Below, piece by piece: positions 1 to 64,000 of a stretch of 64,000 nucleotides of DNA. A model generated the notes under the pieces. That model was not told the origin of the DNA. It saw nothing but the letters and a program-made list of their open reading frames with translations, and did not search any database. This stretch comes from Rhizobiaceae bacterium (GTDB lineage: Bacteria; Pseudomonadota; Alphaproteobacteria; Rhizobiales; Rhizobiaceae), in NCBI GenBank assembly GCA_045047085.1, contig JASFYT010000034.1, forward strand, positions 2,098 to 66,097, given 5' to 3'. How positions within the stretch are numbered: the first letter of the stretch is position 1; every line of letters begins with the position of its first letter. Position numbers and translations under genes: made by a program.

Positions 1-171
1 GCTGCCAGAAGCCTGTGGCTCTTTGATAATGTTGTAAGTTCCAATGGAAGCCACACTCATCAAACCTTCACGCAAAATTTTCACTTCAGTGCTTTCAGTG
101 TCCACCGGAAGGTTTGAAAAATTCGCATAAGCCTGCACACCACCAACGTAGTCAATCCCAGCTTCACTCAT
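1..171 (-). CDS. hypothetical protein, N-terminal part only (gene runs off the window start)
   Basis: The minus-strand ATG at 171..169 shares one base with the TAA stop of the upstream ORF (TAATG junction). The frame MSEAGIDYVGGVQAYANFSNLPVDTE... stays open to base 1. No family recognised. Confidence 0.3.
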   Translation of the reverse strand, partial: MSEAGIDYVGGVQAYANFSNLPVDTESTEVKILREGLMSVASIGTYNIIKEPQASGS

Positions 172-1034
172 TATGAAATAAGCTCCCGTGTATTGTCAGT
201 AATACATCTTTCAAAGATATCATTCTTTATCCTTTGCGCTTCTTCCAACACACTCCAAAGGTCAACATCCTTTCTTGGAATATCTTCCGTTCGAAAAACA
301 TCTATGTCCAACAATAGCGAGAAATGTTTGGGCAAGGGTGCCGCCGTGGTTGTTGATGTAATCGAATAAATCCAATGAGGAATGATCGAAGGTTGTATCA
401 CCTGAGCAACATACTTTAACATAGGGCCACCATAGATAGTAGGTACATTTGGATAAAAATTCAAGTAATGGCTTAACAACCCGCTTGTTGAACTGTTAAT
501 CGGGACATCTATACGATTGATATATCGAACTCCAATTCGTGCAACTGGCTGCTGACTGCTTTTTCTCATATTAGAATACACAGTCTGTGCAGCTTCACGC
601 AATTCTTCCCAGCCCATGTAAGGTGCCAATCGAGAGGCAGTAACACCTCCTGGTTGAACTATAACCACTTCATTTTGCTCACGATTTGACAACCTAAAAC
701 CCTGTGGGCTCTGATTAACACTGAGAACACCACCTGTTGACGTGGCATCGAGTTTGACATCAATATTTTGCATTTCCTTCGAATCTGGATACAATTTTCC
801 CAACCGTCGAACAATAGTTTCTACGACCCTTGGTGAAAAATCCGAATTCATGCGGAAATCAATTACAGCTTCCGTGATAGGAGCTCTTTTATATTCTCTA
901 CTGGATAGCAGTTCTGGCAAATCACCCTCGCGAGTATAACCTCTTGTGTATTTTAGGAGCATTTCTATCACAATAGGTAAAGAAAATTGTTGCTCATTTG
1001 CATTAATTCTTGTTGGAATCCAAAACACACACAC
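171..1034 (-). CDS. conserved hypothetical protein, TIGR04255-like
   Basis: 287-aa ORF. The N-terminal segment YKRAPITEAVIDFRM resembles the TIGR04255 family signature as I remember it. The ATG at 962 (MLLKYTRGY...) is a more likely start than the GTG at 1034. Confidence 0.45.
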   Translation of the reverse strand: MCVFWIPTRINANEQQFSLPIVIEMLLKYTRGYTREGDLPELLSSREYKRAPITEAVIDFRMNSDFSPRVVETIVRRLGKLYPDSKEMQNIDVKLDATSTGGVLSVNQSPQGFRLSNREQNEVVIVQPGGVTASRLAPYMGWEELREAAQTVYSNMRKSSQQPVARIGVRYINRIDVPINSSTSGLLSHYLNFYPNVPTIYGGPMLKYVAQVIQPSIIPHWIYSITSTTTAAPLPKHFSLLLDIDVFRTEDIPRKDVDLWSVLEEAQRIKNDIFERCITDNTRELIS

Positions 1035-1173
1035 CCAAAAAATTTCAAATGTGGGTTGATTGAGTAAAAATGTGGTTCATAAACGGAAAATTCTTGACAC
1101 AAATTTGACACATGCAGAACCCTAATTCGGCTCAATTAGTTGAAAAATAACAAAAAAAAGAAAAAGAAAACAT

Positions 1174-1235
1174 CCCCTGCTAAGGGAGTAGGCGCCAAAA
1201 GCGTCTCGAGGGTTCGAATCCCTTCCTCTCCGCCA
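1174..1235 (+). pseudogene. truncated tRNA-Ser(GCU): 3' part only (anticodon loop, long variable arm, T-arm, acceptor 3' strand, CCA)
   Basis: The sequence ...ccCTGCTAAggg agtaggcgccaaaagcgtctc gaGGGTTCGAATCCCttcctctccgCCA has the anticodon loop CU-GCU-AA, a class-II variable arm, and a GGTTCGAATCC T-loop. No D-arm or 5' acceptor strand (ggagaggaag) lies upstream, only an A-rich tract. Confidence 0.8.
1223..1235 (+). repeat. 13-nt direct repeat TTCCTCTCCGCCA, copy 1 (3' end of the tRNA-Ser fragment); candidate att core
   Basis: The identical 13-mer recurs in the same orientation at 20452..20464. Confidence 0.6.
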
Positions 1236-1439
1236 TTATTTTTCATGTAACTAATTGATTTAATTAGTTGTTTTATGAAATTACACCAAATAATGGCTAA
1301 TACGCCCTGTTTTGCTACTCATTTTGCTGCACAAATGGGTTCAAGCATTGGAATATGTCTCTTATAAAATGTGATTCTAACTTTTCCATGAGAAGGCGCC
1401 TACTCAATCATTAAAAGCCTGTCGATACTCGTCAATATG

Positions 1440-1856
1440 TCTGGATCAGCTTCCATACGAATTCTGAAACCTTGGCTTGCCAGAACTTGCCCGTGGCATG
1501 ACTGAACCTTTCGCCGTCAATCAGCAAATTAAGACCGCCTGCCCATTCTAAAGGAGGATGGACAAGCACCATACAATGATGAAATCGCATTGCGGCTTCC
1601 AAATGTTTTTGTCAACGACGATGTTAAAATCATCCACTACATCTATGACTTTGGCGATGGCTGAGATCATCAGATCAAAATGGGAAAGTTCAGCAATCCT
1701 GTTCCAAATGAACTCTTTCTAAAATTGATTAATCTTGCTTGATCCTGCCTACCCAAAGATATTTTTGGAACCGTAGAAGCCATGGCTGATCTGAAACATC
1801 CAGAACACGACGAGCTCAAACTCGATGTTCTAAAACATTTAAAAAATAGAAACTAA
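1440..1856 (+). pseudogene. decayed pRiA4b ORF-3-like (plasmid-associated family) gene
   Basis: Translation gives ...IIHYIYDFGDG*DHQIKMGK...LINLA*SCLPKDIFGTVEAMADLKHPEHDEL...; this matches the Y.YDFGDGWEHEI and CPPEDxGG blocks of that family but has in-frame stops (for example TGG to TGA in GDGW). The upstream part is frameshifted. Confidence 0.5.
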
Positions 1857-2019
1857 GAAAAACCAAATTTAGGGCGGCCACACCGGACGCTTACCTTACA
1901 AACGGAATATTGAAGAAACAAATATCCTCAAACTCCATGCGTAACTCTACTGCATCTGGTAGCAAAAAAGATGCTTTCCATCCCCCGTACAACCAACGTT
2001 GGGACTGTAAGGTCAGGCA

Positions 2020-2643
2020 TCATCGGCCAGTTACGGCGTTAAGAACTTCACCAATGCGTTGCTGTGCAATTTTCAACGGCTCTGTTTCTCCCGCCATGGA
2101 AATTCGGCCCGTGGCCCCCATCATCTGAACATCTATGAGCGTAATTTCAGGGGCGGCTTTTTCTGCTTCGTTTGCCGCCATTGCAGCAAACAAAGCCGGA
2201 GCCATTTCATAGAGGAGAAGTGACTGGCCGGGCAGGATCATCGAAGCCTCACGCATGCGGTTATAAATAACGGCATGCTGATCTGAAATATTTTCGATGA
2301 TATCGGTAAACAATATTTCGGGCTTCAACTGATCTTCCGCCTTGCAATTGATCCCCTCAAGGATGGCCTCCCCTGCCCCCATGACCACTTCACGCGCGCT
2401 CGAATGTAATTCAAGCAAGCCGAAATGGCGCTCCGTAAACAAAATCCCCGGCTCAAGATCCGGCGCTGCTTTCAACGCCAGATCAGCAATTCGGTGAATT
2501 GCAAGCGCAGGTGCAACTTCGATAATGAGGCTGTGATCACCAACAAATGGCGGATACCCCCGGGCACGGGTCGGAGTCGCCATATACGCCGCAAACTGCG
2601 GTTGTAGATCCTCAATGGGCAGATAAACACGTAACTCTGTCAT
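2020..2643 (-). CDS. BMC shell protein, tandem-domain (BMC-T-like), paralog 1
   Basis: 207 aa with two internal BMC-like repeats (EVAPALAIHRIADLALKAAPD and EMAPALFAAMAANEAEKAAPE). It is a paralog of 3711..4331 and lies in an operon with BMC-H and BMC-P genes. Confidence 0.8.
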   Translation of the reverse strand: MTELRVYLPIEDLQPQFAAYMATPTRARGYPPFVGDHSLIIEVAPALAIHRIADLALKAAPDLEPGILFTERHFGLLELHSSAREVVMGAGEAILEGINCKAEDQLKPEILFTDIIENISDQHAVIYNRMREASMILPGQSLLLYEMAPALFAAMAANEAEKAAPEITLIDVQMMGATGRISMAGETEPLKIAQQRIGEVLNAVTGR

Positions 2644-2695
2644 CTATTTTTCAATCATTCTCACATAACCGCCACGCGGCCAGCACAACAGCGTT

Positions 2696-2986
2696 TTATT
2701 TGCCAGTACCAGTATTAAAGTTAAAATGGCTGGCCAGATCAGCGTGAGGACGTGGGATCACATGAACTGATATTAACTCGCCAATTTGACCCGCTGTGTC
2801 AGCGCCCGCTTCGGTAGCAGCCTTAACAGCACCCACATCTCCCTGAATAACCACAGATACCAGACCTGCGCCCACTTCTTCACGAGACACAATTTTCACA
2901 TTGGCAGCTTTCACCATTGCATCTGCCGCAGCCAGCGCAGCCACAAAACCTTTGGTCTCAATCATTCCTATTGCTTCATTTGACAT
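2696..2986 (-). CDS. BMC shell protein, single-domain hexamer type (BMC-H, PduA/EutM-like)
   Basis: [30 protein letters not shown]... is the canonical Pfam00936-type N-terminus. The ATG at 2986 is preceded by AAGGAG. The TTG-extended ORF reaching 3004 is not needed. Confidence 0.9.
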
Positions 2987-3009
2987 TTGTTTTCTCCTTT
3001 TCAAAAAAA

Positions 3010-3252
3010 TTAATTATCATCGTCGATCGATCCGATGATCAAGGCGTCAATCGGTGCCTTGACGTTATCAAAATAGGCCGCCGCTACAGACCCTTGCACA
3101 ACCAGCACATCTTCTCCCTCACCGCAGCCAAGCGGATCGAGGGCGATAATTTCTGTGCCGTTTTCCAGCTCCACATTCAGCAATGCCCCTTGTGGCAGAG
3201 TCTCTATACGCTTTGTTGACCAAAGCCTGCCGGTAACACGTCCTCTCACCAT
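3010..3252 (-). CDS. BMC vertex protein (BMC-P, EutN/CcmL family)
   Basis: 80 aa, [29 protein letters not shown]...LVVQGSVAA...[11 protein letters not shown], the typical EutN/CcmL pattern. Confidence 0.85.
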
Positions 3253-3707
3253 TATCTCATCCTTTCAATTATTATTTTACGCAGCCTGAGGCGATCTCGC
3301 GCCAAGGGAGTAAACCGGACTGCCCGCCCAAGTCGCACAATTTTCGTCTCCTGCGGCAGTGCCTCAACTTGCCTCTCGGACAAAAATCCATTTTCAATCT
3401 GCACCACACCACCCTGCGACGCCGGTACAGGCATATCCGCCTTCAGCCCGGAAGTGCGGTCAGAAGTGGTCTTCAACCGAAAAACATGATCGCCCCTAGC
3501 GATCTTGTCTCTCATAGGCTTGTTCTGGCTGAGCTTCAAAATTTGCTGAACCAGCGATTGCAAATCATCGTCGTTGTTTATCGACACAAACTCCTCGTCT
3601 ACCGATAGTTTTGAAACAAGAGCGCGCACTTTGCGTTCTTCGGCAATGAGAGACAGTTCTTCCGCCAGTATTTCACGAATGATGGATCTGACCGCATCAG
3701 TTGTCAT
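3252..3707 (-). CDS. BMC-operon protein of unknown function with an N-terminal encapsulation-peptide-like amphipathic helix
   Basis: 151 aa, embedded between the BMC-T and BMC-P genes with stop/start overlap. Its N-terminus AVRSIIREILAEELSLI resembles the C-terminus of the adjacent aldehyde dehydrogenase. No catalytic family recognised. Confidence 0.6.
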   Translation of the reverse strand: MTTDAVRSIIREILAEELSLIAEERKVRALVSKLSVDEEFVSINNDDDLQSLVQQILKLSQNKPMRDKIARGDHVFRLKTTSDRTSGLKADMPVPASQGGVVQIENGFLSERQVEALPQETKIVRLGRAVRFTPLARDRLRLRKIIIERMR

Positions 3708-3710
3708 GGC

Positions 3711-4331
3711 TTAGGCGTCTCCATGACCATCGAAACCACCCAGTGCATATTCTGCCGCTTCTTGCGCAGCGCGAATTTCAGACTCACCGCCCGACAGATA
3801 GACGCGCCCGTTTGCACCAATCATACGATAGTCAACCACTTTGATATTGGCTGCCTTTTCCGCTTCATTTGCCGCAAGGATGGCATAAGATGCGGGTTGC
3901 ATTTCGAGCAGGTATAAGGACTCACCACCCAGCACCATCGATCCCAATTTATTCCGGTTGATCAAAAATGCATGTTGGTTATCTATACGTGTCACGATTT
4001 TCGAACCCACTATCTTGGGTTGCATTGCGTCATTGGACTCCGCGCCAAGCGCATCCAGAACCGCCTGCGCGGATTCCCGCACCGCTGATGTATCGCGGGA
4101 ATGGAATTCCAGATAACCAAATTGGCGCTCGACAACCAGAATACCGGCACGAACATCCGCATGCTTCAGCGCAATATTGGTCAGGTTTTCAATATCAAGA
4201 CCAGGAGCAATTTCGATGATTTGTGCTGCAACATTGGCGCGAGGCAAGGACCCCCTCATCCAACTGGCCATGTAAGACATGGTTTGCGGTTGTAACTGGT
4301 CGATGAATATGAATGATCGTAAATTTGCCAT
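3711..4331 (-). CDS. BMC shell protein, tandem-domain (BMC-T-like), paralog 2
   Basis: 206 aa with internal repeats EIAPGLDIENLTNIALKHADV and EMQPASYAILAANEAEKAANI. It shares the N-terminal DQLQPQ motif with 2020..2643. Confidence 0.8.
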   Translation of the reverse strand: MANLRSFIFIDQLQPQTMSYMASWMRGSLPRANVAAQIIEIAPGLDIENLTNIALKHADVRAGILVVERQFGYLEFHSRDTSAVRESAQAVLDALGAESNDAMQPKIVGSKIVTRIDNQHAFLINRNKLGSMVLGGESLYLLEMQPASYAILAANEAEKAANIKVVDYRMIGANGRVYLSGGESEIRAAQEAAEYALGGFDGHGDA

Positions 4332-4334
4332 GGG

Positions 4335-5927
4335 TCAGCCTTTCAACGCAGAGCGTAATTCTTCAGCGATGATGCGACGGATGGTTTCGCGCAATTTGTG
4401 GTCTTGCTGAGAAATAGGGCGAGCTGTAGGTTCGGGGGCCTTGAGGTTTGCACTTCTTCCTCCTGATTGTCCGGGCACACCATCAGCCGGAGCTTTTAGC
4501 AATTTTCCCCGGTGGGTCAAACTGGCCATCTGGCGCCCATCAAGGTTTCCCGCCACATCCTTGTTCCATGCAATCTTGGTCCAGTTCACCAGGTGCTGCG
4601 GACCAACATTTTCACCGACAGATGAACGGCCAAAATAACCGGTGCCTATTGTGAAAGTTGGAGCGAGATTGGTTGCAAAACCAGCAGCTCCCTGACTGCA
4701 TGGCGCGTTGACAATTACACGGTACACTTCAACACTGGCGGCGTAATCCATGATGATTTGATCATCGTTTGCATGAATGGCTGCAGAGTGCCCTGCCCCG
4801 GTATAGCGCAGTAAAGCGCGCGCTTGTTTCATCACTTGCGAATGGCTATTCGCCACATAATATCCCAGTACCGGACAAAGTTTTTCGCGCGAAAGCACTT
4901 CGCCTACCCCGATCTTGTCGATTGGCGTGATGAGAACTTTGGTTTTACGAGGCACTTTGAACCCGGCCTGTTCGGCAATCCACGACGCATCGCGCCCCAA
5001 AGCTTCCACATTAAATCCACGCTGGTGAAACAAATAATTGCGCAGCAACTCGACTTCGTTTGGTTTGCAGATATGACATCCGGCGCGATCCAGTTCGCGC
5101 ATCAATTGGGCCGAAATCTCTTTCAAAGTGATCAACACCGACTCGTTGGTACACAAAACCGAATTGTCAAATGACTTGCTATCGGAGATGAACTTCGCTG
5201 CCTGCTTCAGATCAGCACTCGTATCCACAAAAACCGGAGCATTGCCGGGGCCGACCCCAATCGCCGGGTTGGAGGAAGAATAGGCTGCCCGCACCATGGC
5301 GCTGCCGCCCGTGGCAAGAATAACATTTGTCTTGTCCGACTTCATGAATTCGTCGATCAGCAAAAGGTTGGGATGTTCAATGACCTGAATGACAGCTTCC
5401 GGCGCACCTGCTGCCTCAGCAGCTTTTATCAATGTATTGACCGCATCAACAGAGCATTCACGCGCTGCGGGATGAGGGCTGACTACAATTGCGTTACGGG
5501 TCATCAGGGCGCACAACACCTTGAAATAAATTGTAGCAATCGGATTGGTAGATGGTGCAAGCGCAAAAACCACACCTGCGGGTCTCGGTACTTCGATGAT
5601 GTTGGTTTCTGCATCAAATCTCGGGTTCACAAAATCCCGATCCCGGTAATGTTCAACCAGCGGTAATGCGGAAAGTTCGTTTTTCAGCGTCTTATGTTCG
5701 GCAACGCCAAATCCGGTTTCTTTGACCGCCCAGTCGCCATACTTTCCAGCATTTTCATGGGCAGCTTTTGCCACTGCATCTGCGATGGCGAGTGTTGATT
5801 CTCGATCATAACGTTGAAAGACCTGAGATGCCCATCTCGCACGTTCCAGCGTCATATCGGCGGCAGCCCGTAACGCTGCGTCTGTGGCACTTATATCGAC
5901 GAGTTTTGCAATCGACAGATCCATCAC
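4335..5927 (-). CDS. CoA-acylating aldehyde dehydrogenase (EutE/PduP-like) with a C-terminal extension ending in an encapsulation-peptide-like helix
   Basis: 530 aa with the SFDNSVLCTNES catalytic-Cys block and an ATGGSAMV NAD-binding region. A roughly 60-aa Pro/Gly-rich tail ends in KLRETIRRIIAEELRSALKG. Confidence 0.85.
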   Translation of the reverse strand: MMDLSIAKLVDISATDAALRAAADMTLERARWASQVFQRYDRESTLAIADAVAKAAHENAGKYGDWAVKETGFGVAEHKTLKNELSALPLVEHYRDRDFVNPRFDAETNIIEVPRPAGVVFALAPSTNPIATIYFKVLCALMTRNAIVVSPHPAARECSVDAVNTLIKAAEAAGAPEAVIQVIEHPNLLLIDEFMKSDKTNVILATGGSAMVRAAYSSSNPAIGVGPGNAPVFVDTSADLKQAAKFISDSKSFDNSVLCTNESVLITLKEISAQLMRELDRAGCHICKPNEVELLRNYLFHQRGFNVEALGRDASWIAEQAGFKVPRKTKVLITPIDKIGVGEVLSREKLCPVLGYYVANSHSQVMKQARALLRYTGAGHSAAIHANDDQIIMDYAASVEVYRVIVNAPCSQGAAGFATNLAPTFTIGTGYFGRSSVGENVGPQHLVNWTKIAWNKDVAGNLDGRQMASLTHRGKLLKAPADGVPGQSGGRSANLKAPEPTARPISQQDHKLRETIRRIIAEELRSALKG

Positions 5928-7201
5928 CGTACCTTCTTCCGGTTGGAACCCATAATTTCCTCGGACGCCAGACCGATTGCAATTTCCACACGGGTCAGCA
6001 AATCTTCACACAGGCTTTGTGTCATCAATATACCCGGTTTGAATTGCAAAACACTTGGATCAAGGGTTGAAAATATCGCCCATACACCATGCTCGTAAAG
6101 GTGCCTCATTACCGGCTTCGCGCCCTCAGGGTCATTGAATTCCAGCCCTAAAATAACACCATTTTGCCGAATGCCCGTGAAGAAATCCGGGTAGAGCGCC
6201 TGAATATCGTCGAGCCCCGCACGGATAAAGTCAGAAACATAACGCACCATCGTGGCAACTTCCGGCCTCTGAGTTATTTCAAGCACTTTCAGCGCGACAA
6301 TGCAGCCAAGTTCTGCTCCCCCTGTGGTGGACATGTGAGCAAAGCCATCCTGCTTCAACCACTGCCCTGCCCGCTCGTTAACAACACAACACGAAATTGG
6401 ATACATGCCGCCGGTAATGCCCTTACCGATCACCATGATATCTGGTGTAACGCCGTATTTGGTAATGCCCCAAAGTTCGCCTGTACGCATTAATCCGGTC
6501 TGCACTTCATCAGCTATATAGAGCGCATCAAACCGCTCGCACAGGCTTTTTACGGCAGGCAGATAGCCCTCATTTGGCATTGGAAAACCATAGGTGGCCG
6601 GGATCGTTTCCATGATGACAGCGGCAACATCCCTTCCTCTCAACGCATCTTCCATTGCATCAAGATCATTGAATGGCACTTGAATAAATTCCCCAAGCGT
6701 ATCTTCTGACAAAAACATTTCGGAAAATCGCTCATCGCCTGTTTTAACAGCCAGACCGGAGTGTCCGTGATAAGCTTTGATAATCGAAACAATTTTGCGT
6801 TTTTGGGTTGCGTGCCGCGCAGATTTTATTGCCAGCTCCACGGCCTCAGCACCACCTGCCCCATAAATGGTATATTGCAGACCATCGGGTGTGCAGTCAG
6901 CCAAGGCCTCAGCCAAGGCCGTTCGGGCCAAAGCTGGAAAATGATGATTGCCCATATCAAAACGTTTTGCACCGGCATTCAATACTTCGATCAGTTCTGC
7001 ATTGCGATGGCCCAGATTATAGGTGCCGCCGTTGAGATGCACATCAATCAGGCGCTTGCCATCTAAATCATAGAGGCAATATCCTTCACGGCGATCAATC
7101 ACCAGATCGACGCCAACATCCTGCCAGAACTGGGTTTTATCCGGGTTCCAGAAAGCTTTCGACTGCTCCAGGAATTCCAGTTTTTCTGCACTCACAAGCA
7201 A
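5924..7201 (-). CDS. class-III aminotransferase-fold PLP enzyme; probable amino-alcohol-phosphate phospho-lyase
   Basis: 425 aa with DEVQTGLMRTGELWG and DIMVIGKGITGG (PLP-Lys) blocks. A 4-nt ATGA overlap links it to the AldDH gene. Pairing with an APH-type kinase is the known kinase/phospho-lyase arrangement. The lyase assignment, as opposed to a transaminase, is inference. Confidence 0.75.
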   Translation of the reverse strand: MLVSAEKLEFLEQSKAFWNPDKTQFWQDVGVDLVIDRREGYCLYDLDGKRLIDVHLNGGTYNLGHRNAELIEVLNAGAKRFDMGNHHFPALARTALAEALADCTPDGLQYTIYGAGGAEAVELAIKSARHATQKRKIVSIIKAYHGHSGLAVKTGDERFSEMFLSEDTLGEFIQVPFNDLDAMEDALRGRDVAAVIMETIPATYGFPMPNEGYLPAVKSLCERFDALYIADEVQTGLMRTGELWGITKYGVTPDIMVIGKGITGGMYPISCCVVNERAGQWLKQDGFAHMSTTGGAELGCIVALKVLEITQRPEVATMVRYVSDFIRAGLDDIQALYPDFFTGIRQNGVILGLEFNDPEGAKPVMRHLYEHGVWAIFSTLDPSVLQFKPGILMTQSLCEDLLTRVEIAIGLASEEIMGSNRKKVR

Positions 7202-7246
7202 ACACCTCTCAACATCCTGACAGGGTGCCTGAGTAATCGGCTAAGT

Positions 7247-7336
7247 ACTTGACACATAGAGATATAAACTTGACAGAGAACGCGCGCGCAACAAGCTATT
7301 TGCACAATGTCAAATGTCACCGCTTCATTGTCAAGT
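7247..7336. promoter_or_regulatory. four ACTTGACA-type boxes in the divergent BMC/kinase intergenic region (candidate operator and -35 elements)
   Basis: ACTTGACA lies at 7247..7254 and 7268..7275 on the plus strand. ACTTGACA at 7336..7329 and ATTTGACA at 7315..7308 lie on the minus strand. Both pairs are spaced exactly 21 bp and are arranged as a mirror image. Confidence 0.5.
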
Positions 7337-7395
7337 GATGTGGGGCATAACCATTTACCGTCGAGACATAAACAAGATGGTCGGATACGGAATAT

Positions 7396-8409
7396 ATGTC
7401 AGAATTTGATGATTTGTCCCATGAGGAGCAATTAATTTGCTTGAAGCATCTCGCGGATGCGGCCCTTGCCCATTTTCACCTGCCCATGGGCGTCACTTCT
7501 TATCTAATCAACCTATCAGAAAATGCCACCTACAAGGTTGAAGATCCTCGCACCTCCAAGTGCTGGGCCATGCGAGTCCATCGGGAAGGCTATCACACAA
7601 AAGACGTGATCTACTCCGAGTTGGCTTGGGCAAAGGCCCTGCGAGAAAGTGGTGCAGCGATTACACCAATCGCGCTGCCGGGCCTCGATGGAGATATCAT
7701 TCAGACAGTATCTCATGAAAGCCTGCCGAATTCGCGGCATGTGGTACTTTTTGAATGGGAAACTGGCGTTGAACCTTCTGAGGAAGACGATGACCTGCGG
7801 GCACCTTTCGAGGTACTTGGTGAAACCACAGCACACATGCATAAACACGTAAAATCGTGGAAATTACCAGAAAATTTTAGACGTCCAGTCTGGGATTTTG
7901 AAACTTCACTGGGATCGACCCCTCTTTGGGGGCGATGGCGCGATGGCATGGGCCTCGATAAAAATCGCATGCAGCTGTTCCATGAAACGGTGAACTTGAT
8001 AGAGCAACGGCTCGAAAAATTCGGAAAAGCACAAGAACGGTTCGGCTTGATTCATTGTGATATGCGTCTAGCCAATCTGCTGATTGACGGTGATGTAACC
8101 AAAGTAATTGATTTCGATGATTGTGGCTTTAGCTGGCTGATGTACGATTGTGCTACCACAGTATCCTTTTTCGAGAACAAACCTGAAGTCCCGGACTTAC
8201 TAAAATCATGGGTGAAAGGTTACCGCAAAGTCATCGACCTTCCAATGGAGGATGAAGCGGAAATTCCCACTTTTGTCATGCTGCGCAGATTGTTGCTTGT
8301 GGCCTGGATCGGCTCCCATTCAGAGACAGATCTTGCCCAGTCGATGGGGGTGACCTACAGCAAGGAAACAGATGCCCTTTGTCGCAATTATATTGCTGAT
8401 TTTAGTTGA
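7396..8409 (+). CDS. aminoglycoside-phosphotransferase-fold kinase (probable amino-alcohol kinase)
   Basis: 337 aa with the Brenner motif HCDMRLANLL and the metal-binding IDFDDCG. It is divergently transcribed from the BMC operon. Confidence 0.8.
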   Translation: MSEFDDLSHEEQLICLKHLADAALAHFHLPMGVTSYLINLSENATYKVEDPRTSKCWAMRVHREGYHTKDVIYSELAWAKALRESGAAITPIALPGLDGDIIQTVSHESLPNSRHVVLFEWETGVEPSEEDDDLRAPFEVLGETTAHMHKHVKSWKLPENFRRPVWDFETSLGSTPLWGRWRDGMGLDKNRMQLFHETVNLIEQRLEKFGKAQERFGLIHCDMRLANLLIDGDVTKVIDFDDCGFSWLMYDCATTVSFFENKPEVPDLLKSWVKGYRKVIDLPMEDEAEIPTFVMLRRLLLVAWIGSHSETDLAQSMGVTYSKETDALCRNYIADFS

Positions 8410-8557
8410 ATATAAATTTTGAGATGGTGCTGCCGGCGAAATTTTCATGACAACATCACAATATCAGCACATGCCTCCTCTTGATCCAGTCCACTTGAGT
8501 GTGCAAGGATTACAAAATGATTAGAAAGTTAGCTTCGTAATCGGTGTTGGGGAACGC

Positions 8558-9628
8558 ATGAATATTGCCACCCACAGTCTTGAACGTCCAACTGGCAGCG
8601 ATAACGCGACCAGTGCTAATCCTGCAGTGCTTGCTGCTGCGGCCACTGGTATGGTCGAGTTCATTGAGAAAATGGGGGGTGATGTTGATCGCATATTTGG
8701 TCATGCAGGCATCTCGCCGGATATGGCTGGGGAACCCACTTTAAAGTTGAGCCTTTCTTCGTTTTGCCTGTTATTTGAAGAGGCTTCACGCCTGTCACAA
8801 CATGATAATTTCGGCCTATGGTTTGGTAATCAGTTTTCTCCTCAAAAACTTGGATTGTGGGGATATGCAACAATTTCTTCGTCGACCGTCGGGATGGCAT
8901 TGGAAAATTTGGTTGGCCTGTTTCGCTATCAACAGGAATCGTCGGTGATGAGCCTTTCCGAAGACAAGAATGGATTAATGCGGCTGGAATACCAAATTCA
9001 AGCTGTCGATATTGTCGAGCGCCGACAGGATGCCGAGCTCTCTCTTGGCATGTTTTTCAATGTCATTCGTGAGGGATGCGGCGCGAGCTGGGTGCCTGAA
9101 GAAGTACATTTTGAGCATGCAAAACCGGAAAACTGGAAAGATCACGAAACAGCGTTTTCGGCGCCGGTGTATTTTTCACAGCCGAAAAATGCTCTGTTGT
9201 TCAAGCCGGATATCATGAAACTCACCATGCCCGGGCGCGATCTTTCGCTCATGACAATTATGCAAACCTGCCTTAAAACTGTTGGCGATGAAAATGCTCA
9301 ACCAGTGTCGCTGATTGGTAGAATCCAAAATACCATTCGCACACAATTGCCGGATGGATACCCCTCTTTGGAGCAGGTTGCGCTAACCCTGAAGCTATCG
9401 CCCTCTGTCATCCAGCGCGAATTAGCTTTTGAAGGGCTGACCTATAAGGGACTGATCGAGACCACGCGGAATGCTCTGGCACTGATGTATATCCGGCAGC
9501 GTCATTTGCCTTTTTCCGAGATCGCATTTCTTCTGGGCTATTCAGAACTCAGCGCCTTCTCAAGGGCAGTGCGTCGCTGGACCGGATTTTCGCCACGAAA
9601 ATACCGGGCGCAATTGGCCAATTCCTAG
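8558..9628 (+). CDS. AraC-family transcriptional regulator
   Basis: 356 aa with the C-terminal double HTH ...FSEIAFLLGYSELSAFSRAVRRWTGFSPRKYR and a long N-terminal ligand-domain-like region. Confidence 0.85.
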   Translation: MNIATHSLERPTGSDNATSANPAVLAAAATGMVEFIEKMGGDVDRIFGHAGISPDMAGEPTLKLSLSSFCLLFEEASRLSQHDNFGLWFGNQFSPQKLGLWGYATISSSTVGMALENLVGLFRYQQESSVMSLSEDKNGLMRLEYQIQAVDIVERRQDAELSLGMFFNVIREGCGASWVPEEVHFEHAKPENWKDHETAFSAPVYFSQPKNALLFKPDIMKLTMPGRDLSLMTIMQTCLKTVGDENAQPVSLIGRIQNTIRTQLPDGYPSLEQVALTLKLSPSVIQRELAFEGLTYKGLIETTRNALALMYIRQRHLPFSEIAFLLGYSELSAFSRAVRRWTGFSPRKYRAQLANS

Positions 9629-9810
9629 ATCGTATCTGTCTTTGACGGAATCAATCTAGCTTTATTTTGTCTCACGGCATATTCTCGTTTCACTCCGGCC
9701 TGCGGGGCGCGGCACAGCTAGCGCCGGGTGGCTCCCCTCGCCACCTAAACTTATCAGATGCTTCAGGCTAACGTTGACGATTCTAAAACCTCGTTTTCCC
9801 GACCGATGAC

Positions 9811-10575
9811 CTACGCCAACGCTTCCAGAGACTCGGGCAAAATCTGTCCGCCATCAACTATGATTGTCTGACCGGTGATATAGTTGGCTTCCTTGGATGC
9901 GAGAAACAAGGCGGCGTTGCCGATATCTTCAACTGAACCAATTTTTTTCAACGGTATGGATGCAGCCATCGTTGCAATGTAATCATCCCCCAACCCCTCA
10001 AGGCCTTCGGTGAAAATATTGCCCGGCAAAACGGCATTCATTGTAATCGCGTCCTTGGCCAATTCAATACAGGCGGTACGCATAAATCCGAGTTGGCCTG
10101 ATTTGCTCGCCCCATAATGGGACCAACCGGGAAAGCCCGTTTCAGGTCCGGTAATGGAAGAAGTCAGAATCACCCGTCCCTGATCAGAATTCTTTAAATG
10201 AGGAAGGCAGGCTTTAACCGATAAAAATGTGCCTTTCAAATTAGTACTCATCACAAGATCCCATTCGTCCGGATCCATGTCCTCGATATTGGTTTGCGGG
10301 TAAATGCCAGCATTGGCACACAAAATATCAAGCCCGCCATTGCGATCAACAGCCGCCTGAGCCATGGCCTGTGATTGCTCCCAATTAGAAATATCTGCCG
10401 AAAACCCCGAGGCGCCATTACCAATTTCCTTAGCACAGGCCTCTGCTTCTGAAAGGGTTCGCGATACCACCAGAATTTTTGCGCCTTGTGCAGCAAATAC
10501 TTTTGCTATCCCTTTGCCTATGCCTTTGCTCGCGCCGGTAACAATAACCGATCGGCCTGCAATTGATGTCAACAT
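9811..10575 (-). CDS. SDR-family oxidoreductase (FabG-like)
   Basis: 254 aa with VTGASKGIGKG (TGxxxGxG) and YGASKSG (YxxxK). Confidence 0.85.
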   Translation of the reverse strand: MLTSIAGRSVIVTGASKGIGKGIAKVFAAQGAKILVVSRTLSEAEACAKEIGNGASGFSADISNWEQSQAMAQAAVDRNGGLDILCANAGIYPQTNIEDMDPDEWDLVMSTNLKGTFLSVKACLPHLKNSDQGRVILTSSITGPETGFPGWSHYGASKSGQLGFMRTACIELAKDAITMNAVLPGNIFTEGLEGLGDDYIATMAASIPLKKIGSVEDIGNAALFLASKEANYITGQTIIVDGGQILPESLEALA

Positions 10576-10609
10576 GTGATTTCCTTCTTCATTTATTCAT
10601 ATGTGAGAT

Positions 10610-11434
10610 TTATAGCCGCTCCATCCGTCGCCTCCGGGCACCAATAACCAACCAAACAAGATAGGCAATCAACAGGAATATCGCAGCACTAAATAAAGTA
10701 AGCGCACCCAGGGTCGGCACCATTGGCGTGTAGCCTGACACCATTTTTGCATAGAGCCATTCAGGGATGGTTGAATCTGCACCGGTGGTGAACAGTGACA
10801 AGGGAAAATTCCCCCAAGACAACAGAAACGCGAAAATTGCCCCGGAAATAATTCCGGGCGATAAAATTGGCAAGGTCACTTCTGTAAGAACCTGCCACCT
10901 GGTTGCACCCAGATCGAACGCCGCTTCTTCAAGTGCCGGATCAAAACTATAAACCTGTATCGACATGATCAATATGACAATGGGGGTAATCCAGACCAGA
11001 TGAGCAAAGACGGCAGTGTGCCAACTTGTTGTAATGCCAAGAGCGGAAAACCACAGCAGCATCGCCAGTCCGAGAACCGCTTGAGGGAAGAATATCGGTA
11101 ATAAAATCAGCTTTTGATAAAGCTTGCGGCCCTTCCAGTCATAGCGCGCAAACGCCAATGCTCCCATAAACGCCAGTACGACGGAAATGACCGTTACCAG
11201 TGCCGCAACGGATAATGAGGTCCACAATAATTCCCGCACCGACAATGAGGAAAAGGCTTTTTGGTACCATTTATCAGTCCAACTCTGAATCGGGAATTTA
11301 AAATATCGTTGTTTGGAGAACGATGCCAGCAGCACCGCAACCATTGGCACATATAAGAAGAAGATAACGATCGATGTCCAAAGGATAATTGCCCGGCGCG
11401 TCATTTTTTGAGAAGTCGAACGCATATCTATCAT
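10610..11434 (-). CDS. ABC transporter permease (PotC-like)
   Basis: Multi-pass membrane protein with the EAA loop EEAAFDLGATRWQVLTEVTLP. The ATG at 11434 overlaps the upstream stop (ATGA). The longer track ORF is an upstream read-through. Confidence 0.8.
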   Translation of the reverse strand: MIDMRSTSQKMTRRAIILWTSIVIFFLYVPMVAVLLASFSKQRYFKFPIQSWTDKWYQKAFSSLSVRELLWTSLSVAALVTVISVVLAFMGALAFARYDWKGRKLYQKLILLPIFFPQAVLGLAMLLWFSALGITTSWHTAVFAHLVWITPIVILIMSIQVYSFDPALEEAAFDLGATRWQVLTEVTLPILSPGIISGAIFAFLLSWGNFPLSLFTTGADSTIPEWLYAKMVSGYTPMVPTLGALTLFSAAIFLLIAYLVWLVIGARRRRMERL

Positions 11435-12306
11435 CGCCTCCCGATAACCTTGTCGAGATCGACACGCCTGAACAGAATGAAAACAATGACGCCCGAAAGA
11501 GCTATCAGCAACACTGACAACGCCGAACCCTTGGGCCAATTCTGGGCAAAGGTGAAAGCTGACTCAATATCATCTGCAATCATCACAATGGCTTGCCCGC
11601 CAAGGATTTTCGCCTCAGCCAAAGACCCCAGAACAAGTACAAATGTTAAAATGCCACCGATCATAAACCCTGGCATAGACAAGGGTAACTCAATCTCACG
11701 AAATATCTGCCAACGCGTGGCACCCAAATCGGAGGCTGCTTCCTTCAACGTGTCCGGAACCATTGATATTCCGATGACCAATGGGAACAACGTAAAAGGC
11801 AGATAGACATATACCAGCCCCAACACAATGGCTGGCACAGTGAAGAGCAAACCTGAGGCTGTTGTGCCAAAAAGGGTTTGCAGCGAACCATCCAGAATTC
11901 CGTTTTTTAACAATATGAGAACCCAGCCAAACAGACGGATATTTTCAGAAATGAGTATAGGCACCGCAATGAGCGCGGTTACCAGATTGGCCCATTTGTT
12001 AAACAATTTGGCCATGCCATAAGCGATTGGGTAGCAAATGATAAACAATAATATTACGGTCGAGAGCGCGAGCACAAGTGACCAGAAAAACGAAATGTAA
12101 TAGCTGCTGGTGACAATCGAAACATAATTTTCAACCGTGGGCGTTTGCATCAATGAAAACGATTTCGACGGCATGAAGCTGTAGCCGACCACCATGAGAA
12201 GCGGACCGGCAAAGCCAATTAGCAAAAACAGCGACGCTGGCAAAGCGGTAAGAACGCCTGCCTGCCTGAACCATTTCGATTTACTACCTTGTGAACTGTC
12301 CGCCAT
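11431..12306 (-). CDS. ABC transporter permease (PotB-like)
   Basis: 291 aa, hydrophobic, with the EAA loop KEAASDLGATRWQIFREIELP. Confidence 0.85.
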   Translation of the reverse strand: MADSSQGSKSKWFRQAGVLTALPASLFLLIGFAGPLLMVVGYSFMPSKSFSLMQTPTVENYVSIVTSSYYISFFWSLVLALSTVILLFIICYPIAYGMAKLFNKWANLVTALIAVPILISENIRLFGWVLILLKNGILDGSLQTLFGTTASGLLFTVPAIVLGLVYVYLPFTLFPLVIGISMVPDTLKEAASDLGATRWQIFREIELPLSMPGFMIGGILTFVLVLGSLAEAKILGGQAIVMIADDIESAFTFAQNWPKGSALSVLLIALSGVIVFILFRRVDLDKVIGRR

Positions 12307-12310
12307 TATT

Positions 12311-13387
12311 TTACTCGCTCACCAAAATACAATCTTCCGGTTGCCAACCGATTTCAACCGTATCACCAACCTGTCCCTCATAAGGTTCGTCCTGAAGGCG
12401 CTCCACCAGCCAATGCTCTTCAAATTGTTCAATTCTAATTTGGTATTGCACCCGCGACCCCAATGCGTATTCGTTAAAGGCCACACCTTTGATTATGTTA
12501 TCCAGCCTCGCTGCAGATTTTCCGATTTTCATCATTTCCGGACGTATTATCAAAAACCCGTCGTTGAAATCTGAAAGATCGTCCACAACTTTGAATACAT
12601 CGCCAGAACCAATAACCCGGACCTGGTCTTTTCCAGCTTTTTCAACCTGGAGCGTATTCACCTCCCCCATAAACTGGGCAACGAATTTATTTTTCGGATG
12701 GTTGTATATTTCAAAAGGCGTTCCGACCTGAACAATGCCGCCATCACGCATAATGGCAATACGGTCAGACATCACCATCGCCTCTTCCAAAGAATGGGTG
12801 ATGTAGACGAACGTCTTGCCGGTCTCGCGATGAATATCTTTGAGTTCCTTTTCCAGCACCTTGCGCAGCCTGAAATCCAATGCCGACAAAGGTTCGTCAA
12901 AGAACAGGATTTCCGGATCAAAAGCCAGTGCCCGTGCAAGCGCGATGCGTTGACGTTCACCGCCCGAACACTGGGTAACACTGCGGTCATAATAGTCTAG
13001 CGGGAGGCGCAATTGCTCCATTAATTGACGGACCCGCGCTCGCCTGCTGGTTTTGTCCTGGCCGGCAATTTTCATTGAAAATTCAATATTCTCGCCAACG
13101 GATTTATGTGGAAATAACGCTAGGGATTGAAAAACCATGCAAGTCGGGCGCTTATTGGCTGGCAGGCCATTCATCACCTTGCTTTTCAGCCGCATCTCGC
13201 CCTCGGAAGGCTGATCCATGCCGACCAACATGCGTATCATTGTCGTTTTACCGGACCCAGAAGGGCCTACGAGCGTAAAGAATTCGCCTTCTAAAATCTT
13301 TAAATTAACATCATCAACTGCTACAAAATCACCAAAGCGCTTGGTGATCCCGCTGAGCTCGAGAAACGGCTCGCTTACTTCATTCAT
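12311..13387 (-). CDS. ABC transporter ATP-binding protein (PotA-like)
   Basis: Walker A GPSGSGKTT, signature CSGGERQR, Walker B ILFFDEP. The ATG at 13387 is preceded by GGAGG. Confidence 0.9.
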   Translation of the reverse strand: MNEVSEPFLELSGITKRFGDFVAVDDVNLKILEGEFFTLVGPSGSGKTTMIRMLVGMDQPSEGEMRLKSKVMNGLPANKRPTCMVFQSLALFPHKSVGENIEFSMKIAGQDKTSRRARVRQLMEQLRLPLDYYDRSVTQCSGGERQRIALARALAFDPEILFFDEPLSALDFRLRKVLEKELKDIHRETGKTFVYITHSLEEAMVMSDRIAIMRDGGIVQVGTPFEIYNHPKNKFVAQFMGEVNTLQVEKAGKDQVRVIGSGDVFKVVDDLSDFNDGFLIIRPEMMKIGKSAARLDNIIKGVAFNEYALGSRVQYQIRIEQFEEHWLVERLQDEPYEGQVGDTVEIGWQPEDCILVSE

Positions 13388-13530
13388 GAGGCCTCCGCGC
13401 CCGTCATACTTAGAGCACAATCTGAAAAGTGATAACCGGGTTTCAGATTGCGCTTTAAAATAAAATGCCCTAGGTCAGGAACTCTAATGAGCCCTGACCC
13501 AAGTAAACTTAAAATTGAAATCCAAAAAAC

Positions 13531-14688
13531 TTAGGTTTTTCGCTCACGTTTTGCGGCAGAATACAAATCGTACATTTCCGCGTAATCTGGGTTGATATCG
13601 TAATCAACAGAATTGCCCATTTCCTGCTCAATGGAATCCCATTGCACCGCATCCAATTCTTCTTTCGAGAAGGTGCTCAAAACATCCTGAGAACCCATTT
13701 GAGTTACAGGATTGTATGTTCCTTCGGCAAATGCAACTTTCTTGGAAACGTTAGGGCGCTGAACATACTCAAGAAAATCCTCAGCCAGACCAGATGGGTC
13801 AGGGTTGTTAACGACAGACGTCAACTCAATCCACACGATGCCGCCCTTGCCATCCATTGGGCCAGAATTTGGCGTAATGCCACGAATGTTTTTTGCACCA
13901 TCAAGACGTGCTGGCGATGCCGTATAGGTGCCACCAGTGAAATACGCATCGATTTCGCCATTGATCAAGGCAAGGTTCATTGCAACAAGATCGTCGGTCA
14001 AATTTTTTGCACCATTGAAAATTTGTTTGGCAACTTCACCAAATTTGGTGATTTCCGCTTTGGTATGTTTTTTGAACGGATGAATGTCGGCCGCGATGCA
14101 CATATGATAAATATTCCAGTTATCATACGTCAAAATGCCGTAACGCCCCTTCATTGCAGGATCAAGGAATAACTTGAAGCCCTGATCTTCCGCCAATTTT
14201 CTACTAATTTTATCCGTATTGACCACAAAAGAAAATGGGCCGAAACGCTGTGTCATGCCCAGCAAATCTTTACCGGAAGCATCCATCGCCCATTTATAGG
14301 GTGGCTTAAATGCTGGCATCATCTTGTCGTAATATGGCTCAAAACGTTCACGGGAAATAGGCTTGATCAAACCTTCGGGGAACATCTGCTCGCGTGCCCA
14401 TGGATTGTTTAGATTGATGATATCCCAAACCTTGGTTTCACCAGCGCGCAATCTGTTCACCGCATCCGGATCAGAGGTCAGCCCCTCTGCGCGAACCTTG
14501 GCTCCGAACTCTTTGCGGAACGGGTCAAGCACTTCATCGGAATTATACCCTTCCCAGCAATAAATGTTTAATTCCTTGTCACGCGCAGCATTAGCGATGT
14601 TCGGAAATGCACCGATTGACGCGGCAGCAGCGGCATATACGCCTGTCTGCTGCAAAAAATTACGTCGTGAAAGTGGGTATTTCAGCAT
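13531..14688 (-). CDS. periplasmic solute-binding protein (PotD/PotF-like) with a twin-arginine signal
   Basis: MLKYPLSRRNFLQQTGVYAAAAASIGAFPNIANA signal, followed by a polyamine-binding-like fold (LNIYCWEGY...). The ATG at 14688 has an RBS. Confidence 0.8.
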   Translation of the reverse strand: MLKYPLSRRNFLQQTGVYAAAAASIGAFPNIANAARDKELNIYCWEGYNSDEVLDPFRKEFGAKVRAEGLTSDPDAVNRLRAGETKVWDIINLNNPWAREQMFPEGLIKPISRERFEPYYDKMMPAFKPPYKWAMDASGKDLLGMTQRFGPFSFVVNTDKISRKLAEDQGFKLFLDPAMKGRYGILTYDNWNIYHMCIAADIHPFKKHTKAEITKFGEVAKQIFNGAKNLTDDLVAMNLALINGEIDAYFTGGTYTASPARLDGAKNIRGITPNSGPMDGKGGIVWIELTSVVNNPDPSGLAEDFLEYVQRPNVSKKVAFAEGTYNPVTQMGSQDVLSTFSKEELDAVQWDSIEQEMGNSVDYDINPDYAEMYDLYSAAKRERKT

Positions 14689-14940
14689 TATCTCTCTCCC
14701 TGTGGGCAAATCATCCCTGGAGGTGATTTCAAACAATCAACACTCCATTTGGCTTGCTATCCTGATTCAATTTGTATTTTACATCCGTGCCAACAAAAAA
14801 ATAAAGTATCAGCAAGACGCAATATCAATCTCCATCCAAGATAAGATTAATATATTCACCGCCGTTTCGTCTTGACATCAGACGCACTGGATTTGACACT
14901 TCCATACCGCTTCGGGCCAATTGGATATTCAAATAAATAT

Positions 14941-15636
14941 TTAGTGCAAATCCATCATTTCTTTTAACTCGCCGCTGCTGACCACATGACAGTAAATCAT
15001 ATTCATAATCTCCAGTTCCCTTTCATGCAGCTCATCGCTTCCGGCGGCACAACAATCTTCAACCACCACCACGTTAAAACTCTCATCAGCCAAACTTCTC
15101 ACCGTTGATGAGATGCATTGGTCTGTGAAAATTCCGCAACATATGACGTTTTTGATACCCAAATTGTGCAGGATCAATCTTAGATTGGTTCCTGTCAGCG
15201 CAGAATCTGTTGTTTTGGTTACGATAATTTCATCCCCCACCGGAGAAAGATCAGGCACCAATTGCGATGGTTTCAGGTTTTTCGGCAACAACAAATTATT
15301 CCATCCGGGCATTTTCTGACTGAGCGAACGGTCTCGCCCATCATCTGTGTGGCATGCAATGCGGGCAAATATGCATTCAACTCTGGCGTCGCGAAACAGC
15401 TTCAACAGCTCGGCAGTCCTGGGGATCACCTGCCTGTTCATACGATCATGAAATGGCGTCCATGCATCATATTCCACACGCGCATCATTTGACAGACCGC
15501 TTGTATCCGGACGCTCCAGATAGGTGTTTTGCACGTCAATGACCAAGAGTGCGGTTTCCGCAGGCTTGAGATCAAGATCATCTGGCTCGGGCGCATTTCG
15601 ATAGTAAATCGAGCGATAGGCTGTTTTCCAATTCAT
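14941..15636 (-). CDS. isochorismatase-family (cysteine) hydrolase
   Basis: 231 aa with LLVIDVQNTY and CGIFTDQCISSTVRS (catalytic Cys context). It lies 18 nt downstream of the dehydratase small subunit. Confidence 0.75.
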   Translation of the reverse strand: MNWKTAYRSIYYRNAPEPDDLDLKPAETALLVIDVQNTYLERPDTSGLSNDARVEYDAWTPFHDRMNRQVIPRTAELLKLFRDARVECIFARIACHTDDGRDRSLSQKMPGWNNLLLPKNLKPSQLVPDLSPVGDEIIVTKTTDSALTGTNLRLILHNLGIKNVICCGIFTDQCISSTVRSLADESFNVVVVEDCCAAGSDELHERELEIMNMIYCHVVSSGELKEMMDLH

Positions 15637-15654
15637 CAGGAGATTCCGTTTCGG

Positions 15655-16083
15655 TTAGTATCTGGTGGTGAACAAACCGCGTTGTTCATAAACCTCGGCG
15701 GCCTCTTCAATGAACTCAGCCATCCGTTCTGCCTGATAGGTAGTCCTTAATTTCTCAGATATCTCCAACAATACAGATTTGTCTTTTGCCCGGCCGGGTC
15801 TCAAAAACTCATAAATTTCCATCAAATAATCTTGCGGAATATTCGTAAGCTCAGAGGCACGATTAAAATTATCTCCAAGTTTTGGTCGATTGCAATCACG
15901 TGCTATATCCGCCTGCATCTCCAAAGCTTGACTGGTGATCCGGAAATCATCCATGACTACATCCCCACGCTCAACAGCGGCAAGATCAAGTTCACCGAGC
16001 TGTTTTCCTCGCTGGCCCAGAACAAGATCGGGGCGATTTTCCGCCAATGGGTAATCCTTGGCACCAAGCCTATTATTGTCCAA
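15655..16083 (-). CDS. pduE: B12-dependent diol/glycerol dehydratase small (gamma) subunit
   Basis: 142 aa. DYPLAENRPDLV...DDFRITSQALEMQADIA...LGDNFNRASELTNIPQDYLMEIYEFLRPGR matches the PduE/DhaB3 pattern. Confidence 0.85.
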   Translation of the reverse strand: MDNNRLGAKDYPLAENRPDLVLGQRGKQLGELDLAAVERGDVVMDDFRITSQALEMQADIARDCNRPKLGDNFNRASELTNIPQDYLMEIYEFLRPGRAKDKSVLLEISEKLRTTYQAERMAEFIEEAAEVYEQRGLFTTRY

Positions 16084-18379
16084 TATTGTTCTCCAAAAAT
16101 TTAATTTCGATTTCTTCGGGTGTGCGATCTTCCCCCGTCAAAGAGGTTTCAATTGCATAAATCAAGGCAACACGGGCGTGAAACCTTGCGCCCAGCGCTT
16201 CCCCGCGCGTTGGAACGACAACAGGTTCCGGCAAGGTGTCGTTGGCGTAATCACCTGCATTTTCTCCAAGTTTTCGATAATGTTCCAACCGGGTAATTGG
16301 AGCGTTAGAGAACAGCTCCAGATTATTGTGCGGCAAACGATCAATGTGATGGATCACAGCGGTTCCTTTTGCCTGAATGCCAATTCCGATCCCCGATCCT
16401 GCCATGCTTGCGGCACTCAGCCCCAAAAACGAAGTATCCGCGGTATGGTGAAAACGAACGATTCGGGCATGGCATCCCTTGGCCTCAATTCCGCTAATCA
16501 ATTCGCGCAAAACCTGTGCAAGGGAATGATCCGCAAGCGTACGAAAAAGTTTCAAACCAAAGGCCGGGCTAATGCCGATGACAATTTCATCGCTCTGACT
16601 GCCGCGTTCTGCCTGACCAATTTTTTTATAAGCAATTTGAGTGGATTCTTTTGGTTCGAAAGATTGCTCCACATGGAGAACAGCATCACGATTGAGTTGA
16701 TCGCGTATATTGATGATTTCGTTGCGGCGTTGTTCTGACAACTGATAGCCTGTGCCGGGGCCGCTGTAATTATTGGGATCATTGATGGCAGAAATTACCT
16801 GACCATTTCGGATGATTGCGGATGTTTGCAGGTAATCGCCCGATACCCGGAGCTTCACCAAAGACAACAAATGTTCAGCCTCCTTTGTAAACCCGCGTGC
16901 GGCCAGTGCTTTGATTACATCAACAACATTTATGCCACGATCCTTGATCTTGTCGCTGATGATTGCGACCTCTCGGGGCATGTAACTATCAGTCTCGTCC
17001 GACCCGGAAGCGGCCACCACGCTGCTTTTCATCGCGGCAGTTGGCGATCCCAAATCCAGTTCCTCAAATACCGCAGACAAAACATCAATGGCGCGACTGC
17101 GCAGATCAAGAATTTCAGTCTCGCCAATGGGGGTGAGACCACCATCAGCTTCAAAGTCACGTTGGAGAACCAGAAAATCTTCCATCTCTTCCCCGTTGAA
17201 GAGCGAAGCATTGAAAGAATTATCATATTTCAATATTGTGCCAAATCCTGAGCAAATGAAATCTGACCCTGCCATCAGGTAGGGAAGAATTTTGGCTCCT
17301 ATGCGAATTTCAGATTCGGAACTTCTTGCGTCATTACCGGAAGCACACTCTAAATCCAGCCAGACAGCGATGAGGTTTTCCGCTAGCAATTCACGCACCC
17401 CGCCAGCAATACTGGCTGCAAGCGGAGCGCCATCAATTCCGCCATTTTGAGTGCCCTGCGCACCCATGGCGCGCTGCATGCACAAACAACGCGCCTCAAG
17501 ATAAAGCAGAGATTTGGATTCATGAAACCCCATCAACAGTTCAGACCCTGCACCTGACGTGCAGCGCATTTTGATCCCGCGCGAAGCGTAAGCCGTTGTT
17601 AAAAATGCTTTGGACCACGGCGTATCATCCCCATCGATAAAAGCTTTCTCGGTGCCATACACGGAAACAGTTTCTGCGTATGAGGTAAATCCCGCCATGC
17701 CAATTTGAAGCTCTTCAGCTTCTTCACTAGAACATTGAAACAAGGTTCCCCAGCGACCAACCGCAGCCCCCACACAGCAGGCCAATGCATTCGACCATGC
17801 ATTACGCGACACACGCATGGTGGTCTCAATTTCATCAAATCCAAATGCAACCGCCGTAGCCGCATCAGCTACCAACTGCAGCGGATCATCCTTGGCGTTT
17901 GTGACATGTCCCTGATTTCCAGGCGTCTTGCGAGCACGCATTTTTGAATAGGCAAAGGTCAACTCCATGGCGGTTAAGTGGGCAACCACTTCTGTCAATT
18001 TTGCTGGTGTCATCCCATGCGCAAGCTTAACCAGATCAGCGCGCGGTACATGCATATCAACAAGCATACGGGCAACTTCCTGCGAAGGCATTGCCATCAT
18101 TGCAACGGTTGTTTCAGCATCGAGATGATGCCGGGCAATGAACAAATCGATCATATCGAAGTCTGCCTCCGCCACCCCGTCCATCGATACAACTCGACCG
18201 TCGTGAACCACGACACCCGGACTAGGGTCACGGGCCCCGTTCATTGCCGAAAACCCGTTTTCGGGATCATCAACGGCAAAATTATCGAGCCGCAAAGGTC
18301 GGTCGTCCCATTGAGAAAACCGTCTCCACCTATTGGGTTTTTGTGACATTGACTGGTCCATTCTACGCCCTCTCGACAT
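16073..18379 (-). CDS. B12-dependent diol/glycerol dehydratase, fused large (alpha) and medium (beta) subunits
   Basis: 768 aa. Residues up to about 555 follow PduC (GNQGHVTNAKDDPLQL, SYAETVSVYGTE, DDTPWSKAFL, ASGND, LQRDFEADGGL, GDYLQTSAI, GPGTGY). The C-terminal ~200 aa follow PduD (IVIGISPAFG...GSGIGIGIQAKGTAVIH...NLELF). Confidence 0.85.
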   Translation of the reverse strand: MSRGRRMDQSMSQKPNRWRRFSQWDDRPLRLDNFAVDDPENGFSAMNGARDPSPGVVVHDGRVVSMDGVAEADFDMIDLFIARHHLDAETTVAMMAMPSQEVARMLVDMHVPRADLVKLAHGMTPAKLTEVVAHLTAMELTFAYSKMRARKTPGNQGHVTNAKDDPLQLVADAATAVAFGFDEIETTMRVSRNAWSNALACCVGAAVGRWGTLFQCSSEEAEELQIGMAGFTSYAETVSVYGTEKAFIDGDDTPWSKAFLTTAYASRGIKMRCTSGAGSELLMGFHESKSLLYLEARCLCMQRAMGAQGTQNGGIDGAPLAASIAGGVRELLAENLIAVWLDLECASGNDARSSESEIRIGAKILPYLMAGSDFICSGFGTILKYDNSFNASLFNGEEMEDFLVLQRDFEADGGLTPIGETEILDLRSRAIDVLSAVFEELDLGSPTAAMKSSVVAASGSDETDSYMPREVAIISDKIKDRGINVVDVIKALAARGFTKEAEHLLSLVKLRVSGDYLQTSAIIRNGQVISAINDPNNYSGPGTGYQLSEQRRNEIINIRDQLNRDAVLHVEQSFEPKESTQIAYKKIGQAERGSQSDEIVIGISPAFGLKLFRTLADHSLAQVLRELISGIEAKGCHARIVRFHHTADTSFLGLSAASMAGSGIGIGIQAKGTAVIHHIDRLPHNNLELFSNAPITRLEHYRKLGENAGDYANDTLPEPVVVPTRGEALGARFHARVALIYAIETSLTGEDRTPEEIEIKFLENNIGQ

Positions 18380-18601
18380 CCAAATTTTATCGCCAGAATG
18401 TCGTCAACATTTTATAATCGTCAAGGAATTTTTTATTTCGAGCCATTCTCGATGATCTTTTGGCCACAAAACAAATGCTTGATTTTTCGGTAAATACACT
18501 TGTAAAAGCGGAGATATAACGCGTTTGTAATTTTTCCTGTGCAAAAAATATCCTCAAAATATTAGGCAGAAATACCTCAAAAAAATAAATGGAAACCAAC
18601 T

Positions 18602-20077
18602 ATGAAATCTGAATTATTCATCAATGGATCATGGGTCGCGGCGCATTCGGGCAAAAAATTCGAAGTGGTCGACCCGGCAACAGAACAAGTGTTCCATCAT
18701 GTTTCTTCGGCAGGAAAAAAAGATATCGACGACGCGGTTTTGGCCGCGCGTCGGGCATTTGATACGGGGCCATGGCCAAAAATGAATGGCACAGAACGGG
18801 CAGTGATTCTTCGAAAAATGGCTGACGAAATTGAAGCCCGAACTTTAGAGCTGGCGCAACTGGAAGTTCGAAACAATGGCAAGCCACTGGCGGAAGCAAT
18901 TTGGGATATTGAAGATACAGTCGGTTGTTTTGCATTTTATGCAAATTTGGCGGAAGAGCATCACAGTATTCAAGATGAAAAAATCAAACTAGACGATGAC
19001 CGATTCACTAGCATTGTTGTGAAAGAACCCGTCGGTGTTGTCGGGGCAATTATTCCGTGGAATTTTCCAATGTTGATGGCTGCCTGGAAGATCGCGCCTG
19101 CTCTTGCTGCTGGCTGCACAATTATTCTCAAGCCCTCTGAAGTGACGCCATTAACTGCCCTTGAATTGGGCGAAATTGCCCAAAAATCGGGCCTGCCCGA
19201 CGGCGTACTGAACATTGTTACAGGCTTTGGTCCCACCGCGGGGCAGCCTCTTTGCGAACACCCCGGCGTCGATAAACTTGCGTTCACCGGCTCTGTTTTA
19301 ACCGGTTCACGCATCATGCAAACGGCGGCAAAAGACATCAAAAACCTGTCGTTGGAACTTGGTGGAAAATCGCCTTTTGTTATTTTTGGTGACGCTAATA
19401 TCGACGACGCAGTCGAGTGGATAATGTTCGGAATTTTCTGGAATCAGGGGGAAGTATGCTCCGCCACATCGCGCGTTCTGGTGGAACAATCAATCTACGA
19501 ACCACTGCTTGAACGTCTGAGCGAAGAGGCAAAAAAAATTACCATCGGCAATGGTGCAGATGAGGGAATTTTACTCGGTCCAATTGTCAATAAAGCCCAG
19601 TTTGAAAAGGTCCTCACACACATAGAAAATGGCAAGAATTCGGGCGCGCGATTGGTCACTGGCGGCGGTCGGGTTGCCGCGATGAACAAGGGCTATTTTA
19701 TCGAACCGACAATCTTTGCAGACGTCGAGGAAACTGCTGATATTTGGCGGGAAGAAATTTTCGGGCCGGTGGTCTGTGTCAAATCTTTTGTTACAGAAGA
19801 AGAGGCGATCCGATTGGCCAATGACAGTGACTACGGTCTTGCAGCGGCAGTCATGTCAAAAGATGACGAGCGTTGCGAGCGGGTCGCCCGTGCTTTCCGC
19901 GCTGGCATCGTTTGGATAAATTGCTCACAACCTACCTTTGTCGAGGCCCCTTGGGGAGGTTACAAAAAATCAGGAATCGGTCGCGAATTGGGTCGATGGG
20001 GATTTGAAAACTATCTGCAAGAAAAGCAAATTACCCGATTTGCCAGCACCAAACCTTGGGGTTGGTATCTCAAATAG
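18602..20077 (+). CDS. NAD(P)-dependent aldehyde dehydrogenase (BetB/aminoaldehyde-DH-like, non-acylating)
   Basis: 491 aa with ELGGKSP, EEIFGPV, and the catalytic GEVCSATSR. Confidence 0.9.
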   Translation: MKSELFINGSWVAAHSGKKFEVVDPATEQVFHHVSSAGKKDIDDAVLAARRAFDTGPWPKMNGTERAVILRKMADEIEARTLELAQLEVRNNGKPLAEAIWDIEDTVGCFAFYANLAEEHHSIQDEKIKLDDDRFTSIVVKEPVGVVGAIIPWNFPMLMAAWKIAPALAAGCTIILKPSEVTPLTALELGEIAQKSGLPDGVLNIVTGFGPTAGQPLCEHPGVDKLAFTGSVLTGSRIMQTAAKDIKNLSLELGGKSPFVIFGDANIDDAVEWIMFGIFWNQGEVCSATSRVLVEQSIYEPLLERLSEEAKKITIGNGADEGILLGPIVNKAQFEKVLTHIENGKNSGARLVTGGGRVAAMNKGYFIEPTIFADVEETADIWREEIFGPVVCVKSFVTEEEAIRLANDSDYGLAAAVMSKDDERCERVARAFRAGIVWINCSQPTFVEAPWGGYKKSGIGRELGRWGFENYLQEKQITRFASTKPWGWYLK

Positions 20078-20451
20078 ATACCACATATCCCGTTTTTCAA
20101 GGCAAAAACCCTGCTCAGATTCGAGCGGCGGATGCTCCATTTTGGCAAACATACAATGCCCAAGCATGCAGTCTCTAGTCGGGCCAATTTAAGAAAGCTG
20201 CCCATCGCCTCCGTTGTTATGGCTAATTCGACAATGCCCACATCCAACAGTTCGAGGACATATTCCGATTTTCCTTAATTCAGATAGCTGCGAACTTCAA
20301 GAAAGCCATTTGCAAAAACTTCCAACCAAACACAGCAGCAAAATATGAGCCATAGTACATGTTATCCTGATCCATCATTTTTAATATTCAAGAGGCCGTA
20401 CAATACTATATTGCTGCTCACTTTAAATATTCAGAATTTTAATAAACGGAT

Positions 20452-20464
20452 TTCCTCTCCGCCA
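20452..20464 (+). repeat. 13-nt direct repeat TTCCTCTCCGCCA, copy 2
   Basis: Exact copy of the tRNA-Ser 3' terminus at 1223..1235. It sits in an AT-rich non-coding stretch just before the IS3 element. Confidence 0.6.
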
Positions 20465-20796
20465 ATCATAAATTATTTGATAGTCACCAACAATATCAAC
20501 AAGTTATCGGGGATAGAAAATAACGCCACCCCATGATGCGACCCCAAAAAAGATGGGAACGGGTCTTTAAATCGCTCTCAGCGAACTCCTGTTACCTATC
20601 GCAGGGCCACAGCTTCACCACCCTCAACCGATATTAGCAGCTTTCTCAGGTTGACCACCTTTGGCGAACCTTCGGGCATTCATAGAAATAGCAAGGTCCT
20701 TCCAATGCCTTCAAGGGCATTCTTGAAGCGGCCTGGACCTGTCGCGGAATTGTGTCGCTCCTTTAACCGCGTATTATGCGCAAAAGGAGACCGACT

Positions 20797-21072
20797 ATGG
20801 GAACGAGACGCACAGTAGAATTTAGGCAGGAGGCAGTTCGGGTTGCGCTGACGAGTGGCTTGACGCGCAAACAGATAGCATCTGATTTTGGTATTGGGTT
20901 TTCAACGTTGAGCAAGTGGATACAGCAAGACCGGAAAAACACTGAGAAGCCTTCGGCTCAAACTGATCTGGAGCGAGAGATTGCAGAGCTCAAAAAAGAA
21001 AACCGCCTTCTGCGCGAGGAATGGGACACCCTAAAAAAGGCAACAGTATTCTTCGCGAGCCAAAAGCTATGA
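20797..21072 (+). CDS. IS3-family transposase OrfA (HTH)
   Basis: MGTRRTVEFRQEAVRVALTSGLTRKQIASDFGIGFSTLSKWIQ... plus a leucine-zipper-like tail. The ATG at 20797 is preceded by AAGGAG. Confidence 0.85.
   Translation: MGTRRTVEFRQEAVRVALTSGLTRKQIASDFGIGFSTLSKWIQQDRKNTEKPSAQTDLEREIAELKKENRLLREEWDTLKKATVFFASQKL
21033..21039 (+). other. programmed -1 frameshift heptamer A AAA AAG of the IS3 element
   Basis: The heptamer is in the correct phase of orfA (cta aaa aag). The -1 frame continues into the orfB-like sequence RFRFVEENRDKV. Confidence 0.7.
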
Positions 21073-21921
21073 GGTTCCGGTTCGTCGAAGAAAACCGTGA
21101 CAAAGTTCTGATGAAACGGTTGTGCAGGATCATGAATGTCACGCGGCTTTCGTGCATTCCGGTCTCGTTCGATCAGCCAAAGCCAACGTAAGGATATGGT
21201 GCTGCTGGCACATATCAGGGAACAGCATCACCTGTCTCTGGGAAGTTATGGCCGCCCCAGGATGACCGAAGAACTGAAGGAACTGGGCTTTAATGTCGGG
21301 CACCGCCGTGTTGGCAGATTGATGCGCCAGAACGACATATCTGTTGTCAGAACCCGAAAACACAAGGTCACGACGGACAGCAACCACAAATTCAACATAG
21401 CACTCAACTTGCTAAATCGAGACTTCACGGCAGCAAAGCCCAATCAGAAATGGGTGGTCGATATCAGCTATGTCTGGACGCGGGAGGGCTGATTGTATCT
21501 GGCCGTGGCTCTTGACCTCTATTCAAGGCGCGTGATCGGTTGGGCTGTATCGAACAGAATGAAGAGGGATTTGGCGATTAGAGCATTAGATATGGCCATA
21601 GCTTTGCGTAGACCAGCCAAAGGCTGCATCCATTATTCCGACCGAGGCAGCCAGTATTGTTCTCATGATTATCAGAAGGTTCTGTGTGAACATGGTTTTA
21701 AAGCGTCGATGAGTGGCAAAGGTAATTGCTACGGTAACGCTGCAATGGAAACCTTCTTCAAAACCATCAAAGCAGAATTGATCTGGCGGCATTCATGGCA
21801 AACACGCAGAGCCGCTGAGATCGCTATCTTCGAATACATAAATGGCTTCTATAATCCGCGCCGGAGACACTCGGCATTAGGTTGGAAAAGCCCCTTGGCT
21901 TTTGAAAGAATTGCCGCTTAA
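21039..21921 (+). pseudogene. IS3-family transposase OrfB (DDE), inactivated
   Basis: There is a frame break near 21138 (..RLCRIMNV / SRGFRAFRSR..) and a TGG to TGA nonsense at about 21490 (WTREG*LYLAVALDLYSRR). The downstream DDE region (SDRGSQY...NAAMETFF) is otherwise recognisable. Confidence 0.8.
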
Positions 21922-21963
21922 ATGAGAACTCGGAGCGGCACTGAGGCGAGACAGGTCCAATCG

Positions 21964-22145
21964 TGAACTTGTCACGGTTTGATTTCGTGTTCTTGAATGG
22001 AATACTAGCCATCAAGGAGAATAACTATGGCACCTCGACACACAACAGAATTTAGACAAGAAGCCGTCCGTATTGCATTGACCAGCGGGTTGAAAGAGCA
22101 AAGCAAGTGAAGTTTGCTTTCGTTGATGAACACCGACACCGCGTT
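21964..22145 (+). mobile_element. remnant of a second IS3-family element (left end plus internally deleted orfA/orfB junction)
   Basis: It starts with TGAACTTGTCACGG 4 nt after the first IS. It encodes MAPRHTTEFRQEAVRIALTSGL, homologous to the neighbouring OrfA, joined directly to KFAFVDEHRHRV (the start of OrfB), and then ends. Confidence 0.65.
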
Positions 22146-22355
22146 TCTAATGCAAAATTACGCGATTTTAAATTCGGTAAGTGTTTCATAAATCATGTCA
22201 TCCATGGCAAAAAGTGCAGCTTCACGTTCCGCTTCGTCTTGCATAACCAATTCTGATCGAGGCTTCGGGAAACCCTACAATGCCATGTGTTTGTGAAAAT
22301 CCAATTGCATATTCCATAAAACGTATCACTAACAAAATTCAGAAAATATAGCGTT

Positions 22356-22392
22356 AAAGGCCTGCAGCATGCGGAACTTGCCGCAGGCCTTT
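22356..22392 (-). terminator. stem-loop terminator downstream of the rpiB-like gene
   Basis: AAAGGCCTGC (22356..22365) pairs with GCAGGCCTTT (22383..22392). Three further base pairs form inside the loop, and a T-rich run flanks it on each strand. It lies 23 nt after the stop at 22415. Confidence 0.6.
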
Positions 22393-22414
22393 TAACTCTA
22401 TGCTGACGACCACA

Positions 22415-22879
22415 CTAGCTCCGGGCATTATATTTCAGGTCAACCTGATTGATCGCTTCAACATTTCCAGTGGAGCGTCCATTCACATCAAACTCATTGG
22501 CAAGCCAGGAATCAGCAATGGATTTGGCCAGTTCAGCCCCGATCACTCGCGCGCCCATGGTGATAATCTGGGCATTGTTTGAGGTAGCTGCTTTTTCGGC
22601 AGAATAGGAATCATGTGTAAGCGCAGCACGAATACCCGGCACCTTATTGGCGGCGATACAAACACCAATTCCAGTACCACAACACAATATTGCCCGCTCA
22701 AAGGTTCCGTCCACAATGCCTGAGCAAACGCGGTCTGATAGATCTGCATAAAATTCTGCACCACCACCTGCAGGCCGCGAAAGTTCGACAACCTCAAGTC
22801 CTTCACGAGATTTCAGATACTCAAACAAATCATGTGCCAGAGGTTCGCCTGCACTATCACCTGCAATTGCCAGTTTCAT
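22415..22879 (-). CDS. rpiB: RpiB/LacAB-family sugar-phosphate isomerase (EryI-like)
   Basis: 154 aa with [25 protein letters not shown]...[13 protein letters not shown]. Confidence 0.85.
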
Positions 22880-22899
22880 AGTTATATCCTTTTCAATTT

Positions 22900-23670
22900 C
22901 TAAAGTATTGCGGCACAGCGCGCGAGAATTTCAAGATAGCTGTTCACATCCCATGCAGACCGCCCGATAAACAACCCATCGATATAATCGCAGGCTATCA
23001 GCTCCTCGCAATTGTCAATGTTCACACTGCCTCCATAAAGGCAGGGAATTTTTTGCCCCAACATTTGCTTGGCCAGATTGATAATTATTCTGTGTTGTTG
23101 GTTTGCGTATTCTGCATTTGCGGGTATGCCATTCTCTCCAATCGCCCAGACAGGCTCATAGGCGAGCAATATCGGTGCGACTTTTTGTTCACCACTCAAA
23201 TGTCCCAAAGCACCTTGTACCTGCGCCAAAAGAACTTCCTCGGTACGGCCTGCTTCACGCTCATCAAGCGTTTCGCCGATGCAAATCAATGGAATCAGGC
23301 CGTGGCGCACCGCCGCTTCTGTCTTAAGTCCGACCGTCTCGTTAGTTTCGCCAAAATGCGCCCGCCGTTCAGAGTGACCGAGTTCTACCAAATCCAGTTC
23401 ACAATCTTTCAGCATTAATGGTGAAATCTCGCCAGTCCACGCGCCACAATCAGCCCAATGCATATTTTGCGCACCCACCTTTACTGAAGTGCTGCGCAAC
23501 ATAGCCTTTACTTCCCGTGTGGTGGTAAAGGGTGGAACAACAAAACGCTGAATGCGCGAGTCACGAACCTCGTCAGCAACAACCAGGCCACTTGCAAACT
23601 CCCGCGCTTCAGCAAGCGTTTTATTCATTTTCCAACTGGTTCCAATCCAGATATTGATAGATTTGGTCAC
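22900..23670 (-). CDS. tpiA: triosephosphate-isomerase-family protein (TpiA / EryH-like)
   Basis: 256 aa with [24 protein letters not shown], and AYEPVWAIG. Confidence 0.85.
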
Positions 23671-23684
23671 GGTTTATCCTGTCG

Positions 23685-24116
23685 TTAGATATTTAAATCA
23701 TTAATGCCGGTATCGATATGCGGTGCCCAAAATGCGATGGATTCTGCAATTTGCGGAATAACTTCGCAGTCATTGGGTTCGCGCTCTTTGAACGAGAGTT
23801 CAAGACAGATTTCATTAATCTTGAACCAATCCACGTAATAGCGCCGCACATCTGGATCGGGGTGTCCAAAACGATTGAGCCTGCCATAAGGTCCAGTCAT
23901 GCCAAAGGTAACCTGCACAACAGTCCGCCTTTGAGCGCCCTGCATTTCACGGGTCAACCGCCGTACAAGCGAAGCCGGCCAACTGGGATTGATAAACTCA
24001 TGGGTGAGTTGTATATCGCGGATTTTGAGATCATGGGCTATGGTATCAACCGGATCTTTTATCTCAGCAAAGTGATTAACCAGCGGATTGGTGTTCAAAG
24101 AAAGAGTATAACTCAT
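23685..24116 (-). CDS. xylose-isomerase-like TIM-barrel protein (EryC-like) with a large in-frame internal deletion; probably non-functional
   Basis: The 143-aa ORF aligns with both ends of the 311-aa paralog at 45370..46305 (N-terminal ~100 aa and C-terminal ~42 aa). The central ~168 aa are missing (junction YYVDWFK|INEICLELSFKEREP). Confidence 0.7.
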   Translation of the reverse strand: MSYTLSLNTNPLVNHFAEIKDPVDTIAHDLKIRDIQLTHEFINPSWPASLVRRLTREMQGAQRRTVVQVTFGMTGPYGRLNRFGHPDPDVRRYYVDWFKINEICLELSFKEREPNDCEVIPQIAESIAFWAPHIDTGINDLNI

Positions 24117-24117
24117 T

Positions 24118-24978
24118 CTAACCTCCCCTTTTTTTGCGGGAATACGAAAAATCTGGAATTATATAATCAGGAACAGCTCTGAGTTCCCTGCATTCCGCAA
24201 CAATTTTTGCGTCACTCATCTCCGCATGAATGCCGGTGCGCACCAATGCAGTCGCAAAACCTGCAGCCTGTCCGCCTTTGATATCATGCGCGGGACTATC
24301 GCCGATGCATAAAATTTTCTTAGGATCGGGTTTACCCAAAATTTCATACGCTTTATCATAAATCAGGGGATGGGGTTTTCCGATCCATTCAACTTTCCCG
24401 CCCAGGTCCTCATAAAGTTTGGCAATCCGGCCAGTGCTGAACATAGTTCCCTTTGAAGTGAGTTTTATCATATCCGGGTTGGTACAAAGACATTGCACAC
24501 CGCGGCGCGCCGGTCCTTCCAAAATACTTTGGTAAGCCTCCAGCGGAATATCGCCTTCACGGCAACTGACCATAATAATCAATTCGGCCTCATCAGAATT
24601 TTGCGTAACACTTAACGGTAATCCAGCAATCGATGAAGTATCGTCATTCAACGCAATCACCAAAACTTTGGCACCTGCCGGTATCGTATTTCCAATCCGT
24701 TGTTCCAGATATCCAAAGGCTACTTCCCCGGACGAAAGAACCATTTCAAAGCTGTCCCGCGCAAACCCACTTGTCACCAGACGAGTATTATTTGGTTCAG
24801 ACCGCCTGCCTGAATTTGAAATCAGGATGATACATTTTCCCATTTTCGCCAGACGTTTCAACGCCATCGGAGCGCGGGGATACGCACCCTCCCCACTTAA
24901 CAATACGCCAAACTGGTCGATCAAAAACACGTCATATTTATCAGTGAGTGCTTCAAGATCGGTTAAAGACTGGTTCAC
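24118..24978 (-). CDS. HAD-superfamily hydrolase (subfamily IIA-like)
   Basis: FLIDQFGVLL (DxxG nucleophile motif), ILISNSGRR, and IGDSPAHDIKGG. The GTG at 24978 overlaps the upstream TGA; the longer track ORF would overlap the kinase by about 100 nt. Confidence 0.7.
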   Translation of the reverse strand: MNQSLTDLEALTDKYDVFLIDQFGVLLSGEGAYPRAPMALKRLAKMGKCIILISNSGRRSEPNNTRLVTSGFARDSFEMVLSSGEVAFGYLEQRIGNTIPAGAKVLVIALNDDTSSIAGLPLSVTQNSDEAELIIMVSCREGDIPLEAYQSILEGPARRGVQCLCTNPDMIKLTSKGTMFSTGRIAKLYEDLGGKVEWIGKPHPLIYDKAYEILGKPDPKKILCIGDSPAHDIKGGQAAGFATALVRTGIHAEMSDAKIVAECRELRAVPDYIIPDFSYSRKKRGG

Positions 24979-26240
24979 TTGTTCATTCCAAACCTTGCCA
25001 GCCGTGCCGTGCCGTATGCAGCTTCCATATTTAGGGGGACTGCCATTTCCACACCAAGGCGCCGCTCCCTCAATCGCGTCCAAATCAGGTTTTTTGCCCC
25101 ACCGCCAACTGTTCGCAAAGAGGTCAATGTCGGTGCTCCAAGCTCTGCCAGTTTTTGATAAGCCATCGCCTCCACTTCGGCAATCCCTTCTAATAAACCT
25201 TTGAGAAATATGGCTCGGTCGTCCGGTCGCGGAGAAATCCGTGGTTCCAAATTGGGGTCTGAAATCGGAAAGCGCTCCCCGGGCTTTGACAATGGATAAT
25301 AATCCAACCCACTATCGCATTCGGGATCGATGGCGCTGGACAAGTTGACCATCTCCTCGAGTGTAAAATGTTCGAGTAACACATTACCACCGGTATTAGA
25401 TGCCCCACCAGCGAGCCACTGATCAAGAATACGATGGCTGTAAACGCCAGAAGAGGGATCAAAAATTGGAGTGTCAGATAAAATCTTAATGGTCAAAGTC
25501 GTACCAAGCGCGCTGACCCCATCTCCGGGCTTTTCAGCTCCAGTCGCCAGGAATGACGCACAACCATCTGTGGTTCCCGCAACAATTTTTACATGAGCAG
25601 GAAGCCCAAATTCACTTGCCATCGAAGGTAATATTTCAGCAAAAGGTGTCCCCGGCGCATTCACTTCCGGCAACAGCGTTAGATCAAGCCCTGTCTTGGA
25701 AATCCAGTCTGGCCAACACCCCGCAATTGGATCGTATCCGGTTTTCAGAGCATTATTATCATCACTGGCATAAATACCACTTAGCTGTCCGGCTATCCAG
25801 TCAGCCTGATGCACCACACTGGCAGGCTTACAACTTTTCTGAAACATCAGCGCCTTGGCCATACCACTGGTTGGTCCATGGGCCGCACTTTCAAGCGGTG
25901 CATATTGTGCAATTGTTTTAAGGATCGATTTATCCTCGCATGGATCGTTATACATGCGTCCCTGAGCCAGCGGACAACCTTTGACGTCAGTCGGGATCAT
26001 CGTACCCGATGTGCCATCAACGCATATGGCCACCACTTTGGTGCTATCGATCTGGTTCAATGCAGCGCTTAACGCGGTCTTTGCTGCTGCCCACCAAATA
26101 TCAGGGTCACGGTAATTGTTACCATGATCCGCCATCATGGATTTCCCCTCGCCGACCACATCTCCCTCGTGGGACATAGCGATAGCACGCGCACCGGATG
26201 TGCCTAAATCAAGCCCGACATAGATCGCATCATTCGGCAT
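24975..26240 (-). CDS. FGGY-family carbohydrate kinase (ribulokinase/xylulokinase-like)
   Basis: VGLDLGTSGARA N-terminal motif and the C-terminal TVGGGAKNLIWTRL. Likely ATG at 26240 (MPNDAIYVGLDLG). Confidence 0.85.
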   Translation of the reverse strand: MPNDAIYVGLDLGTSGARAIAMSHEGDVVGEGKSMMADHGNNYRDPDIWWAAAKTALSAALNQIDSTKVVAICVDGTSGTMIPTDVKGCPLAQGRMYNDPCEDKSILKTIAQYAPLESAAHGPTSGMAKALMFQKSCKPASVVHQADWIAGQLSGIYASDDNNALKTGYDPIAGCWPDWISKTGLDLTLLPEVNAPGTPFAEILPSMASEFGLPAHVKIVAGTTDGCASFLATGAEKPGDGVSALGTTLTIKILSDTPIFDPSSGVYSHRILDQWLAGGASNTGGNVLLEHFTLEEMVNLSSAIDPECDSGLDYYPLSKPGERFPISDPNLEPRISPRPDDRAIFLKGLLEGIAEVEAMAYQKLAELGAPTLTSLRTVGGGAKNLIWTRLRERRLGVEMAVPLNMEAAYGTARLARFGMNK

Positions 26241-27312
26241 TGAGCGCCTTTCGATATTTTTCCGCATCCCAATCCAGAAGTTCCAAATTTTGTTCGTGGG
26301 TCAAATAGCAAAGCTCCGCGTCCACCGGTAGACGCAGCAGCACATCTACCAAGCATCGCATCAATGCATGGGCGCCGCTGCTCGCATCCCTGCGAACCAA
26401 AACGCCCTGCTCCGGTACAATCAGAAAAACCGGCGCAGGAGCACCAGTTTTCAGTACTCTTGTCTTTGCCTGAATTGGCGATTCATCGTCCGCCAACGCC
26501 GTTGCACCGATACCACAAAAAATCACATGGTCAGGATAAAGGCTGCCTGATGTGGCCTGTTTCACCCGAACAGGATCAAGCGCCAACTGATGAAGCATCA
26601 GATATTCAGGTAACACATACTCGCTCGATTGCGCCAATTCCTCCAGAGACGTCAGATCAGGCGCGACTTCAGGCTGGCTGTCGATTGCCAGCCGCTTATG
26701 CACTTCAATTAACAGCGCGTGAGCCTGCTCAACACTATCACCCGCGACAATCACTCCATGATTACCAAGAACAACTACGTTGGTCTTTCCATCAAGTCTC
26801 TGGATAACAAGATTGGCAAGGGTCGCACCCGGTTTTACATATTGAACCAGCGCCCAGTTAAGCCCCGCAAGTGTTGTTGCAAGCAATTCCTCACGCTCCA
26901 CTTGCACGGCATGAACGATGGTGTGAATGCAGTGAGCGTGAAGAACTATTTTCTGAGAAAAAACCGCATGAAGGCTGGTCTCAATTGATGGGCGAAGATC
27001 AAGCCCGCCAGGTAACAAAAATTCAGCCGGCTGGTCTGCACGCGCTTCGCCAGCAAGCATCGAGCGCCGCATTTTCAGCAGATCAACCGGAACAAATATA
27101 TCTTTGTCTTCAGCATCAGCCAGCAATGTTCCCGATGCCTTAATCCACATCACATCGCCATCCTTAATGGATGTATTCCCTCCCGCTGATTGAACTAGCA
27201 TTGGGTCTGCGCCTATCTCGGCAGAAACCTTTCGGAGTGCTGCAAATTCTTCAAGTTCAGGCTGATTTAACGGAGTCATTTTCGTACCATACTTTAAATT
27301 TGGATTTTTCAT
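26230..27312 (-). CDS. class-II aldolase/adducin-domain protein (N-terminal-half type of the bifunctional aldolase/SDR family)
   Basis: SAGGNTSIKDGDVMWIKASG and HAHCIHTIV motifs. The start is uncertain (27312 or 27279). Confidence 0.65.
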   Translation of the reverse strand: MKNPNLKYGTKMTPLNQPELEEFAALRKVSAEIGADPMLVQSAGGNTSIKDGDVMWIKASGTLLADAEDKDIFVPVDLLKMRRSMLAGEARADQPAEFLLPGGLDLRPSIETSLHAVFSQKIVLHAHCIHTIVHAVQVEREELLATTLAGLNWALVQYVKPGATLANLVIQRLDGKTNVVVLGNHGVIVAGDSVEQAHALLIEVHKRLAIDSQPEVAPDLTSLEELAQSSEYVLPEYLMLHQLALDPVRVKQATSGSLYPDHVIFCGIGATALADDESPIQAKTRVLKTGAPAPVFLIVPEQGVLVRRDASSGAHALMRCLVDVLLRLPVDAELCYLTHEQNLELLDWDAEKYRKALNAE

Positions 27313-28807
27313 TATTGCTCATATGCAGACCGTGTTTGGTCCGACGATATAAAATGTCTTCAACTGAAATTGCCCATTCTTTTTCACACAAATAGCGCAC
27401 TTCGCTTTGATATAATAGCGGCCCAAACTTGATACCCAAACCGTCCAGCGATCCCGCCCGAGACAGTATCTCATTCGAACGCGTTCCATAGAGCCGCGCA
27501 TAATGTGTGGCGAGATCATCAGGCAACCACGGATATTCACGGAGTACAGATTTCAGAAACCCATCAAAATCAGCATCCGGAAATTCCCCACCGGGAAGTA
27601 TTGCTTCGGCAGTCCAGTCCTTACCCATATCCGGGAATGTTTTATCCAGACGATGCATCGCTTGTTCAGCGAGTTTGCGGAACGTCGTGATCTTGCCACC
27701 AAAAATGTTCAGTAATGGTGCGCCACCATTTGTATCAAGATCAAAAACATAATCGCGGGTCACTGCGCTGGGATTGCCCTTGCCATCATCAAATAATGGT
27801 CGCACACCGGAGAAGCTTTCAAGTACATCTTTACGGTTTAATTTCTGTTTGAAATAGCGGTTTACAACAGCAATTAGATAATAGATCTCGTCCTCATCCA
27901 CGGTGACATCTTCTGGGGCACCTTCATATGGAATATCGGTCGTGCCAATAAGCGCTTTATCCCCTTCATAAGGGTTTATGAATATCACGCGCTTATCTTT
28001 GTTTTGTACCAGGTAGGCCTGTTCCCCATCCCAGAATTTGGGAACAACAATATGACTGCCCTTGATCAACAGCACTTCACGCGTGGAATTGGAGCCTGCA
28101 ACGCGGCTGATAATGTCATTCACCCACGGCCCGCCTGCATTAACAATTGCACGCGCTGTAATCTCAGATTTTTCATCCGACATGGAGTTTGTAATCTCGA
28201 CCTTCCACACATCACCTTCCCTGCGCACGGTGTTACAAACGGTACGGGTCAGAATTTTTGCGCCCTTCTCAGCAGCATCGATAGCATTCAGCATTACAAG
28301 GCGGGCATCATCAACCCAACAGTCAGAATATTCAAACCCCTTGGAGAAATGATCCTTGATTGGGGCACCCTTTGGATCATTCCGTAGATTGAGCACACGC
28401 GTTCCGGGCAGCTTTTTGCGTCCTCCCAGGTTGTCATACAAAAACAAACCCAGGCGGATCAGCCACGCGGGTCTGTCCTGAGGGCTATGGGGTAAAACAA
28501 ATCGCATTGGCCAAATGATATGTGCTGCCGAGTTCAACAAAACTTCACGTTCAATCAAGGATTCACGCACTAAACGAAATTCATAATATTCCAAATAGCG
28601 CAGCCCACCATGAACCAGTTTTCCAGATCGTGAAGACGTCCCCTGAGCCAAATCATCCTTTTCACAAAGTACAACCGATAGTCCACGACCAGACGCATCC
28701 CGCGCAATACCAGTTCCATTGATACCGCCACCTATTATAAAAAGGTCAACCGTATCTTTTGCATCAACTCTCATATGGGCAATGTTTTGATTGGGCTTGT
28801 CGTTCAT
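27257..28807 (-). CDS. glpD: FAD-dependent glycerol-3-phosphate-dehydrogenase-family enzyme (GlpD / EryB-like), copy 1
   Basis: 516 aa with DLFIIGGGINGTGIARDASGRGL, GKLVHGGLRYLE, and the C-terminal ILYRRTK block. Confidence 0.85.
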   Translation of the reverse strand: MNDKPNQNIAHMRVDAKDTVDLFIIGGGINGTGIARDASGRGLSVVLCEKDDLAQGTSSRSGKLVHGGLRYLEYYEFRLVRESLIEREVLLNSAAHIIWPMRFVLPHSPQDRPAWLIRLGLFLYDNLGGRKKLPGTRVLNLRNDPKGAPIKDHFSKGFEYSDCWVDDARLVMLNAIDAAEKGAKILTRTVCNTVRREGDVWKVEITNSMSDEKSEITARAIVNAGGPWVNDIISRVAGSNSTREVLLIKGSHIVVPKFWDGEQAYLVQNKDKRVIFINPYEGDKALIGTTDIPYEGAPEDVTVDEDEIYYLIAVVNRYFKQKLNRKDVLESFSGVRPLFDDGKGNPSAVTRDYVFDLDTNGGAPLLNIFGGKITTFRKLAEQAMHRLDKTFPDMGKDWTAEAILPGGEFPDADFDGFLKSVLREYPWLPDDLATHYARLYGTRSNEILSRAGSLDGLGIKFGPLLYQSEVRYLCEKEWAISVEDILYRRTKHGLHMSNNEKSKFKVWYENDSVKSA

Positions 28808-28816
28808 TCTAATATC

Positions 28817-29857
28817 TCAGCAAGGATTTCGCGGAGGTTCGCCAGATATAAAGCGGCGGACCTCTTCGGCGGCTTGTTCAGCTGCATAGGTAATAGTACG
28901 AACAGATGCCCCCGCAATGTGTGGTGTCAGGGTAACATTTTCCAATTTCAAGAGAGGCCAGTCGGCAGGCACGGGCTCCACCGCAAAAGTTTCCAACATA
29001 GCGCTGCCAAGGTTACCATCAGTCAAGGCCTCGTAAAGCGCATCATAATCACAAAGAGGCCCTCGCGCCGTATTCACAAAAAGCGCACCCTGTTTCATTT
29101 TGGCAAAGCTTTCCTTGTTCATGATGTGACGGGTTTCTTCGGTCACTCTTGGATGAAGGGTGACCACATCTGAACTCTCCAGCAAGGTATCAAGACTGAC
29201 TAGCTCAACACCAGCATCCCCATCATGTGGGTCCAATTGAACATAAGGATCATTAACAAGAATTTTCGCTCCGAACGCCCGCAATAACCGCACTACTTTA
29301 GTACCTATATTGCCATAACCAATCACACCGACCGTGAGTTCATTTAGTTCTCGTCCAGTGATATCAGCACGATATAAATCGCCGCGCCAGTCCCCTTTGC
29401 GCAATGCCTCATGCCCCAAACGAATTTTTCGAGTTTCAGCCAGAATGGCGCCAATCGTAAACTCCGCAACAGCACTGGCATTTCTACCCGGTGTGTTAAC
29501 AACAAAAATTCCATGGTCGCGCGCCGCGACCATATCAATATTCACCGGTCCACCCCGTGAAACTGCGATCATTTTGAGGTTCGGGAGCCTTTCCAGCATT
29601 TCCCGCGACATCGGCGCCAGATGGGTCACGAGAATTTCTGCATCCCCAATAAAATCAATTACATCTTCCGCTGTGCCAAAATACTCGTACAACCCCTCAA
29701 TACCACCTTCAGAATTTCCATTTTTCATGGGTTCATCGGGCCAATTATATTTTTGGGTGTTTGTGGTAATGAGCCCACCGCATATCTCTTGCAGTTTTTC
29801 ATCAAACACTTCCGGCAACATGAAATGATCGCCAATTATTGCAATCTGTCTGGTCAT
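28817..29857 (-). CDS. D-isomer-specific 2-hydroxyacid dehydrogenase family protein
   Basis: VGVIGYGNIGTKVV Rossmann motif and TPHIAGAS. The ATG at 29857 overlaps the upstream TGA (ATGA). Confidence 0.8.
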   Translation of the reverse strand: MTRQIAIIGDHFMLPEVFDEKLQEICGGLITTNTQKYNWPDEPMKNGNSEGGIEGLYEYFGTAEDVIDFIGDAEILVTHLAPMSREMLERLPNLKMIAVSRGGPVNIDMVAARDHGIFVVNTPGRNASAVAEFTIGAILAETRKIRLGHEALRKGDWRGDLYRADITGRELNELTVGVIGYGNIGTKVVRLLRAFGAKILVNDPYVQLDPHDGDAGVELVSLDTLLESSDVVTLHPRVTEETRHIMNKESFAKMKQGALFVNTARGPLCDYDALYEALTDGNLGSAMLETFAVEPVPADWPLLKLENVTLTPHIAGASVRTITYAAEQAAEEVRRFISGEPPRNPC

Positions 29858-31419
29858 TCTATCTCTCCTGTTCCCTGAGAACTGGCAAGGCCTGCCCAAA
29901 CAGGCGACAATGTTTGGCGTGCGGTGTAATATTGTGGGAATAATTTGTCATATATATCTGCGAGATCGGGGTCTGGCGTTTCAACAGAACCAAGCAATGG
30001 CGTCACCCAGACATCAATGCAATCTTCAATTCGCTCATAGGCACCGACTGCAACTGCAGCCATCATTGCAGCCCCGGCGGCACCTGCTTCTTCGCGGGAG
30101 GAGCATCTAACGGGCCTGTTTAGAACAGCACTCAGAATACCACGCAACGGGTCAGATTTTGCCGCACCACCGGTGAGACGTACTTCATTTGGCAAATCAC
30201 CCATGGCCTCGTAACAATCTCGCGCAGCCATACCCAATCCCTCGACTACGCCGCGCATCATATCTCCAAAACGGTGGGATGAATTGAGACCGACAAAGCC
30301 AGCCCGTGCATCATTGCTAACAAAAGGACCACGCTCTCCAGCCTCTGAGATATAAGGGTGGTATAACATACCCCCAGCTTTGCCGGAGTTAATCCAGCGA
30401 TCCACATGGGTAAGCAATTCAGAATGTGTGACCTTAACCCCAAGGTCTGAAATCAAATCGGAAGCAACGTTTAGCATCCAGTCAATATTTAAGGTCGAAG
30501 CCATATTGGATTGTATTTGAGCCACCAAACCATCAATTGGCAGCGCCATTACATAACCAGTTTTTTCCTCATTTAGCTGCACATCCTGCACTAAAGTGGC
30601 GCGCATATGCATTCCGGTTGAACCCACAATGGTACAACCGGCATTTGTATCTTTGGTATAAATACCCGCCCCCAGCGCGGTACAAACCACATCAACATAC
30701 CCAAGCGAAACAGGTGTTCCCTGTAGCAAACCTGTTTGCGACGCCGCATCAACACTCAAACCGTGCATGATTTTTGTACCATCGATAATCGGCGGCAACA
30801 TGCTACGTCTGGAAGTAAGACCTAGAATTTCGATGACTTCGTCATCATATTCACTTGTGCGGTAATTCCCGAAGGTGAAACTTGCCTCTGATGGGTCAAC
30901 CACCCGCTCACCTGTGAGGTTGAAATAGAGCCAGTCCTTGCAATGGAAAGCAGTCTCGGCTCCGTCAATAAGCTCTGGCATATCCGATTGCATATAGGCC
31001 AATTGTGCGCCCTGCTGGCACGAATTAAGCCCCGCCCCGGTTTTTTCAAACCGTAACCTGTCTTCAGGCTTTGCTCGTAAACGTTGCACCTGAGGTGCAG
31101 AACGTGAATCAAGCCAAAGCCAGCCATCTCCAACGGACGCTCCATTCTTGTCAATAAGCCATGTGCCATCGCCCTGCCCTGTCACTGCCAAAGCGGCAAC
31201 TCGTTCAGCAAGATTTGGAACTTTCTCCGCCAAATCCCGGAGGGTTTTCGTGCAATCTTCCCACGTCTGACCAAGCGACTGACTGGCTGTACCATCAGCG
31301 AGCACAGTATATCTATTGGGAACGGAAGCAGCAGCAATCTGTCGCCCCGAAAGATCAAATGCCACGGATTTAACAACCGATGTGCCAGAATCTATCCCAA
31401 TGAGAATGTCCTTGCTCAT
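29854..31419 (-). CDS. FGGY-family carbohydrate kinase (EryA/L-xylulokinase-like)
   Basis: 521 aa with IGIDSGTSVVKSV and LTGGAAKSDPL. Confidence 0.85.
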   Translation of the reverse strand: MSKDILIGIDSGTSVVKSVAFDLSGRQIAAASVPNRYTVLADGTASQSLGQTWEDCTKTLRDLAEKVPNLAERVAALAVTGQGDGTWLIDKNGASVGDGWLWLDSRSAPQVQRLRAKPEDRLRFEKTGAGLNSCQQGAQLAYMQSDMPELIDGAETAFHCKDWLYFNLTGERVVDPSEASFTFGNYRTSEYDDEVIEILGLTSRRSMLPPIIDGTKIMHGLSVDAASQTGLLQGTPVSLGYVDVVCTALGAGIYTKDTNAGCTIVGSTGMHMRATLVQDVQLNEEKTGYVMALPIDGLVAQIQSNMASTLNIDWMLNVASDLISDLGVKVTHSELLTHVDRWINSGKAGGMLYHPYISEAGERGPFVSNDARAGFVGLNSSHRFGDMMRGVVEGLGMAARDCYEAMGDLPNEVRLTGGAAKSDPLRGILSAVLNRPVRCSSREEAGAAGAAMMAAVAVGAYERIEDCIDVWVTPLLGSVETPDPDLADIYDKLFPQYYTARQTLSPVWAGLASSQGTGEIE

Positions 31420-32543
31420 CAGGCAATATCCTGCCCATGACTGACCGCCATACCGGATGCCGGGTTAAAAACATGGAGACTGGCCGGATCCAATATAACA
31501 GATATGGGCTGCCCTTCTTCCAATTTGGCCCGGTCATGCTCAACCAATACTATTGTACCGCCTGCAAATTTCGCGGCTATGTGACTTTGGTCTCCCAGCC
31601 ACTGGTTTGCTATGACAATCCCGGGAGCTCCCTCATCACTGAGCTTAACCGCGTAAGGTCTCACACCAATGACAACATCTTTCATTGATAGTAGTTTTTC
31701 ACGAACATCAGGTGCGAAATCCCCTTCTGGATAACTCAGATCAAGCCCGCCTTCCAATTTGAGATCCAACTTCCCATTTGCGCTCGAAACTACTGCCGGA
31801 AAAACATTCATTGGCGGTTCACCGATAAAAGTGCCGGTAAAAAGATTTGCCGGCCGTTCTTTGATTTCTTCGGGGCTGGCATATTGCTGAAGTTCGCCGT
31901 CTTCCATCACAGCGATCTTGTCAGCCAATGCATTCGCTTCCGTCTGGTCGTGTGTTACCAGAATAGCTGTCAGACCGCGTTCCTTGACGTAGTGTTTGAT
32001 ACGACCGCGCAACAATGTACGCAATTGCGGTTCGAGTTGCCCCATAGGTTCATCAAGAAGGTGCAGATCAGCATCGCGGATCAAAGCACGGGCAAGTGAC
32101 GCACGTTGCTGCTGCCCGCCAGATATTGAAGATGGAAAGCGCTCCAGAATATCTGAAATCTCGAGCATGCTCGCAATATCGTCAACTTTGCTGGTTATGT
32201 CGCCCGCACTCAAACTAGTAGCCTTGAGCGCAAAGGCAATATTGTCTCGCACCGAAACTGTGGGATAAAGAGAATATCCCTCAAACGCCATCGCAACATT
32301 GCGTTTGACTGGGCGCAGCATATGCACTTCACGCCCGGCCAGATGAATTTTACCACGACTTGTTGATTCAAAACCCGCAACCATCCGCAAAGTCGATGTC
32401 TTACCGCAACCTGATGACCCAAGCAGGGCAACAATATCACCTTGCTCCACCTCCAGATTAATATCCTTGACCGCATGAACCCCAGCATCAATGGTGCCAT
32501 AGAATTTGTCGATATTTTCTAGTCTCAGCAAGGGTTGATTCAT
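31419..32543 (-). CDS. ABC sugar/polyol transporter ATP-binding protein (MalK/UgpC-like), subunit 2
   Basis: GSSGCGKTS, ISGGQQQR, and LHLLDEP. Confidence 0.9.
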   Translation of the reverse strand: MNQPLLRLENIDKFYGTIDAGVHAVKDINLEVEQGDIVALLGSSGCGKTSTLRMVAGFESTSRGKIHLAGREVHMLRPVKRNVAMAFEGYSLYPTVSVRDNIAFALKATSLSAGDITSKVDDIASMLEISDILERFPSSISGGQQQRASLARALIRDADLHLLDEPMGQLEPQLRTLLRGRIKHYVKERGLTAILVTHDQTEANALADKIAVMEDGELQQYASPEEIKERPANLFTGTFIGEPPMNVFPAVVSSANGKLDLKLEGGLDLSYPEGDFAPDVREKLLSMKDVVIGVRPYAVKLSDEGAPGIVIANQWLGDQSHIAAKFAGGTIVLVEHDRAKLEEGQPISVILDPASLHVFNPASGMAVSHGQDIA

Positions 32544-33655
32544 GCCACTTCTCCCTGTTTTGCAGCGACGGTCCCAGTTGGTTTTATCCGTTCACCAGAT
32601 TTCCGGTCGAAGAGCATCATATTGCTCATATCAATGGCCACATAAGCTTCACCCAATTCGGGTCCGGGAGCGCCGGCTGGTCTGGAAATCATGATATCGC
32701 GACCTCCAGCTGTGCGAGTAAGACTGACTGTTTTTTCATTCAACGGTGTCTCTGCCTCAACGGTCACAGGAAAAGCGTTAGCGACATCCTTATCAACGAA
32801 ATGGATAGCCTCAGGTCGAATGCCCAAAACGCAATCTTGCCCAATCGTATCCGCAAGAAGTTCACCAATGGCTACCGATTGACCCGAAAGACGAACTTCT
32901 ACACTTGCCTTAGTGCGTTGTGGAATCACATCCAAAAGATTAATCACTGGGTCACCAAACAACCGCGCTGTCTCAACGCTACTAGGTCGAAGATAAATTT
33001 CTTCCGGAGTGCCTATCTGTTGAATTCCGCGACCATTCATTACAGCAATATTATCACCCAGTGCCATAGCTTCTTTATAATCCTGCGTTACATAAATTAC
33101 CGTGGCGTTCTGATCTTTCAAAAGTCGCGGTAATTCAAGACGCATTTCAAAGCGAAGCTTCGCATCCACATTGCGCAACGGATCGTCCAGAAGCAGGATG
33201 GACGGCTGTCCAGCCAACGCACGAGCAAGGGCCGTACGTTGTTTTTGGCCGTTCGAAAGTTCCTTGGGCTTATGGTCAAGCACGTGTTCAATTTTCAGCA
33301 ACCGCGCCAAGCTCTCAACCCCTGCTTTAATGGCAGATTTGCTTTGTCTGCGCGCAGTCAGCGGACTGGCGATATTTTCATGCGCGTCCATATGTGGAAA
33401 CAGCGCAAAGTTTTGAAACGCCATGCCAATGCCGCGATCTTCCGGCTCGACCCCATCCATATTGCGCCCATTGACTTCGATCACACCTTCATCTTGTTCA
33501 ATCACACCAGCAATCAGCCGCAATAGAACTGTTTTACCGGCACCGGACGGGCCAAAGAGAATAAGGGTTTCGCCTTGATTGACCGACAATGAAACATCAT
33601 CAAGAATAAGATCCTCTTTGAAAGATTTGACGATATTTGAAAGTTTAAGTGACAT
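32540..33655 (-). CDS. ABC sugar/polyol transporter ATP-binding protein, subunit 1
   Basis: GPSGAGKTV, LSNGQKQR, and ILLLDDP. Confidence 0.9.
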   Translation of the reverse strand: MSLKLSNIVKSFKEDLILDDVSLSVNQGETLILFGPSGAGKTVLLRLIAGVIEQDEGVIEVNGRNMDGVEPEDRGIGMAFQNFALFPHMDAHENIASPLTARRQSKSAIKAGVESLARLLKIEHVLDHKPKELSNGQKQRTALARALAGQPSILLLDDPLRNVDAKLRFEMRLELPRLLKDQNATVIYVTQDYKEAMALGDNIAVMNGRGIQQIGTPEEIYLRPSSVETARLFGDPVINLLDVIPQRTKASVEVRLSGQSVAIGELLADTIGQDCVLGIRPEAIHFVDKDVANAFPVTVEAETPLNEKTVSLTRTAGGRDIMISRPAGAPGPELGEAYVAIDMSNMMLFDRKSGERIKPTGTVAAKQGEVA

Positions 33656-33658
33656 AAT

Positions 33659-34516
33659 TTATCCCTTCACCGCACCAAGTGACAAACCCTCGACCAGATA
33701 ACGTTGGGCATAAAGTGCAAGCGCAAAGGTGGGTGCAATTGAAAGCACGATGCCTGCAGCAATTTGGCCATACTGGATGCCTGAAGCCGTAATAAAGGCG
33801 AGCGCACCAACGGTTACCGGTTGCTTGTCGGCGGAAGCCAAAACCAATGCGAAGATGAAGTTATTCCACGAAAATATGAAGGCCAGCAGGCCAGCCGCAG
33901 CGATGCCCGGTGCAGCTAATGGCAGGGCAATTTTGCGGAATGTTGAAAACCAACTGTGACCGGCAATGCGATAGGCATATTCTATATCGGCTGGAATATC
34001 TTCAAAATAGCCCCGCACAATCCAGAGGATCAACGGCAATACAATGAGCTGGTAGACCCAGATCAACCCGATATAAGTGTTAGCAAGGCCAATCTGTTGG
34101 AAATAGATCGTTAGCGGCAACAACACCAAAAGCGGGGGCGCAAACTTGAATGACAGCAGCGTAAAAGCGATATCTTCAGAGCCACGAAATTTCAAACGGG
34201 CAAAGGCATAAGCTGCCGGAACGCCAAGGATAAGCCCGACCGCGACCGAAGCTGTCGAAAGGAACAGGGAATTAAAGAGGTTCCGCATGAATTCAATTTT
34301 CAGCGACCCAGCCGCCGTATTCAATTCCCCAGTAATCAGCGCCACGTAATTTGTGACGGTTGGTGCAAAATCAATCGATGGTGGCACACGCAGGATGGTC
34401 TCATTGGTCTGGAACGACATTAATATGATCCATAAAATCGGGAACATAAAAAACAGGATTACCAGCGTAATTGCGATAGAGCGCAGGACGCGTTCAGTGA
34501 TGCTTGAGGTTTCCAT
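33659..34516 (-). CDS. ABC transporter permease (carbohydrate type)
   Basis: Hydrophobic, with the EAA-like loop IEYAYRIAGHSWFSTFRKIALP. The ATG at 34516 is preceded by GGAGAGG. Confidence 0.85.
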   Translation of the reverse strand: METSSITERVLRSIAITLVILFFMFPILWIILMSFQTNETILRVPPSIDFAPTVTNYVALITGELNTAAGSLKIEFMRNLFNSLFLSTASVAVGLILGVPAAYAFARLKFRGSEDIAFTLLSFKFAPPLLVLLPLTIYFQQIGLANTYIGLIWVYQLIVLPLILWIVRGYFEDIPADIEYAYRIAGHSWFSTFRKIALPLAAPGIAAAGLLAFIFSWNNFIFALVLASADKQPVTVGALAFITASGIQYGQIAAGIVLSIAPTFALALYAQRYLVEGLSLGAVKG

Positions 34517-34526
34517 TGGCCTCTCC

Positions 34527-35450
34527 TTACTCGTAACCGCGCGCTTTTTCGCGCAGACGCAGCCAGTTTTTGATAAATACATTCGACAGGAAGTATGTGA
34601 TCGCCCAAAGGATCATTAGCAACGCTGACGAACGTGCCACATTGGTCGACTGGAAGAAATTCAGATAGGCTTCCACCTGAAATACCGTCAGTTGATCGCC
34701 CGGCCCGCCTTGGGTCATGGCGTAGATAATGTCAAATTGTTGGATCGATTCAATCACACGGAACAAGGTCGCCGTTAGCAAAAAGGGCGTCAGCATTGGT
34801 AGTGTGATGCGCCAAAACACGAAAAGACGTGGAACACCATCCAGCTCAGCCGCCTCAAAAGGTTGGCGCGGCAGTGAACGTAGTCCGGCCAGAAGCAGAA
34901 TCATGATGAAGGGTGTATAGACCCACACATCAACAATCACCACAGTCAGCATTGCTGTTGCAGGATCAGATGCCCAGCGCATATTCTCGAAACCAAGCAG
35001 TGTTGCGAAATAGCTGAGAATACCAAATCCCGGATTGGTCATCAATTTCCACATAAGAGATGCAAGTGCTGGCGCCGTCATCAGCGGCATAAGCAACATA
35101 ATCGAAACGAAATTGTTGAAGCGGTTTCTTCTCTGCAAAAGCAACGCAATACCAAGTCCGAGCAACAGTTCGATACCAACCGTCGAAACCGCATATATCA
35201 TTGAGACTTTGAGCGTGTTCCAGAACGATGGATCGGTCATGAAATTCAGGTAGTTTTCACCCCAATTGAACTTCCTGGCCCATGGTTGCGAAAGACGGTA
35301 GCGCTGTAACGAATAGATTGCCGCTGTAAAAAACGGAATGAGAATGCCGATACAGGTCAAAAGTGCAGGCAAGCTTAAGAGATAGGGCAGATAACGCCGG
35401 CTAACTCTGAAACGTCGCTTTGGCAGATCGGTAATATTTGCGTCAGACAT
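34527..35450 (-). CDS. ABC transporter permease (carbohydrate type)
   Basis: 307 aa with FEAAELDGVPRLFVFWRITLP. Confidence 0.85.
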   Translation of the reverse strand: MSDANITDLPKRRFRVSRRYLPYLLSLPALLTCIGILIPFFTAAIYSLQRYRLSQPWARKFNWGENYLNFMTDPSFWNTLKVSMIYAVSTVGIELLLGLGIALLLQRRNRFNNFVSIMLLMPLMTAPALASLMWKLMTNPGFGILSYFATLLGFENMRWASDPATAMLTVVIVDVWVYTPFIMILLLAGLRSLPRQPFEAAELDGVPRLFVFWRITLPMLTPFLLTATLFRVIESIQQFDIIYAMTQGGPGDQLTVFQVEAYLNFFQSTNVARSSALLMILWAITYFLSNVFIKNWLRLREKARGYE

Positions 35451-35567
35451 ATTTCATTTTTCCGCCGCCCAATATTGCAAAGGGAGACCGTCTTAGGTTT
35501 TACAAGTTGTATTAAAAGCGAACCCGCCTCGTTCGGAGAAAGAAGAGGCGAGCCCGGTCGGGAGGCT

Positions 35568-37013
35568 TTAACCCAACCCTGCTTCTTTCAGTTGACGATC
35601 AACGCTCTGGGCCAATTGGTCCAAACCTTCATCCACAGGCACTTCTTTGGCGACCATTTTTTGAAGCGTTGCAGCCCATTCCGTAGTCAGATCAAAGAAT
35701 AATGGTTGCGCTGTAAAGTGGATTTTCGCGCCCGGCGCTGAAATATCGTGCATTTCAACATAACCGGGATAACTTTTATCCAACCGATCGCGGAACATTT
35801 CATCTGCCCAAACTGACTTGCGAACAGGATTGACGAAATCCATCTTGGTAGCGCCAAACAGACCATGCTCAGGACCGGAAGCCCATTGCATGAAGTACCA
35901 TGCCGCATCTTTCTGCTTTGAGAAGCTGGACATTGCCAGAGACCAAATCCAGATATTTGGTGTTGGTGCTGAGGCTTCAGGATTAGCAGCAAACGGTGCA
36001 AAGGCAAGATTTCCAGCCTCGGCATTGTCGCCACCATTCATGAAATAACCCAGGATATCCGCGTCGAAGATCATTGCAGATTTACCGGCACCAAGATCAG
36101 TACCAGCCTGATACCAAGTGTGGGTAGACCAATCCGGTGCACCACTTTCCTGAATCATCTGAACCCATTTCTCATGGTAGCTTCTTGATACGTCAGTGTT
36201 CATAGCCGCTGACAATTTACCGTCAGCGCCCACGTTCAAGTCTTTTTGACCAAAGTTTGCGTATCCTGAAAGAAATCCTGGATGGATTGTTGCCCATGAG
36301 CGGGAGCCGCGAACGCCAATACCATAAGCTCCATCGATACCAGCTTTTGCTGCCGCAGCAGTATCAAGCAACTCATCGATATTCTTTGGAACAGACAATC
36401 CTGCCTGCTTAAACATACGATTATTATATGTTAGGTTATTTTGCTCATAACCCCAAGGGATACACCATTGCTTGGCGTCATCTGAACCAAGAGCACCACC
36501 CGGCTTGCCATTCCATGCACAAGATGCACGAACACCTGGCAGCATATCATTCCAATTATAGTCAGGGTTAGTTTTTGCAGGATCATTGATCCACTCATTG
36601 AGATCATCGATCCAACCGGCAGGACCGTAGGTCCATGTCATATAAGCACCGGTCATGAATGCATCATATTCAGTTGAACCAGATGAAAGTGCAGCAGTTA
36701 CTTTATCAAAGTAGACATCTTCCGGGAAAATATCGTATTGAATATCCATTCCGGTGAGTTTTTTGAAATTCTCAAGATTTGCAATCATCGCATCGGCATA
36801 GGGGTGCTTGTTCAGAAGAAGCTTAACGGTCGTACCCGCATGCTTTTTCCAATCAAAACCGTTCTGCGCCAAAGCGTTTGTAGCGGCTGCATTGACAAGC
36901 ACCCCGGCAGTTGCTGCCGACACACCCAACGCACCCAATCCGCGGATAACACCGCGGCGACTGACGCCTCCTTTTACAAAGGATTCAATCAAGTCCCTTT
37001 CTTTCTCATACAT
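35568..37013 (-). CDS. periplasmic solute-binding protein (family 1) with a twin-arginine signal
   Basis: SRRGVIRGLGALGVSAATAGVLVNAAATNALA signal. The ATG at 37013 is preceded by GGAGGA. Confidence 0.85.
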   Translation of the reverse strand: MYEKERDLIESFVKGGVSRRGVIRGLGALGVSAATAGVLVNAAATNALAQNGFDWKKHAGTTVKLLLNKHPYADAMIANLENFKKLTGMDIQYDIFPEDVYFDKVTAALSSGSTEYDAFMTGAYMTWTYGPAGWIDDLNEWINDPAKTNPDYNWNDMLPGVRASCAWNGKPGGALGSDDAKQWCIPWGYEQNNLTYNNRMFKQAGLSVPKNIDELLDTAAAAKAGIDGAYGIGVRGSRSWATIHPGFLSGYANFGQKDLNVGADGKLSAAMNTDVSRSYHEKWVQMIQESGAPDWSTHTWYQAGTDLGAGKSAMIFDADILGYFMNGGDNAEAGNLAFAPFAANPEASAPTPNIWIWSLAMSSFSKQKDAAWYFMQWASGPEHGLFGATKMDFVNPVRKSVWADEMFRDRLDKSYPGYVEMHDISAPGAKIHFTAQPLFFDLTTEWAATLQKMVAKEVPVDEGLDQLAQSVDRQLKEAGLG

Positions 37014-37030
37014 AGGTATTCCTCCAGTTT

Positions 37031-37999
37031 TCAATCGTGATGATTGAAATTTAAGAGCGCATTTGCGGTACGCTCATCGGTGATGAGACCGCTTAACAAG
37101 CCACTCATCAAAATCGACCCGATAGCGCGGGCCTTTCCTTTGCCACCCGCAACGGCGACAATTCTACTATTTTTCAAATCCGATAGACCAACAGAGATGG
37201 TGCGCGCTGTCAGTGAGGTCTCGAGGCTTTCTCCATCATCATTGAAAAAATGTCCCAAAAGCTCGCCCACCCCTCCATGTGCTTTCACCTCCTCAATTTC
37301 CTCTTGTTCAACCATGCCGGAAGATACAAGCTGAGCGCCCGGCTCGACGGTACCAATTCCGACAAATTTCAACTTGGACTGCTCCGCCATTTGCATCACA
37401 TCTGATACACCGCGTTGGGCAAGAAGCACTTCTCTGTCTTCAATCGAATTGGCAAAGAACGGCACGGGCATCACATACGATTCTGCTCCGGTCTTTTCCG
37501 CCATCCGATGCATTACATCATGTGGGTTAGCTGAAAAATTCCGCGTCAAACCACCAAGCAGCGATACAAATCGCACACCATTTGCATCCATTCTTGGCAA
37601 TTGAGAAACACTTGCTGAAAGCGTTCGCCCATGGCCGACACCAATCAACTCATTTGCACCACTTAAAATTTCACGGTTAAGAAACCTCGCACCGGCAATG
37701 CTGAGAGCGCGGGTGGGCAACGACTCTTCATTCAATTCCGGCACAACTTCACAATACTGAAGACCAAAACGTTCAGAAATAGCCATTTCCAGCGCTACAC
37801 ATTCGGCAATTTCACCATCAATGGTAACTTTAACTACGCCTTCTTGATTGGCTCGGGTGATCAAACGATGAGCTTTCACGCCAGTTACACCTAGTCGCTT
37901 GGCAACATCTGCCTGAGTTAACCCACCGGCATAATGAAGCCAGGCAGCCCGGATCGCGAGGCTTAAATCTTCATCTCTTTTTGAACTGGATCGTGCCAC
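37031..37999 (-). CDS. SorC/DeoR-type sugar-binding transcriptional regulator (EryD-like), copy 1
   Basis: The N-terminal HTH AAWLHYAGGLTQADVAKRLGVTGVKAHRLI is followed by a sugar-phosphate-binding domain (IGVGHGRTL...). Confidence 0.8.
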   Translation of the reverse strand: MARSSSKRDEDLSLAIRAAWLHYAGGLTQADVAKRLGVTGVKAHRLITRANQEGVVKVTIDGEIAECVALEMAISERFGLQYCEVVPELNEESLPTRALSIAGARFLNREILSGANELIGVGHGRTLSASVSQLPRMDANGVRFVSLLGGLTRNFSANPHDVMHRMAEKTGAESYVMPVPFFANSIEDREVLLAQRGVSDVMQMAEQSKLKFVGIGTVEPGAQLVSSGMVEQEEIEEVKAHGGVGELLGHFFNDDGESLETSLTARTISVGLSDLKNSRIVAVAGGKGKARAIGSILMSGLLSGLITDERTANALLNFNHHD

Positions 38000-38162
38000 G
38001 TAGCCACACCTGTTGGTTTTTGTAATAATTTTCAGCCTATGTAATTTTTTACACTTAAGCGGTTATCTGTCAAGCCATTACAATGAAATGAAAAGTAAGC
38101 ATGCTCCACATGCCGGCCGCCTGCAGGTTATTCACAACGAGAAATTATCAAAGTTTTCTGTT

Positions 38163-39311
38163 TTAAGAAGCGGTGCGCAGGATTTCAATCAGCTTGGATT
38201 CCTGCAGATACACGGGATTACCCTTCATCGATGATGATGAAAGAGAGGCAATGGCAATCTCATCAAAATCTTCGGAACTGACACCCACATCGCTCAATGA
38301 CGGCAAACCACAGCGTCGCGACCAAGCAGCCAATTCATCAAAGGAGATCTCGGACTCAACACCAAGAGCGTCAGCAATCCAGTGTTGAATTTTATGAAAG
38401 CGTTCTCGTATTTGTGTCGGTAATTCCGGTACAGAGAAATTAGATTTCAAAACATGGGGTAAAAGTATCCCGCAGATAACTCCATGAGGAGCAGCTGCCC
38501 TCCCCCCAATAACACCTGCAAATCCGTGAACAGCTCCCAATCCAGAATTTGCCAACGCCAAGCCTCCGCAATGGCTTACCCATGCCAGATCATCACGGGC
38601 CTTTTCATCTTCACCCTGCATAAGACGCACCAAAGCCAATAATCCTAGTGGTATAGCATCTCGGCAAAGCGCATCAGAAAACCGATTTGCCTTGCAAGAA
38701 ACATAAGATTCAATCACCTGCGTGACAGCATCAAGTCCACTGGCAAGTGTTACTGAACGTGATGTATTGTCTGTTAAAGCTGGATCAATTATTGCTAAGT
38801 TTGGCAACATACGTACATCCCGTAACGATACCTTGCGTCGATGATCCGGCACTCCAATGACTGCGTTCCTAGTAACTTCGGCCCCAGTTCCCGCCGTCGT
38901 TGGAATTGCTACAAATGGCAAGGGTGGTTGTTCAAGTGCCAAACCTTTCCCAACGACTTCCAGATAATCAAGAATCGGTTTATCGGCAGGAACCAGCGCC
39001 GCAATAGCCTTACCTGCGTCAATAACCGAACCGCCCCCCAGAGAAACTATTACATCGGCCTCAAATTCACGCGCGACCAGTACTCCGTTTTCAATCAGGG
39101 AGATTTCCGGCTCGCTTGCGCAGCTAAATTGTCCAACACGAATACCTTCCCGCTCTAGCGCATCTACCAACCAGACAGCGCGCGCGGGATTTGCACCATG
39201 AACCAGAAAGATATTTTTGCCGAGGGTCGCAATATCTTCGGCAGCCTGCTTGGCACAGCCTCTGCCAAAACGAATGTCCTGCGCAGTGGAAATCGAAAAA
39301 ATGCCTGGCAT
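38163..39311 (-). CDS. iron-containing (group III) alcohol dehydrogenase
   Basis: 382 aa with SLGGGSVIDAGKAIA and the GLGAVHG metal-site region. Confidence 0.8.
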   Translation of the reverse strand: MPGIFSISTAQDIRFGRGCAKQAAEDIATLGKNIFLVHGANPARAVWLVDALEREGIRVGQFSCASEPEISLIENGVLVAREFEADVIVSLGGGSVIDAGKAIAALVPADKPILDYLEVVGKGLALEQPPLPFVAIPTTAGTGAEVTRNAVIGVPDHRRKVSLRDVRMLPNLAIIDPALTDNTSRSVTLASGLDAVTQVIESYVSCKANRFSDALCRDAIPLGLLALVRLMQGEDEKARDDLAWVSHCGGLALANSGLGAVHGFAGVIGGRAAAPHGVICGILLPHVLKSNFSVPELPTQIRERFHKIQHWIADALGVESEISFDELAAWSRRCGLPSLSDVGVSSEDFDEIAIASLSSSSMKGNPVYLQESKLIEILRTAS

Positions 39312-39313
39312 TG

Positions 39314-41077
39314 CTAAATCCTGTCCCCAAATTCCTCTTCGACCACCTCCCGCATGGCGTTCAATATCACCACGACCGAAGCTGCGCCTGGATCAACGTG
39401 TCCCAACGAACGCAATCCCAGCTTGGCAGAGCGTCCCTTTTTTGATTTCATTTGCACAGTCGCATTCTTGCCCTTCTCGGCTCCGTCACATGCAGCCTGA
39501 AGACAGGCGATAATGCTTCCACCAGCCTCCTGTTCGCGCGCGGCGTGTTCAACAGCTGGCGTCCAAGCATCCACCATCGTCTTATCGCCGGGAGCGGCTC
39601 CTCCAAGATCAACAATACCGTTTCTAATTGCATCCAACCATGAAACAAGCGCCATTGAATCCAGATTAAGCCGATCATTCACCGCTTTTGATGCCCTCTG
39701 AAAGGCTGTTCCATATAGCGGCCCCACGGAAGCACCGACGGCATCTAAGAAATTCTTTCCTGCCTTTGCGCACATAACCGATATAGTGACTTCATCTTCC
39801 GAAAGACCATCACGAATAGCACGCCACCCCACATCCATGGCAATGCCATGATCTGCATCACCAATGACACCATCCAGTTCACACAAATACCCCTTATTTT
39901 CTCCAATTTGTTCAGTGATCCGCAGCAGCATTCGACGAAAGATTTCGGGGGTAACATCGCCCTCAGCAATTAAATCTTCTCTCGAAATATCCGACTCAAT
40001 CTTCTTGGTAACCATTGGTGCATGTGAGCGCCGTCGTGGTCTTTGGTTAGGTGAAATTTTGATCTCCCCAACTTGTAAAGCAGCGGTTTCACAGGGATGG
40101 TCCAGCATTTTGATCAACTGATCATCCAGCTTCATTACCGTGACCGAAGCGCCAGCCATTTCAAGCGATGTAACATAATTCCCCACCCAGGATTGATATA
40201 GGGAAACTCCGAGCCCACACAGTCTGCTACGTATTTGGCGATGCAAGATATAAAGTTCCATCAATGATGTTGAACCTAGCCCATTCACCAATACGGCCAC
40301 CCTGTCGCCTTTGCCAAATTCAATATCTGCAACAATCAGATCCATCAACCGGTCTGCAACCGCATTGGCAGGTTCAAGTGTGGTTCTGGAAATCCCAGGT
40401 TCGCCGTGAATTCCCATCCCTACTTCCATCTCATCCGGACCAATCTCGAAGTTCGGTCTACGCGTTTGAGGTAGCGAGCAGGCACCAAGAGCCACCCCAG
40501 CCGACCTCGTCATAGCATTCGCATGCCTCGCAATGAGTTCAACCTCATCCATAGAATAATCCAAATCAGCCGCCGCCCCAGCACATTTAAATACAAAGAA
40601 TGTTCCGGCAATCCCCCGGCGTTCACTAATAATTTTTGCTGAGGCTACATCATCTGTAACTGTGATGGAATTTGCCTTAATACCTTCAGAGCCAAGTTCC
40701 TCTACAGCCATATCAAAATTCATAACGTCACCAGTATAATTTCCATAGAGAAACAACACACCTGCTCCCCCGTCTGCTGCACGTGCTGCATCCATGATCT
40801 GCTCCGGCGAAGGGGAAGCAAACACGTTTCCCACAGCCGAAGCATCTGCCAACCCCTTACCGACATATCCAGAAAACGCCGGCTCATGGCCAGAACCACC
40901 ACCCACGACAATGCCAACTTTGCCCTCGCGTGGACCTTTTATAGAAACCACAGCCCTACCCGTCGCTCCTTCGACACAAAGCATTTCGGGGTGAGCTCCA
41001 ACCATACCATCGATCAATTCCTCAATGACATGGTCGGCATCATTTATCAGCTTTTTTGTCTTCTGCGTATCTATCAT
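39314..41077 (-). CDS. ATP-dependent dihydroxyacetone-kinase-family protein (fused DhaK+DhaL domains); possible triose/tetrulose kinase
   Basis: 587 aa with GGGSGHEPAFSGYVG (DhaK) and GVIGDADHGIAM (DhaL). Confidence 0.85.
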   Translation of the reverse strand: MIDTQKTKKLINDADHVIEELIDGMVGAHPEMLCVEGATGRAVVSIKGPREGKVGIVVGGGSGHEPAFSGYVGKGLADASAVGNVFASPSPEQIMDAARAADGGAGVLFLYGNYTGDVMNFDMAVEELGSEGIKANSITVTDDVASAKIISERRGIAGTFFVFKCAGAAADLDYSMDEVELIARHANAMTRSAGVALGACSLPQTRRPNFEIGPDEMEVGMGIHGEPGISRTTLEPANAVADRLMDLIVADIEFGKGDRVAVLVNGLGSTSLMELYILHRQIRSRLCGLGVSLYQSWVGNYVTSLEMAGASVTVMKLDDQLIKMLDHPCETAALQVGEIKISPNQRPRRRSHAPMVTKKIESDISREDLIAEGDVTPEIFRRMLLRITEQIGENKGYLCELDGVIGDADHGIAMDVGWRAIRDGLSEDEVTISVMCAKAGKNFLDAVGASVGPLYGTAFQRASKAVNDRLNLDSMALVSWLDAIRNGIVDLGGAAPGDKTMVDAWTPAVEHAAREQEAGGSIIACLQAACDGAEKGKNATVQMKSKKGRSAKLGLRSLGHVDPGAASVVVILNAMREVVEEEFGDRI

Positions 41078-41439
41078 GTGACCCTCGATTTCAATAGGCT
41101 AGCCATCTGCCAATCATTCATTGCTGAAAATTAGTACATATTTATTGTTCATCTAGAAACAGTGCAAAATCAACAGCTGGAAAAATTACTCCAAACACTG
41201 ACGTCCCAAGTGCGGTTGTTGTCGTGGTCATCCGTCAGCCATTTGCGTGAAGGAATTATTATGGGTTAACAACCATACCGTCCTAATCAAGCGGGATTGA
41301 ATAACGACACAATACAGGAATATGACATTTTCTTTGGAAGAAGAAACAATTCGGCAATCCATCATTGATACCTGCCTCCACATGAGTACCTGCAGCTTAC
41401 AGTGGTTGGGTATCATATGCACGTGATCGTAATCATGTA

Positions 41440-41484
41440 AAATTCATACAATTGCAAAGTATGTATTGACATTTGTATGAATTT
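41440..41484. promoter_or_regulatory. perfect 12-bp inverted repeat AAATTCATACAA-N21-TTGTATGAATTT (candidate operator) in a divergent promoter region
   Basis: The arms are at 41440..41451 and 41473..41484. The spacer contains TTGACA (41466..41471). It lies about 80 nt upstream of the rpe-like start. Confidence 0.5.
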
Positions 41485-41564
41485 GAGTTGTTTAGAATTA
41501 CCATTTGATTTTCAATTCCCCCGGTCCCCCGGCGCGACATCACGCCCGTCTTGGTAGGAAGAAT

Positions 41565-42257
41565 ATGACCCACGAGGCACATCTCTCGCTTAAGCAAAGT
41601 TGTCGTGGCATCAGTCTGGGTATTTTTGCGGGTGATTTTGGAAATTTCAGAAGCAATATGCAATCAGCCGCTAAATGGGGCTGCAATGTTCTCCACTTTG
41701 ATGTCATGGATGGCCTATTTGTTCCTCAGATGACGGGCGGTCCGGGGTTTGTAAAAGCCCTTAAAGGTGAAATGATCCTTGATGTGCATCTAATGGTTCA
41801 GAAGCCACTGGTACATATCGCATCATATGTCGAAGCAGGTGCGGATATCGTGACAATCCATGCCGAATCTGAAGAACCAGTGGCGGCATTTAAGGCCATT
41901 CGAACTGCTGCTGAGAAATCGGGACGACCGGTCATGGCCGGCATATCGCTCATGCCCGGTACTTCGATTGAGAACATCAAAGAGCTATTTGACTTAAAAC
42001 CCGATCTCATTTTGGTTCTCGCCCTTGATCCTCGAACGAGCGACTCAACTGACGTCACGAAGGCATGTGTCCGGCTTCAGGAAATCAGAACGCTCACGGC
42101 TGAATTCTCCCCAATTCTTGCATTCGATGGCGGTGTCACACTCGACACAATTGCTGAAATTTCAAGTTCATCAGCAGAACTCGTTGTTAGCGGAAGTGCC
42201 GTACTGAAATCAGCAAATCCATCTGAGGCCTTTCGTTTAATGCAAAGTGCTCTCTAG
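41565..42257 (+). CDS. ribulose-phosphate-3-epimerase-family protein (divergent)
   Basis: LHFDVMDGLFVP, DVHLMV, and FDGGV motifs. The usual MSVNPGFGGQ block is replaced by LALDPRTSDS. The ATG at 41565 has an AGGAAG RBS. Confidence 0.7.
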   Translation: MTHEAHLSLKQSCRGISLGIFAGDFGNFRSNMQSAAKWGCNVLHFDVMDGLFVPQMTGGPGFVKALKGEMILDVHLMVQKPLVHIASYVEAGADIVTIHAESEEPVAAFKAIRTAAEKSGRPVMAGISLMPGTSIENIKELFDLKPDLILVLALDPRTSDSTDVTKACVRLQEIRTLTAEFSPILAFDGGVTLDTIAEISSSSAELVVSGSAVLKSANPSEAFRLMQSAL

Positions 42258-42352
42258 CAGGTCAATCCTAATTACCAATAGAGCGCATTTAAGAATTTGG
42301 ATCACTGAGCGCGCGCTCAAAGTACATGTAGTTACTATCAAAGGAAGATAAT

Positions 42353-43234
42353 ATGGCAGACATTGATGACATCAAAGATGGTAAAGACTTTGGTCTGGAC
42401 ACGCCCCAGGACAAGCAGGGATTTTTTCTCAAAGGAAATGCCAACTACGATTGGGGTTTGAAGAACCGCATGAGCCGAATTTTCAATCCGAAAACTGGCC
42501 GCACGGTTATGCTTGCTTTTGATCATGGTTATTTCCAAGGCCCAACAAGCGGATTGGAACGGATTGACCTCAACATCCTTCCGCTCATCGAGCATGCAGA
42601 TGTAATGATGTGCACACGCGGCATCCTTCGTTCTGTAGTTCCACCAACAATCACAAAGCCCGTTGTCATGCGCGCCTCGGGCGGCAACTCGATACTTTCT
42701 GAATTGTCCAATGAAACGATTGCGGTTGACATCGATGATGCCATTCGCATGGGTGCCTGTGCCATGGCAGCACAAATCTATATTGGGTCCGAGTTCGAGC
42801 ACAAATCAATCACCAATGTAATCAATCTCATCGATCGTGGTCAGCGCTATGGTATCCCAACTCTCGCTGTCACCGGTGTAGGCAAAGACATGGCACGTGA
42901 TGCGCGCTATTTCGGTCTTGCAACCCGCATCGCTGCCGAGATTGGCTCACATTATGTGAAAAGCTATTTCGTTGAAGAGGGATTTGAAAAAGTCTGCGCA
43001 GCCTGCCCAGTGCCCATCGTTATTGCGGGGGGTAAAAAGCTTCCTGAAGCTGATGCTCTCGACATGGCCTATAAAGCGATTGATCAGGGTGCTGCCGGGG
43101 TTGATATGGGCCGCAACATTTTCCAGGCCGATGATCCAGTAGCAATGATCCAGGCGGTTTCCAGTGTTGTCCATGATCTGACGAAGCCGGAAAAAGCCTT
43201 GCAGATGTACAATGATCTAAAAGCAAAAGGTTAG
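42353..43234 (+). CDS. lsrF: LsrF-like class-I aldolase-fold enzyme (3-hydroxy-5-phosphonooxypentane-2,4-dione thiolase family)
   Basis: [16 protein letters not shown]...[34 protein letters not shown]...MCTRGILRS...[12 protein letters not shown]...[10 protein letters not shown] tracks E. coli LsrF closely as I remember it. Needs confirmation by alignment. Confidence 0.7.
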
Positions 43235-43322
43235 CAGATAACAGACTCCCAAAACTGGCCCCTAAACCTACGTTTTGGGTTTGGGGCACTTTTTGAAACT
43301 AAACAGACAGTCTCAGTTCGGC

Positions 43323-44954
43323 ATGGAGGTAATCTTGAACTCAAGTGAAATGCAAGATATCAAAGATCTTCTTGTTATAGGTGGTGGTATTAACGGTGTC
43401 GGCATTGCCCGCGATGCAGCCGGCCGTGGTCTGAACGTATGTCTGGCAGAAATGGGTGACTTGGCGGGCGCGACATCATCCGCTTCGACAAAGCTTTTTC
43501 ACGGCGGGCTTCGTTATCTCGAGTATTTTGAATTTGGCCTGGTGCGTCATGCACTCGCAGAGCGGGAAACTTTATTGCGGGCCATGCCGCATATAAGCTG
43601 GCCAATGCGTTTTGTGCTTCCCTACCACAAGGACATGCGTTTTGAGAATTCAACTCCGACATCCCGACTTCTAAATATCTTCATGCCCTGGATGAAAGGT
43701 CGTCGGCCAGCATGGTTAATCAGATTTGGTCTGTTCCTTTACGATCATTTGGGCGGGAGGACTGTTCTGCCGGGAACTTCGACTATCTATCTTCAAAAAA
43801 GTGTCGAAGGTGAAGCCATCAATGACAAGTTTGTTAAGGCATATGAATATTCTGATTGCTGGATTGAGGATTCGCGACTGGTGGTCCTTAATGCTCGCGA
43901 CGCAGAAAAGCGCGGTGCTGAAATATGTGTTCGGACCAAAGTTATATCAGCCATTCGTGTTGACGATATTTGGGAAGCTACTCTTGAGGATGTAAACAGC
44001 GGAAACAGGCGTGTCGTGCGCGCCAAGATGCTTGTGAATGCGGCTGGTCCTTGGGTGGATGATGTTATTCAGAACAAGGCACGACTAAATTCACGCGAGG
44101 GTGTCAGGTTGGTCCGAGGCAGCCACATTGTCACAAAGCGTCTTTATGATCATGACAAATGCTATTTATTCCAGGGCACCGATGGCCGCATCATATTCGC
44201 AATTCCCTATGAAACAGATTTTACACTCATCGGTACGACAGATGCCAAACATTCTGATCTTTCGGAACAACCAATTTGTACAGACGAAGAAAAGCAATAT
44301 CTCGTCGACTTTGCCAATGGCTATCTTAAATCACCGATCTCCGTCGACGACATTGTTTGGAGTTATTCAGGGGTGCGCCCACTTTATGATGACGGTGCGG
44401 AATCTGCTTCAGCTGCGACACGCGATTACGTGATGACCATTGATGATTACGAAGGTGCGCCGTTGTTGAATATCTTCGGTGGCAAGATCACTACTTATCG
44501 GTGTCTAGCGGAAGATGCGTTGGATAAAATCAAAGATTACTTCCCAAACCTCTCAGGTAAGTGGACCGCAGGAATTGCCTTGCCAGGTGGAGATTTTCCT
44601 GTTGATGGCTTTGCTGATCTTACTCAGTCGCTTATTGACCGCTATTCATTTTTGGATACTAAAATGGCCAGCCGGCTCATCAAAGCCTATGGGACCGAGG
44701 CCGCAGGTATTTTCGAAGGTGCAGAAAGCTTTAATGATCTCGGGCACCATTTCGGAGCAGGCTTAACCGAACGCGAGGTTGAGTGGCTCATGCATAATGA
44801 GTATGCTCAGATAGCCGAAGATATCATCTGGCGCCGTAGCAAGCTGGGCCTGCGCCTGTCATCTTCTCAGATCGAATACCTTGAAAAATGGATTCAAACG
44901 AACCTGAACCTCCAGAATCGCAGACGCCTTACCGCTTTGCTTGTCAACCAGTGA
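43323..44954 (+). CDS. glpD: FAD-dependent glycerol-3-phosphate-dehydrogenase-family enzyme (GlpD / EryB-like), copy 2
   Basis: DLLVIGGGINGVGIARDAAGRGL, TKLFHGGLRYLE, and IIWRRSK. The start is uncertain (43323 or 43350). Confidence 0.85.
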   Translation: MEVILNSSEMQDIKDLLVIGGGINGVGIARDAAGRGLNVCLAEMGDLAGATSSASTKLFHGGLRYLEYFEFGLVRHALAERETLLRAMPHISWPMRFVLPYHKDMRFENSTPTSRLLNIFMPWMKGRRPAWLIRFGLFLYDHLGGRTVLPGTSTIYLQKSVEGEAINDKFVKAYEYSDCWIEDSRLVVLNARDAEKRGAEICVRTKVISAIRVDDIWEATLEDVNSGNRRVVRAKMLVNAAGPWVDDVIQNKARLNSREGVRLVRGSHIVTKRLYDHDKCYLFQGTDGRIIFAIPYETDFTLIGTTDAKHSDLSEQPICTDEEKQYLVDFANGYLKSPISVDDIVWSYSGVRPLYDDGAESASAATRDYVMTIDDYEGAPLLNIFGGKITTYRCLAEDALDKIKDYFPNLSGKWTAGIALPGGDFPVDGFADLTQSLIDRYSFLDTKMASRLIKAYGTEAAGIFEGAESFNDLGHHFGAGLTEREVEWLMHNEYAQIAEDIIWRRSKLGLRLSSSQIEYLEKWIQTNLNLQNRRRLTALLVNQ

Positions 44955-45353
44955 CTCACCAGTGCAAATGAGAGGTATCAGACCATGACGAACAGCGGTT
45001 TTAACTTTCAAGCCAACAGTTTGTTTGTTTCATTGAAATGCTCTCTGCACTTTGAATGGACCAATTTCACAATATCCAAATTGCAATCAGTCAACATCGG
45101 TACGGAGACTTCGCCGGTCCAGGCGCCGTTGTCCTTCCAATGCGTGTATTGAGCTCGGACCCTTCATTGATGTAATGGAACATTGCTCTTTAACTGCACG
45201 AATAAGAGGAAAGCTCGGTATGACAAAACACTGAATTCTGTCATCATGGTGAGAGTTAAAAGCCAGCAATCCATTGGCAAAACCCAAGGCTTCGTTGAGC
45301 AGTTTATTCATCTTCCAGCTGGTTCCATTTCAAAGTTTTGCATTGGTGGACAT
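44928..45353 (-). pseudogene. decayed, truncated tpiA/EryH-like gene
   Basis: Starts [21 protein letters not shown]. Other frames continue GAWTGEVSVPMLTDCNLDIVKLVHS...FNETN and then [20 protein letters not shown]. It is collinear with the intact Tpi at 22900..23670 but has at least one stop and two frameshifts, and the C-terminal half is missing. Confidence 0.75.
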
Positions 45354-45369
45354 GCGCCCTCGTTCCTCT

Positions 45370-46305
45370 CTAAATGTTGAGATCTTGAACGCCTGAATCG
45401 AAATGAGGCGCCCAAAAAGCCACACTCTCGGCGATATGGGTGAGCACAAGCCGGTCGTCAGGCTCTCGTTCTTTGAAGCTGAGTTCAAGGCAGATTTCGT
45501 TGTTGTGTGCCCCGCCGGCATGAAGAGCATCGATCAGGAGATCGGGCTGGATCAACCCATTGTCGTTGTGTTCTTTAGTGAATGGGCGATGCCCTCCTTT
45601 ATCCAACAACGATTGCTTGATATGGATGATAGGAGATACAAGCGGTACCGCCTGCGCCCACGAATAGGGATCGTAATCATTTTTGTTTTTGCTGGTTATG
45701 TCACCGTGATCGATGTCGGCCATCATCCACATTGGGATCGCCATATCCATTTTTGTCAAACGGTCCTGCAATCGAAGGCAGCCATCAATGGTCTCGCCAA
45801 ATTCACGTCCAATGCTCATGGGTTCCCAAAAAAGGAATTCCAATCCGACTTGCTTTCCGTGTTCTGCTACCTCCGACCAGGCATCGATCGCTATTTTTGT
45901 CAGTTCTTCTCGCCTAACCGGATCGTCAAAATCGCGATAGGTGAAAATGGCAAATTGAGTTCCTAAAGATTTTCCACCGAGATCTGATATGATCTCCGCA
46001 TTGGTTTTGAACCAGTTGATATAATAACGCCTGACTTCAGCATCTGGATGCCCGAAGTGGTTAAGTCGGCCATAAGGACCGGTCATTCCGGACGTGACTC
46101 GGACCCCAGTTCTCGAGCAAGCATGGTGCATTTGACGGACTAGCCGTGCAATGGTTTTGCCAGGCCAACTTGGGTTGATAAATTCATGGGTGAGCTGCAC
46201 ATCGCGAATCCTCAAATCGGTTGCGATAGTGTAAATTAGATCGTCACAATCAGCAAAACGGTTCACTAACGGATTTGTATTGAGCGAGAGGGTGAAAGCC
46301 ATCAT
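45370..46305 (-). CDS. xylose-isomerase-like TIM-barrel protein (EryC-like), full length
   Basis: 311 aa. It is a paralog of the truncated ORF at 23685..24116 (FTLSLNTNPLVN...THEFINPSWP...MTGPYGRLN.FGHPD...ICLELSFKEREP). Confidence 0.75.
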   Translation of the reverse strand: MMAFTLSLNTNPLVNRFADCDDLIYTIATDLRIRDVQLTHEFINPSWPGKTIARLVRQMHHACSRTGVRVTSGMTGPYGRLNHFGHPDAEVRRYYINWFKTNAEIISDLGGKSLGTQFAIFTYRDFDDPVRREELTKIAIDAWSEVAEHGKQVGLEFLFWEPMSIGREFGETIDGCLRLQDRLTKMDMAIPMWMMADIDHGDITSKNKNDYDPYSWAQAVPLVSPIIHIKQSLLDKGGHRPFTKEHNDNGLIQPDLLIDALHAGGAHNNEICLELSFKEREPDDRLVLTHIAESVAFWAPHFDSGVQDLNI

Positions 46306-46457
46306 GCAGCCCTTTCTTCAAGAGAAAATGCAGGGATTCTACAATCCGGCACTGCGTTTTGGTGCCTACCCATCATCAGTATCCATTTGACAAACGGATA
46401 CGGGAAGCGCCAAGCATTAATCCAAACGGGGCGTCAGATTGTTCGACTATGGTTCGA

Positions 46458-47534
46458 TCAGGCGACATCGATTGCAAGCTTGGTGATTGCATCAAATAGG
46501 TGCACCCGGTCGACGGCGGGAAACAGTTTGATATCGCCGCCCACGGACCATTCTAGGCGTTCCCTTGAGATTGAAATAACTTCGTTTCCATCAACGTCTA
46601 GATAGAGATGGGTTTCAGGGCCGGTAGGCTCAACAACTTTAATTTTTGCTGGGAAACCTTGCCCGCTCATTTTTGGTTCAAGGTGTTCGGGACGAATACC
46701 ATAAACTACCTTTTGACCAACTTCTACCTTTGAAGATGGGGGGATGGGCAAGGAAAGATTGCCGGATTTCACAATCTTCGACTTCTTATCGAGAACAATT
46801 TCGCCTTCCATCAGGTTCATGCCTGGAGAGCCGATAAATTGTGCGACAAACAGGTTTGCAGGTTTGTCGTAAATATCAAGTGGCTTGCCAGATTGCTCGA
46901 TAATTCCATCGCGCATGATCACAACAATATCGGCCATGGTCATGGCTTCAATCTGGTCGTGTGTAACGTAGACAGTTGTTGTTTTGAGTTTTTGGTGAAG
47001 CTCCTTGATTTCTGTGCGCATCTGTACACGTAATTTTGCATCAAGGTTGGAAAGTGGCTCATCGAAAAGGAACACATCCGGATTACGAACGATCGCTCTG
47101 CCCATTGCCACCCGTTGGCGCTGACCACCCGACAATTCTTTGGGGTAGCGTTCAAGGTAGGGCTCCAGGCTCAATATTTCAGATGCCCATTTAACGCGTT
47201 CATCAACAATCGAATCTTCTGTCTTTTTCAAACGCATTGAGAACGCAATGTTCTCTTTGACGGTCATATGGGCATAAAGTGCATAGTTCTGGAAAACCAT
47301 GGCTATGTTTCTATCCTTTGGATGGACATCGTTCACAATCCGATTGCCGATCGAAACATCACCGGCGGTGATCGCCTCCAAACCAGCCAACATGCGCAGC
47401 AAGGTTGATTTTCCGCAACCAGATGGCCCCAATAGTACCACAAACTGACCGTCTTCAATCTTGAGATCGATCCCGTGCAACACTTCTATTGCTCCATAAT
47501 TCTTCTTAACTTTGCTAATTGTAACGGAACTCAT
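46458..47534 (-). CDS. ABC sugar/polyol transporter ATP-binding protein (MalK/UgpC-like)
   Basis: GPSGCGKST, LSGGQRQR, and VFLFDEP. Start ATG at 47534; the longer track ORF overlaps the upstream gene. Confidence 0.9.
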   Translation of the reverse strand: MSSVTISKVKKNYGAIEVLHGIDLKIEDGQFVVLLGPSGCGKSTLLRMLAGLEAITAGDVSIGNRIVNDVHPKDRNIAMVFQNYALYAHMTVKENIAFSMRLKKTEDSIVDERVKWASEILSLEPYLERYPKELSGGQRQRVAMGRAIVRNPDVFLFDEPLSNLDAKLRVQMRTEIKELHQKLKTTTVYVTHDQIEAMTMADIVVIMRDGIIEQSGKPLDIYDKPANLFVAQFIGSPGMNLMEGEIVLDKKSKIVKSGNLSLPIPPSSKVEVGQKVVYGIRPEHLEPKMSGQGFPAKIKVVEPTGPETHLYLDVDGNEVISISRERLEWSVGGDIKLFPAVDRVHLFDAITKLAIDVA

Positions 47535-47538
47535 TTCA

Positions 47539-48390
47539 CTACGCCCCTTCGAAAAAATTTGTGTTTTGATTAGCTGTTCGGGCGGCGATAATTTGCTCTC
47601 CGATTTCAACGAAACCGTCTCCACCACAGGCGTTCGCAACAAAGGTCGGTAAAGCCTCCATACGGCCGACAAACTCTTGTACATTAGCGACGCCACACGC
47701 GTTGGGAAAAAAATCAAACATTGGAGAGTCGTTGGGGCTATCACCGCAATAGATGAACCTGTCTTTGTCTCTTTCCACATCGATGGAAAATTCTTCCATC
47801 AAAAACTTGCGAGTCATGGAAAGTTTATCCCAATCCCCAAACCAACCGTTGACATGAATGGACGAAGCTTTAGCGACCGCGCCGACATCATGGAAATGCT
47901 TGAGGATCCGTTCCACATCATCTTCACTTAAAGCCGGGACGTCTTCGCGAAAATCAATTGCGAGATCCGCCTCACGATAGAGTTGATCCGATGCAACGGC
48001 AGAGCCTTTCACATCATCGACAATAACCCTTGCAAGGTCATTGAGTTTTTTGCGATTTTTGTTGCGGGTCGCATCATCCATCATGAAGGTACGCTTCATT
48101 TGGCGCATCTCATGATCGTATCGAAATGCTAAAGCGCCATTTTCGCCGACCACGCCGGCTACTGGCCAAAACCTTGCGACCATGTCGCACCAACCTGCAG
48201 GTCTGCCGGTAATCGGGATAACCAACAACCCCGTATCCGAAAGCCTCTCCAACATGTTATAAGCTGCAGCCGGAAGCCGACCATTTGTTGTTATCGTGTC
48301 ATCAATATCAGTGAGTACACCAATTAAGTTTTGGCTGGTATCGTGCGGGATCTCCGCGACTGATTTCATCGACTCAATTTTTCGTGCCAT
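47539..48390 (-). CDS. HAD-superfamily hydrolase (subfamily IIB-like phosphatase)
   Basis: GVLTDIDDTITTNG (DxDxT) and YCGDSPNDSPMF (GDxxND). Confidence 0.75.
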   Translation of the reverse strand: MARKIESMKSVAEIPHDTSQNLIGVLTDIDDTITTNGRLPAAAYNMLERLSDTGLLVIPITGRPAGWCDMVARFWPVAGVVGENGALAFRYDHEMRQMKRTFMMDDATRNKNRKKLNDLARVIVDDVKGSAVASDQLYREADLAIDFREDVPALSEDDVERILKHFHDVGAVAKASSIHVNGWFGDWDKLSMTRKFLMEEFSIDVERDKDRFIYCGDSPNDSPMFDFFPNACGVANVQEFVGRMEALPTFVANACGGDGFVEIGEQIIAARTANQNTNFFEGA

Positions 48391-48396
48391 TTCCTG

Positions 48397-49950
48397 CTAT
48401 CTCTTTCGTTTGGTCTCGCTCGGAGCCAAGTCTTCATTGGCGAATGATCGCAAACGTTTGTTCCATGAAGATATTGTTGGCCACAATTCGTCGTAAATTT
48501 CGCGAAGTTCTGCGTATCGGGCAGCCCGTTTCGAATCGGGATTTGTTGTCTGAAAATCCTTTTGGCTCATTGAGCTGGAGGCGCTTGCCAAGCTGTCATA
48601 CCAGCCGACACCATAGGCAGCAGACATAGCCGCGCCAAGCGAAGAGGCCTCTGTTACTGCTGATCTAAGAACTGGAATATTGAGCGCATCTGCAATAATT
48701 TGCAGAAGAAGCTTGGAAGCCGAACCACCGCCGATAGCGACAACGTGGTCGATAGAGCCACCGGTTGCAGACACCGCTTTTTCTAACGCATAAGCTTGGT
48801 CGAGAGCTAGTCCCTCAAGCAAAGCACGATAGACATCACCGCGTCTTGAGGAGCCTGAAAGACCTGCGATGATACCGCGAGCATCTGTGTCCCAATGCGG
48901 TGTCATGGAGCCTTGCCAAAAGGGCAGCACGACGATACCACCAGCTCCTATCGGGCTGCATGTCGCTTCCTTTTCCAACTGTTCTAGGTAGGAAGGCCGC
49001 TCCTCCTCAGATACTCCGCCGAGTTCACGCGCCACCCAGTCAATCAAAAATGTTCCAGATTTGAGAACTGTTTCACAGATGTATCCGCTGTCCGAAATAG
49101 CCAATTCCGTTCTGAAAGCTTGATCATGTTTGAATTCGGGTGAATAGACTCCTGCGACCAAAGCCGTTCCAAGGTTCATATAGGCCGTAGATGGTTCAAT
49201 CACACCAGCGCCACATGCCGCACATTGCCCATCGCCACCGCCTGCGATCACAGGCGTTCCAGCGGAGAGTCCACAACTGTCTGCTGCTGCCTGGGTTACT
49301 TCGCCGATAAGCGATCCTGGCTCAACGAGATCGGGCATAATCGCAAGCGGGATTCCGGCAGCTGACAACAACTCCTCTGACCAACTCTTTGTCGCCATAT
49401 CCAGCATTCCAGATGGATCGGCCGATGCAGTTGAAGTCGCCCAATTCCCAGTAAGACAGAAATTCAGAAAACAGTGTACGTCAGCATAATGCTCGACTTT
49501 CTCGAATATCTCCGGACGCTCCTCGCGAACCCAGATCATTCGATAAATCGGCACAACCACATCGACGGGCTTGCCGGTAATTGCCCTAATATGCGCAGAT
49601 CCAACTTCTTCGCTGAATTGAATTGCCTGATTTCGCGATCGTTCATCAAGCCAAACCATACCTGGCATTACAGCAACGCCGTTTGAGTCAAATAATCCAA
49701 AAGTCTCGCGTTGATTTGCAATGGAAATAGCGGCAATACGATCTGGGTTGATCTTCGCCAGCAACTGTTTGAGCGCGCCGGATGTCGAATTCCACCATTC
49801 ATCGGGCTCCTGTTCAAAATGTCCCGGTTCGGGGTTGGAAAGCTGAATGGAAACTCTTGCCTCAGCAACAAATTCACCATCCCTAGTCCAGGCTATGGCC
49901 TTGGTCGCAGAAGTGGAAGAATCTAATCCAATCACCAGATCTTTGTTCAA
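48397..49950 (-). CDS. FGGY-family carbohydrate kinase (xylulokinase-like)
   Basis: 517 aa with IGLDSSTSATKAIAW and AIGGGSASKLL. Confidence 0.85.
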   Translation of the reverse strand: MNKDLVIGLDSSTSATKAIAWTRDGEFVAEARVSIQLSNPEPGHFEQEPDEWWNSTSGALKQLLAKINPDRIAAISIANQRETFGLFDSNGVAVMPGMVWLDERSRNQAIQFSEEVGSAHIRAITGKPVDVVVPIYRMIWVREERPEIFEKVEHYADVHCFLNFCLTGNWATSTASADPSGMLDMATKSWSEELLSAAGIPLAIMPDLVEPGSLIGEVTQAAADSCGLSAGTPVIAGGGDGQCAACGAGVIEPSTAYMNLGTALVAGVYSPEFKHDQAFRTELAISDSGYICETVLKSGTFLIDWVARELGGVSEEERPSYLEQLEKEATCSPIGAGGIVVLPFWQGSMTPHWDTDARGIIAGLSGSSRRGDVYRALLEGLALDQAYALEKAVSATGGSIDHVVAIGGGSASKLLLQIIADALNIPVLRSAVTEASSLGAAMSAAYGVGWYDSLASASSSMSQKDFQTTNPDSKRAARYAELREIYDELWPTISSWNKRLRSFANEDLAPSETKRKR

Positions 49951-50018
49951 AAGTATTACTCCGAAAAAAAGTACACCACCCGAAAAAATCCCGGGTGGTG
50001 CAATATTAGTCCTACGCT

Positions 50019-51545
50019 TTAGCGTAGGCCAGCTTCTGCAACGCGCGTATCAACGAGTTTAGCGACTGCATCCATACAGGCCTTCGCATCGCCGCCATAT
50101 TCTTGACCAGTTAGCAACTTGCCCAACTCTGTTGGAATTTCATTGCCGGAAAGTCCGGCCCAAAGCGGCATATCCGGTTCAGATGCGATGAATTTCTCGA
50201 TCGTCTCAAGAACAACAGGCAGGTGACGCGTAGTACCTGCACCAACCACCGCTTTTGCTTTAACACGCGGATCGGCGAACGATGAATTCCGCATCGGAGC
50301 AAATCCACCCCCAAGCGTACAACGGGTCATAATCTCTTTTGAACACGCCCACTGCATAAAGAGCCATGCAGCATCAACATTCTTGGAGTATTTGGATAGA
50401 GCAATGGTTGAGCCGCCCTGATGTCCCCAACCTGGAATTTCACCGAAGCCAGCTGCATCAGTTGAACGTAGAGTATGAGGGCCTTGAAGAGGTACAGTCG
50501 TTTCCCACAGGCCTCTTACTTTTGAATCATCTGCATCCATACCCGGAAAAAACTCGTCCCAAGACTGAACCATGGCAACCTGGCCAGAGTTCATCATTTG
50601 CCACTGGCCATCCCAAGTAGATGTTAGTGAACTTGCGGGCGCGTTCTTTATCAGATTCTGATACCACTGTAGTCCTTCGATAGCCTGTTCGTCATTGCCT
50701 GAGAACATCTTGTCCGCAGTAAAGATCGAACCACCATGCCCCCAAACAGCTTGTGACCAGTCACATTCAAGAGAATAATGGCCAGACTTCGCCTGTAATC
50801 CAGTTCCGAAGATTCCATTTTCTTTTTCGGCGGCGGTGATTAACTCAACAGCAGCTGTAAACTCAGTGTAGGTTTTTGGAACCGGAATACCGTGCTTTTC
50901 AAGAATATCGCGACGGTACATGAAGGTAAAAATTGGAATATCAAACGGGATACCAACCCATTTTCCTTCATAGAGTGCGATACCCTCCACAAGCGTCGAT
51001 GCAAAATCTTCGAAGTCGAAGCCAGGCATCGCAAGATCAGGTTTGTCTTTGTAGTGCTGTACAGGATCGATGGTGTCCCGAGAGAACGTCGATGTCCAAG
51101 CCTGATCGAGATAATACAGATCGTAGGAACCGAGTTGTCCTTGAACGTCCTGCGTTGCCTTCGCAAGTACCTGCTCAAGCGGTACAATTTCGATCTCGAC
51201 ATTGATGCCAGTTAGTTCCGTAAACTCTGCTTTAAGTTCATTCAATACATTGGTTGGCGGTGTCGCTTCAGATGTGTAGCGAATAGTGGTGCCTTTGAAA
51301 GCTTTACCTGCTTCACGGAAAAAATTCTTCTGATCTTCAGGCATCTGGTCTTCAGTTGCAGCAAGAGCTGCACTACTAAAACGACCCTTGCGCGGCGTAC
51401 CGAGCATGCCAGTCGCGAAGGCAGAAAAGCCTACACCAGCGATGCCCATTTTGTACAAGAAGTCTCGTTTGGATATCTGTTTATTGGTAAATGCGTTAGC
51501 GGCATCCACAATAAAATTTTGTCTATCGTTTTGTTTAAAGCTCAT
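50019..51545 (-). CDS. periplasmic solute-binding protein (family 1) with a TAT-like signal
   Basis: The ATG at 51545 is preceded by GGAGG. Signal ...ISKRDFLYKMGIAGVGFSAFATG. The 114 codons upstream in the track ORF overlap the permease gene. Confidence 0.85.
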   Translation of the reverse strand: MSFKQNDRQNFIVDAANAFTNKQISKRDFLYKMGIAGVGFSAFATGMLGTPRKGRFSSAALAATEDQMPEDQKNFFREAGKAFKGTTIRYTSEATPPTNVLNELKAEFTELTGINVEIEIVPLEQVLAKATQDVQGQLGSYDLYYLDQAWTSTFSRDTIDPVQHYKDKPDLAMPGFDFEDFASTLVEGIALYEGKWVGIPFDIPIFTFMYRRDILEKHGIPVPKTYTEFTAAVELITAAEKENGIFGTGLQAKSGHYSLECDWSQAVWGHGGSIFTADKMFSGNDEQAIEGLQWYQNLIKNAPASSLTSTWDGQWQMMNSGQVAMVQSWDEFFPGMDADDSKVRGLWETTVPLQGPHTLRSTDAAGFGEIPGWGHQGGSTIALSKYSKNVDAAWLFMQWACSKEIMTRCTLGGGFAPMRNSSFADPRVKAKAVVGAGTTRHLPVVLETIEKFIASEPDMPLWAGLSGNEIPTELGKLLTGQEYGGDAKACMDAVAKLVDTRVAEAGLR

Positions 51546-51598
51546 GGTTTCCTCCATTTGGTGAGCGGTTTCTGCGTCTAAGTTATGTCCAAGCCCAA

Positions 51599-52486
51599 CT
51601 AATCCTTGATTGCTCCCATAGTCAGACCGCGAACGAGATGTTTCTGAACCAGTAAAATGAATATGAAACTGGGTAAGATTGCCGATGTTCCAAGTGCGGA
51701 GATAAATCCCCACTCCGAGCCGGTTGAAGTTACGAAAGTGGTGATTTTTACTGGCAAAGTTCTGATCTGGCTGGTTAAGAAAAGTGACAGAAGGAATTCG
51801 GTCCAAGAGAAAATGAAGCATAAAACGGCAGTCGCTGCGATGCCGCCCTTGACCATTGGCAAGACAACCAGACGGAAGCATTGCCAACGCGTTGCGCCAT
51901 CAATCATGGCAGCCTGATCAACATCCTTTGGAATGTCATCAATAAATGATTTCAAGAGCAGCAATGCGATTGGAAGATTTATCAAACTGTGAATCAGGAT
52001 CAGCCCTAAATGGGTGTCTCGTAGTCCCAGATCATGGAAAATAAACACCAAGGGAACGATTATCGCGATTGGTGGTAAAAAACGCTGCGATAAAATCCAG
52101 GTCATATAGCCCTGCGATCCTCGAAATGTCATTCGTGACAACGGATAAGCTGCAGACAATGCCATGAATATTGTAATGATCGTTGATCCAATGGCGATTA
52201 CAAGGGAATCAAAAATGGTTTTTCGACCATCAAACGCACCGCCGCCGCCAAAACCAAGAGCATCGCCGCTCTGCAATTCTGCTCGTGATTGTCCAAAAAT
52301 AGTGACACGATAATTGTCGAACGTTGGAATGAAGTCGAACACGACGACCATGTCTTTGTTGAAAATTGCCGAGATCGGTTTGATCGAGGTCAGCGCCCAC
52401 CAAAAAATCGGAAACATGAATAGCGCGACCAAGAAAATCGCCACCACATATCGAAAAAATACCTGAGTCGGAGATGCGGTCATCAA
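51599..52486 (-). CDS. ABC transporter permease (carbohydrate type)
   Basis: 295 aa with DQAAMIDGATRWQCFRLVVLP. Confidence 0.85.
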   Translation of the reverse strand: MMTASPTQVFFRYVVAIFLVALFMFPIFWWALTSIKPISAIFNKDMVVVFDFIPTFDNYRVTIFGQSRAELQSGDALGFGGGGAFDGRKTIFDSLVIAIGSTIITIFMALSAAYPLSRMTFRGSQGYMTWILSQRFLPPIAIIVPLVFIFHDLGLRDTHLGLILIHSLINLPIALLLLKSFIDDIPKDVDQAAMIDGATRWQCFRLVVLPMVKGGIAATAVLCFIFSWTEFLLSLFLTSQIRTLPVKITTFVTSTGSEWGFISALGTSAILPSFIFILLVQKHLVRGLTMGAIKD

Positions 52487-53397
52487 AACTTCACCCTGAA
52501 AATTTTAATGAAAATATTGGCGGTGATAACTACAAGAAGAAGAGTCAAGATTGCTACGGTGGACGCATAAGGAAAATCTGCGTTCTTGAAGTAGATCGTG
52601 CCGGCATAGGCAGTCAGGGTCTCAGTGGCTGTCCCTGGCCCACCATCGGTCATCACTTTAATGTAGTCATAGATCCGAAATAGATCGATGCCACGGATCA
52701 GTACCGCTAAAGCGATGATCTTTGCCATCATAGGCAACGTAAGTTTGATGAAAGCTTGCGTTGCAGTAGCACCATCAATCGCCGCTGCCTCGAACGGCTC
52801 CTTAGGTAACGCGCGCAGACCAGCCAGCATGAGCAGCACCATAAAGGGGGTCCACTGCCAGACATCCGCAACTATTACCCCCGCGAGTGCAAGAGAGCCT
52901 GTGGCAAGAATTGGCGTGTCAGGTGACAATAATCCTATGCTGTAGAGAGCTTGGCTAATGACGCCGAACGAGCCATCATACATCAAGAGGAACATCATTC
53001 CAGTAACGGCTGGCGGCACCACCAGGGGCAGAGTCATCAAGGCACGAAGAATGCCAAAACCCTTGCGATCGCTGTCCAGCAGTAGAGCTATCATCATGCC
53101 CAGCACGAGCTGAATTGTAATGGCGATACCCGTATACATGAAAGTTGTGACAACCGCATCGAGAACACGATCATCGCTGAAAATCTTGCCCCAGTTCCAT
53201 GATGGCCAAAATGTGTTCTCACGCGTGACGGGATTGCGCCGGAATAACGTCAGCCATGCCGCATATAAAATAGGATAGAGACCGAATATGATCAGCATTG
53301 CAGTAGCTGGAAACAGCCACGGAAGCGGATGCTCGGACGAAAGCCATCTTGGTAGTCGGCTTTTACCGCCCGGCTTGTAAATCATCGAATCTGTCAT
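52483..53397 (-). CDS. ABC transporter permease (carbohydrate type)
   Basis: 304 aa with FEAAAIDGATATQAFIKLTLP. Confidence 0.85.
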   Translation of the reverse strand: MTDSMIYKPGGKSRLPRWLSSEHPLPWLFPATAMLIIFGLYPILYAAWLTLFRRNPVTRENTFWPSWNWGKIFSDDRVLDAVVTTFMYTGIAITIQLVLGMMIALLLDSDRKGFGILRALMTLPLVVPPAVTGMMFLLMYDGSFGVISQALYSIGLLSPDTPILATGSLALAGVIVADVWQWTPFMVLLMLAGLRALPKEPFEAAAIDGATATQAFIKLTLPMMAKIIALAVLIRGIDLFRIYDYIKVMTDGGPGTATETLTAYAGTIYFKNADFPYASTVAILTLLLVVITANIFIKIFRVKF

Positions 53398-53834
53398 CGC
53401 ATCATCGCCGCTACATTGCCGCCATCAACGGTCAAAACAGCACCTGTGCTGACTCTGGCTTTAGCCAAATGAACGAAGGCATCGGCTACATCTTTACCGG
53501 TCACTTTGCGCTTCACGAGATTGCCACACATGTATTGTTCAGGGGTAAAGCCCCTTGCTTTGCTGCGTTTTTCGACCATTTCATCTGTCATGAGACCGGT
53601 CCGAATACGGTCCGCATTCACGGCGTTAGACGTAATTCCATCCGGCCCATGCTCCACCGCATATTGACGCATGAACGCCATCAGTGCGGCCTTGGGAGTA
53701 CCATGGGCACCAAATTTTGGCCCGGGATTTACAGCTTGTTTAGAAACGTTGAAGACAAGCGCCCCTCTGATAACAGGTGCTACGTCAGCAATCTGCGCTA
53801 GGGTTGTTTCATCAATTTGTGTTACATTGTACAT
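53394..53834 (-). pseudogene. C-terminal fragment of an SDR domain of the bifunctional aldolase/short-chain-dehydrogenase family
   Basis: 146 aa with no TGxxxGxG Rossmann N-terminus. The YxxxK position reads HGTPK (Tyr replaced by His). The tail VNADRIRTG...VTGKDVADAF...TGAVLTVDGGNVAAMMR is typical of that family's C-terminus. Confidence 0.55.
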
Positions 53835-53846
53835 TTACGTTTTCAC

Positions 53847-54572
53847 TTAGAATTTCTGACGAGTTGGGGTAATGCAGATTTCTTGGATCAGCGCCAATTG
53901 CGGCAGCTGATATGCATGCAACATGGAGCTGGCAACGTGCTCCGCCCCGATGCCACCACCAATAGCTTCTTTATTGGCCTTGTAACTTGCCAACGTATTC
54001 GGGTCTTTAACCCCATTGAGAACTTCGGTCTCAACGATGCCCGGCGACAAAACGATCACGCGCACATCAAATTCAGATAGGTATTCACGGATGCTCTCCG
54101 ATACGGCGTGAACAAAATATTTTGTCCCGCAATAGACAGTATGATCCGGGTAAATTTTTCGCCCTGCAATCGAACCCATCATGAACAAAGTGCCCGTACG
54201 GCGCTTGATCATGCCAGCCATCACAGAATGGACTGTGTTCATTACACCTTTGGTGTTGATGTCGATCATCTGATCCCATTCTTCGGGATCCTGAGTACTG
54301 ATATCTGCCAGATGAGCGACCCCGGCATTGCAGAACATCATATCCACGGGACCAAATTTTAATTCAGCATCTTTGACAGCTGCTGCAATCTGCTGGCGAT
54401 CGCGAACATCGACCTGCCGGCAAATCGAATTTGGAAGGTTAAGCGCTTCCATTCTGTCAAGACGCCGCGCCATCAACAACACAGGGTGGCCAGCAGCAGA
54501 AAACTCGCGAGCGGCGGCTTCACCAATTCCCGAACTTGCACCGGTGATTGCAACGAGCAACTTATCTGCCAT
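53847..54572 (-). CDS. SDR-family oxidoreductase
   Basis: 241 aa with ITGASSGIGEAAA and YCGTKYF (YxxxK). Confidence 0.85.
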   Translation of the reverse strand: MADKLLVAITGASSGIGEAAAREFSAAGHPVLLMARRLDRMEALNLPNSICRQVDVRDRQQIAAAVKDAELKFGPVDMMFCNAGVAHLADISTQDPEEWDQMIDINTKGVMNTVHSVMAGMIKRRTGTLFMMGSIAGRKIYPDHTVYCGTKYFVHAVSESIREYLSEFDVRVIVLSPGIVETEVLNGVKDPNTLASYKANKEAIGGGIGAEHVASSMLHAYQLPQLALIQEICITPTRQKF

Positions 54573-54659
54573 ATTGTCCTCCCTTGTTTACTTGTCGTCA
54601 GTTAAATTTACTTGTCGTTAGTTAAATTTTTGGTGACCTTCATTTTTGTATCCAAAGCC

Positions 54660-56015
54660 TTACCCTTCCTTTTTGGCGAAATTGGCCAGCAGTCCAGAAT
54701 TTGCGGCAATATCCAAGAACGAAAATCGATCACGCATTTCGTGGTTATGGCGCACTGCTTCTTGATAAAATTCGACCGGAAGCCCGAGTTTTTCGCCCGT
54801 AGTTGGTGCTCCGGCCGCTTTGAGAAGCCGGGTCATTTCTTCAACGGGAATGATGAAGGGTTCTATTTCTTTTTTCAAAGTCGGCCAAAGTTTGGTAATT
54901 TTTGAATTAAAGGCTTCAGCACTCTTTTCAGTGAATGCCTTCTTCTTCAATTCAATCAGACATTCAGCAGCAATTTTTGGGCCCATACGACGAGACATAT
55001 CTTCAAGATCAAACTTGGTAGGTGAAACTTGGGGTGCCTCGTCAGCCGCCAGCATCTGCTGCTGTAAGCGAGCCATCGTAAGACATGCAACGCCAACTTG
55101 TTGACCATGCAGCGTGCCAGGATGGCGATCACCTGCAAAACAATCAATGTAATGCGATATTTGATGCTCGCCCATTGACCCATGGTGGGAGATGCCAGTA
55201 AAACTGATACCTAACCCGCAAAGAGTAAGAACCCTGTGTAGGCTTGCGATTGCGTCAATATTACCCTCAGGTAGCAAAGCGGCTTTTTTGTTCAGTTCGA
55301 TCTCATCTTCATCCTGAATGATATAGGGCGATGCCCAGTAATCCGTTCCTAAGAGGCGATGTGACATCCACCAATCAACCTGCGCAACCGAACGTGCCAT
55401 ACAATCGGCAAAGCCGGATGCGGTCAAGTACGTTGGGGCGTCTGCGGAAATAGTCAGGTCCACAAAGAAGCCCTTTGGAGCTTGCGCTGGAAGAGAGACC
55501 TTTAGACCGGATGCAAGTGTCATGCTTGCTGTCGACGATGTATAACCGTTCATCGATGCGGCAGTCGCAAATACACAATAGCCTCGCCCATCTAGATGGG
55601 TTGCATATTTGCAAAGGTCATTGATTGTCCCCGACCCTACTGCGACGATACCATCATTGCCTTTTAACTGCTGGCGTAATTTCTCTGCAGTTTCCAAATC
55701 TGCATGGGGGTGATCCAAAACAATAGTTTTGACCGAGCCAAGAACTTTTAGAGCCTTGGCCACCCGCTTACCCAATGCTTCAAAGGTGGCTGCATCTGAT
55801 ACGACGATAAAATTGGAACCGAGATTAAGCGACTGAACCAGCTCAGCTTCGCGACCTTCAAGCGATTCTTCAAATACAATCGCCTCATATGGTACGGACA
55901 TCCGTTTTTGTGTCTCGGGATTAAACCATGTTCCAGCGACAATATCATCGATTAAGTGTGTCCACTTGCCAGAATCTTGATCTCCGAATTCCTGCTTACT
56001 TGGATCAAATGACAT
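54660..56015 (-). CDS. iron-containing alcohol dehydrogenase / glycerol-1-phosphate-dehydrogenase-like protein
   Basis: AVGSGTINDLCKYA and HHGSMGEHQISH metal-site region. The ATG at 56015 is preceded by GAGGAG. Confidence 0.7.
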   Translation of the reverse strand: MSFDPSKQEFGDQDSGKWTHLIDDIVAGTWFNPETQKRMSVPYEAIVFEESLEGREAELVQSLNLGSNFIVVSDAATFEALGKRVAKALKVLGSVKTIVLDHPHADLETAEKLRQQLKGNDGIVAVGSGTINDLCKYATHLDGRGYCVFATAASMNGYTSSTASMTLASGLKVSLPAQAPKGFFVDLTISADAPTYLTASGFADCMARSVAQVDWWMSHRLLGTDYWASPYIIQDEDEIELNKKAALLPEGNIDAIASLHRVLTLCGLGISFTGISHHGSMGEHQISHYIDCFAGDRHPGTLHGQQVGVACLTMARLQQQMLAADEAPQVSPTKFDLEDMSRRMGPKIAAECLIELKKKAFTEKSAEAFNSKITKLWPTLKKEIEPFIIPVEEMTRLLKAAGAPTTGEKLGLPVEFYQEAVRHNHEMRDRFSFLDIAANSGLLANFAKKEG

Positions 56016-56158
56016 CCAACGCTCCTCATTGGTAGTTTTCAAATGTATGAAGATACTTTGCATATGTCAATATCATTTGTAGGGTAGCCATTGTCAAAAG
56101 TAAAAATCAGCACCAAACACCCTTGACCGAACTGGTTTCTGGCTCGATAAACGTAAAC

Positions 56159-57151
56159 ATGAAGAATACCATCAAGAAAAGTCGAACCGGCGCTGCAAAC
56201 AAGCCGCCGTTACCATTCGAGTTCCAAGATCAAGTTATGTGGGCAGCATGGCTATATTTTGTAGATGAATGGACGCAAAGCCAGATCGCCAAAAAAATAG
56301 GTATTTCCCGTGTAACGGTGATCAAACTGCTGAATGAAGCGAAAACGCGGGGGCTAGTTAGTATTCAGATAAGCCCAAAAGTTGCGGCGCACACGACGAC
56401 TTCCAGAAAACTTGCGGAGATATTCTCCCTAAATGCCGTGACAATCATCCCAGATCTTAAAGGTGAACCCCTAGTTCCCAGACTGGGCAAAGCTGGTGCC
56501 TTCGCACTAGCTGAAACATTGGAGAAAGACGATATTATTGGGATTGCATGGGGCCGGACAGTTCTCGCAGTTGCAGAAGCCATCTCTCTATCAGAACCAA
56601 TTGAAAACTTAACTGTTGCCCAAATAACGGGAAGTCCTAACGGGTTATCTGCGGATTTCTCACCCGAGTCATGCTCTTCCCTTCTCGCTAATAATCTGGG
56701 TGCTCGAAACGTCAAATTGCTGGCGCCGGCAATGGTTTCCAATCCCGAACTCAGGGATATGTTGTTAAAAGAAGCATCGATCAAGAAACAGTTCTCGGTT
56801 ATACGATCTGCAAACCGAATTCTGTTTGGGGTTGGTGATGTTGGAAGAGAATCCACCCTTAGGAACAGCGATCTACACACACAAAAAGCGGTGGACAAGC
56901 TTGTTACCAATGGTGCAATTGCCGCGATTATTGGACGTTTTATTGATGCCGATGGAAACGAACTTGCCTTGCCAAATCAAAATCGAATGATCGGTACCAA
57001 TCTTGATGAGATGCGCAAAATCCCACATCGACTTTGTGTTGCAGGTGGGCCGATTAAGGTGAAATCCATTATTGCGGCCTTGAAAGGCGGGTTTGCCACA
57101 GATCTTGTGATCGATCAGGCTACAGCTGAATATATTGTAAAGCTGTCGTAG
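56159..57151 (+). CDS. SorC/DeoR-type sugar-binding transcriptional regulator, copy 2
   Basis: HTH AAWLYFVDEWTQSQIAKKIGISRVTVIKLL, then IGIAWGRTV... sugar-binding domain. ATG at 56159. Confidence 0.8.
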   Translation: MKNTIKKSRTGAANKPPLPFEFQDQVMWAAWLYFVDEWTQSQIAKKIGISRVTVIKLLNEAKTRGLVSIQISPKVAAHTTTSRKLAEIFSLNAVTIIPDLKGEPLVPRLGKAGAFALAETLEKDDIIGIAWGRTVLAVAEAISLSEPIENLTVAQITGSPNGLSADFSPESCSSLLANNLGARNVKLLAPAMVSNPELRDMLLKEASIKKQFSVIRSANRILFGVGDVGRESTLRNSDLHTQKAVDKLVTNGAIAAIIGRFIDADGNELALPNQNRMIGTNLDEMRKIPHRLCVAGGPIKVKSIIAALKGGFATDLVIDQATAEYIVKLS

Positions 57152-57159
57152 GCTCATGA

Positions 57160-57631
57160 CCCGCTGATCTTGTCATTTTCAGCTTTTCAAATCTTGCATC
57201 AGATCGTCCCGGCGAACACTGCTAACGGCTCCGTCGCAAAGTTTGTCGGTCGTATCCTTGTCAGCTGAACTCTGCGATATGCTTTTCAAAAAAAGCTACA
57301 GGCAGGACTTCCAAATGACAGTTGATTTCAAAGGCAGCCAGATTGGTCCTGTTTAATGGTTTCAAAGAAGGTTTCCATGGCAGTGTAATCGTTACATTTA
57401 CCTTTGGCGGCTTCTTGCGCCAGTTATAAAAGGTTGCATCTGATATCCCCGCCTTGCGACAAACTTCTCCAACTGGTGTACTTTCATCAGCCTGACGCAA
57501 AATAAAGGCTATCTGCGCATCCGAAAACTTCAATCTCTTCATAGAATTCTCCTCATCCCTCAAGGGAATTATAAATGGAAAATTCCAGCTTTAAATGATA
57601 CGATTTATAGGGAGCACGTCACGGCTTACAA
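57160..57631 (-). mobile_element. internally deleted IS3-family remnant
   Basis: The OrfA N-terminus MKRLKFSDAQIAFILRQADESTPVGEVCRKAGISDATFYNWRKK (57542..57411) is joined directly to an OrfB C-terminal piece (..KGKCNDYTAMETFFETIK.., out of frame). The boundaries are approximate. Confidence 0.6.
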
Positions 57632-57671
57632 AGCGTTTACTATAGAAGGTGAACAGGGCATGCATTACAAC

Positions 57672-58910
57672 TCAGCTGCATAAATCCAGTAGTGCCCGCT
57701 CAAACTGCGGATAAGCTGCCCCGATTATTTCATCCTCGGTTCCCGCCCGCGCGACGGTCAGCACAACATGGCTATGGGCAAAAACGTGTGATTGGGAAGG
57801 TAGCAGCAGCCTGAATTCTGCACTTAGCTGCTCAAAGATTTTGCTGTGTTGAACAAATGGCCCGGTTAATACAATCTGGTGGGGTGACAGAATCATGGTA
57901 AGATTACGCATGGCAACCGCCATCAGGTGCACGGCATTATCCAGAATGGAGATATCAAATTTTTCATTGTTTTTTAGAAAACTCTCAAAACTCCATTCAT
58001 CCGTAGGTATCTCGGGATAGATTTTGCGCAGTTCCGGCAACAGCGCCCAAAGGGCTGCCTGAGTTTCAAGGCAATTTTTCAAACCGCATCTGCATTGCGT
58101 CTCGTGTTTGCAATGGGTGTAGGTGTGCCCAATTTCACCAACTCCCCCATTGCCGCTGATTAATGACGTCTTCCCCAAAGAATAGGTAGCGCCAATGCCG
58201 TGCCCCCAATGGATGAATAAAATATTGGTGGTGGATTTTTCTCCCCGGCGGGCAATACGAGCCTGGACTTCACAGTTTAGGTTTTTATTCACAGTCACAT
58301 TTAGGTTCAACGCATCACCTATTTGCGAAAAATCCATATTGCGAATTTGAGGCCATCTGGATGTAGCAAAAACCCATGAATTATTAGCCTCATCAACAAT
58401 ACCGGGCACAGAAAATGAGATACCTACAATGTTCGTATTTACAGGTGCTCTGGCGCGAAGGTTTTCGGCCATGCCAATAATCAGGTCTTTTAAATCATCA
58501 TTTTCGATCTGATCCGCATGAACTTCCTTTGATTCATTGCACAATTCATTACCGCCAAAATCCAGTAGCGTAGCGTGGATAGACTGGGAGACCACATAAA
58601 AAACGATCACGCCCAGGCTCGACATGACGGGGCGAAGGATTATCTCAGGCCTTCCTTTTTGGTAGGGCGTTGTCGGCCGTCCCTCCTGAACCAGCCCGTG
58701 CTCAATTAATTGCAACACAAGGTCAGAAACAGTGCCGGGGCGAATGTTAAAGTCCTTTGCCAACTCTTTGCGGGTAACTTTTTTCGGCTTGCAGATTTCC
58801 ATAAAAATCCGCCCCTTACGCCCTTTCACAGCATGTTGCTCACTGGCTTCGAATTGCCTGGAGTACGAGCCAAGCATAGGGATTGAAGGTAGGTCTTGAA
58901 CTTCAGGCAT
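57672..58910 (-). CDS. ROK-family transcriptional regulator
   Basis: N-terminal wHTH (VTRKELAKDFNIRPGTVSDLVLQLIEHGLV) and a ROK domain with the Zn motif HTYTHCKHETQCRCGLKNCLE. The start is uncertain (58910 or 58877). Confidence 0.8.
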   Translation of the reverse strand: MPEVQDLPSIPMLGSYSRQFEASEQHAVKGRKGRIFMEICKPKKVTRKELAKDFNIRPGTVSDLVLQLIEHGLVQEGRPTTPYQKGRPEIILRPVMSSLGVIVFYVVSQSIHATLLDFGGNELCNESKEVHADQIENDDLKDLIIGMAENLRARAPVNTNIVGISFSVPGIVDEANNSWVFATSRWPQIRNMDFSQIGDALNLNVTVNKNLNCEVQARIARRGEKSTTNILFIHWGHGIGATYSLGKTSLISGNGGVGEIGHTYTHCKHETQCRCGLKNCLETQAALWALLPELRKIYPEIPTDEWSFESFLKNNEKFDISILDNAVHLMAVAMRNLTMILSPHQIVLTGPFVQHSKIFEQLSAEFRLLLPSQSHVFAHSHVVLTVARAGTEDEIIGAAYPQFERALLDLCS

Positions 58911-59409
58911 GACAAATATCTTCAATTCTGTATTTTACTGCGCCCACCAGCAGGCCCGTGATTTTTTGCATAAGACATATATATCGGCAGTAGGTGTTAT
59001 TAAATACATTATATTTCATGTCTGCCAATCTGCCACGGCAGACATGGTTTTACCAGACATCAAGAGCACTTCTCTGTAACTGGATATTTCACGCTTCGGA
59101 GACGGTGCGGCAAATTTGGCAACCGGGGCGAAGCCGGTTAATAATATTTGGCACGCTCATAATGAGCCCGCAATTTGACTGATCACACGTGATATTATTG
59201 CGTCTGGATGAAAAGTGCGGCCAGCAACAAACCTGCGAAGAGGCGTGCAAGTAAAAGAAACCATCATTGGTTACTGAGTAATAAGAAGTTCAATTAAGCC
59301 GTTTGGCTCTGAAGCCTCATTGGTTTGTTTTAAAGTATGACGGGCTCTAAGTCTTTTTTACGCCACTTCATATTATCCGATAACGGGCGCCCACTTATCG
59401 GGGCACGCG

Positions 59410-60693
59410 TTAATATCCAAGCAAATGCGGCAAAAACAATGAAACCTCGGGAATATAGGTTGTAAGAAGCAGCGCAAACAAAATTGCCAGATAAAATGGC
59501 CAGATAGTACCGATAACCTCTTCAATGCGTACCTTGGCTATAGAGCAGCCCACAAATAGGCAACCGCCCACCGGAGGTGTTGTTAGTCCAAGCCCTAAAT
59601 TCATCATCAACAACATGCCAAATTGTATAGGATCCATACCCAGAGCCGTAGCGACCGGCAGGAAAATAGGGGTGCATATGAGGATAAGCGCGCCCATATC
59701 CATGAACATGCCAAGGATCAATAGGGATATGTTAATGAGCAATAAGAGCACATATTTGTTTTCTGAAAGAGTTTGCAAGCCAGTCAGAATTACTGAGGGC
59801 ACATGGTATAGCGCTATGAAATAGCTAAACGCCTGTGCTGTTCCAACCAAAATCATGACCATTGCAGTTGTGCGTATTGCCTGGGTTACGCTTGTCCAGA
59901 AATCTTCCAGAGACAGGGATTTGTAGAAAAAAACCACGACTAACAATGCATAAATCACGCCAATCGCAGCGGATTCTGTTACTGTGAAAATGCCTGAAAC
60001 AACCCCGCCAATAATGACCACTGCGGTAAGGAAACCAGGTAGAGCAACTGCTGCTGCAACGAGTACGGCGCGCCAGCCGGGGAATTTGCCCACTGGATAG
60101 TTGCGTTTTACCGCCACCATGTAAGCTGCAAAGGCCAGGCACAGGCATAATAAAACACCAGGAACTACGCCAGCAATGAACAGGGACGTAATTGAAATAC
60201 CTCCCCCTGCGGCCAGTGCATAAAGGATCATATTATGGGAAGGGGGAATGAGTACCCCGGCAATAGAGGAGGTCACCGTAACATTGACAGAATAGTCATC
60301 GTCATAACCGCGTTCCCGCATCATGGGGATTAAAACGGAACCAAGCGCCGATGTGTCGGCCACAGCTGAGCCGGAAATCCCGCCAAACAGCATTGATGTA
60401 AGTACATTTACCACGCCAAGGCCACCGCGCACCTGGCCAACTACTGTTTCAGCAAACCGCACCAGGCGCAGGGCGATACCGCCGCGCATCATAATTTCCC
60501 CGGCAAAAATGAAAAATGGTATAGCCAAAAGAGAATAAATATTTACTCCGGCAACGATGCGTTGAAAAACAATCAGCGTGGGAATTCCCTCATACAAGGC
60601 CGTGGCCAGAGCCGCGATACCCAATGAAAAGGCAATGGGAATGCCAATAAGAGTGGTTGCAAAAAAAACACCAAGGAGGAGTATCAAACCCAT
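59410..60693 (-). CDS. dctM: TRAP transporter large permease
   Basis: 427 aa, highly hydrophobic, following a DctQ-like gene. Confidence 0.85.
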   Translation of the reverse strand: MGLILLLGVFFATTLIGIPIAFSLGIAALATALYEGIPTLIVFQRIVAGVNIYSLLAIPFFIFAGEIMMRGGIALRLVRFAETVVGQVRGGLGVVNVLTSMLFGGISGSAVADTSALGSVLIPMMRERGYDDDYSVNVTVTSSIAGVLIPPSHNMILYALAAGGGISITSLFIAGVVPGVLLCLCLAFAAYMVAVKRNYPVGKFPGWRAVLVAAAVALPGFLTAVVIIGGVVSGIFTVTESAAIGVIYALLVVVFFYKSLSLEDFWTSVTQAIRTTAMVMILVGTAQAFSYFIALYHVPSVILTGLQTLSENKYVLLLLINISLLILGMFMDMGALILICTPIFLPVATALGMDPIQFGMLLMMNLGLGLTTPPVGGCLFVGCSIAKVRIEEVIGTIWPFYLAILFALLLTTYIPEVSLFLPHLLGY

Positions 60694-60697
60694 AAGT

Positions 60698-61186
60698 CTA
60701 GCCTTTATTTACTGTTTTAGTGAGGGACTGGACCGCGAACCATATCCGTTCAATCATAAAGACAACAATCAGTATGCCGGTAAGAATTAACGGTAAATAT
60801 TGCACGCCCTGCGGTATGCCTATGAGTGGAATTGCCCGCCCCCAGGTGCCTATAACAAGAGGCCACGTTCCAAATACCATCGCGATTCCGAAAATACCAA
60901 GAATAAGCGCATTGATAATTTCGACCCATTTCTGGGCTTGTAAAGGCATTGCTTCAACAACGAACACTATACCAAGATGAAATTTCTCACGTAATCCCAC
61001 TGCCGACATGGGCAGCGCGACGATCAGAATAAGGAGCAGAGCTGCTTTTTCGGTCCATGTCGGTGTATCATTCATCACATAACGTCCCCAGACCTGATAT
61101 CCGGTAAAAACCACAAGTAACAGCAATGAAATAGAACTGATGAATACGACCCACCAGGACAGGTGATCTAATATTTTCCAGTGCAT
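60698..61186 (-). CDS. dctQ: TRAP transporter small permease
   Basis: About 160 aa with four TM segments. The ATG at 61186 is preceded by AAGGAGG. Confidence 0.8.
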   Translation of the reverse strand: MHWKILDHLSWWVVFISSISLLLLVVFTGYQVWGRYVMNDTPTWTEKAALLLILIVALPMSAVGLREKFHLGIVFVVEAMPLQAQKWVEIINALILGIFGIAMVFGTWPLVIGTWGRAIPLIGIPQGVQYLPLILTGILIVVFMIERIWFAVQSLTKTVNKG

Positions 61187-61369
61187 ACCAGTATCCTCCT
61201 TCAAACCACTAGACTGCTTTTTTACGCGTGTTATTCATCCGATAATCAGAAGTTGACGGTCTACCGCCGACAATTGTTTGTCGGTGACACGCCCTAAAGT
61301 CAGATATTATTCCACCGCCCCGTAAAAAGTGAACAGGGCGGCGGGTTTGCTCATAGTATTGATAAGGAT

Positions 61370-62341
61370 TTAATCCAGTTCCTGGATCCGTTTGAGCAAT
61401 GCAGCAACGACCGGATCAGAAGCGAAACGTTTATATACAGGTCCCATAGCATCACTGAAAGCAGACTTGTCATCAAGTTCTACAATGACCGAGCCGGCTG
61501 CTTCAACGATTTTGCGGGATTTTTCTTCGCGTGCAGCCCACAGTTCACGTTGATAAAGAGCTGATTCATATGCAGCTTCACGAATAATTACTTGATCTTC
61601 TGGGCTAAATTTATCCCAGGTGGATTTAGCAAATATAATGCCTTCAGGTACAATTGTGTGCTCATCAATGATGTAATACGGTGCCACTTCATAGTGGCTG
61701 GTGGATTCATATGATGGCCAGTTGTTTTCCGCACCATCAACCACCCCGGACTGGATCGAAGTGAACACCTCTCCGAATGGAAGAGGTGTTGCATTGGCTC
61801 CAAGAGCTTCAACCATTGCAACATTAATGTCGCTGTTTTGAACGCGGAATTTCAAACCGGCGATATCTTTAACAGAGTTTAGTGGAGCACTGGCATAAAA
61901 AGAACGTGATCCACTGGCGTACCATGCGAGTGGAACCATGTTTGCCTTAGCCATGGCCGCAGCAATGTCTTCGCCTATTTTCCCTTCCATTACACGGAAT
62001 TGGTGCTCGGGAGATTTGAAGACGTAAGGCAAGGAGGCAACACCAAGCTCAATCACAGTATTTACCATGGGGGCCGTTGAGAATACGCCGTAATCAAGGG
62101 CACCAAACTGCAATTGTTCTGTAGCAAATTCGCCTTCACCCAATTGGGCAGAGTGATAGTTGGTCAAGGTGATGCGACCATCTGTGCGTTCGCTCACAAG
62201 TTTAGAAAATTTATCCAGTGCAATGGATACCGGGTAGTCCGGGACATGGGTATTCCAGCCACGAAATTCCTGGGCGAGCGATGTTGAGGCCAGCCCCGTC
62301 ATAAGTGATGCTACTAATGTAGCTTTCATAAAAATATTCAT
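61370..62341 (-). CDS. dctP: TRAP transporter periplasmic solute-binding protein
   Basis: 323 aa with the signal peptide MKATLVASLMTGLASTSLAQE and a DctP-like body (LKFRVQNSD...). Confidence 0.85.
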   Translation of the reverse strand: MNIFMKATLVASLMTGLASTSLAQEFRGWNTHVPDYPVSIALDKFSKLVSERTDGRITLTNYHSAQLGEGEFATEQLQFGALDYGVFSTAPMVNTVIELGVASLPYVFKSPEHQFRVMEGKIGEDIAAAMAKANMVPLAWYASGSRSFYASAPLNSVKDIAGLKFRVQNSDINVAMVEALGANATPLPFGEVFTSIQSGVVDGAENNWPSYESTSHYEVAPYYIIDEHTIVPEGIIFAKSTWDKFSPEDQVIIREAAYESALYQRELWAAREEKSRKIVEAAGSVIVELDDKSAFSDAMGPVYKRFASDPVVAALLKRIQELD

Positions 62342-62439
62342 ATTTATATTCCTCCAAGTGTTATCCGGTATAAATCCGGTTCAATTAGCGGTGGGGTTGC
62401 AAGGAAATATTGCCGCTCCACCGATTCACATGCCACAAT

Positions 62440-63489
62440 TTACGCAGCAATCTCCTCGATCAGGACACCTCGCCCCTCTCTGGACGAAAGTGCTATGGCA
62501 TCTATAAGGTTGTGAACTGCCATTGCCTCCCGACCCGTAATTTCCGGGTTTTTTCCGCGGGATATGGCGTCGGCAAAGTTTAGCATTACCGTCCGGTGTA
62601 AATCACACGAAAAAGCCATTGGGTCAGCGCCTGAGCCTGTCGTTAATTCCTCGCCTGTCGTCTCACGTTCACCGTTTTGCCAATTAACTTGCAAAGTTCC
62701 TGATACGATGCGCAAAGAGGCCCGTTCGCAATGAATTTCAATACTTTCAGCCGCCCCGGGATAAGCCGCGGTTGTTGCGGTAAAGCTGCCTATCGCACTA
62801 TTCTTGAATTCCAGCCCAGCGGTTACCAGATCTTCGCTTTCCATCTTATGGAATAGTGATGTACGCGCAAAACCGTGAACACTGTGAACATCACCCACAA
62901 GCCATAATGCCAAATCAAATGTATGGATTGCCTGAGAAATCATGACACCACCACCATCGCGTGCATAACTGCCACGACCTTGGACATCATAATAGGATTG
63001 TGGGCGCCACCAAGGCACCTCAATACGTACAAACGAAACTGCACCGAACTCTCTGGAACGTAAACGTGAGTGTACTGACCTGACAATCGGGTGTGTGCGC
63101 TGTTGCAGCATAACCCCTAAAGGAACATCTCGTGCTTCACATAGTTCTACAATTTTACGCGCTTCAACAGAGTTTCGTTCCAGTGGTTTTTCCGTTAAAA
63201 TTGGCTTGCCAGCAGCACTTAATATTTCAATTATTTCCAGGCGGGCATTGGGTGGCGTCGCAAGAACAACCATATCAACATCGGCGTCATTTGCTATTTC
63301 CTCAATCGAAGAATAACAGCGCACTGTTGCGCCGGTTTTTGATTTCAATTTTGTTGCAAATGATGCGCGGGCGTTTGCGTTTCGGCTATATATACCCCAA
63401 AGGCTCAATTTCCCGTTGGATGAAGCAATAGCATTGATATAAGTATCGGACACCATCCCCAGGCCAATTAAAACGACATACATAAACAT
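62440..63489 (-). CDS. Gfo/Idh/MocA-family oxidoreductase
   Basis: N-terminal Rossmann VVLIGLGMVSDTY, ATPPNARLEI, and the EKPL motif (LTEKPLE). Confidence 0.8.
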   Translation of the reverse strand: MFMYVVLIGLGMVSDTYINAIASSNGKLSLWGIYSRNANARASFATKLKSKTGATVRCYSSIEEIANDADVDMVVLATPPNARLEIIEILSAAGKPILTEKPLERNSVEARKIVELCEARDVPLGVMLQQRTHPIVRSVHSRLRSREFGAVSFVRIEVPWWRPQSYYDVQGRGSYARDGGGVMISQAIHTFDLALWLVGDVHSVHGFARTSLFHKMESEDLVTAGLEFKNSAIGSFTATTAAYPGAAESIEIHCERASLRIVSGTLQVNWQNGERETTGEELTTGSGADPMAFSCDLHRTVMLNFADAISRGKNPEITGREAMAVHNLIDAIALSSREGRGVLIEEIAA

Positions 63490-63707
63490 TTGTTCCCGTT
63501 AGTTTTTACCGACACGAATTAAATCGGCTCTGATCATTAAAAGGGAACCCACCAAGCTCCCAATCCTTGCCGATGTATTAATTACACATTAAAAACATTC
63601 AGTGTCAATAAAATCAACAAATGTAAATAAAAAGAATTGGCGGCACGGGTTTTTTGTGCTTGTTTTGTCGAAGATATTATTTTTGTGATAAGAAAAATAC
63701 GAGAAGA

Positions 63708-64000
63708 ATGATGAGCCTACTGGATAAAAATCGTTTATTCCCCCTTGAACCGGGGGCAAGGGCAATTGCCCAAAACCTACATAAAACCGTCGAAAACCTA
63801 CCCATCATCAGTCCGCACGGGCACACTAACCCGCGCTGGTATGCCCAAAATGAAGCGTTTACCGATCCCGCTCAGCTTTTTGTGACCCCGGATCATTATG
63901 TTTTTCGTATGATGTACTCCCAGGGAGTATCTTTAACTTCACTGGGGGTGCCTCGGCTGGACGGGGGATGGACGGAAACCGATGGACGTAAGATCTGGCG
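63708..64000 (+). CDS. uxaC: glucuronate (uronate) isomerase, N-terminal part (runs off the window end)
   Basis: MMSLLDKNRLFPLEPGARAIAQNLHKTVENLPIISPHGHTNPRWYAQNEAF..PDHYVFRMMYSQGV resembles the alphaproteobacterial UxaC N-terminus as I remember it. Confidence 0.6.
   Translation, partial: MMSLLDKNRLFPLEPGARAIAQNLHKTVENLPIISPHGHTNPRWYAQNEAFTDPAQLFVTPDHYVFRMMYSQGVSLTSLGVPRLDGGWTETDGRKIW

What the first reader, a model, noticed from the sequence alone, without database searches (positions are those of the whole stretch)
14941..20077. Alpha-beta-fused B12 diol dehydratase with no reactivase and no targeting peptide, co-transcribed with an isochorismatase-like hydrolase, next to a BMC
Seen in the sequence: a single 768-aa ORF joins PduC-like and PduD-like sequences, followed by a PduE-like gene (11-nt overlap) and an isochorismatase-family gene 18 nt further on. 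A non-acylating NAD-ALDH is transcribed divergently.

No PduGH/DdrAB-like reactivase, adenosyltransferase, or shell gene accompanies the dehydratase. I could not recognise a B12 riboswitch upstream.

Established knowledge: in Pdu microcompartments the N-termini of PduD and PduP carry the encapsulation peptides, and the dehydratase needs a reactivase. Here the fusion removes a free PduD N-terminus, and the small subunit has no N-terminal extension.

Inference: this is a second, probably non-encapsulated, propionaldehyde- or acetaldehyde-forming enzyme. It lies 8 kb from a BMC whose own signature enzyme also releases an aldehyde. Whether the two routes share the shell, and what the hydrolase does, is open.
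Basis: partly seen in the sequence, partly recalled or inferred. Interest (0 to 1): 0.6.

Follow-up and report, generated by a model that had tools for sequence, protein, structure and literature searches.

The report
Reactivase-less fused B12 dehydratase, amino-alcohol locus
A vitamin-B12 diol dehydratase with two subunits fused into one protein is a conserved add-on to a known amino-alcohol-degrading gene cluster, works without the usual repair enzyme, and has an acidic residue in its substrate pocket that suggests an amino-substituted diol as substrate.

Summary
A 768-aa ORF (16073-18379, minus strand) joins the large and medium dehydratase subunits. It is followed by a small-subunit gene and an isochorismatase-family gene. 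No reactivase exists in this genome or in 48 other carrier genomes; a Klebsiella positive control scored E = 1e-162.

The fusion is real: more than 76 relatives carry it in one frame. It is not new. Natural fusions were noted in 2010, and microcompartment (BMC) loci of type "RMM2" were defined in 2014 by carrying diol-dehydratase genes.

The dehydratase always travels with the amino-alcohol module, with or without a shell:
- The SDR is present in 48 of 49 full-flank loci and the kinase in 39 of 49.
- All 4 dehydratase carriers in a 401-genome sample have the kinase.

New here:
- The clade is monophyletic. It keeps every catalytic and Ca-binding residue but always has Asp at the Ser301 pocket position and a small residue at Gln336.
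- Orthologues of the hydrolase occur only beside this dehydratase.

Best reading: a cytosolic, reactivase-independent feeder enzyme acting on an amino- or hydroxy-substituted vicinal diol, for example 3-amino-1,2-propanediol. The substrate is inferred, not shown.

The parts
16073..18379 (-). Fused large+medium (alpha-beta) subunit of an AdoCbl-type diol/glycerol dehydratase. The probable true start is Met11 at 18349. Pocket residues are Asp316 (= Ser301 in K. oxytoca numbering) and Ala351 (= Gln336).
   Evidence: Pfam and NCBIfam hits. Alignment to PDB glycerol and diol dehydratases. Residue conservation in 76 relatives. Clade tree.
15655..16083 (-). Small (gamma) dehydratase subunit, 142 aa, with no N-terminal extension. 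It overlaps the fused gene by 11 nt.
   Evidence: Pfam PF02287, E = 1.5e-43. Present in 49 of 49 full-flank loci.
14941..15636 (-). Isochorismatase-family cysteine amidohydrolase with an Asp34-Lys141-Cys174 triad. It is a dedicated partner of this dehydratase clade.
   Evidence: Pfam. Nearest solved relatives are amidases, cysteine hydrolases, biuret hydrolase and RutB. The triad is invariant in 47 orthologues. Orthologues occur only next to the dehydratase.
10610..14736 (-). ABC importer of the polyamine / 2-aminoethylphosphonate type. Binding protein 13531-14736, ATPase 12311-13420, permeases 11431-12306 and 10610-11539.
   Evidence: In other loci it is replaced by an APC permease or a CUT1 sugar-type ABC system.
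9811..10575 (-). SDR, a close homologue of PDB entries 6CI8/6CI9. From memory these are the M. smegmatis (S)-1-amino-2-propanol dehydrogenase.
   Evidence: 287 bits, against 162 bits for the next group. Present in 48 of 49 full-flank loci.
8558..9628 (+). AraC-family regulator that scores above the cut-off of the QhpR model (an amine-responsive regulator).
   Evidence: 286 bits, cut-off 250.
7396..8409 (+). APH-fold amino-alcohol kinase, a homologue of PDB entry 6EF6. From memory this is the M. smegmatis (S)-1-amino-2-propanol kinase.
   Evidence: E = 4.4e-80. Co-occurs with all 4 dehydratase carriers in the 401-genome sample.
5924..7201 (-). Class-III aminotransferase-fold PLP enzyme, the presumed O-phospho-amino-alcohol phospho-lyase and first gene of the BMC operon.
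   Evidence: The lyase function is inferred from the RMM/AAUM model.
4335..5927 (-). Acylating (EutE-type) aldehyde dehydrogenase with a C-terminal encapsulation-peptide-like helix, IRRIIAEEL.
2020..4331 (-). BMC shell and accessory genes. Two ~206-aa tandem-BMC-like proteins (2020-2643 and 3711-4331), BMC-H (2696-3004), a putative vertex protein assigned by sequence resemblance only (3010-3252), and a 151-aa protein with an N-terminal IREILAEEL helix (3252-3707).
18602..20077 (+). Soluble NAD(P)-ALDH of the betaine-/aminobutyraldehyde-dehydrogenase type, divergent from the dehydratase.
   Evidence: Orthologues of about 60 % identity sit in the same position in six Hyphomicrobium-type, BMC-less loci.

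Best explanation
The fused alpha-beta protein plus the small subunit form a functional adenosylcobalamin-dependent vicinal-diol dehydratase. It belongs to a distinct, monophyletic alphaproteobacterial clade.

This clade is an optional upstream module of the amino-alcohol catabolic locus (RMM2/AAUM type: importer, SDR, amino-alcohol kinase, PLP phospho-lyase, aldehyde dehydrogenase, with or without a BMC shell).

Inferred steps:
1. The enzyme works in the cytosol, not in the shell.
2. It does not use a DdrAB/PduGH-type reactivase. The covalent alpha-beta link is expected to hinder the beta-subunit swap that reactivases use. Engineered versions of both the fusion and the Gln336-to-small-residue change inactivate more slowly.
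3. The invariant Asp at the position that faces C3 of the substrate (Ser301 in Klebsiella enzymes) points to a diol with a cationic or H-bond-donating C3 substituent. The best candidate is 3-amino-1,2-propanediol or a close amino-polyol.
4. Its amino-carbonyl product is reduced by the co-conserved SDR and then phosphorylated. The phospho-lyase cleaves it to an aldehyde, which the ALDH oxidises.
5. The co-transcribed cysteine amidohydrolase is a dedicated accessory enzyme. It probably frees the amine from, or removes, a carbamoyl or acyl group on the substrate or product.
For: Shown:
- Domain set and an intact Ca-binding and catalytic residue set.
- The fusion is conserved in one frame in 76 relatives.
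- The clade is monophyletic with 100/100 support.
- Asp at Ser301 is invariant in 76 of 76 relatives, and also in the Shinella enzyme, G189, G434 and G057. Position 336 is Ala, Thr or Cys. Canonical enzymes have Ser and Gln.
- Glycerol's C3-OH points at Ser301. S301A and Q336A change Km and lower the glycerol inactivation rate. The reactivase works by a beta-subunit swap. An engineered alpha-beta fusion inactivates more slowly (PMC7674605).
- PF08841 is absent from the window's genome and from 48 other carrier genomes, with a positive control at E = 1e-162. EutA gives only marginal short hits.
- PduO-type and CobA-type adenosyltransferases are present elsewhere in the genome.
- Synteny in 49 loci with full downstream flanks: small subunit 49, SDR 48, isochorismatase 41, kinase 39.
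- In a 401-genome sample, all 4 dehydratase carriers have the kinase 5-14 kb from the dehydratase. About 8 further genomes have the kinase without the dehydratase.
- Hydrolase orthologues occur only beside the dehydratase, and their triad is invariant.
- In Shinella and Agrobacterium plasmids the dehydratase sits inside one operon of transporter, SDR, kinase, PLP enzyme and GntR, with no BMC.
- In G057 everything from the dehydratase to the shell is co-directional and contiguous.
- The SDR and kinase are close homologues of PDB 6CI8/6CI9 and 6EF6.
- The encapsulation motif is found only on the BMC ALDH and the 151-aa protein.
- The regulator matches the amine-responsive QhpR model, and the importer is amine-type.
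Against: - No biochemical data exist for any member of this clade. The substrate is inferred from two pocket positions and gene context.
- With canonical regiochemistry, 3-amino-1,2-propanediol would give 3-aminopropanal. That does not obviously feed a 1-amino-2-ol kinase and lyase. Feeding the known aminoacetone-to-aminopropanol route would need ketone-forming regiochemistry, which is unproven.
- 3-amino-1,2-propanediol is not a recognised abundant natural metabolite.
- An Asp could equally bind a hydroxyl group (glycerol or a polyol).
- The presumed phospho-lyase also lacks the simple encapsulation motif, so absence of the motif is weak evidence about localisation.
- The role of the hydrolase is unexplained, and it is missing from about one locus in six.
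- Absence of a known reactivase does not exclude an unrecognised one.
- The assignment of the PDB entries to the M. smegmatis aminopropanol enzymes rests on my memory. The paper was not held.
Confidence: 0.5

Rival explanations
1. Ordinary propanediol/glycerol dehydratase running in parallel. It makes propionaldehyde (or 3-hydroxypropanal) from 1,2-propanediol or glycerol. That aldehyde is oxidised by the neighbouring soluble ALDH or shared with the BMC ALDH. This is the 'bifunctional RMM2' idea of Axen et al. and is.
For: - The full catalytic residue set is present.
- S301A and Q336A mutants of the Klebsiella enzyme stay active on both substrates.
- A soluble ALDH is divergently transcribed in the window and in six Hyphomicrobium-type loci.
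- Both routes would converge on propionaldehyde.
- Axen et al. raised this alternative.
Against: - It does not explain the invariant Asp facing the C3 methyl.
- It does not explain why the dehydratase is never found without the kinase and SDR module.
- It does not explain why the gene sits inside amine- or polyol-transporter operons followed by SDR, kinase and lyase, with no ALDH in the operon itself.
- It does not explain the dedicated amidohydrolase.
- A cytosolic propionaldehyde source next to a BMC that exists to confine that aldehyde is illogical.
Confidence: 0.27
2. Downstream role in one linear pathway. Kinase and lyase act first on a 2-amino-1,3-diol such as serinol and give hydroxyacetone. 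The SDR reduces that to 1,2-propanediol. The dehydratase converts it to propionaldehyde for the ALDH.
For: It uses every conserved enzyme once. It needs only canonical dehydratase chemistry. It fits the tight SDR-dehydratase linkage.
Against: - In BMC-bearing loci the lyase and the acylating ALDH are the enzymes encoded with the shell. This implies that the lyase product, not the dehydratase product, is the confined aldehyde.
- The SDR and kinase are close homologues of PDB entries that I recall as the aminoacetone/1-amino-2-propanol enzymes.
- The Asp pocket remains unexplained.
Confidence: 0.1
3. The fusion is an artefact, or the genes are decaying relics with no function.
For: None found. 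An IS3 remnant lies 700 bp beyond the divergent ALDH.
Against: The reading frame is uninterrupted in 76 relatives from many families. All catalytic residues are invariant. The partner hydrolase has more than 120 invariant positions.
Confidence: 0.02

Closest known systems
Klebsiella oxytoca diol dehydratase PddABC and K. pneumoniae glycerol dehydratase DhaB123 (PDB 1DIO, 1IWP, 1MMF)
   Same: The large-subunit part is about 46-51 % identical, with the same three domains. All Ca/substrate-binding and catalytic residues are conserved: Gln141, His143, Glu170, Glu221, Gln296, Asp335, Ser362 and Phe374.
   Different: - Alpha and beta are one polypeptide, joined by about 10 residues.
- There is no reactivase, adenosyltransferase or dha/pdu genes nearby.
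- Pocket changes: Ser301 to Asp, Gln336 to Ala, Ser299 to Gly and Cys302 to Gly.
- The enzyme forms a separate clade on a long stem.
Natural alpha-beta fused dehydratases noted in Mesorhizobium loti and Mycobacterium smegmatis (Liu et al. 2010, cited in PMC7674605)
   Same: The same architecture: a large subunit carrying the beta-homologous sequence, plus a small subunit. A carrier from the window's own family (G434, 7 Mb, no BMC within 20 kb) has the same clade enzyme.
   Different: Those enzymes were only noted bioinformatically. The pocket signature, the genome-wide lack of a reactivase and the amino-alcohol linkage were, as far as I could find, not described. I could not fetch the Mycobacterium sequence to place it in either fused clade.
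RMM2 (AAUM-type) bacterial microcompartment locus (Axen et al. 2014, PMC4207490; Sutter et al. 2021, PMC8217296)
   Same: Shell genes, acylating ALDH, class-III aminotransferase-fold enzyme, phosphotransferase, SDR, transporter, regulator and diol-dehydratase genes.
   Different: - Axen et al. argued that the Mycobacterium dehydratase genes, being on the opposite strand, are probably not used by the BMC.
- Here the dehydratase heads the transporter-SDR string. In G057 it is co-directional with the whole locus.
- The regulator is AraC/QhpR-type rather than GntR-type.
- An isochorismatase-like gene is added.
Actinobacterial fused dehydratase clade (Thermoleophilia, Gaiella; P0127, L091, L092)
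   Same: Alpha-beta fusion, Ala at position 336, and no reactivase gene within 10 kb.
   Different: - It keeps Ser301.
- The small-subunit gene comes first.
- The context is SDR, FAA-hydrolase, ALDH and epimerase, with no kinase, lyase or BMC.
- It groups with the canonical unfused enzymes in the tree, so the fusion is probably independent.
Engineered alpha-beta fused K. pneumoniae glycerol dehydratase (PDB 9VI2 and others; Wang 2009, Maddock 2017, Gibson 2013, as reviewed in PMC7674605)
   Same: Best PDB match over the whole length, residues 17-760. The engineered fusions are active, and one shows slower inactivation.
   Different: These are artificial constructs of a canonical enzyme with a canonical pocket. 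Their reactivase dependence was not resolved.

Membership tests
AdoCbl-dependent diol/glycerol dehydratase (PduCDE / PddABC / DhaB123) | Large, medium and small subunit domains all present | tested here: met
   PF02286, PF02288 and PF02287 are all far above their cut-offs. NCBIfam NF011979 scores 824 bits against a cut-off of 788.
AdoCbl-dependent diol/glycerol dehydratase (PduCDE / PddABC / DhaB123) | Ca-binding and catalytic residues Gln141, His143, Glu170, Glu221, Gln296, Asp335 and Ser362 | tested here: met
   All are present in the window protein and invariant in 76 relatives.
AdoCbl-dependent diol/glycerol dehydratase (PduCDE / PddABC / DhaB123) | Substrate-pocket residues Ser301 and Gln336, which contact C3 of the substrate | tested here: not met
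   Asp316 and Ala351 stand in their place, invariant across the clade.
AdoCbl-dependent diol/glycerol dehydratase (PduCDE / PddABC / DhaB123) | Separate alpha and beta polypeptides, and a cognate two-subunit reactivase (DdrAB / PduGH / GdrAB) | tested here: not met
   The ORF is fused. PF08841 is absent from the window's genome and 48 other carrier genomes, with a positive control at 1e-162. There is no extra PF02288 protein.
AdoCbl-dependent diol/glycerol dehydratase (PduCDE / PddABC / DhaB123) | Adenosylcobalamin-dependent dehydration of a vicinal diol to a carbonyl compound | not testable with these tools
   This needs an enzyme assay. Adenosyltransferases are present in the genome.
Pdu-type microcompartment cargo | N-terminal encapsulation peptide on PduD or PduP, and pduL/P/Q/S/O and shell genes in the same operon | tested here: not met
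   There is no free PduD N-terminus, no extension on any subunit, and no locus-type motif. No pdu accessory genes are present.
RMM2 / AAUM-type BMC locus | BMC-H, BMC-T and vertex shell genes, together with an acylating ALDH, a class-III aminotransferase-fold enzyme, an APH-type kinase and an SDR | tested here: met
   The vertex protein was assigned by sequence resemblance only, with no Pfam hit sought.
RMM2 / AAUM-type BMC locus | Diol-dehydratase genes within the locus (the feature that separates RMM2 from RMM1) | tested here: met
Isochorismatase-like cysteine hydrolases | Asp-Lys-Cys catalytic triad on the isochorismatase fold | tested here: met
   PF00857, E = 5e-33. Asp34, Lys141 and Cys174 are invariant in 47 orthologues. 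No curated equivalog cut-off is reached, so the substrate is unknown.

The most novel reading that the evidence does not exclude
The Asp-pocket clade is a new functional class of B12 dehydratase that is specific for amino-diols. It converts 3-amino-1,2-propanediol (or a related amino-polyol) into aminoacetone by ketone-forming regiochemistry. In this way it feeds the aminoacetone, 1-amino-2-propanol, phospho-ester, propionaldehyde route of the AAUM microcompartment. It has evolved to do without any reactivase, through the alpha-beta fusion and the loss of Gln336.
Probability: 0.2. Interest if true: 0.75.

Novelty: new variant of a known kind. Interest (0 to 1): 0.5.

Why it matters
- **An open question becomes testable.** The role of the diol dehydratase in RMM2-type microcompartment loci has been open since 2014. 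This analysis turns it into an experiment: a defined enzyme clade, a defined pocket residue (Asp316), a short list of candidate substrates, and culturable carriers (Dongia, Shinella, Agrobacterium cucumeris).
- **Biotechnology.** A naturally reactivase-independent B12 dehydratase would be of practical interest, because suicide inactivation and reactivase dependence limit glycerol and diol dehydratases in 3-hydroxypropionate and 1,3-propanediol production. Both engineered tricks that slow inactivation, the alpha-beta fusion and Gln336Ala, occur together in this clade and in the actinobacterial fused clade.
- **Ecology.** The clade is abundant in soil, freshwater and marine metagenomes, with thousands of 90 % identity clusters. 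Its substrate is therefore likely to be an environmentally relevant small nitrogen compound.

Tried and rejected
- **Assembly or frameshift artefact.** Rejected: the frame is conserved in 76 relatives.
- **Reactivase elsewhere in the genome.** PF08841 and a second PF02288 protein are absent. EutA (PF06277) gives only 45-68-residue marginal hits typical of generic actin-fold ATPases.
- **An unrecognised reactivase in the locus.** Unbiased clustering of all ORFs in 80 loci found no conserved ATPase or chaperone-like gene. It found only an APC permease and a class-I glutamine-amidotransferase-like hydrolase.
- **Cobalamin riboswitch.** No Rfam match at gathering threshold in the 64 kb window.
- **Encapsulation peptide.** The locus motif I-R-x-I-[IL]-A-E-E-L occurs only on the BMC ALDH and the 151-aa protein.
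- **A route via 3-aminopropanal, beta-alanine and transamination.** This was suggested by the ALDH and aminotransferase-fold pair upstream of the dehydratase in Hyphomicrobium-type loci. That aminotransferase-fold protein matches the C-terminal half of fused kinase-aminotransferase proteins (PRK06148/PRK06149), so it is more likely the phospho-lyase of that locus type. I dropped this as supporting evidence.
- **Amino-alcohol ammonia-lyase acting on 1-amino-2-propanol.** Judged unlikely. Both oxygen-binding and Ca ligands are conserved, and the new Asp lies at the C3 side, not at the O1 site.
- **Promoter and terminator scan.** Counts did not clearly exceed the shuffles, so it was uninformative for operon structure.
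- **Island borders (tRNA-Ser fragment).** ARAGORN finds no tRNA in the window. I did not pursue this.
- **Literature.** No paper was found on the biochemistry of this clade or on aminopropanediol catabolism. The Mallette & Kimber 2018 paper is not held.
- **Tools.** Structure prediction was not run, because model coordinates cannot be measured here.


Full report
**1. Observation**

- The 768-aa product of 16073-18379 (minus strand) carries Dehydratase_LU (residues 17-563, E = 3.7e-211) and Dehydratase_MU (residues 605-713) in one frame.
- NCBIfam places it over the cut-off of the propanediol/glycerol dehydratase large-subunit model and also matches the medium-subunit model.
- Against solved structures, the separate Klebsiella alpha chain aligns to residues 17-565 and the beta chain to residues 575-760. 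The two parts are therefore joined by only about ten residues.
- The database gene call for the same protein is 758 aa, so Met11 is the likely start.
- The small subunit (142 aa) overlaps by 11 nt and has no N-terminal extension.
- The isochorismatase-family gene follows after 18 nt.
- A betaine-/aminobutyraldehyde-dehydrogenase-like ALDH is divergent.

**2. The fusion is real, common and already noted**

A scan of one genome per species found 413 loci encoding a relative, and the best 80 were fetched. Of these, 76 give a full-length ORF with both parts in one frame. The protein collection holds thousands of 90 % clusters with both Pfam domains.

Natural alpha-beta fusions in Mesorhizobium loti and Mycobacterium smegmatis were reported by Liu et al. 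2010. Engineered fusions are active, and one inactivates more slowly (PMC7674605).

**3. No reactivase**

- PF08841 (the reactivase large subunit) is absent from the window's own 97.7 % complete genome.
- It is absent from 45 genomes that hold fetched loci and from three complete carrier genomes in the phylum sample.
- It is also absent from the Shinella plasmid, while a Klebsiella dha plasmid used as positive control scores E = 1e-162.
- No second Dehydratase_MU-like protein, which a small reactivase subunit would be, exists in the window's genome.
- EutA gives only short marginal hits.
- Clustering every ORF of the 80 loci revealed no conserved ATPase-like partner.
- PduO-type and CobA-type adenosyltransferases are encoded on other contigs.
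- No riboswitch or other Rfam family is detected in the window.

**4. The dehydratase is part of the amino-alcohol locus, not a neighbour of it**

The window encodes the following genes:
- On the minus strand, in order: dehydratase, small subunit, hydrolase, polyamine-type ABC importer, SDR.
- On the plus strand: an APH-type kinase and an AraC/QhpR-type regulator.
- On the minus strand again: a class-III aminotransferase-fold enzyme, an acylating ALDH and the shell genes.

Among 49 related loci with a full 10-kb downstream flank:

| Gene | Loci with it |
|---|---|
| Small subunit | 49 |
| SDR | 48 |
| Hydrolase | 41 |
| Kinase | 39 |

Only one locus with both flanks complete lacks all amino-alcohol genes.

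In an evenly drawn sample of 401 genomes of the phylum, four carry the dehydratase. All four have a kinase orthologue 5-14 kb away. About eight further genomes have the kinase without the dehydratase. The dehydratase is therefore an optional add-on that is never seen without the module. This is the RMM1 versus RMM2 distinction of Axen et al. 2014.

The shell is optional:
- Shinella and Agrobacterium plasmids carry the dehydratase inside one operon of CUT1-type ABC transporter, SDR, phosphotransferase, class-III PLP enzyme and GntR, with no BMC and no hydrolase.
- G434 and the Hyphomicrobium-type loci also show no shell genes in the sequence examined.
- In G057, a Dongia relative, everything from the dehydratase to the last shell gene is contiguous and co-directional, apart from two AraC genes.

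The transporter is swapped between three families: PotABCD-like, APC permease and CUT1. This fits a small polar amine or polyol substrate.

The SDR and kinase are close homologues of PDB 6CI8/6CI9 (287 bits, against 162 for the next group) and 6EF6 (E = 4e-80). From memory these entries are the M. smegmatis (S)-1-amino-2-propanol dehydrogenase and kinase of Mallette & Kimber 2018. That paper was not held.

**5. A clade-specific substrate pocket**

The window residue number equals the K. oxytoca number plus 15.
- Gln141, His143, Glu170, Glu221, Thr222, Gln296, Asp335, Ser362 and Phe374 are invariant in 76 of 76 relatives.
- Ser301 is always Asp, Gln336 always Ala, Ser299 always Gly and Cys302 always Gly.
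- More distant members (Shinella 62 %, G189 66 %) keep the Asp and have Thr or Cys at position 336.

Across representatives of the whole family there are three signatures:

| Group | Residues 299-302 | Residues 335-336 |
|---|---|---|
| Canonical unfused enzymes | (S/A)-(I/V)-S-C | D-Q |
| Actinobacterial fused clade | S-I-S-C | D-A |
| The window's clade | G-(I/V)-D-G | D-(A/T/C) |

A maximum-likelihood tree makes the Asp clade monophyletic (100/100) on a long stem. The actinobacterial fused clade groups with the canonical enzymes, so the fusion probably arose twice.

The actinobacterial clade has a different context: the small subunit comes first, beside SDR, FAA-hydrolase, ALDH and epimerase genes. 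It has no kinase, lyase, BMC or nearby reactivase.

The review PMC7674605 states that glycerol's C3-OH points at Ser301 in one binding mode. It also reports that S301A and Q336A raise the Km for propanediol and lower the glycerol inactivation rate from 1.15 to 0.22 and 0.081 per min.

**6. The hydrolase**

- It keeps the Asp-Lys-Cys triad in all 47 orthologues, and more than 120 of its 231 positions are nearly invariant.
- Its nearest solved relatives are amidases, cysteine hydrolases, biuret hydrolase and RutB, at low similarity. No curated equivalog threshold is met.
- In the 401-genome sample, orthologues (74 % identity) occur only in three of the four dehydratase carriers, always adjacent to the dehydratase. 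All other hits are at 38 % identity or less.

It is therefore dedicated to the dehydratase's pathway. Its reaction is unknown. In Dongia-type loci a class-I glutamine-amidotransferase/peptidase-C26-like gene is added next to it.

**7. Localisation**

The BMC ALDH ends in IRRIIAEEL and the 151-aa protein begins with IREILAEEL. No dehydratase subunit, nor the hydrolase, SDR, kinase or PLP enzyme, has this motif. Together with the BMC-less loci, this favours a cytosolic dehydratase. The evidence is weak, because the presumed lyase lacks the motif too.

**8. Mechanism proposed**

Shown: the points in sections 1-7.

Inferred:
- (a) The enzyme is an active AdoCbl dehydratase.
- (b) The covalent alpha-beta link is expected to hinder the beta-subunit-swap mechanism of reactivases. 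Together with the small residue at position 336, it parallels engineered inactivation-resistant variants, which would explain the absence of a reactivase.
- (c) The Asp facing C3 selects a diol with an ammonium or hydroxyl group at that position.
- (d) The enzyme acts upstream of the SDR, kinase and lyase. In BMC loci the lyase and ALDH are the enzymes encoded with the shell, so the confined aldehyde is the lyase product.

The most economical scheme has five steps:
1. 3-amino-1,2-propanediol is dehydrated to aminoacetone.
2. The SDR reduces aminoacetone to 1-amino-2-propanol.
3. The kinase forms the phospho-ester.
4. The lyase cleaves the phospho-ester to propionaldehyde.
5. The ALDH oxidises propionaldehyde.

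Step 1 needs ketone-forming regiochemistry, which is untested. Canonical chemistry would give 3-aminopropanal instead. Longer amino-polyols are alternatives. I put 0.5 on the general reading and 0.2 on the specific aminoacetone scheme.

**9. Rivals**

- A parallel, ordinary propanediol/glycerol dehydratase (0.27).
- A downstream role after a serinol-type lyase reaction (0.10).
- Artefact or relic (0.02).

Evidence for and against each is given in the structured fields.

**10. Comparison and novelty**

The fusion (2010) and the presence of dehydratase genes in RMM2 loci (2014, 2021) are known. An earlier follow-up in this scan had already filed the BMC as an RMM2/AAUM-type locus.

As far as my searches went, four points have not been described:
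- the systematic, control-backed absence of any reactivase;
- the clade-defining Asp and small-residue pocket;
- the strict dependence on the kinase and SDR module, irrespective of a shell;
- the dedicated amidohydrolase.

I rate it a new variant of a known kind, with interest 0.5. It is not a surprise in architecture, but it makes an open question about RMM2 loci directly testable.

**11. Limits**

- No enzyme assay and no measurable structure were available.
- The Mycobacterium RMM2 dehydratase could not be fetched.
- The reactivase census for the actinobacterial clade covers only 10 kb either side of two loci.

Noticed in passing
window 20776-21921: IS3-family transposase remnants: an HTH_Tnp_1 ORF, an HTH_21 ORF and a split rve ORF. 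They lie directly beyond the divergent ALDH, so the right edge of the locus has been disturbed.
   Followed up: no
window 22415-28807: A polyol or erythritol-like catabolic cluster on the minus strand: RpiB-like isomerase, TIM, a 143-aa ORF with no Pfam hit, a HAD hydrolase, an FGGY kinase, a class-II aldolase and a GlpD-like FAD oxidoreductase. The Shinella plasmid also has FGGY kinase, HAD and DeoR genes upstream of its dehydratase operon. This may be coincidence.
   Followed up: no
window 8558-9628: The AraC-family regulator scores above the curated cut-off of the QhpR model (286 against 250 bits). QhpR is the regulator of quinohemoprotein amine dehydrogenase operons. RMM1 loci and the Rhizobiaceae-plasmid versions use GntR-type regulators instead.
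   Followed up: partly
window 3252-3707 and 4335-5927: The 151-aa protein of unknown family starts with IREILAEEL, and the acylating ALDH ends with IRRIIAEEL. They share an amphipathic helix of the encapsulation-peptide kind.
   Followed up: partly
L009, L011, L014-L019, L025, L030, L040, L042, L071 (Dongia-type loci), about 3.4 kb downstream of the dehydratase start: A 250-aa class-I glutamine-amidotransferase / peptidase-C26-like gene lies between the isochorismatase-like gene and the binding-protein gene. It is a second amide hydrolase in the same operon and is absent from the window.
   Followed up: partly
L089 (Shinella plasmid NZ_CP132313) 10819-21871; L096 (Agrobacterium cucumeris plasmid pO132a) 8823-19843: On two Rhizobiaceae plasmids the fused dehydratase genes are embedded between the permease and ATPase genes of a CUT1 sugar-type ABC transporter. 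They are followed by an SDR, a phosphotransferase, a class-III PLP enzyme and GntR. The kinase and PLP enzyme match the two halves of the fused PRK06148/PRK06149 family.
   Followed up: partly
L091 9598-12250; L092 9595-12235 (Thermoleophilia-type Actinomycetota): A second, probably independent, alpha-beta fused dehydratase clade. The small-subunit gene comes first, Ser301 is kept and position 336 is Ala. It sits next to SDR, FAA-hydrolase, ALDH and epimerase genes, a context that resembles deoxy-sugar or sugar-acid catabolism.
   Followed up: partly
L054 18521-19960: Hyphomicrobium-type loci carry, beyond the kinase, a second ALDH that passes the aminobutyraldehyde-dehydrogenase model cut-off (794 against 615 bits). 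It lies next to polyamine-type permease genes.
   Followed up: no
window 1-2000: G+C is 0.405 in the first 2 kb, against 0.45-0.52 elsewhere. A 287-aa ORF with no Pfam hit lies at 171-1034.
   Followed up: no

Follow-up and report, generated by a model that had tools for sequence, protein, structure and literature searches.

How does a bacterium come to hold its only intact copies of three isomerase genes of the erythritol pathway in two different loci, and could the pathway still run in such an arrangement? The question is raised by a 64,000-nt stretch of DNA from a Rhizobiaceae bacterium (GCA_045047085.1 JASFYT010000034.1:2098-66097), hereafter the window, which is 64 kb out of a contig of ~100 kb that is probably draft or metagenome-derived. 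It carries two polyol loci, locus 1 at 22415..37999 and locus 2 at 45370..57151, each of which originally had an eryC-tpi-rpiB module at its 3' end. The isomerase genes still intact are eryC2 in locus 2 and tpi1 and rpiB1 in locus 1, one copy each; a second RpiB, or a further EryC or Tpi copy, was not found anywhere within the 64 kb window. The preliminary description, according to which only the two loci combined supply one intact copy of each isomerase, is thus accurate within the window.

Locus 1 lies on the minus strand. It begins with an EryD-like SorC regulator (37031..37999; Pfam Sugar-bind, mostly 55-66% identical to regulators in the EryD position) and an ABC transporter (31419..37034; two ATPases, two permeases and one binding protein, from ORF translations), followed by intact eryA (29854..31419), an FGGY kinase by Pfam, and intact, GlpD-like eryB (27257..28807; Pfam DAO/DAO_C), with an intact 2-hydroxyacid dehydrogenase gene (28817..29857) between them. 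EryA and EryB are 56-63% and 65-75% identical, respectively, to their positional counterparts in 80 genomic loci, Brucella species included. Three accessory genes of the Rhodobacterales-type ery locus, assigned with Pfam and NCBIfam, come next: a class II aldolase-like protein (26230..27312), an FGGY kinase of ~421 aa (24975..26240) and a HAD-IIA hydrolase (24118..24975), in an order also seen in L002, L003, L009, L034 and L081. Behind the eryC1 remnant, the locus ends with intact tpi1 (eryH; 22900..23670), encoding a Tpi-like L-erythrulose-1-phosphate isomerase of 256 aa (Pfam TIM, 248 bits; 66-75% identity to Tpi of ery loci), and intact rpiB1 (eryI; 22415..22879), encoding a D-erythrulose-4-phosphate isomerase of 154 aa (Pfam LacAB_rpiB, 141 bits). 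RpiB1 is 64-74% identical to RpiB of Brucella/Rhizobium-type ery loci and scores 253 bits, over a cut-off of 240, with the NCBIfam equivalog NF051858 (D-erythrulose-4-phosphate isomerase, DerI/EryI). Judged by its gene content, with adjacent EryA and EryB, EryH and EryI, an EryD-type regulator and the ABC transporter all present, locus 1 is an erythritol locus of the Rhodobacterales type in which eryA and eryB are intact; the one hallmark absent is an intact EryC, 167 of 310 codons being missing from eryC1.

Locus 2 ends with eryC2 (45370..46305, minus strand), which encodes an intact D-erythrulose-1-phosphate 3-epimerase of 311 aa, full length as described earlier and the only intact EryC in the window; its score against the structure of Brucella EryC (PDB 4k3z) is 541 bits. 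Together with the ery-locus identities and NF051858, this match bears out the family assignments EryA, EryB, EryC, EryH and EryI. The rest of locus 2 (46458..57151, minus strand) encodes an ABC ATPase, a HAD hydrolase, a xylulokinase-like FGGY kinase, a binding protein, two permeases, an SDR, a glycerol-1-P-dehydrogenase-like enzyme and an SDR fragment (53394..53834), the last being a further decayed gene. A divergent SorC regulator (56123..57151, plus strand) shares only 26% identity with its EryD-like counterpart in locus 1, and a scan for promoter or terminator signals around eryC2 stayed at background level. Homologues of eryA and eryB are absent from locus 2, and because of this it is not a second erythritol locus.

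The eryC1 gene survives as an in-frame ORF of 143 aa (23685..24116, minus strand), identified by alignment to EryC2 and to the orthologue in L081; no TIM-barrel or other Pfam domain was detected in the remnant. Residues 1-100 align to EryC2 residues 2-101 (66% identity) and residues 101-143 to EryC2 residues 269-311 (74% identity). The loss of ~168 codons noted previously is real, although that figure applies only against the paralogue EryC2; against the full-length L081 orthologue (310 aa), exactly 501 bp, i.e. 167 codons, are missing in frame, with the junction at ~23816-23821. A microhomology AATG would exist at this junction if the ancestral left flank had resembled eryC2, and L081 differs there. 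L082, which contains the closest relative of tpi1 (95% identity), stops 10 nt short of the junction. A short EryC conserved in many genomes, named in the preliminary description among the findings that would refute its inference, was not found: no other short EryC match has the junction of the window, and we rejected a conserved mini-EryC form. The other short matches either are cut off at the edge of a contig or represent genes with frameshifts or another pattern of decay (e.g. Aliiruegeria P0095), and a degenerate pattern for the junction (WFKINEIC) gave 0 matches in JGI metagenomes.

What remains of eryC1 has decayed as well. At the positions where at least 97% of 79 reference EryC proteins share a residue, the L081 EryC1 has 16 changes out of 180 and the window remnant 7 out of 89, none in common, while the reference proteins reach a maximum of 4 and the EryC2 proteins have 3/180 and 6/180; the window copy, with 3, is within the reference range. 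Lineage-specific changes amount to 23/269 in EryC1 versus 18/880 in EryA and EryB (p = 4e-6), and tpi1 has 1 at 121 conserved sites. The dN/dS of eryC1 is 0.27, whereas the corresponding segments of eryC2 give 0.04 and the neighbouring genes 0.05-0.22. Because changes at family-invariant sites are in excess in both lineages, eryC1 was, by this substitution pattern, already under relaxed constraint, also in the relative, where the gene is still of full length.

At locus 2, the stop- and frameshift-riddled stump reported for the Tpi-like gene was found as described. In the tpi2 pseudogene (44899..45353, minus strand), codon 8 is a TGA stop (45330..45332), and the reading frame shifts twice, through a +1 insertion at 45164 and through a -1 deletion after 45023. 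The catalytic GHSERR motif is lost, 13/72 family-conserved sites differ, homology stops at codon 152, and no rpiB2 follows. L001 has an intact tpi2 orthologue with an intact rpiB behind it. The truncation coincides with a rearrangement junction (44899..44902) that joins tpi2 codon 152 to the 3' end of glpD2, which belongs to an operon on the plus strand (41565..44954; Rpe-like, DeoC-family aldolase and glpD2, by Pfam). There the homology to L001 stops at 44899 and that of glpD2 to L083 at 44902, 16 nt before the native stop codon, the blocks overlapping by ~4 nt, and glpD2 now takes its final 18 codons from the strand antisense to the tpi2 remnant. On the other side of eryC2, a stretch of 533 bp present in L001 was deleted from the window at 46367 (46366..46368, from blastn block boundaries). 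In L001 it holds what is left of an FGGY kinase gene and a HAD hydrolase gene, fused together, with 40% identity to FGGY430 and 57% to HAD321. The shared ancestral module was longer than eryC-tpi-rpiB, kinase and HAD genes having preceded eryC in locus 2 too.

The state before these losses can be read from contigs of the closest relative, from North Pond, with 85-89% DNA identity to the window. L001, L081 and L083 are separate contigs, which we assumed to represent one genome from their common source in the North Pond study and their similar divergence. L081 (locus 1) has the order eryA-2HADH-eryB-AldII-FGGY-HAD-eryC(310 aa)-tpi-rpiB, and L001 (locus 2) the order ATPase-[FGGY::HAD remnant]-eryC-tpi-rpiB. 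Since all three genes are full length at both loci in the relative, the ancestor was, on this comparison, redundant and the losses in the window are reciprocal, in agreement with the decay of a once-common module proposed at the outset. Beyond these contigs, exact-sequence look-ups of both EryC proteins returned no match, megablast of plasmid records gave only short matches of 77-81% identity to alphaproteobacteria, and a metagenome scan with the HAD protein found a single relative only, at 33% identity. The modules of the two loci are ~65% identical in DNA, and they are therefore to be regarded as old paralogues or xenologues (separate acquisitions). Of the earlier alternative, duplication or acquisition, a recent duplication is thus excluded. 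Neighbour-joining trees of EryC, Tpi and RpiB placed the paralogue sets inconsistently, on long branches, and did not separate duplication from separate acquisition.

The lesions, the redundancy of the ancestor and the relaxation of constraint on eryC1 are established; beyond them, we consider it somewhat probable that redundant modules decayed reciprocally and that erythritol catabolism still runs across both loci. The ancestor would have had two eryC-eryH(tpi)-eryI(rpiB) modules, both with genes for an FGGY kinase and a HAD hydrolase in front. One would have formed the 3' end of a complete erythritol locus of the Rhodobacterales type (transporter, eryD, eryA, eryB and others), the other that of an unrelated polyol transport/kinase locus. 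As the isomerases were redundant, one copy of each could be disabled without cost. In locus 1, eryC1 would first have accumulated substitutions at invariant sites and then lost 501 bp, most of the TIM barrel, in frame, so that translation would continue as far as tpi1 and rpiB1, which follow at close spacing. Locus 2 would have lost the kinase-HAD remnant by deletion, and tpi2 would have gained a stop and frameshifts, a later rearrangement removing its 3' half and rpiB2 and fusing it to the end of glpD2. EryA and EryB would now yield D-erythrulose-1-phosphate, EryC2, encoded 21 kb away, would epimerise it, and Tpi1 and RpiB1 would complete the route to erythrose-4-phosphate.

We infer from sequence that eryC2 now serves locus 1. 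The surviving set (eryA, eryB, tpi1, rpiB1 and eryC2) has dN/dS values of 0.06-0.15, that of eryC2 being 0.06; eryB, the 2-hydroxyacid dehydrogenase and eryA together span 0.05-0.13, and eryA and eryB alone 0.09-0.13, pairwise values that average the whole divergence and are blind to a recent inactivation of either gene. Conserved-site changes in eryA and eryB are balanced between the window and the relative. In Brucella, a pathway break downstream of EryA makes erythritol toxic via ATP depletion (PMC5468441), and a genome with active eryA and eryB would therefore be pressed to keep an EryC. Against the cross-locus reading count the position of eryC2 at the end of an operon with its own SorC regulator and the background-level outcome of the promoter and terminator scan around it; given the low identity of the two regulators, co-induction by erythritol is only presumed.

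The same regulator fits the leading, though unlikely, alternative, in which the EryA/EryB branch is no longer used, nothing is complemented and two independent decays merely look complementary. Here tpi1 and rpiB1 would be kept for an EryC-independent route and eryC2 for another locus 2 substrate. Immediately upstream of locus 1 and in the same orientation are genes for an Fe-dependent alcohol dehydrogenase (38163..39311) and a Dak1-Dak2 kinase (39314..41077), both assigned by Pfam, whose homologues (55-60% identity) lie inside the ery loci of many other genomes. These two could form an erythrulose entry route independent of EryC, a polyol dehydrogenase and a Dak-type erythrulose kinase giving L-erythrulose-1-phosphate that enters at EryH. 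For such a route, with the threitol/erythritol pathway of Mycobacterium as the basis, eryC would be the sole dispensable isomerase, and the SDR fragment is another example of decay in locus 2. However, eryA and eryB are intact and constrained, with no conserved-site excess over the sister lineage, active EryA without EryC would be toxic as in Brucella, and locus 2 has no enzyme known to make the EryC substrate.

Less probable still is that further intact eryC or eryH/eryI copies lie outside the window, so that the decayed genes are ordinary surplus pseudogenes and complementarity is irrelevant. Additional eryR-tpiB-rpiB sub-operons do occur in other bacteria, e.g. Sinorhizobium fredii (PMC3599248), and copies of eryC, tpi or rpiB may exist in the remainder of the contig or beyond, which would count against the explanation that we favour; on the other hand, no third copy is present in the window, and eryC2 and tpi1 are under strong purifying selection while their partner copies are not. 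That the lesions are assembly or sequencing artefacts, the eryC1 gap a collapse and the glpD2-tpi2 junction a chimeric join, is very improbable despite the nature of the contig and the short overlap at that junction, as the eryC1 deletion is exactly in frame with unique flanks and no repeat to collapse, the stop, the two indels and the 13 conserved-site changes of tpi2 lie upstream of the junction and are independent of it, and the surviving eryC1 sequence carries excess substitutions.

If reciprocal decay with cross-locus catabolism is taken further, a more tentative reading is that two separately regulated operons have come to be linked by an obligate dependency through neutral reciprocal pruning of their old paralogous eryC-eryH-eryI modules, with the sister lineage midway. 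Erythritol catabolism would then require the eryC of a foreign polyol locus; in the sister lineage, eryC1 and possibly tpi1 may be degenerating though still full length, and the two lineages would then document, as a natural time series, bacterial duplication-degeneration-complementation at the level of operons. No gene falls outside known families, no new enzyme or mechanism is involved, and duplicated ery sub-operons have already been described; the case is tidy but ordinary redundant-gene decay. It shows, cleanly and in a datable form, how bacteria resolve redundancy between paralogous operon modules; a sister lineage keeps the ancestral state, and the lesions can be located to the base. 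If the cross-locus dependency is true, neutral loss alone can split a pathway across separately regulated operons, annotation pipelines working locus by locus would wrongly call erythritol catabolism absent, and the contrast between the in-frame lesion of eryC1 and the polar lesions of the terminal tpi2 would suggest that whether an inactivating mutation is tolerated may depend on the place of the gene in its operon.

The Brucella/Rhizobium pathway consists of EryA, EryB, EryC, EryH (TpiA2), EryI (RpiB) and EryD (Barbier et al. 2014, summarised in PMC5468441), and ery loci have been compared across genomes (PMC3599248). Locus 1 has positional homologues of all six genes and matches the Brucella, Rhizobium and Rhodobacterales loci gene for gene. 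Unlike in Brucella and Rhizobium, its order is the Rhodobacterales variant, with four extra genes between eryA and eryC (2-hydroxyacid dehydrogenase, class II aldolase-like protein, second FGGY kinase and HAD-IIA hydrolase), its own eryC is destroyed, and the sole intact eryC of the window is in an operon 21 kb away. In S. fredii, a second eryR-tpiB-rpiB sub-operon exists, the copies being read as xenologues by the authors (Geddes et al. 2013, PMC3599248). There too, one genome has two divergent downstream isomerase modules, one of them outside the erythritol locus; however, the second module here also has eryC and kinase/HAD remnants, and the copies were pruned reciprocally, whereas S. fredii kept both. 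Brucella abortus S19, the erythritol-sensitive vaccine strain, has a deletion affecting eryC, likewise a natural lesion that breaks the pathway after the EryA step; S19 lacks a back-up copy, and erythritol inhibits it, whereas the deletion described here lies within eryC and keeps the reading frame, and the paralogue eryC2 is intact. The general model of reciprocal gene loss, also framed as duplication-degeneration-complementation, has redundant copies resolved through losses that complement each other, after which both loci are needed for function. The present case differs in that the units lost are genes of a bacterial operon module, not subfunctions within one gene, and that the copies are old paralogues or xenologues, not fresh duplicates.

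Locus 1 (22415..37999, minus strand), whose gene order was taken from the ORF listing and Pfam scans, lies in a region of about 48% G+C. It starts with a SorC-type regulator (37031..37999), a sugar ABC transporter (31419..37034) and the FGGY kinase EryA (29854..31419), continues through a 2-hydroxyacid dehydrogenase (2HADH), the GlpD-like dehydrogenase EryB (27257..28807), a class II aldolase-like protein (AldII), a second FGGY kinase and a HAD-IIA hydrolase (HAD), and ends with a 143-aa ORF (eryC1, 23685..24116), a Tpi-family gene (tpi1, 22900..23670) and an RpiB-family gene (rpiB1, 22415..22879), all on the minus strand. EryC2, the EryC protein of locus 2, was used as a query against 185,579 species genomes and the best 80 loci were retained; all of them except the nearest were 72-77% identical and mostly alphaproteobacterial. 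A tblastn comparison of 21 window proteins with these 80 loci revealed the classical Brucella/Rhizobium order, eryA-eryB-eryC-eryD...tpi-rpiB, and a Rhodobacterales variant, eryA-2HADH-eryB-AldII-FGGY-HAD-eryC...tpi-rpiB (L002, L003, L009 and L034), which locus 1 matches gene for gene. RpiB1 passed the NCBIfam equivalog for D-erythrulose-4-phosphate isomerase (253 bits, cut-off 240), and the database names of homologs, D-erythrulose 1-phosphate 3-epimerase and L-erythrulose 1-phosphate isomerase, were in agreement. EryA, EryB, EryC, EryH (Tpi-like) and EryI (RpiB-like) constitute a five-step pathway (PMC5468441). The four genes embedded in ery loci of the Rhodobacterales type (24118..29857, minus strand), encoding the 2-hydroxyacid dehydrogenase, the class II aldolase-like protein, a 421-aa FGGY kinase and the HAD-IIA hydrolase, also occur in L002, L003, L009, L034 and the North Pond contig L081; the FGGY kinase and HAD genes have also travelled with the locus 2 module.

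The preliminary description held that the EryC-like gene of locus 1 had lost its central part, and both the protein and the DNA alignments bear this out. Residues 1-100 of the eryC1 product align with residues 2-101 of the 311-aa EryC2 (66% identity) and residues 101-143 with residues 269-311 (74% identity); a Pfam scan of the 143-aa ORF found no domain. L081, collinear with window positions 33169..22277, carries a full-length 310-aa eryC between the HAD gene and tpi. Compared with it, 501 bp are missing from the window gene, exactly in frame, with the junction placed near 23816-23821 by DNA alignment. The eryC1 start codon follows the HAD stop codon by 1 nt and tpi1 follows eryC1 by 14 nt; since the lesion is in frame within so tightly packed an operon, it should be non-polar on tpi1-rpiB1. 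The ORF is unlikely to encode a functional mini-EryC: its short form was found on no other contig, and the remaining short homologs proved to be partial genes or genes that had decayed in other ways. Further EryC ORFs, truncated or scrambled (P0008, P0059 and P0095), were seen on large contigs of 1.6-3.9 Mb, one of them annotated in Aliiruegeria sabulilitoris, and decay of eryC appears to be recurrent in other genomes. The closest relative of tpi1, on contig L082 (1..1375, corresponding to window 23806..22432; 95% DNA identity), breaks off 10 nt before the junction of the eryC1 deletion, and strain variation could have caused this contig break.

Pfam, tblastn and comparison with a second North Pond contig, L001, agree with the initial reading of locus 2 (45370..57151) as containing a full-length EryC of 311 aa, a Tpi remnant riddled with stops and frameshifts, and no RpiB gene after it. 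The product of eryC2 (45370..46305, minus strand) has a xylose-isomerase-like TIM barrel at residues 56-276 and matched the Brucella EryC structure, PDB 4k3z, at 541 bits. The locus also encodes a xylulokinase-like FGGY kinase, a different transporter, short-chain dehydrogenases (SDRs) and a glycerol-1-P-dehydrogenase-like enzyme, and neither eryA nor eryB was found in it by tblastn and family scans; it is a different polyol locus with an isomerase module at its 3' end. Within this locus a 146-aa ORF (53394..53834, minus strand) begins 12 nt after an intact SDR gene has reached its stop codon; of a short-chain dehydrogenase it retains no more than the C-terminal half (Pfam adh_short_C2 positions 122-234 of 236), and it appears to be the third gene of the locus to have decayed.

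L001 is collinear with window positions 50514..44899. Between its ATPase gene and eryC it contains 533 extra bp, absent from the window at 46367; the 204-aa ORF encoded there (L001 4137..4751) joins an FGGY N-terminus, which shares 40% identity with the kinase of locus 1, to a HAD C-terminus (57% identity). Beyond eryC come tpi and rpiB, both intact. The locus 2 module was consequently once kinase-HAD-eryC-tpi-rpiB, the same five genes as in the 3' half of locus 1, and has been decaying stepwise. In the window, tblastn with Tpi1 detected a remnant downstream of eryC2 that is interrupted by stops and extends from about 45326 to 44898. Scored against tpi of L001, this tpi2 has a TGG to TGA change at codon 8 (45330..45332), a +1 insertion at 45164 and a -1 deletion after 45023; the GHSERR motif is gone, and 13 of 72 family-conserved sites are changed, versus 4 in L001. 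Homology stops abruptly at 44899, codon 152. A third North Pond contig, L083, carries an Rpe-DeoC-glpD2 operon that is homologous to the window as far as 44902, 16 nt short of the native stop codon of glpD2, and the two end points thus define a single junction at 44899-44902 that fuses the end of glpD2 to the middle of tpi2. After glpD2 the relative has at least 10 kb of unrelated genes absent from the window. At the 3' end of glpD2 (44899..44954, plus strand), 18 codons read off the antisense strand of the tpi2 remnant stand in place of the final 5 native codons.

Of the sequences compared, these three North Pond contigs, treated here as parts of one relative's genome, come closest to the window (82-89% DNA identity). 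L001 (NVWB01000380.1, 7.3 kb, about 89% DNA identity) is binned in a MAG of the planctomycete Blastopirellula, its genes are alphaproteobacterial in type, and it is probably a mis-binned contig. With full-length eryC, tpi and rpiB in L081 and L001, the proposed reciprocal decay of a shared module gains comparative support: judged from these alignments, there were once two redundant modules, and decay has destroyed different members of the one and of the other. The earlier suggestion of duplication or acquisition stands in part. Recent duplication is rejected, as eryC1 and eryC2 are only 64-68% identical at the DNA level. Between the two modules the proteins share 60-66% identity, and each shares 66-79% with its closest reference alphaproteobacterial proteins; neighbour-joining trees of EryC, Tpi and RpiB were inconsistent; by their divergence, the modules are either old paralogs or separately acquired xenologs.

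In pairwise comparisons of the window with the relative, dN/dS was 0.27 for the surviving parts of eryC1 (0.34 for the N-terminal part), 0.04 for the matching segments of eryC2 and 0.03-0.22 for fourteen neighbouring genes. Changes were also counted at the columns that at least 97% of 79 reference EryC proteins have in common, where the references themselves deviate at 4 at most (mean 0.5). There the window EryC2 has 3 changes of 180 and that of L001 has 6; the full-length EryC1 of L081 has 16 of 180, including G72C, Y77H and G78V in the invariant GMTGPYGRLN motif, and the window remnant has 7 of 89. No EryC1 change is common to both lineages. Lineage-specific changes amount to 23/269 in EryC1 versus 18/880 in EryA and EryB together (p = 4e-6), an excess indicating that constraint on eryC1 has been relaxed in both lineages since about their split, as would be expected if eryC2 supplies the activity. 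Tpi1 of the relative (L081 10001..10771) has 6 lineage-specific changes at family-conserved sites versus 1 in the window, which is not significant (p = 0.12); this hints that the relative may be discarding the copies in locus 1 and retaining those in locus 2.

The intact isomerase set in the visible sequence is eryC2, tpi1 and rpiB1. EryA and EryB of locus 1 would still make D-erythrulose-1-phosphate, EryC2 would epimerise it, and Tpi1 and RpiB1 would finish the route to erythrose-4-phosphate. A continued EryA/EryB route is supported by the intact state of eryA and eryB, both of which evolve under purifying selection. In Brucella, erythritol is toxic when the pathway is blocked downstream of EryA (PMC5468441), and such toxicity would select for retaining an EryC. 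The in-frame nature of the eryC1 lesion fits this route as well, the polar lesions seeming to lie in tpi2, at the end of its operon. A weakness of the proposed route is that the operon of eryC2 has a regulator of its own, only 26% identical to the EryD-like regulator; motif scans around eryC2 were uninformative.

Alternatively, Tpi1 and RpiB1 may be kept because they serve a route that does without EryC and runs via the neighbouring alcohol dehydrogenase and Dak-type kinase (38163..41077); the apparent complementarity would then be a coincidence. Other intact copies may also exist elsewhere in the genome; the claim that only both loci together provide one intact copy of each isomerase holds within the 64 kb window, where no further EryC, Tpi or RpiB homologs were found. 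An assembly artefact is unlikely, given the exactly in-frame eryC1 gap, the absence of a flanking repeat and the many independent lesions in tpi2.

Elsewhere in the window, at 2020..8409, a minus-strand cluster of microcompartment type encodes a BMC-domain protein (3711..4331) together with an aldehyde dehydrogenase and a class III aminotransferase; an APH-family kinase gene is on the plus strand, and after it comes a 356-aa ORF (8558..9628). As a set, these genes resemble amino-alcohol-utilisation microcompartment loci. A 768-aa protein (16073..18379, minus strand) combines in one chain the large and medium subunits of a B12-dependent diol/glycerol dehydratase.

Reciprocal decay of the two modules is a familiar evolutionary process, seen here in a well-resolved example, and does not amount to a novel type of system. 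Every component can be assigned to a known family, and duplication of ery sub-modules has a precedent in S. fredii, for which a second eryR-tpiB-rpiB sub-operon, xenologous to the first, has been described (PMC3599248).

Follow-up and report, generated by a model that had tools for sequence, protein, structure and literature searches.

An LsrF-type thiolase and an LsrE-like partner apart from other lsr genes in a polyol catabolic region of a Rhizobiaceae genome: a possible route to DHAP and acetyl-CoA

The window, i.e., the whole stretch of 64,000 nt of Rhizobiaceae DNA that was analyzed, carries five open reading frames described in a first-pass annotation, all of which were confirmed. These genes, the elements between them and the genes that follow them are given below.

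38163 to 39311, minus strand: Fe-ADH, a group III iron alcohol dehydrogenase, FucO/ErcA-like (PF00465 and PF25137)
39314 to 41077, minus strand: DAK, a fused DhaK-DhaL (ATP-type) dihydroxyacetone-kinase-family kinase with Dak1 and Dak2 domains
41440 to 41484, strand not applicable: paired operator-like element, in the promoter region from which DAK and rpe-lsrF diverge
41565 to 42257, plus strand: LsrE-like divergent ribulose-phosphate-3-epimerase-family (Rpe-like) protein (PF00834)
42353 to 43234, plus strand: LsrF-type class I aldolase-fold CoA-dependent thiolase (NF006081; 3-hydroxy-5-phosphonooxypentane-2,4-dione thiolase family)
43260 to 43286, plus strand: terminator-like hairpin in the lsrF/glpD2 gap, an 11-pair stem and a downstream T run, by consensus match only
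43323 to 44954, plus strand: GlpD2, an accessory paralog of the FAD-dependent glycerol-3-phosphate-dehydrogenase family (NF008899)
44898 to 45326, minus strand: truncated triose-phosphate-isomerase (TIM)-like stump, lying across the 3′ end of glpD2
45370 to 46305, minus strand: EryC-like xylose-isomerase-fold protein (AP_endonuc_2, PF01261), intact copy

The DAK kinase scored 621 bits against NF011049 (cut-off 492) and 387 bits against the dak_ATP equivalog, under its cut-off of 575, and the best NCBIfam matches of Fe-ADH, at ~190 bits, lie under every equivalog cut-off. GlpD2 scored 742 bits against NF008899 (cut-off 360). Its frame is readable from a TTG at 43275 (43275–44954), and ATG 43323 is the likely start; similarly, the Rpe-like frame is readable from a TTG at 41505 (41505–42257), and its start is likely ATG 41565, which would give a protein of 230 aa, matching its homologs. 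Because the terminator-like hairpin separates lsrF from glpD2, a single rpe-lsrF-glpD transcript is not certain. The TIM stump is 42% identical over 144 aa (tblastn) to a TIM family that adjoins rpe-lsrF in two relatives (loci L010 and L016) and has an intact paralog at 22900–23670, and the EryC-like protein has a 72%-identical homolog in the L016 operon and a truncated paralog at 23685–24116. Together with an SDR stump and IS3 remnants, the TIM stump and the truncated EryC are signs of decay or rearrangement in the region.

To our knowledge, LsrF is known only from the breakdown of the bacterial signal AI-2, and according to Marques et al. in 2014 it reportedly turns P-HPD and CoA into DHAP and acetyl-CoA. 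The same reaction is restated in a preprint (bioRxiv 10.64898/2026.06.09.730415). The LsrF-like protein of the window scored 508 bits against the LsrF equivalog model NF006081 (cut-off 297) and aligned with E. coli LsrF over the full length, gap-free, at 68% identity. All of D57, H58, K203, G226, G227, D251, G253 and R254, taken from the catalytic and ligand residues described for LsrF (PMC2728841), are kept, and the VKSY context proposed earlier for the Schiff-base lysine falls at the position of Lys203. The protein is 79–82% identical to the LsrFs of canonical alphaproteobacterial lsr operons, and in the LsrF tree canonical-operon and non-canonical LsrFs interleave at 70–87% identity, which argues that they share one reaction. 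The concern that it might be an ordinary FBP aldolase is answered by the equivalog match and by these identities, and the locus, judged from sequence, carries a true LsrF-type thiolase. The gene is present in a single copy, and LsrF is rare, being found in 1 of 300 genomes at class level and in 1 of 40 relatives.

The remaining lsr genes were searched for in the whole genome (4.25 Mb, 97.7% complete). No lsrG was found in it (best LsrG match, E 0.2), LsrACDB is absent from it, and neither an LsrK nor an LsrB ortholog was found genome-wide; the best LsrK match is an FGGY kinase of the window, at ~27–28% identity, and the best LsrB match is 34% identical and adjoins a 31%-identical paralog of an aldolase/SDR protein on contig C82. 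LsrF is thus an orphan, and the reported lack of lsrK, lsrG and lsrACDB in the window extends to the genome. The reported lack of lsrR needs qualification: two SorC-family LsrR-like regulators (28–31% identical) are nonetheless encoded in the window, at 37031–37999 and 56123–57151.

The neighborhoods of LsrF homologs that lack lsrK and lsrG were surveyed as the first-pass annotation had proposed, using 80 genomes with LsrF at at least 70% identity, 57 of which are without lsr genes. The survey changes the view of the Rpe-like protein, whose altered phosphate-binding block had been taken as a hint of a different substrate; the protein is no peculiarity of this locus. It does read LALDPRTSDS where E. 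coli Rpe has NPGFGGQ, and it scored 131 bits against TIGR01163, under the cut-off of 212.6, with the catalytic and metal motifs HFDVMD, DVHLMV and DGGV retained. The replacement of the NPGFGGQ loop by LDPR..D runs throughout a family whose members adjoin LsrF in 24 of the 57 non-canonical loci and also lie within canonical lsr operons (L023, L031, L034, L036, L037 and L045). As its alphaproteobacterial relatives are encoded within canonical lsr operons as well, the protein is, by its family relationships, an LsrE-like, regular partner of LsrF. A canonical rpe is found elsewhere in the genome.

On either side of these genes, family matches point to two larger sets of sugar-alcohol genes, as follows.

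22415 to 37999, minus strand: Sinorhizobium-type erythritol/pentitol locus (locus type in PMC3599248), in the order RpiB/EryI, TpiB-like, truncated EryC, HAD, 430-aa FGGY, class II aldolase-like, GlpD1/EryB-like, 2-hydroxyacid dehydrogenase, FGGY/EryA-like, two ATPases, two permeases, binding protein, SorC1
46458 to 56015, minus strand: convergent polyol-type operon, made up of the next eight entries
46458 to 47534, minus strand: MalK/UgpC-like ATPase
47539 to 48390, minus strand: HAD-IIB phosphatase
48397 to 49950, minus strand: XylB-like FGGY kinase
50019 to about 51550, minus strand: CUT1 solute-binding protein
51599 to 53397, minus strand: two permeases
53397 to 53765, minus strand: dead remnant of the SDR part of an aldolase/SDR gene
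53847 to 54572, minus strand: SDR
54660 to 56015, minus strand: glycerol-1-phosphate-dehydrogenase (G1PDH)-like enzyme
56037 to 56069, minus strand: second paired-operator copy, in the polyol-type operon promoter and divergent from the SorC2 gene
56123 to 57151, plus strand: SorC2, a SorC/LsrR-family regulator, divergent from the polyol-type operon

The RpiB/EryI protein matched the D-erythrulose-4-phosphate isomerase model NF051858 at 253 bits (cut-off 240), and the CUT1 binding protein resembles the sugar/polyol binders 5IAI and 4RYA. The ATPase-HAD-FGGY-SBP-permease-SDR block also converges on rpe-lsrF(-glpD) in L001/L006, L004, L022 and L029. On contig C92, a further cluster, without rpe or lsrF, encodes MtnK (489 bits, cut-off 275), MtnA (481 bits, cut-off 271) and an aldolase/SDR protein (854 bits, cut-off 639).

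Genes of these kinds recur beside LsrF. A class II aldolase or aldolase/SDR is present in 28 of the 57 non-canonical loci, MtnK/MtnA (5-deoxyribose/methylthioribose) in 18, GlpD-type enzymes of two different subfamilies, accompanied by FGGY kinases, in 8 and DAK in 5, and none of the four is found in the 23 canonical loci. A Sagittula plasmid operon with overlapping genes encodes SBP, ATPase, permease, SorC, GlpD-like, FGGY, LsrF and class II aldolase proteins; a Shinella plasmid operon combines lsrF with aldolase/SDR, ABC, FGGY and GlpD-like genes; and in L009 the HAD/aldolase-like/FGGY430 trio known from the erythritol/pentitol locus lies directly upstream of rpe-lsrF. The partner list of the first-pass annotation was therefore incomplete: it omitted the adjacent polyol ABC/FGGY/HAD/SDR operon, the class II aldolase(-SDR) and, on another contig, the mtnK-mtnA cluster, and these partners are the more widely conserved ones.

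One alternative is that LsrF is here simply a class I aldolase splitting a ketose 1-phosphate into DHAP and glycolaldehyde, acetaldehyde or lactaldehyde, in parallel to the FucA-like class II aldolase that neighbors rpe in relatives, with the Rpe-like and EryC-like enzymes adjusting C3. FGGY phosphorylation of polyols followed by GlpD- or G1PDH-like oxidation, or Fe-ADH followed by DAK, would each supply a ketose 1-phosphate; indeed, every combination of the partner kinases and dehydrogenases should give these classic aldolase substrates, and the aldehyde released might be reduced by the FucO-like Fe-ADH. In L006, L013 and L029, a FucA-like aldolase gene diverges from rpe-lsrF, the same FGGY430/HAD/GlpD/FucA-like set occurs without LsrF in genome G253, and LsrF has the fold and catalytic residues of a class I aldolase (PMC2728841). 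We nevertheless consider this unlikely: the close identity to E. coli and canonical-operon LsrFs points to their documented CoA-dependent thiolysis, as does the interleaving of contexts in the tree, and an aldolase role explains neither the need for LsrF beside a class II aldolase nor the frequent SDR or other dehydrogenase alongside it.

The promoters suggest common control of several of these genes. The element at 41440–41484 holds a TTGACA box oriented to rpe-lsrF, and a minus-strand promoter-like site facing DAK (TTTACA-18-TATGAT, 41441 to 41412) abuts it. In a PWM scan, this paired operator was the top-scoring pair genome-wide (32.1), and the copy at 56037–56069, which was left out of matrix building, was the second best (29.0; next 25.6). 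By eye, the two are identical at 21 of 28 positions, and the second copy contains TTGACA-17-TACATT. The paired motif is also present upstream of rpe in five relatives (L006, L010, L013, L016 and L029), and related palindromes occur in the mtnK/ABC promoters of seven loci, i.e., six type-C loci and the C92 cluster of this genome. The rpe-lsrF and C92 mtnK promoters gave a 45–49-nt local alignment with a score of 41 (z about 9.6), compared to 19.4 ± 2.2 for controls (maximum 31 in 2500). SorC2 clusters (family 19) with the PF04198 SorC-type regulators of mtnK/mtnA/ABC/rpe/lsrF clusters, with 34–37% identity to regulators of the mtnK-type clusters versus 26–29% to LsrR and other SorC proteins, and is a candidate regulator of both operator-bearing promoters. 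A common operator would thus link rpe-lsrF and the polyol operon, as judged by motif similarity.

It is also conceivable that AI-2 (DPD) or AI-2-like keto-pentoses are scavenged here in a non-canonical way. LsrACDB and LsrK would be replaced by the polyol-type ABC transporter and the XylB-like FGGY kinase, or by DAK acting on the HOCH2-CO isomer of DPD, and LsrG by a TIM-like or class II aldolase-like enzyme, with LsrE and LsrF finishing as in E. coli. The SorC/LsrR-family regulators would fit, as would the presence of the Rpe-like family and of ~80%-identical LsrFs inside the canonical lsr operons of Rhodobacter and Tropicimonas. Among the proteins of the genome, the FGGY kinase of the window comes closest to LsrK, a TIM-type reaction would formally equal that of LsrG and TIM paralogs adjoin rpe-lsrF (L010, L016), and growth on DPD by LsrB-less bacteria was reported in a 2026 preprint. 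However, LsrG and LsrB are both absent, the FGGY kinases share just 25–28% identity with LsrK and have their best family scores as XylB-like proteins, the binding protein is of the CUT1 polyol type rather than LsrB-like, and the SDR, G1PDH-like, GlpD-like, MtnK and MtnA proteins have no role in DPD processing. Such scavenging is therefore quite unlikely in our judgment.

DAK and Fe-ADH are linked to LsrF beyond local chance. L010 has the identical divergent DAK | rpe-lsrF layout, with a 57%-identical DAK; in L016, Fe-ADH (59% identical), EryC, TIM, RpiB, rpe, lsrF and glpD run in one direction, as one operon; and DhaK genes lie upstream of LsrF in L065, L068, L070 and L085. These arrangements, and the DAK-facing promoter-like site abutting the shared operator, would suit the literal route of the first-pass annotation, in which polyol oxidation gives a tetrulose or pentulose, DAK phosphorylates it, epimerization follows, and the GlpD-like enzyme oxidizes the product before LsrF cleaves it. 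The order of its steps is chemically awkward: DAK-type kinases act on a CH2OH beside a ketone and yield a ketose 1-phosphate, so the carbon beside CH2OP, the GlpD target, is already a ketone. In addition, tetruloses cannot form a β-diketone, and DAK and Fe-ADH can be explained fully without LsrF, as a tetritol branch feeding EryC, TpiB and RpiB, all encoded in the window. The literal route is thus very improbable, and it is more likely that DAK and the GlpD-like enzymes serve separate entry routes running in parallel.

GlpD2 is 47% identical to GlpD1 of the window and 50% to a copy on contig C41 that adjoins a DeoR/GlpR-type regulator and an ABC transporter. Homologs with 66–70% identity follow lsrF in L006, L013, L016 and L022. 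Its role is uncertain because its closest homologs among the 300 class-level genomes (56–66% identity) are encoded in genomes that lack LsrF, mostly as the sole GlpD; it may be a plain glycerol-3-phosphate or polyol-phosphate dehydrogenase. This and the rarity of LsrF and the regional decay would be expected if the five genes were unrelated neighbors in a rearranged island, with LsrF a functionless or redundant passenger, GlpD2 a glycerol-3-phosphate dehydrogenase, the Rpe-like protein a pentulose-phosphate epimerase for pentitols, and DAK and Fe-ADH enzymes of tetritol or glycerol use. We hold this to be a poor prospect, as LsrF is intact with complete catalytic residues, rpe and lsrF remain neighbors in different families and contexts, a conserved operator included, and a canonical rpe and a housekeeping-type glpD are present elsewhere in the genome.

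LsrF and its epimerase partner, without AI-2 uptake and kinase genes and amid sugar-alcohol and deoxy-sugar genes, point to a route, hitherto undescribed, that would turn small keto-sugar phosphates into DHAP and acetyl-CoA; a route ending in DHAP and an acyl-CoA, as first proposed, remains the best reading. Our preferred explanation, offered tentatively and as somewhat short of probable, is that LsrE/LsrF form a terminal module for cleaving P-HPD, or a closely similar 3-hydroxy-2,4-diketone phosphate, that arises from deoxypentose or polyol precursors other than AI-2. The pair would have lost its link to the importer, kinase and isomerase of the AI-2 system and been inserted, probably via horizontal transfer, into an erythritol/pentitol catabolic island. 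First, several entry routes would lead to the phosphorylated 3-hydroxy-2,4-diketone (P-HPD, which can be viewed as acetyl-DHAP, or an analog). Second, the LsrE-like enzyme would set the C3 configuration. Third, LsrF would form a Schiff base through Lys203 and transfer the acyl group to CoA, releasing DHAP and acetyl-CoA (or another acyl-CoA).

We infer the substrate, the step order and what GlpD2, Fe-ADH, DAK and the SDR do. In one entry route, the presumably co-regulated polyol-type operon would provide uptake and FGGY phosphorylation, and GlpD2 or the G1PDH-like enzyme would then oxidize the CHOH beside CH2OP, in parallel to the GlpK/GlpD and EryA/EryB pattern. In another, Fe-ADH would oxidize first and DAK phosphorylate second, as in the GldA/DhaK pattern. 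In the third, the C92 mtnK-mtnA-aldolase/SDR cluster would convert 5-deoxyribose or methylthioribose into a ketose 1-phosphate, followed by C4 oxidation. C4 oxidation of 5-deoxyribulose 1-phosphate or 1-deoxyxylulose 5-phosphate gives exactly P-HPD, and 5-deoxy or 1-deoxy pentoses, pentuloses or pentitols are for this reason the most economical substrates.

Several observations weigh against the preferred explanation. The aldolase/SDR family is related to the RhaEW-type aldolase plus aldehyde dehydrogenase, an activity that would finish the DHAP shunt without LsrF, and in the adjacent operon the SDR half survives as a dead stump. Known tetritol pathways explain Fe-ADH, DAK, EryC, TIM and RpiB, the closest GlpD2 homologs come from genomes that lack LsrF, the terminator-like hairpin parts glpD2 from lsrF, and we know of no established natural source of 1-deoxy or 5-deoxy pentitols.

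The Lsr pathway of E. coli and Salmonella comprises the kinase LsrK, the isomerase LsrG, the thiolase LsrF, the epimerase-like LsrE, for which we know of no established role, and the SorC-type repressor LsrR. The present system shares with it the LsrF (68% identical, with the catalytic lysine and phosphate site identical), an Rpe-family partner, SorC-family regulators and the expected products. It differs in the lack of LsrK, LsrG and LsrACDB, in an epimerase with only 29% identity to Salmonella LsrE and another type of phosphate loop, and in its polyol and deoxy-sugar gene neighbors.

The 5-deoxyribose salvage pathway, or DHAP shunt, uses DrdK or MtnK, DrdI or MtnA, and the class II aldolase DrdA/Ald2 (PMC6079011). 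MtnK/MtnA equivalogs with a ribose-type ABC importer are the commonest non-lsr neighbors of rpe-lsrF, a mutarotase is also present in the MtnK/MtnA clusters of relatives, and the C92 cluster is of this kind, with a related promoter element. In contrast to that pathway, no stand-alone DrdA-type aldolase was found in the genome; a bifunctional aldolase/SDR and LsrE/LsrF take its place, and the proposed exit would be oxidation and thiolysis to acetyl-CoA rather than aldol cleavage to acetaldehyde.

The tetritol routes of Mycobacterium smegmatis use DAK-type erythrulose kinases, and the pairing of DAK with a dehydrogenase here resembles their logic. The Sinorhizobium erythritol-adonitol-L-arabitol locus encodes EryA, EryB, EryC, TpiB, RpiB, EryD, LalA and RbtABC (PMC3599248). 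As in that locus and the Rhizobium/Brucella erythritol pathway, the window combines a polyol ABC transporter and a SorC regulator with an RpiB/EryI equivalog and with genes resembling EryA, EryB, EryC and TpiB. However, LsrF and the LsrE-like epimerase are in none of the described erythritol/tetritol loci, and tetrulose phosphates cannot yield the β-diketone of LsrF.

Oxidation to a β-dicarbonyl compound followed by cleavage is a feature of the non-phosphorylative L-fucose and L-rhamnose pathways. The oxidative 2-deoxyribose pathway is another such route (bioRxiv 10.1101/205583). The proposed route is similar in that a hydroxyl β to a carbonyl is oxidized and the C–C bond cleaved, with CoA used in one of the known cases, whereas the known routes employ other enzyme families and unphosphorylated intermediates.

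Finally, glycerol is converted to DHAP by two routes, GlpK-GlpD and GldA-DhaK. The partners of LsrF mirror both, with an FGGY kinase and GlpD-like dehydrogenase on the one hand and an alcohol dehydrogenase and DAK kinase on the other. Unlike in the glycerol routes, the substrate here would be an acetyl-(acyl-)bearing glycerol, and the resulting acyl-DHAP would need LsrF to free DHAP.

All five open reading frames that the first-pass annotation had placed around lsrF were present at the coordinates listed here, with the likely starts of the Rpe-like gene and of glpD2 chosen from homologue alignments.

38163-39311, minus strand: group III Fe-ADH, assigned by family search
39314-41077, minus strand: fused Dak1-Dak2 kinase (DAK), 621 bits with NF011049 (cut-off 492), 387 bits with the glycerone-kinase equivalog TIGR02361, below the cut-off of 575
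41505-42257, plus strand, likely start ATG 41565: Rpe-family protein, 131 bits with TIGR01163, below the cut-off of 212.6
42353-43234, plus strand: LsrF-family protein, 508 bits with the NF006081 equivalog (cut-off 297)
43275-44954, plus strand, likely start ATG 43323: GlpD-family protein GlpD2, 742 bits with NF008899 (cut-off 360)

Pairwise alignment showed the LsrF-like protein to be 68% identical, with zero gaps, to E. coli K-12 LsrF, for which a crystal structure exists. Asp57, His58, Lys203, Gly226, Gly227, Asp251, Gly253 and Arg254, which are catalytic or ligand-contact residues of LsrF according to its structure paper (PMC2728841), are all identical in the two proteins, and the Schiff-base lysine whose context the first-pass annotation had singled out is thus conserved as Lys203. 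On this identity and the LsrF equivalog score, an ordinary class I FBP aldolase was rejected.

The host assembly has a size of 4.25 Mb and a completeness of 97.7%, and a whole-genome search found one copy of LsrF and one of the Rpe-like protein with its LDPR loop. LsrG is absent from the whole genome (best match to the E. coli query, E 0.2). Neither LsrK nor LsrB has an ortholog genome-wide: the best match to the former is the XylB-like FGGY kinase of the window (27-28% identity), and the best match to the latter, 34% identical, lies on contig C82, where it adjoins a paralogue 31% identical to the aldolase/SDR protein described below. The orphan status proposed for lsrF from the window therefore extends to the genome, and the possibility that canonical lsr genes lie elsewhere comes out negative. 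To our knowledge, the sole documented role of LsrF is to end the AI-2 quorum-sensing signal. A non-canonical scavenging of AI-2 or of a keto-pentose, weighed beside these absences, is considered quite unlikely.

The Rpe-like protein keeps the metal and catalytic motifs HFDVMD, DVHLMV and DGGV (H-x-D, D-x-H, Met and the Asp of DGG), and LDPRTSDS takes the place of the canonical NPGFGGQ phosphate loop, as had been read at first pass. A better canonical Rpe match was found elsewhere in the genome, split over two contig ends (C51:11010-11459 and C26:76406-76513) by what may be an assembly break; the Rpe-like protein is therefore not the cell's sole Rpe. Nor is it a sequence orthologue of Salmonella LsrE, to which it is 29% identical compared to 31% for E. 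coli Rpe; with NF010658, a 254-position "epimerase" model, it scored 78.5 bits against a cut-off of 530. Homologues that are 41-47% identical and carry the LDPR loop were found inside six alphaproteobacterial canonical lsr loci (L023, L031, L034, L036, L037 and L045, from Rhodobacter, Tropicimonas and relatives), and in the first three of these the gene is placed between lsrG and lsrA. By this location of its homologues, the window protein is the positional equivalent of Salmonella LsrE, and the LDPR-loop family is a second, non-orthologous "LsrE". Its presence in canonical lsr operons suggests a real role in the processing of P-DPD or of P-HPD (3-hydroxy-5-phosphonooxypentane-2,4-dione, the substrate of LsrF).

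The setting of LsrF was surveyed in 80 genome loci from alpha-, beta- and gammaproteobacteria, fetched for an LsrF at least 70% identical to that of the window, with neighbours mapped by ORF clustering and tblastn. Of the 80, 23 are canonical lsr loci, whose hosts are either Enterobacterales or alphaproteobacteria (Rhodobacter, Tropicimonas and relatives), and the other 57 have no lsr genes. Among these 57 non-canonical loci, a class II aldolase or bifunctional class II aldolase/SDR was found in 28, an Rpe-like gene directly 5' of lsrF in 24, MtnK and/or MtnA homologues within 10 kb of lsrF in 18 (several of them also with a ribose-type ABC importer and an RbsD/FucU mutarotase), a GlpD-type flavoenzyme in 8 (two subfamilies, mutually 28% identical) and a DAK-type kinase in 5. 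Class II aldolase(/SDR), MtnK/MtnA, GlpD-type and DAK genes were found in none of the 23 canonical loci. That the neighbours of lsrF are simply unrelated to it is an explanation to which we give little credence. In the LsrF tree, canonical and non-canonical contexts are intermixed at short distances, which is the pattern expected if one reaction is carried out in all contexts. The window LsrF groups with those of L006, L009, L010, L013, L016, L022 and L029; it has an MtnK/MtnA-linked group as its sister and the alphaproteobacterial lsr group next to it. Gene orders in informative loci were as follows.

L010: TIM, DAK (57% identical, divergent), rpe, lsrF
L016, same direction throughout: HAD, EryC (72%), Fe-ADH (59%), TIM, RpiB (recognised only from DNA upstream of rpe), rpe, lsrF, glpD (70%)
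L009: HAD, class II aldolase-like, 430-aa FGGY, rpe, lsrF
L006, L013, L029: FucA-like aldolase divergent from rpe-lsrF(-glpD)
L001/L006, L004, L022, L029: ATPase-HAD-FGGY-SBP-permease-SDR block (window 46458-54572) convergent on rpe-lsrF
L095, Sagittula sp. MA-2 plasmid p3, 4126-14033: SBP, ATPase, permease, SorC, GlpD-like, FGGY, lsrF, class II aldolase
L096, Shinella sp. H4-D48 plasmid p1, 11950-21888: lsrF, aldolase/SDR, ABC genes, FGGY, GlpD-like

The link of DAK and Fe-ADH to lsrF suggested by the first-pass annotation is thus conserved in a few genomes (DAK in L010, Fe-ADH in L016), but it is not the commonest association. The two plasmid operons are compact, with overlapping reading frames in Sagittula, and both encode a ribose-type ABC importer and a 572-aa GlpD-like flavoenzyme; lsrK, lsrG and an Rpe-like gene were found in neither. 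In four Rhizobiaceae-type loci (L065, L068, L070 and L085), lsrF and an aldolase/SDR-like gene are preceded by genes for a CUT1 ABC transporter and for DhaK alone, with about 680 nt 3' of the DhaK gene that leave room for a possible DhaL gene. Upstream on the opposite strand, these loci encode another DhnA-family paralogue, which shares 26-28% identity with LsrF.

As a whole, the window represents an erythritol/pentitol island of the Sinorhizobium type, which has been described previously (PMC3599248). Homologues of EryA, EryB, EryC, TpiB, RpiB/EryI and EryD cluster there together with SorC regulators and polyol ABC transporters, a description that holds for the surroundings of rpe-lsrF and does not extend to the pair. 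The features of the island that bear on the argument are listed here.

22415-22879: D-erythrulose-4-phosphate isomerase (EryI equivalog, 253 bits, cut-off 240)
22900-23670: TpiB-like gene
23685-24116: truncated EryC with an internal deletion
26230-27312: 360-aa protein in the first locus, matching only the aldolase half of aldolase/SDR
22415-37999, first locus, gene families include: HAD, FGGY430 (a 430-aa FGGY kinase), class II aldolase-like, EryB-like GlpD1, 2-hydroxyacid dehydrogenase, EryA-like FGGY, five-gene ABC transporter, SorC1
45370-46305: intact EryC, second locus
53397-53765: dead SDR stump between permease and SDR genes, sharing 56% identity with the SDR half of aldolase/SDR

Relatives have an intact separate SDR-half gene where the window has this stump; a TIM stump lies under the end of glpD2, and IS3 remnants were found at 20776-21921 and at about 57160-57631. 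Of 300 genomes sampled across the class, 1 has LsrF, as does 1 of 40 relatives, which is too rare for genome-wide phylogenetic profiling to be informative. The nearest LsrF sequences, at 82-87% identity, belong to other families. The rarity of LsrF, the origin of its nearest relatives and the IS3 remnants point to horizontal acquisition of the module, which the gene content and decay of the island also fit.

Predicted operators connect rpe-lsrF with other transcription units. A 12-nt inverted repeat within 41440-41484 has no exact copy elsewhere in the genome, and contig C92 has a copy with one mismatch in its mtnK promoter region. The two intergenic regions were therefore aligned, giving a 45-49-nt match with a score of 41, compared to 19.4 +/- 2.2 (maximum 31) for shuffles and random genomic windows (n=2500). 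The paired motif TTACAWTTGCAAA-N8-TAGACAWTTGCAA is also found upstream of rpe in L006, L010, L013, L016 and L029. When a matrix built from these sites was used to scan the whole genome for pairs, the rpe site ranked first (32.1) and a site outside the training set, 56037-56069, ranked second (29.0; next score 25.6). This second site lies in the promoter of the convergent polyol-type operon, from which the SorC2 gene (56123-57151, plus strand) is transcribed divergently. The third-best pair, on contig C71 beside an AraC-type gene, was set aside as probably unrelated. Over all fetched loci, the top matches fall into two places, the region upstream of rpe and the divergent mtnK/ABC promoters of MtnK/MtnA-linked loci; in the latter a related palindrome, TGTCAWTTGTCAA...TTGACAWTTG, is present. 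The regulators of these MtnK/MtnA-linked loci share 34-37% identity with SorC2, and the SorC protein of C92 is their 72-78% orthologue. A promoter-like site facing DAK abuts the rpe-lsrF operator. Judged from these predicted sites, rpe-lsrF and the neighbouring polyol operon read as one regulon family, into which the mtnK-mtnA-aldolase/SDR cluster of C92 would be tied more loosely.

The C92 cluster (1-8265; locus L100) is of the 5-deoxyribose/methylthioribose type and also encodes a ribose-type ABC permease and ATPase. Its two promoter regions carry the palindromes CAATTGTCAATAG|CTATTGACAATTG and TGACAATTGTCA.

2739-4001: MtnK, equivalog passed
4010-5095: MtnA, equivalog passed
5107-6096, minus strand: SorC
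6196-8265: bifunctional class II aldolase/SDR, model passed

Unlike in the 18 genomes with MtnK and/or MtnA within 10 kb of lsrF, rpe and lsrF are not beside this cluster. Aldolase/SDR proteins are relatives of the RhaEW type, an aldolase plus aldehyde dehydrogenase.

A chemical rationale can be proposed for these associations. 5-Deoxyribose is a waste sugar of radical-SAM enzymes, and P-HPD has the structure CH3-CO-CHOH-CO-CH2OP. LsrF, in the work of Marques et al. from 2014, is said to move the acetyl group of P-HPD to CoA, leaving DHAP. A 2026 preprint (bioRxiv 10.64898/2026.06.09.730415) restates the reaction as P-HPD + CoA -> DHAP + acetyl-CoA. The kinase and dehydrogenase families that recur near LsrF would all lead to a ketose phosphate, either X-CHOH-CO-CH2OP or the 5-phosphate isomer of it: MtnK/MtnA would give 5-deoxyribulose or methylthioribulose 1-phosphate; an FGGY kinase would be followed by GlpD-like oxidation of the CHOH beside CH2OP, as in glycerol and erythritol pathways; and an alcohol dehydrogenase would be followed by DAK phosphorylating the CH2OH beside the ketone. 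Oxidation of 5-deoxypentulose 1-phosphate at C4 by the SDR part of aldolase/SDR would yield exactly P-HPD, as would, alternatively, GlpD-type oxidation of 1-deoxypentulose 5-phosphate. The LsrE-like epimerase would act at C3, flanked by two carbonyls, and LsrF thiolysis would end the route in DHAP and acetyl-CoA. Such an "acyl-DHAP" scheme would explain the conservation of LsrF at 70-87% identity over its contexts, the dehydrogenase nearly always alongside it, and its place instead of, or in addition to, the DrdA-type aldolase known from 5-deoxyribose salvage (PMC6079011). We consider this thiolytic reading of LsrE/LsrF close to an even chance, on the lower side, and a plain aldolase role for LsrF, next to the same neighbours, unlikely.

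Several observations hold the thiolytic reading at that level. First, the closest GlpD2 homologues (56-66% identical), found in 11 of the 300 class-level genomes searched, all occur without LsrF and are usually the sole GlpD there, so GlpD2 as an obligate LsrF partner is not upheld. One of them is flanked by the same FGGY430, HAD and FucA-like genes, which indicates that a kinase/GlpD/class II aldolase route operates in the absence of LsrF. GlpD2 may act as an ordinary dehydrogenase of glycerol 3-phosphate or of a polyol phosphate. The lsrF-glpD2 spacer holds a terminator-like hairpin (43260-43286; 11 pairs, then a T run), and expression of glpD2 may be separate or depend on read-through. Second, the RhaEW relation of aldolase/SDR counts as a weak point. 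Third, the FucO-like Fe-ADH might do no more than reduce an aldehyde. Fourth, known tetritol routes account for DAK, Fe-ADH, EryC, TIM and RpiB. Fifth, the operator evidence consists of sequence similarity. The first-pass interpretation is partly supported: its orphan LsrF and its DAK/Fe-ADH link stand, the latter in few genomes, and its literal order of steps appears very improbable.

More broadly, LsrE/LsrF may be the terminal module of an undescribed, widespread "acyl-DHAP" pathway, older than lsr AI-2 degradation, which would be its specialised offshoot; we regard this whole reading as possible but doubtful. Its inputs would be 5-deoxyribose, methylthioribose, 1-deoxypentuloses and the matching deoxy-pentitols, entering by three kinase systems (MtnK/MtnA, FGGY plus GlpD-like, and ADH plus DAK), and the ketose phosphate would pass through a 3-hydroxy-2,4-diketone phosphate to DHAP and acetyl-CoA with no toxic aldehyde freed. 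If true, this would add an aldehyde-free exit to the disposal of 5-deoxyribose and methylthioribose, assign a function to LsrE-type epimerases and to the large aldolase/SDR fusion family, and change how "lsrF" annotations are read, which now prompt the inference of AI-2 sensing for marine and soil bacteria unable to import AI-2 via Lsr. Here and in 57 of the 80 surveyed genomes, the neighbours of LsrF (70-87% identity) are genes for deoxy-sugar salvage and polyols, with no AI-2 machinery present. In our reading, LsrF together with the LsrE-like protein makes up a mobile end-module under its own regulation, which was recruited to deoxy-sugar and polyol catabolism. Such recruitment is not described in the searchable literature, where no paper was found linking LsrF to 5-deoxyribose, methylthioribulose, erythritol or DAK kinases.

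Compared to known systems, the window lsrF differs from that of a canonical lsr operon, whose lsrK, lsrG and lsrACDB setting was not found for it in a search of the whole genome. GlpD2 comes after lsrF, in a place where no GlpR-type regulator or glycerol-uptake setting was found; a third GlpD paralogue, on contig C41 with a DeoR/GlpR-type regulator, a binding protein and two ATPases of an ABC transporter, looks like the housekeeping copy. Salmonella LsrE is an Rpe-family protein encoded within the lsr operon, which is true of the relatives of the window Rpe-like gene but not of the window gene itself. As regards the 5-deoxyribose salvage/DHAP shunt, the C92 proteins pass the MtnK and MtnA equivalogs; no stand-alone DrdA/FucA-like aldolase was found genome-wide (best match 27% identical), and the genome has a bifunctional aldolase/SDR instead.
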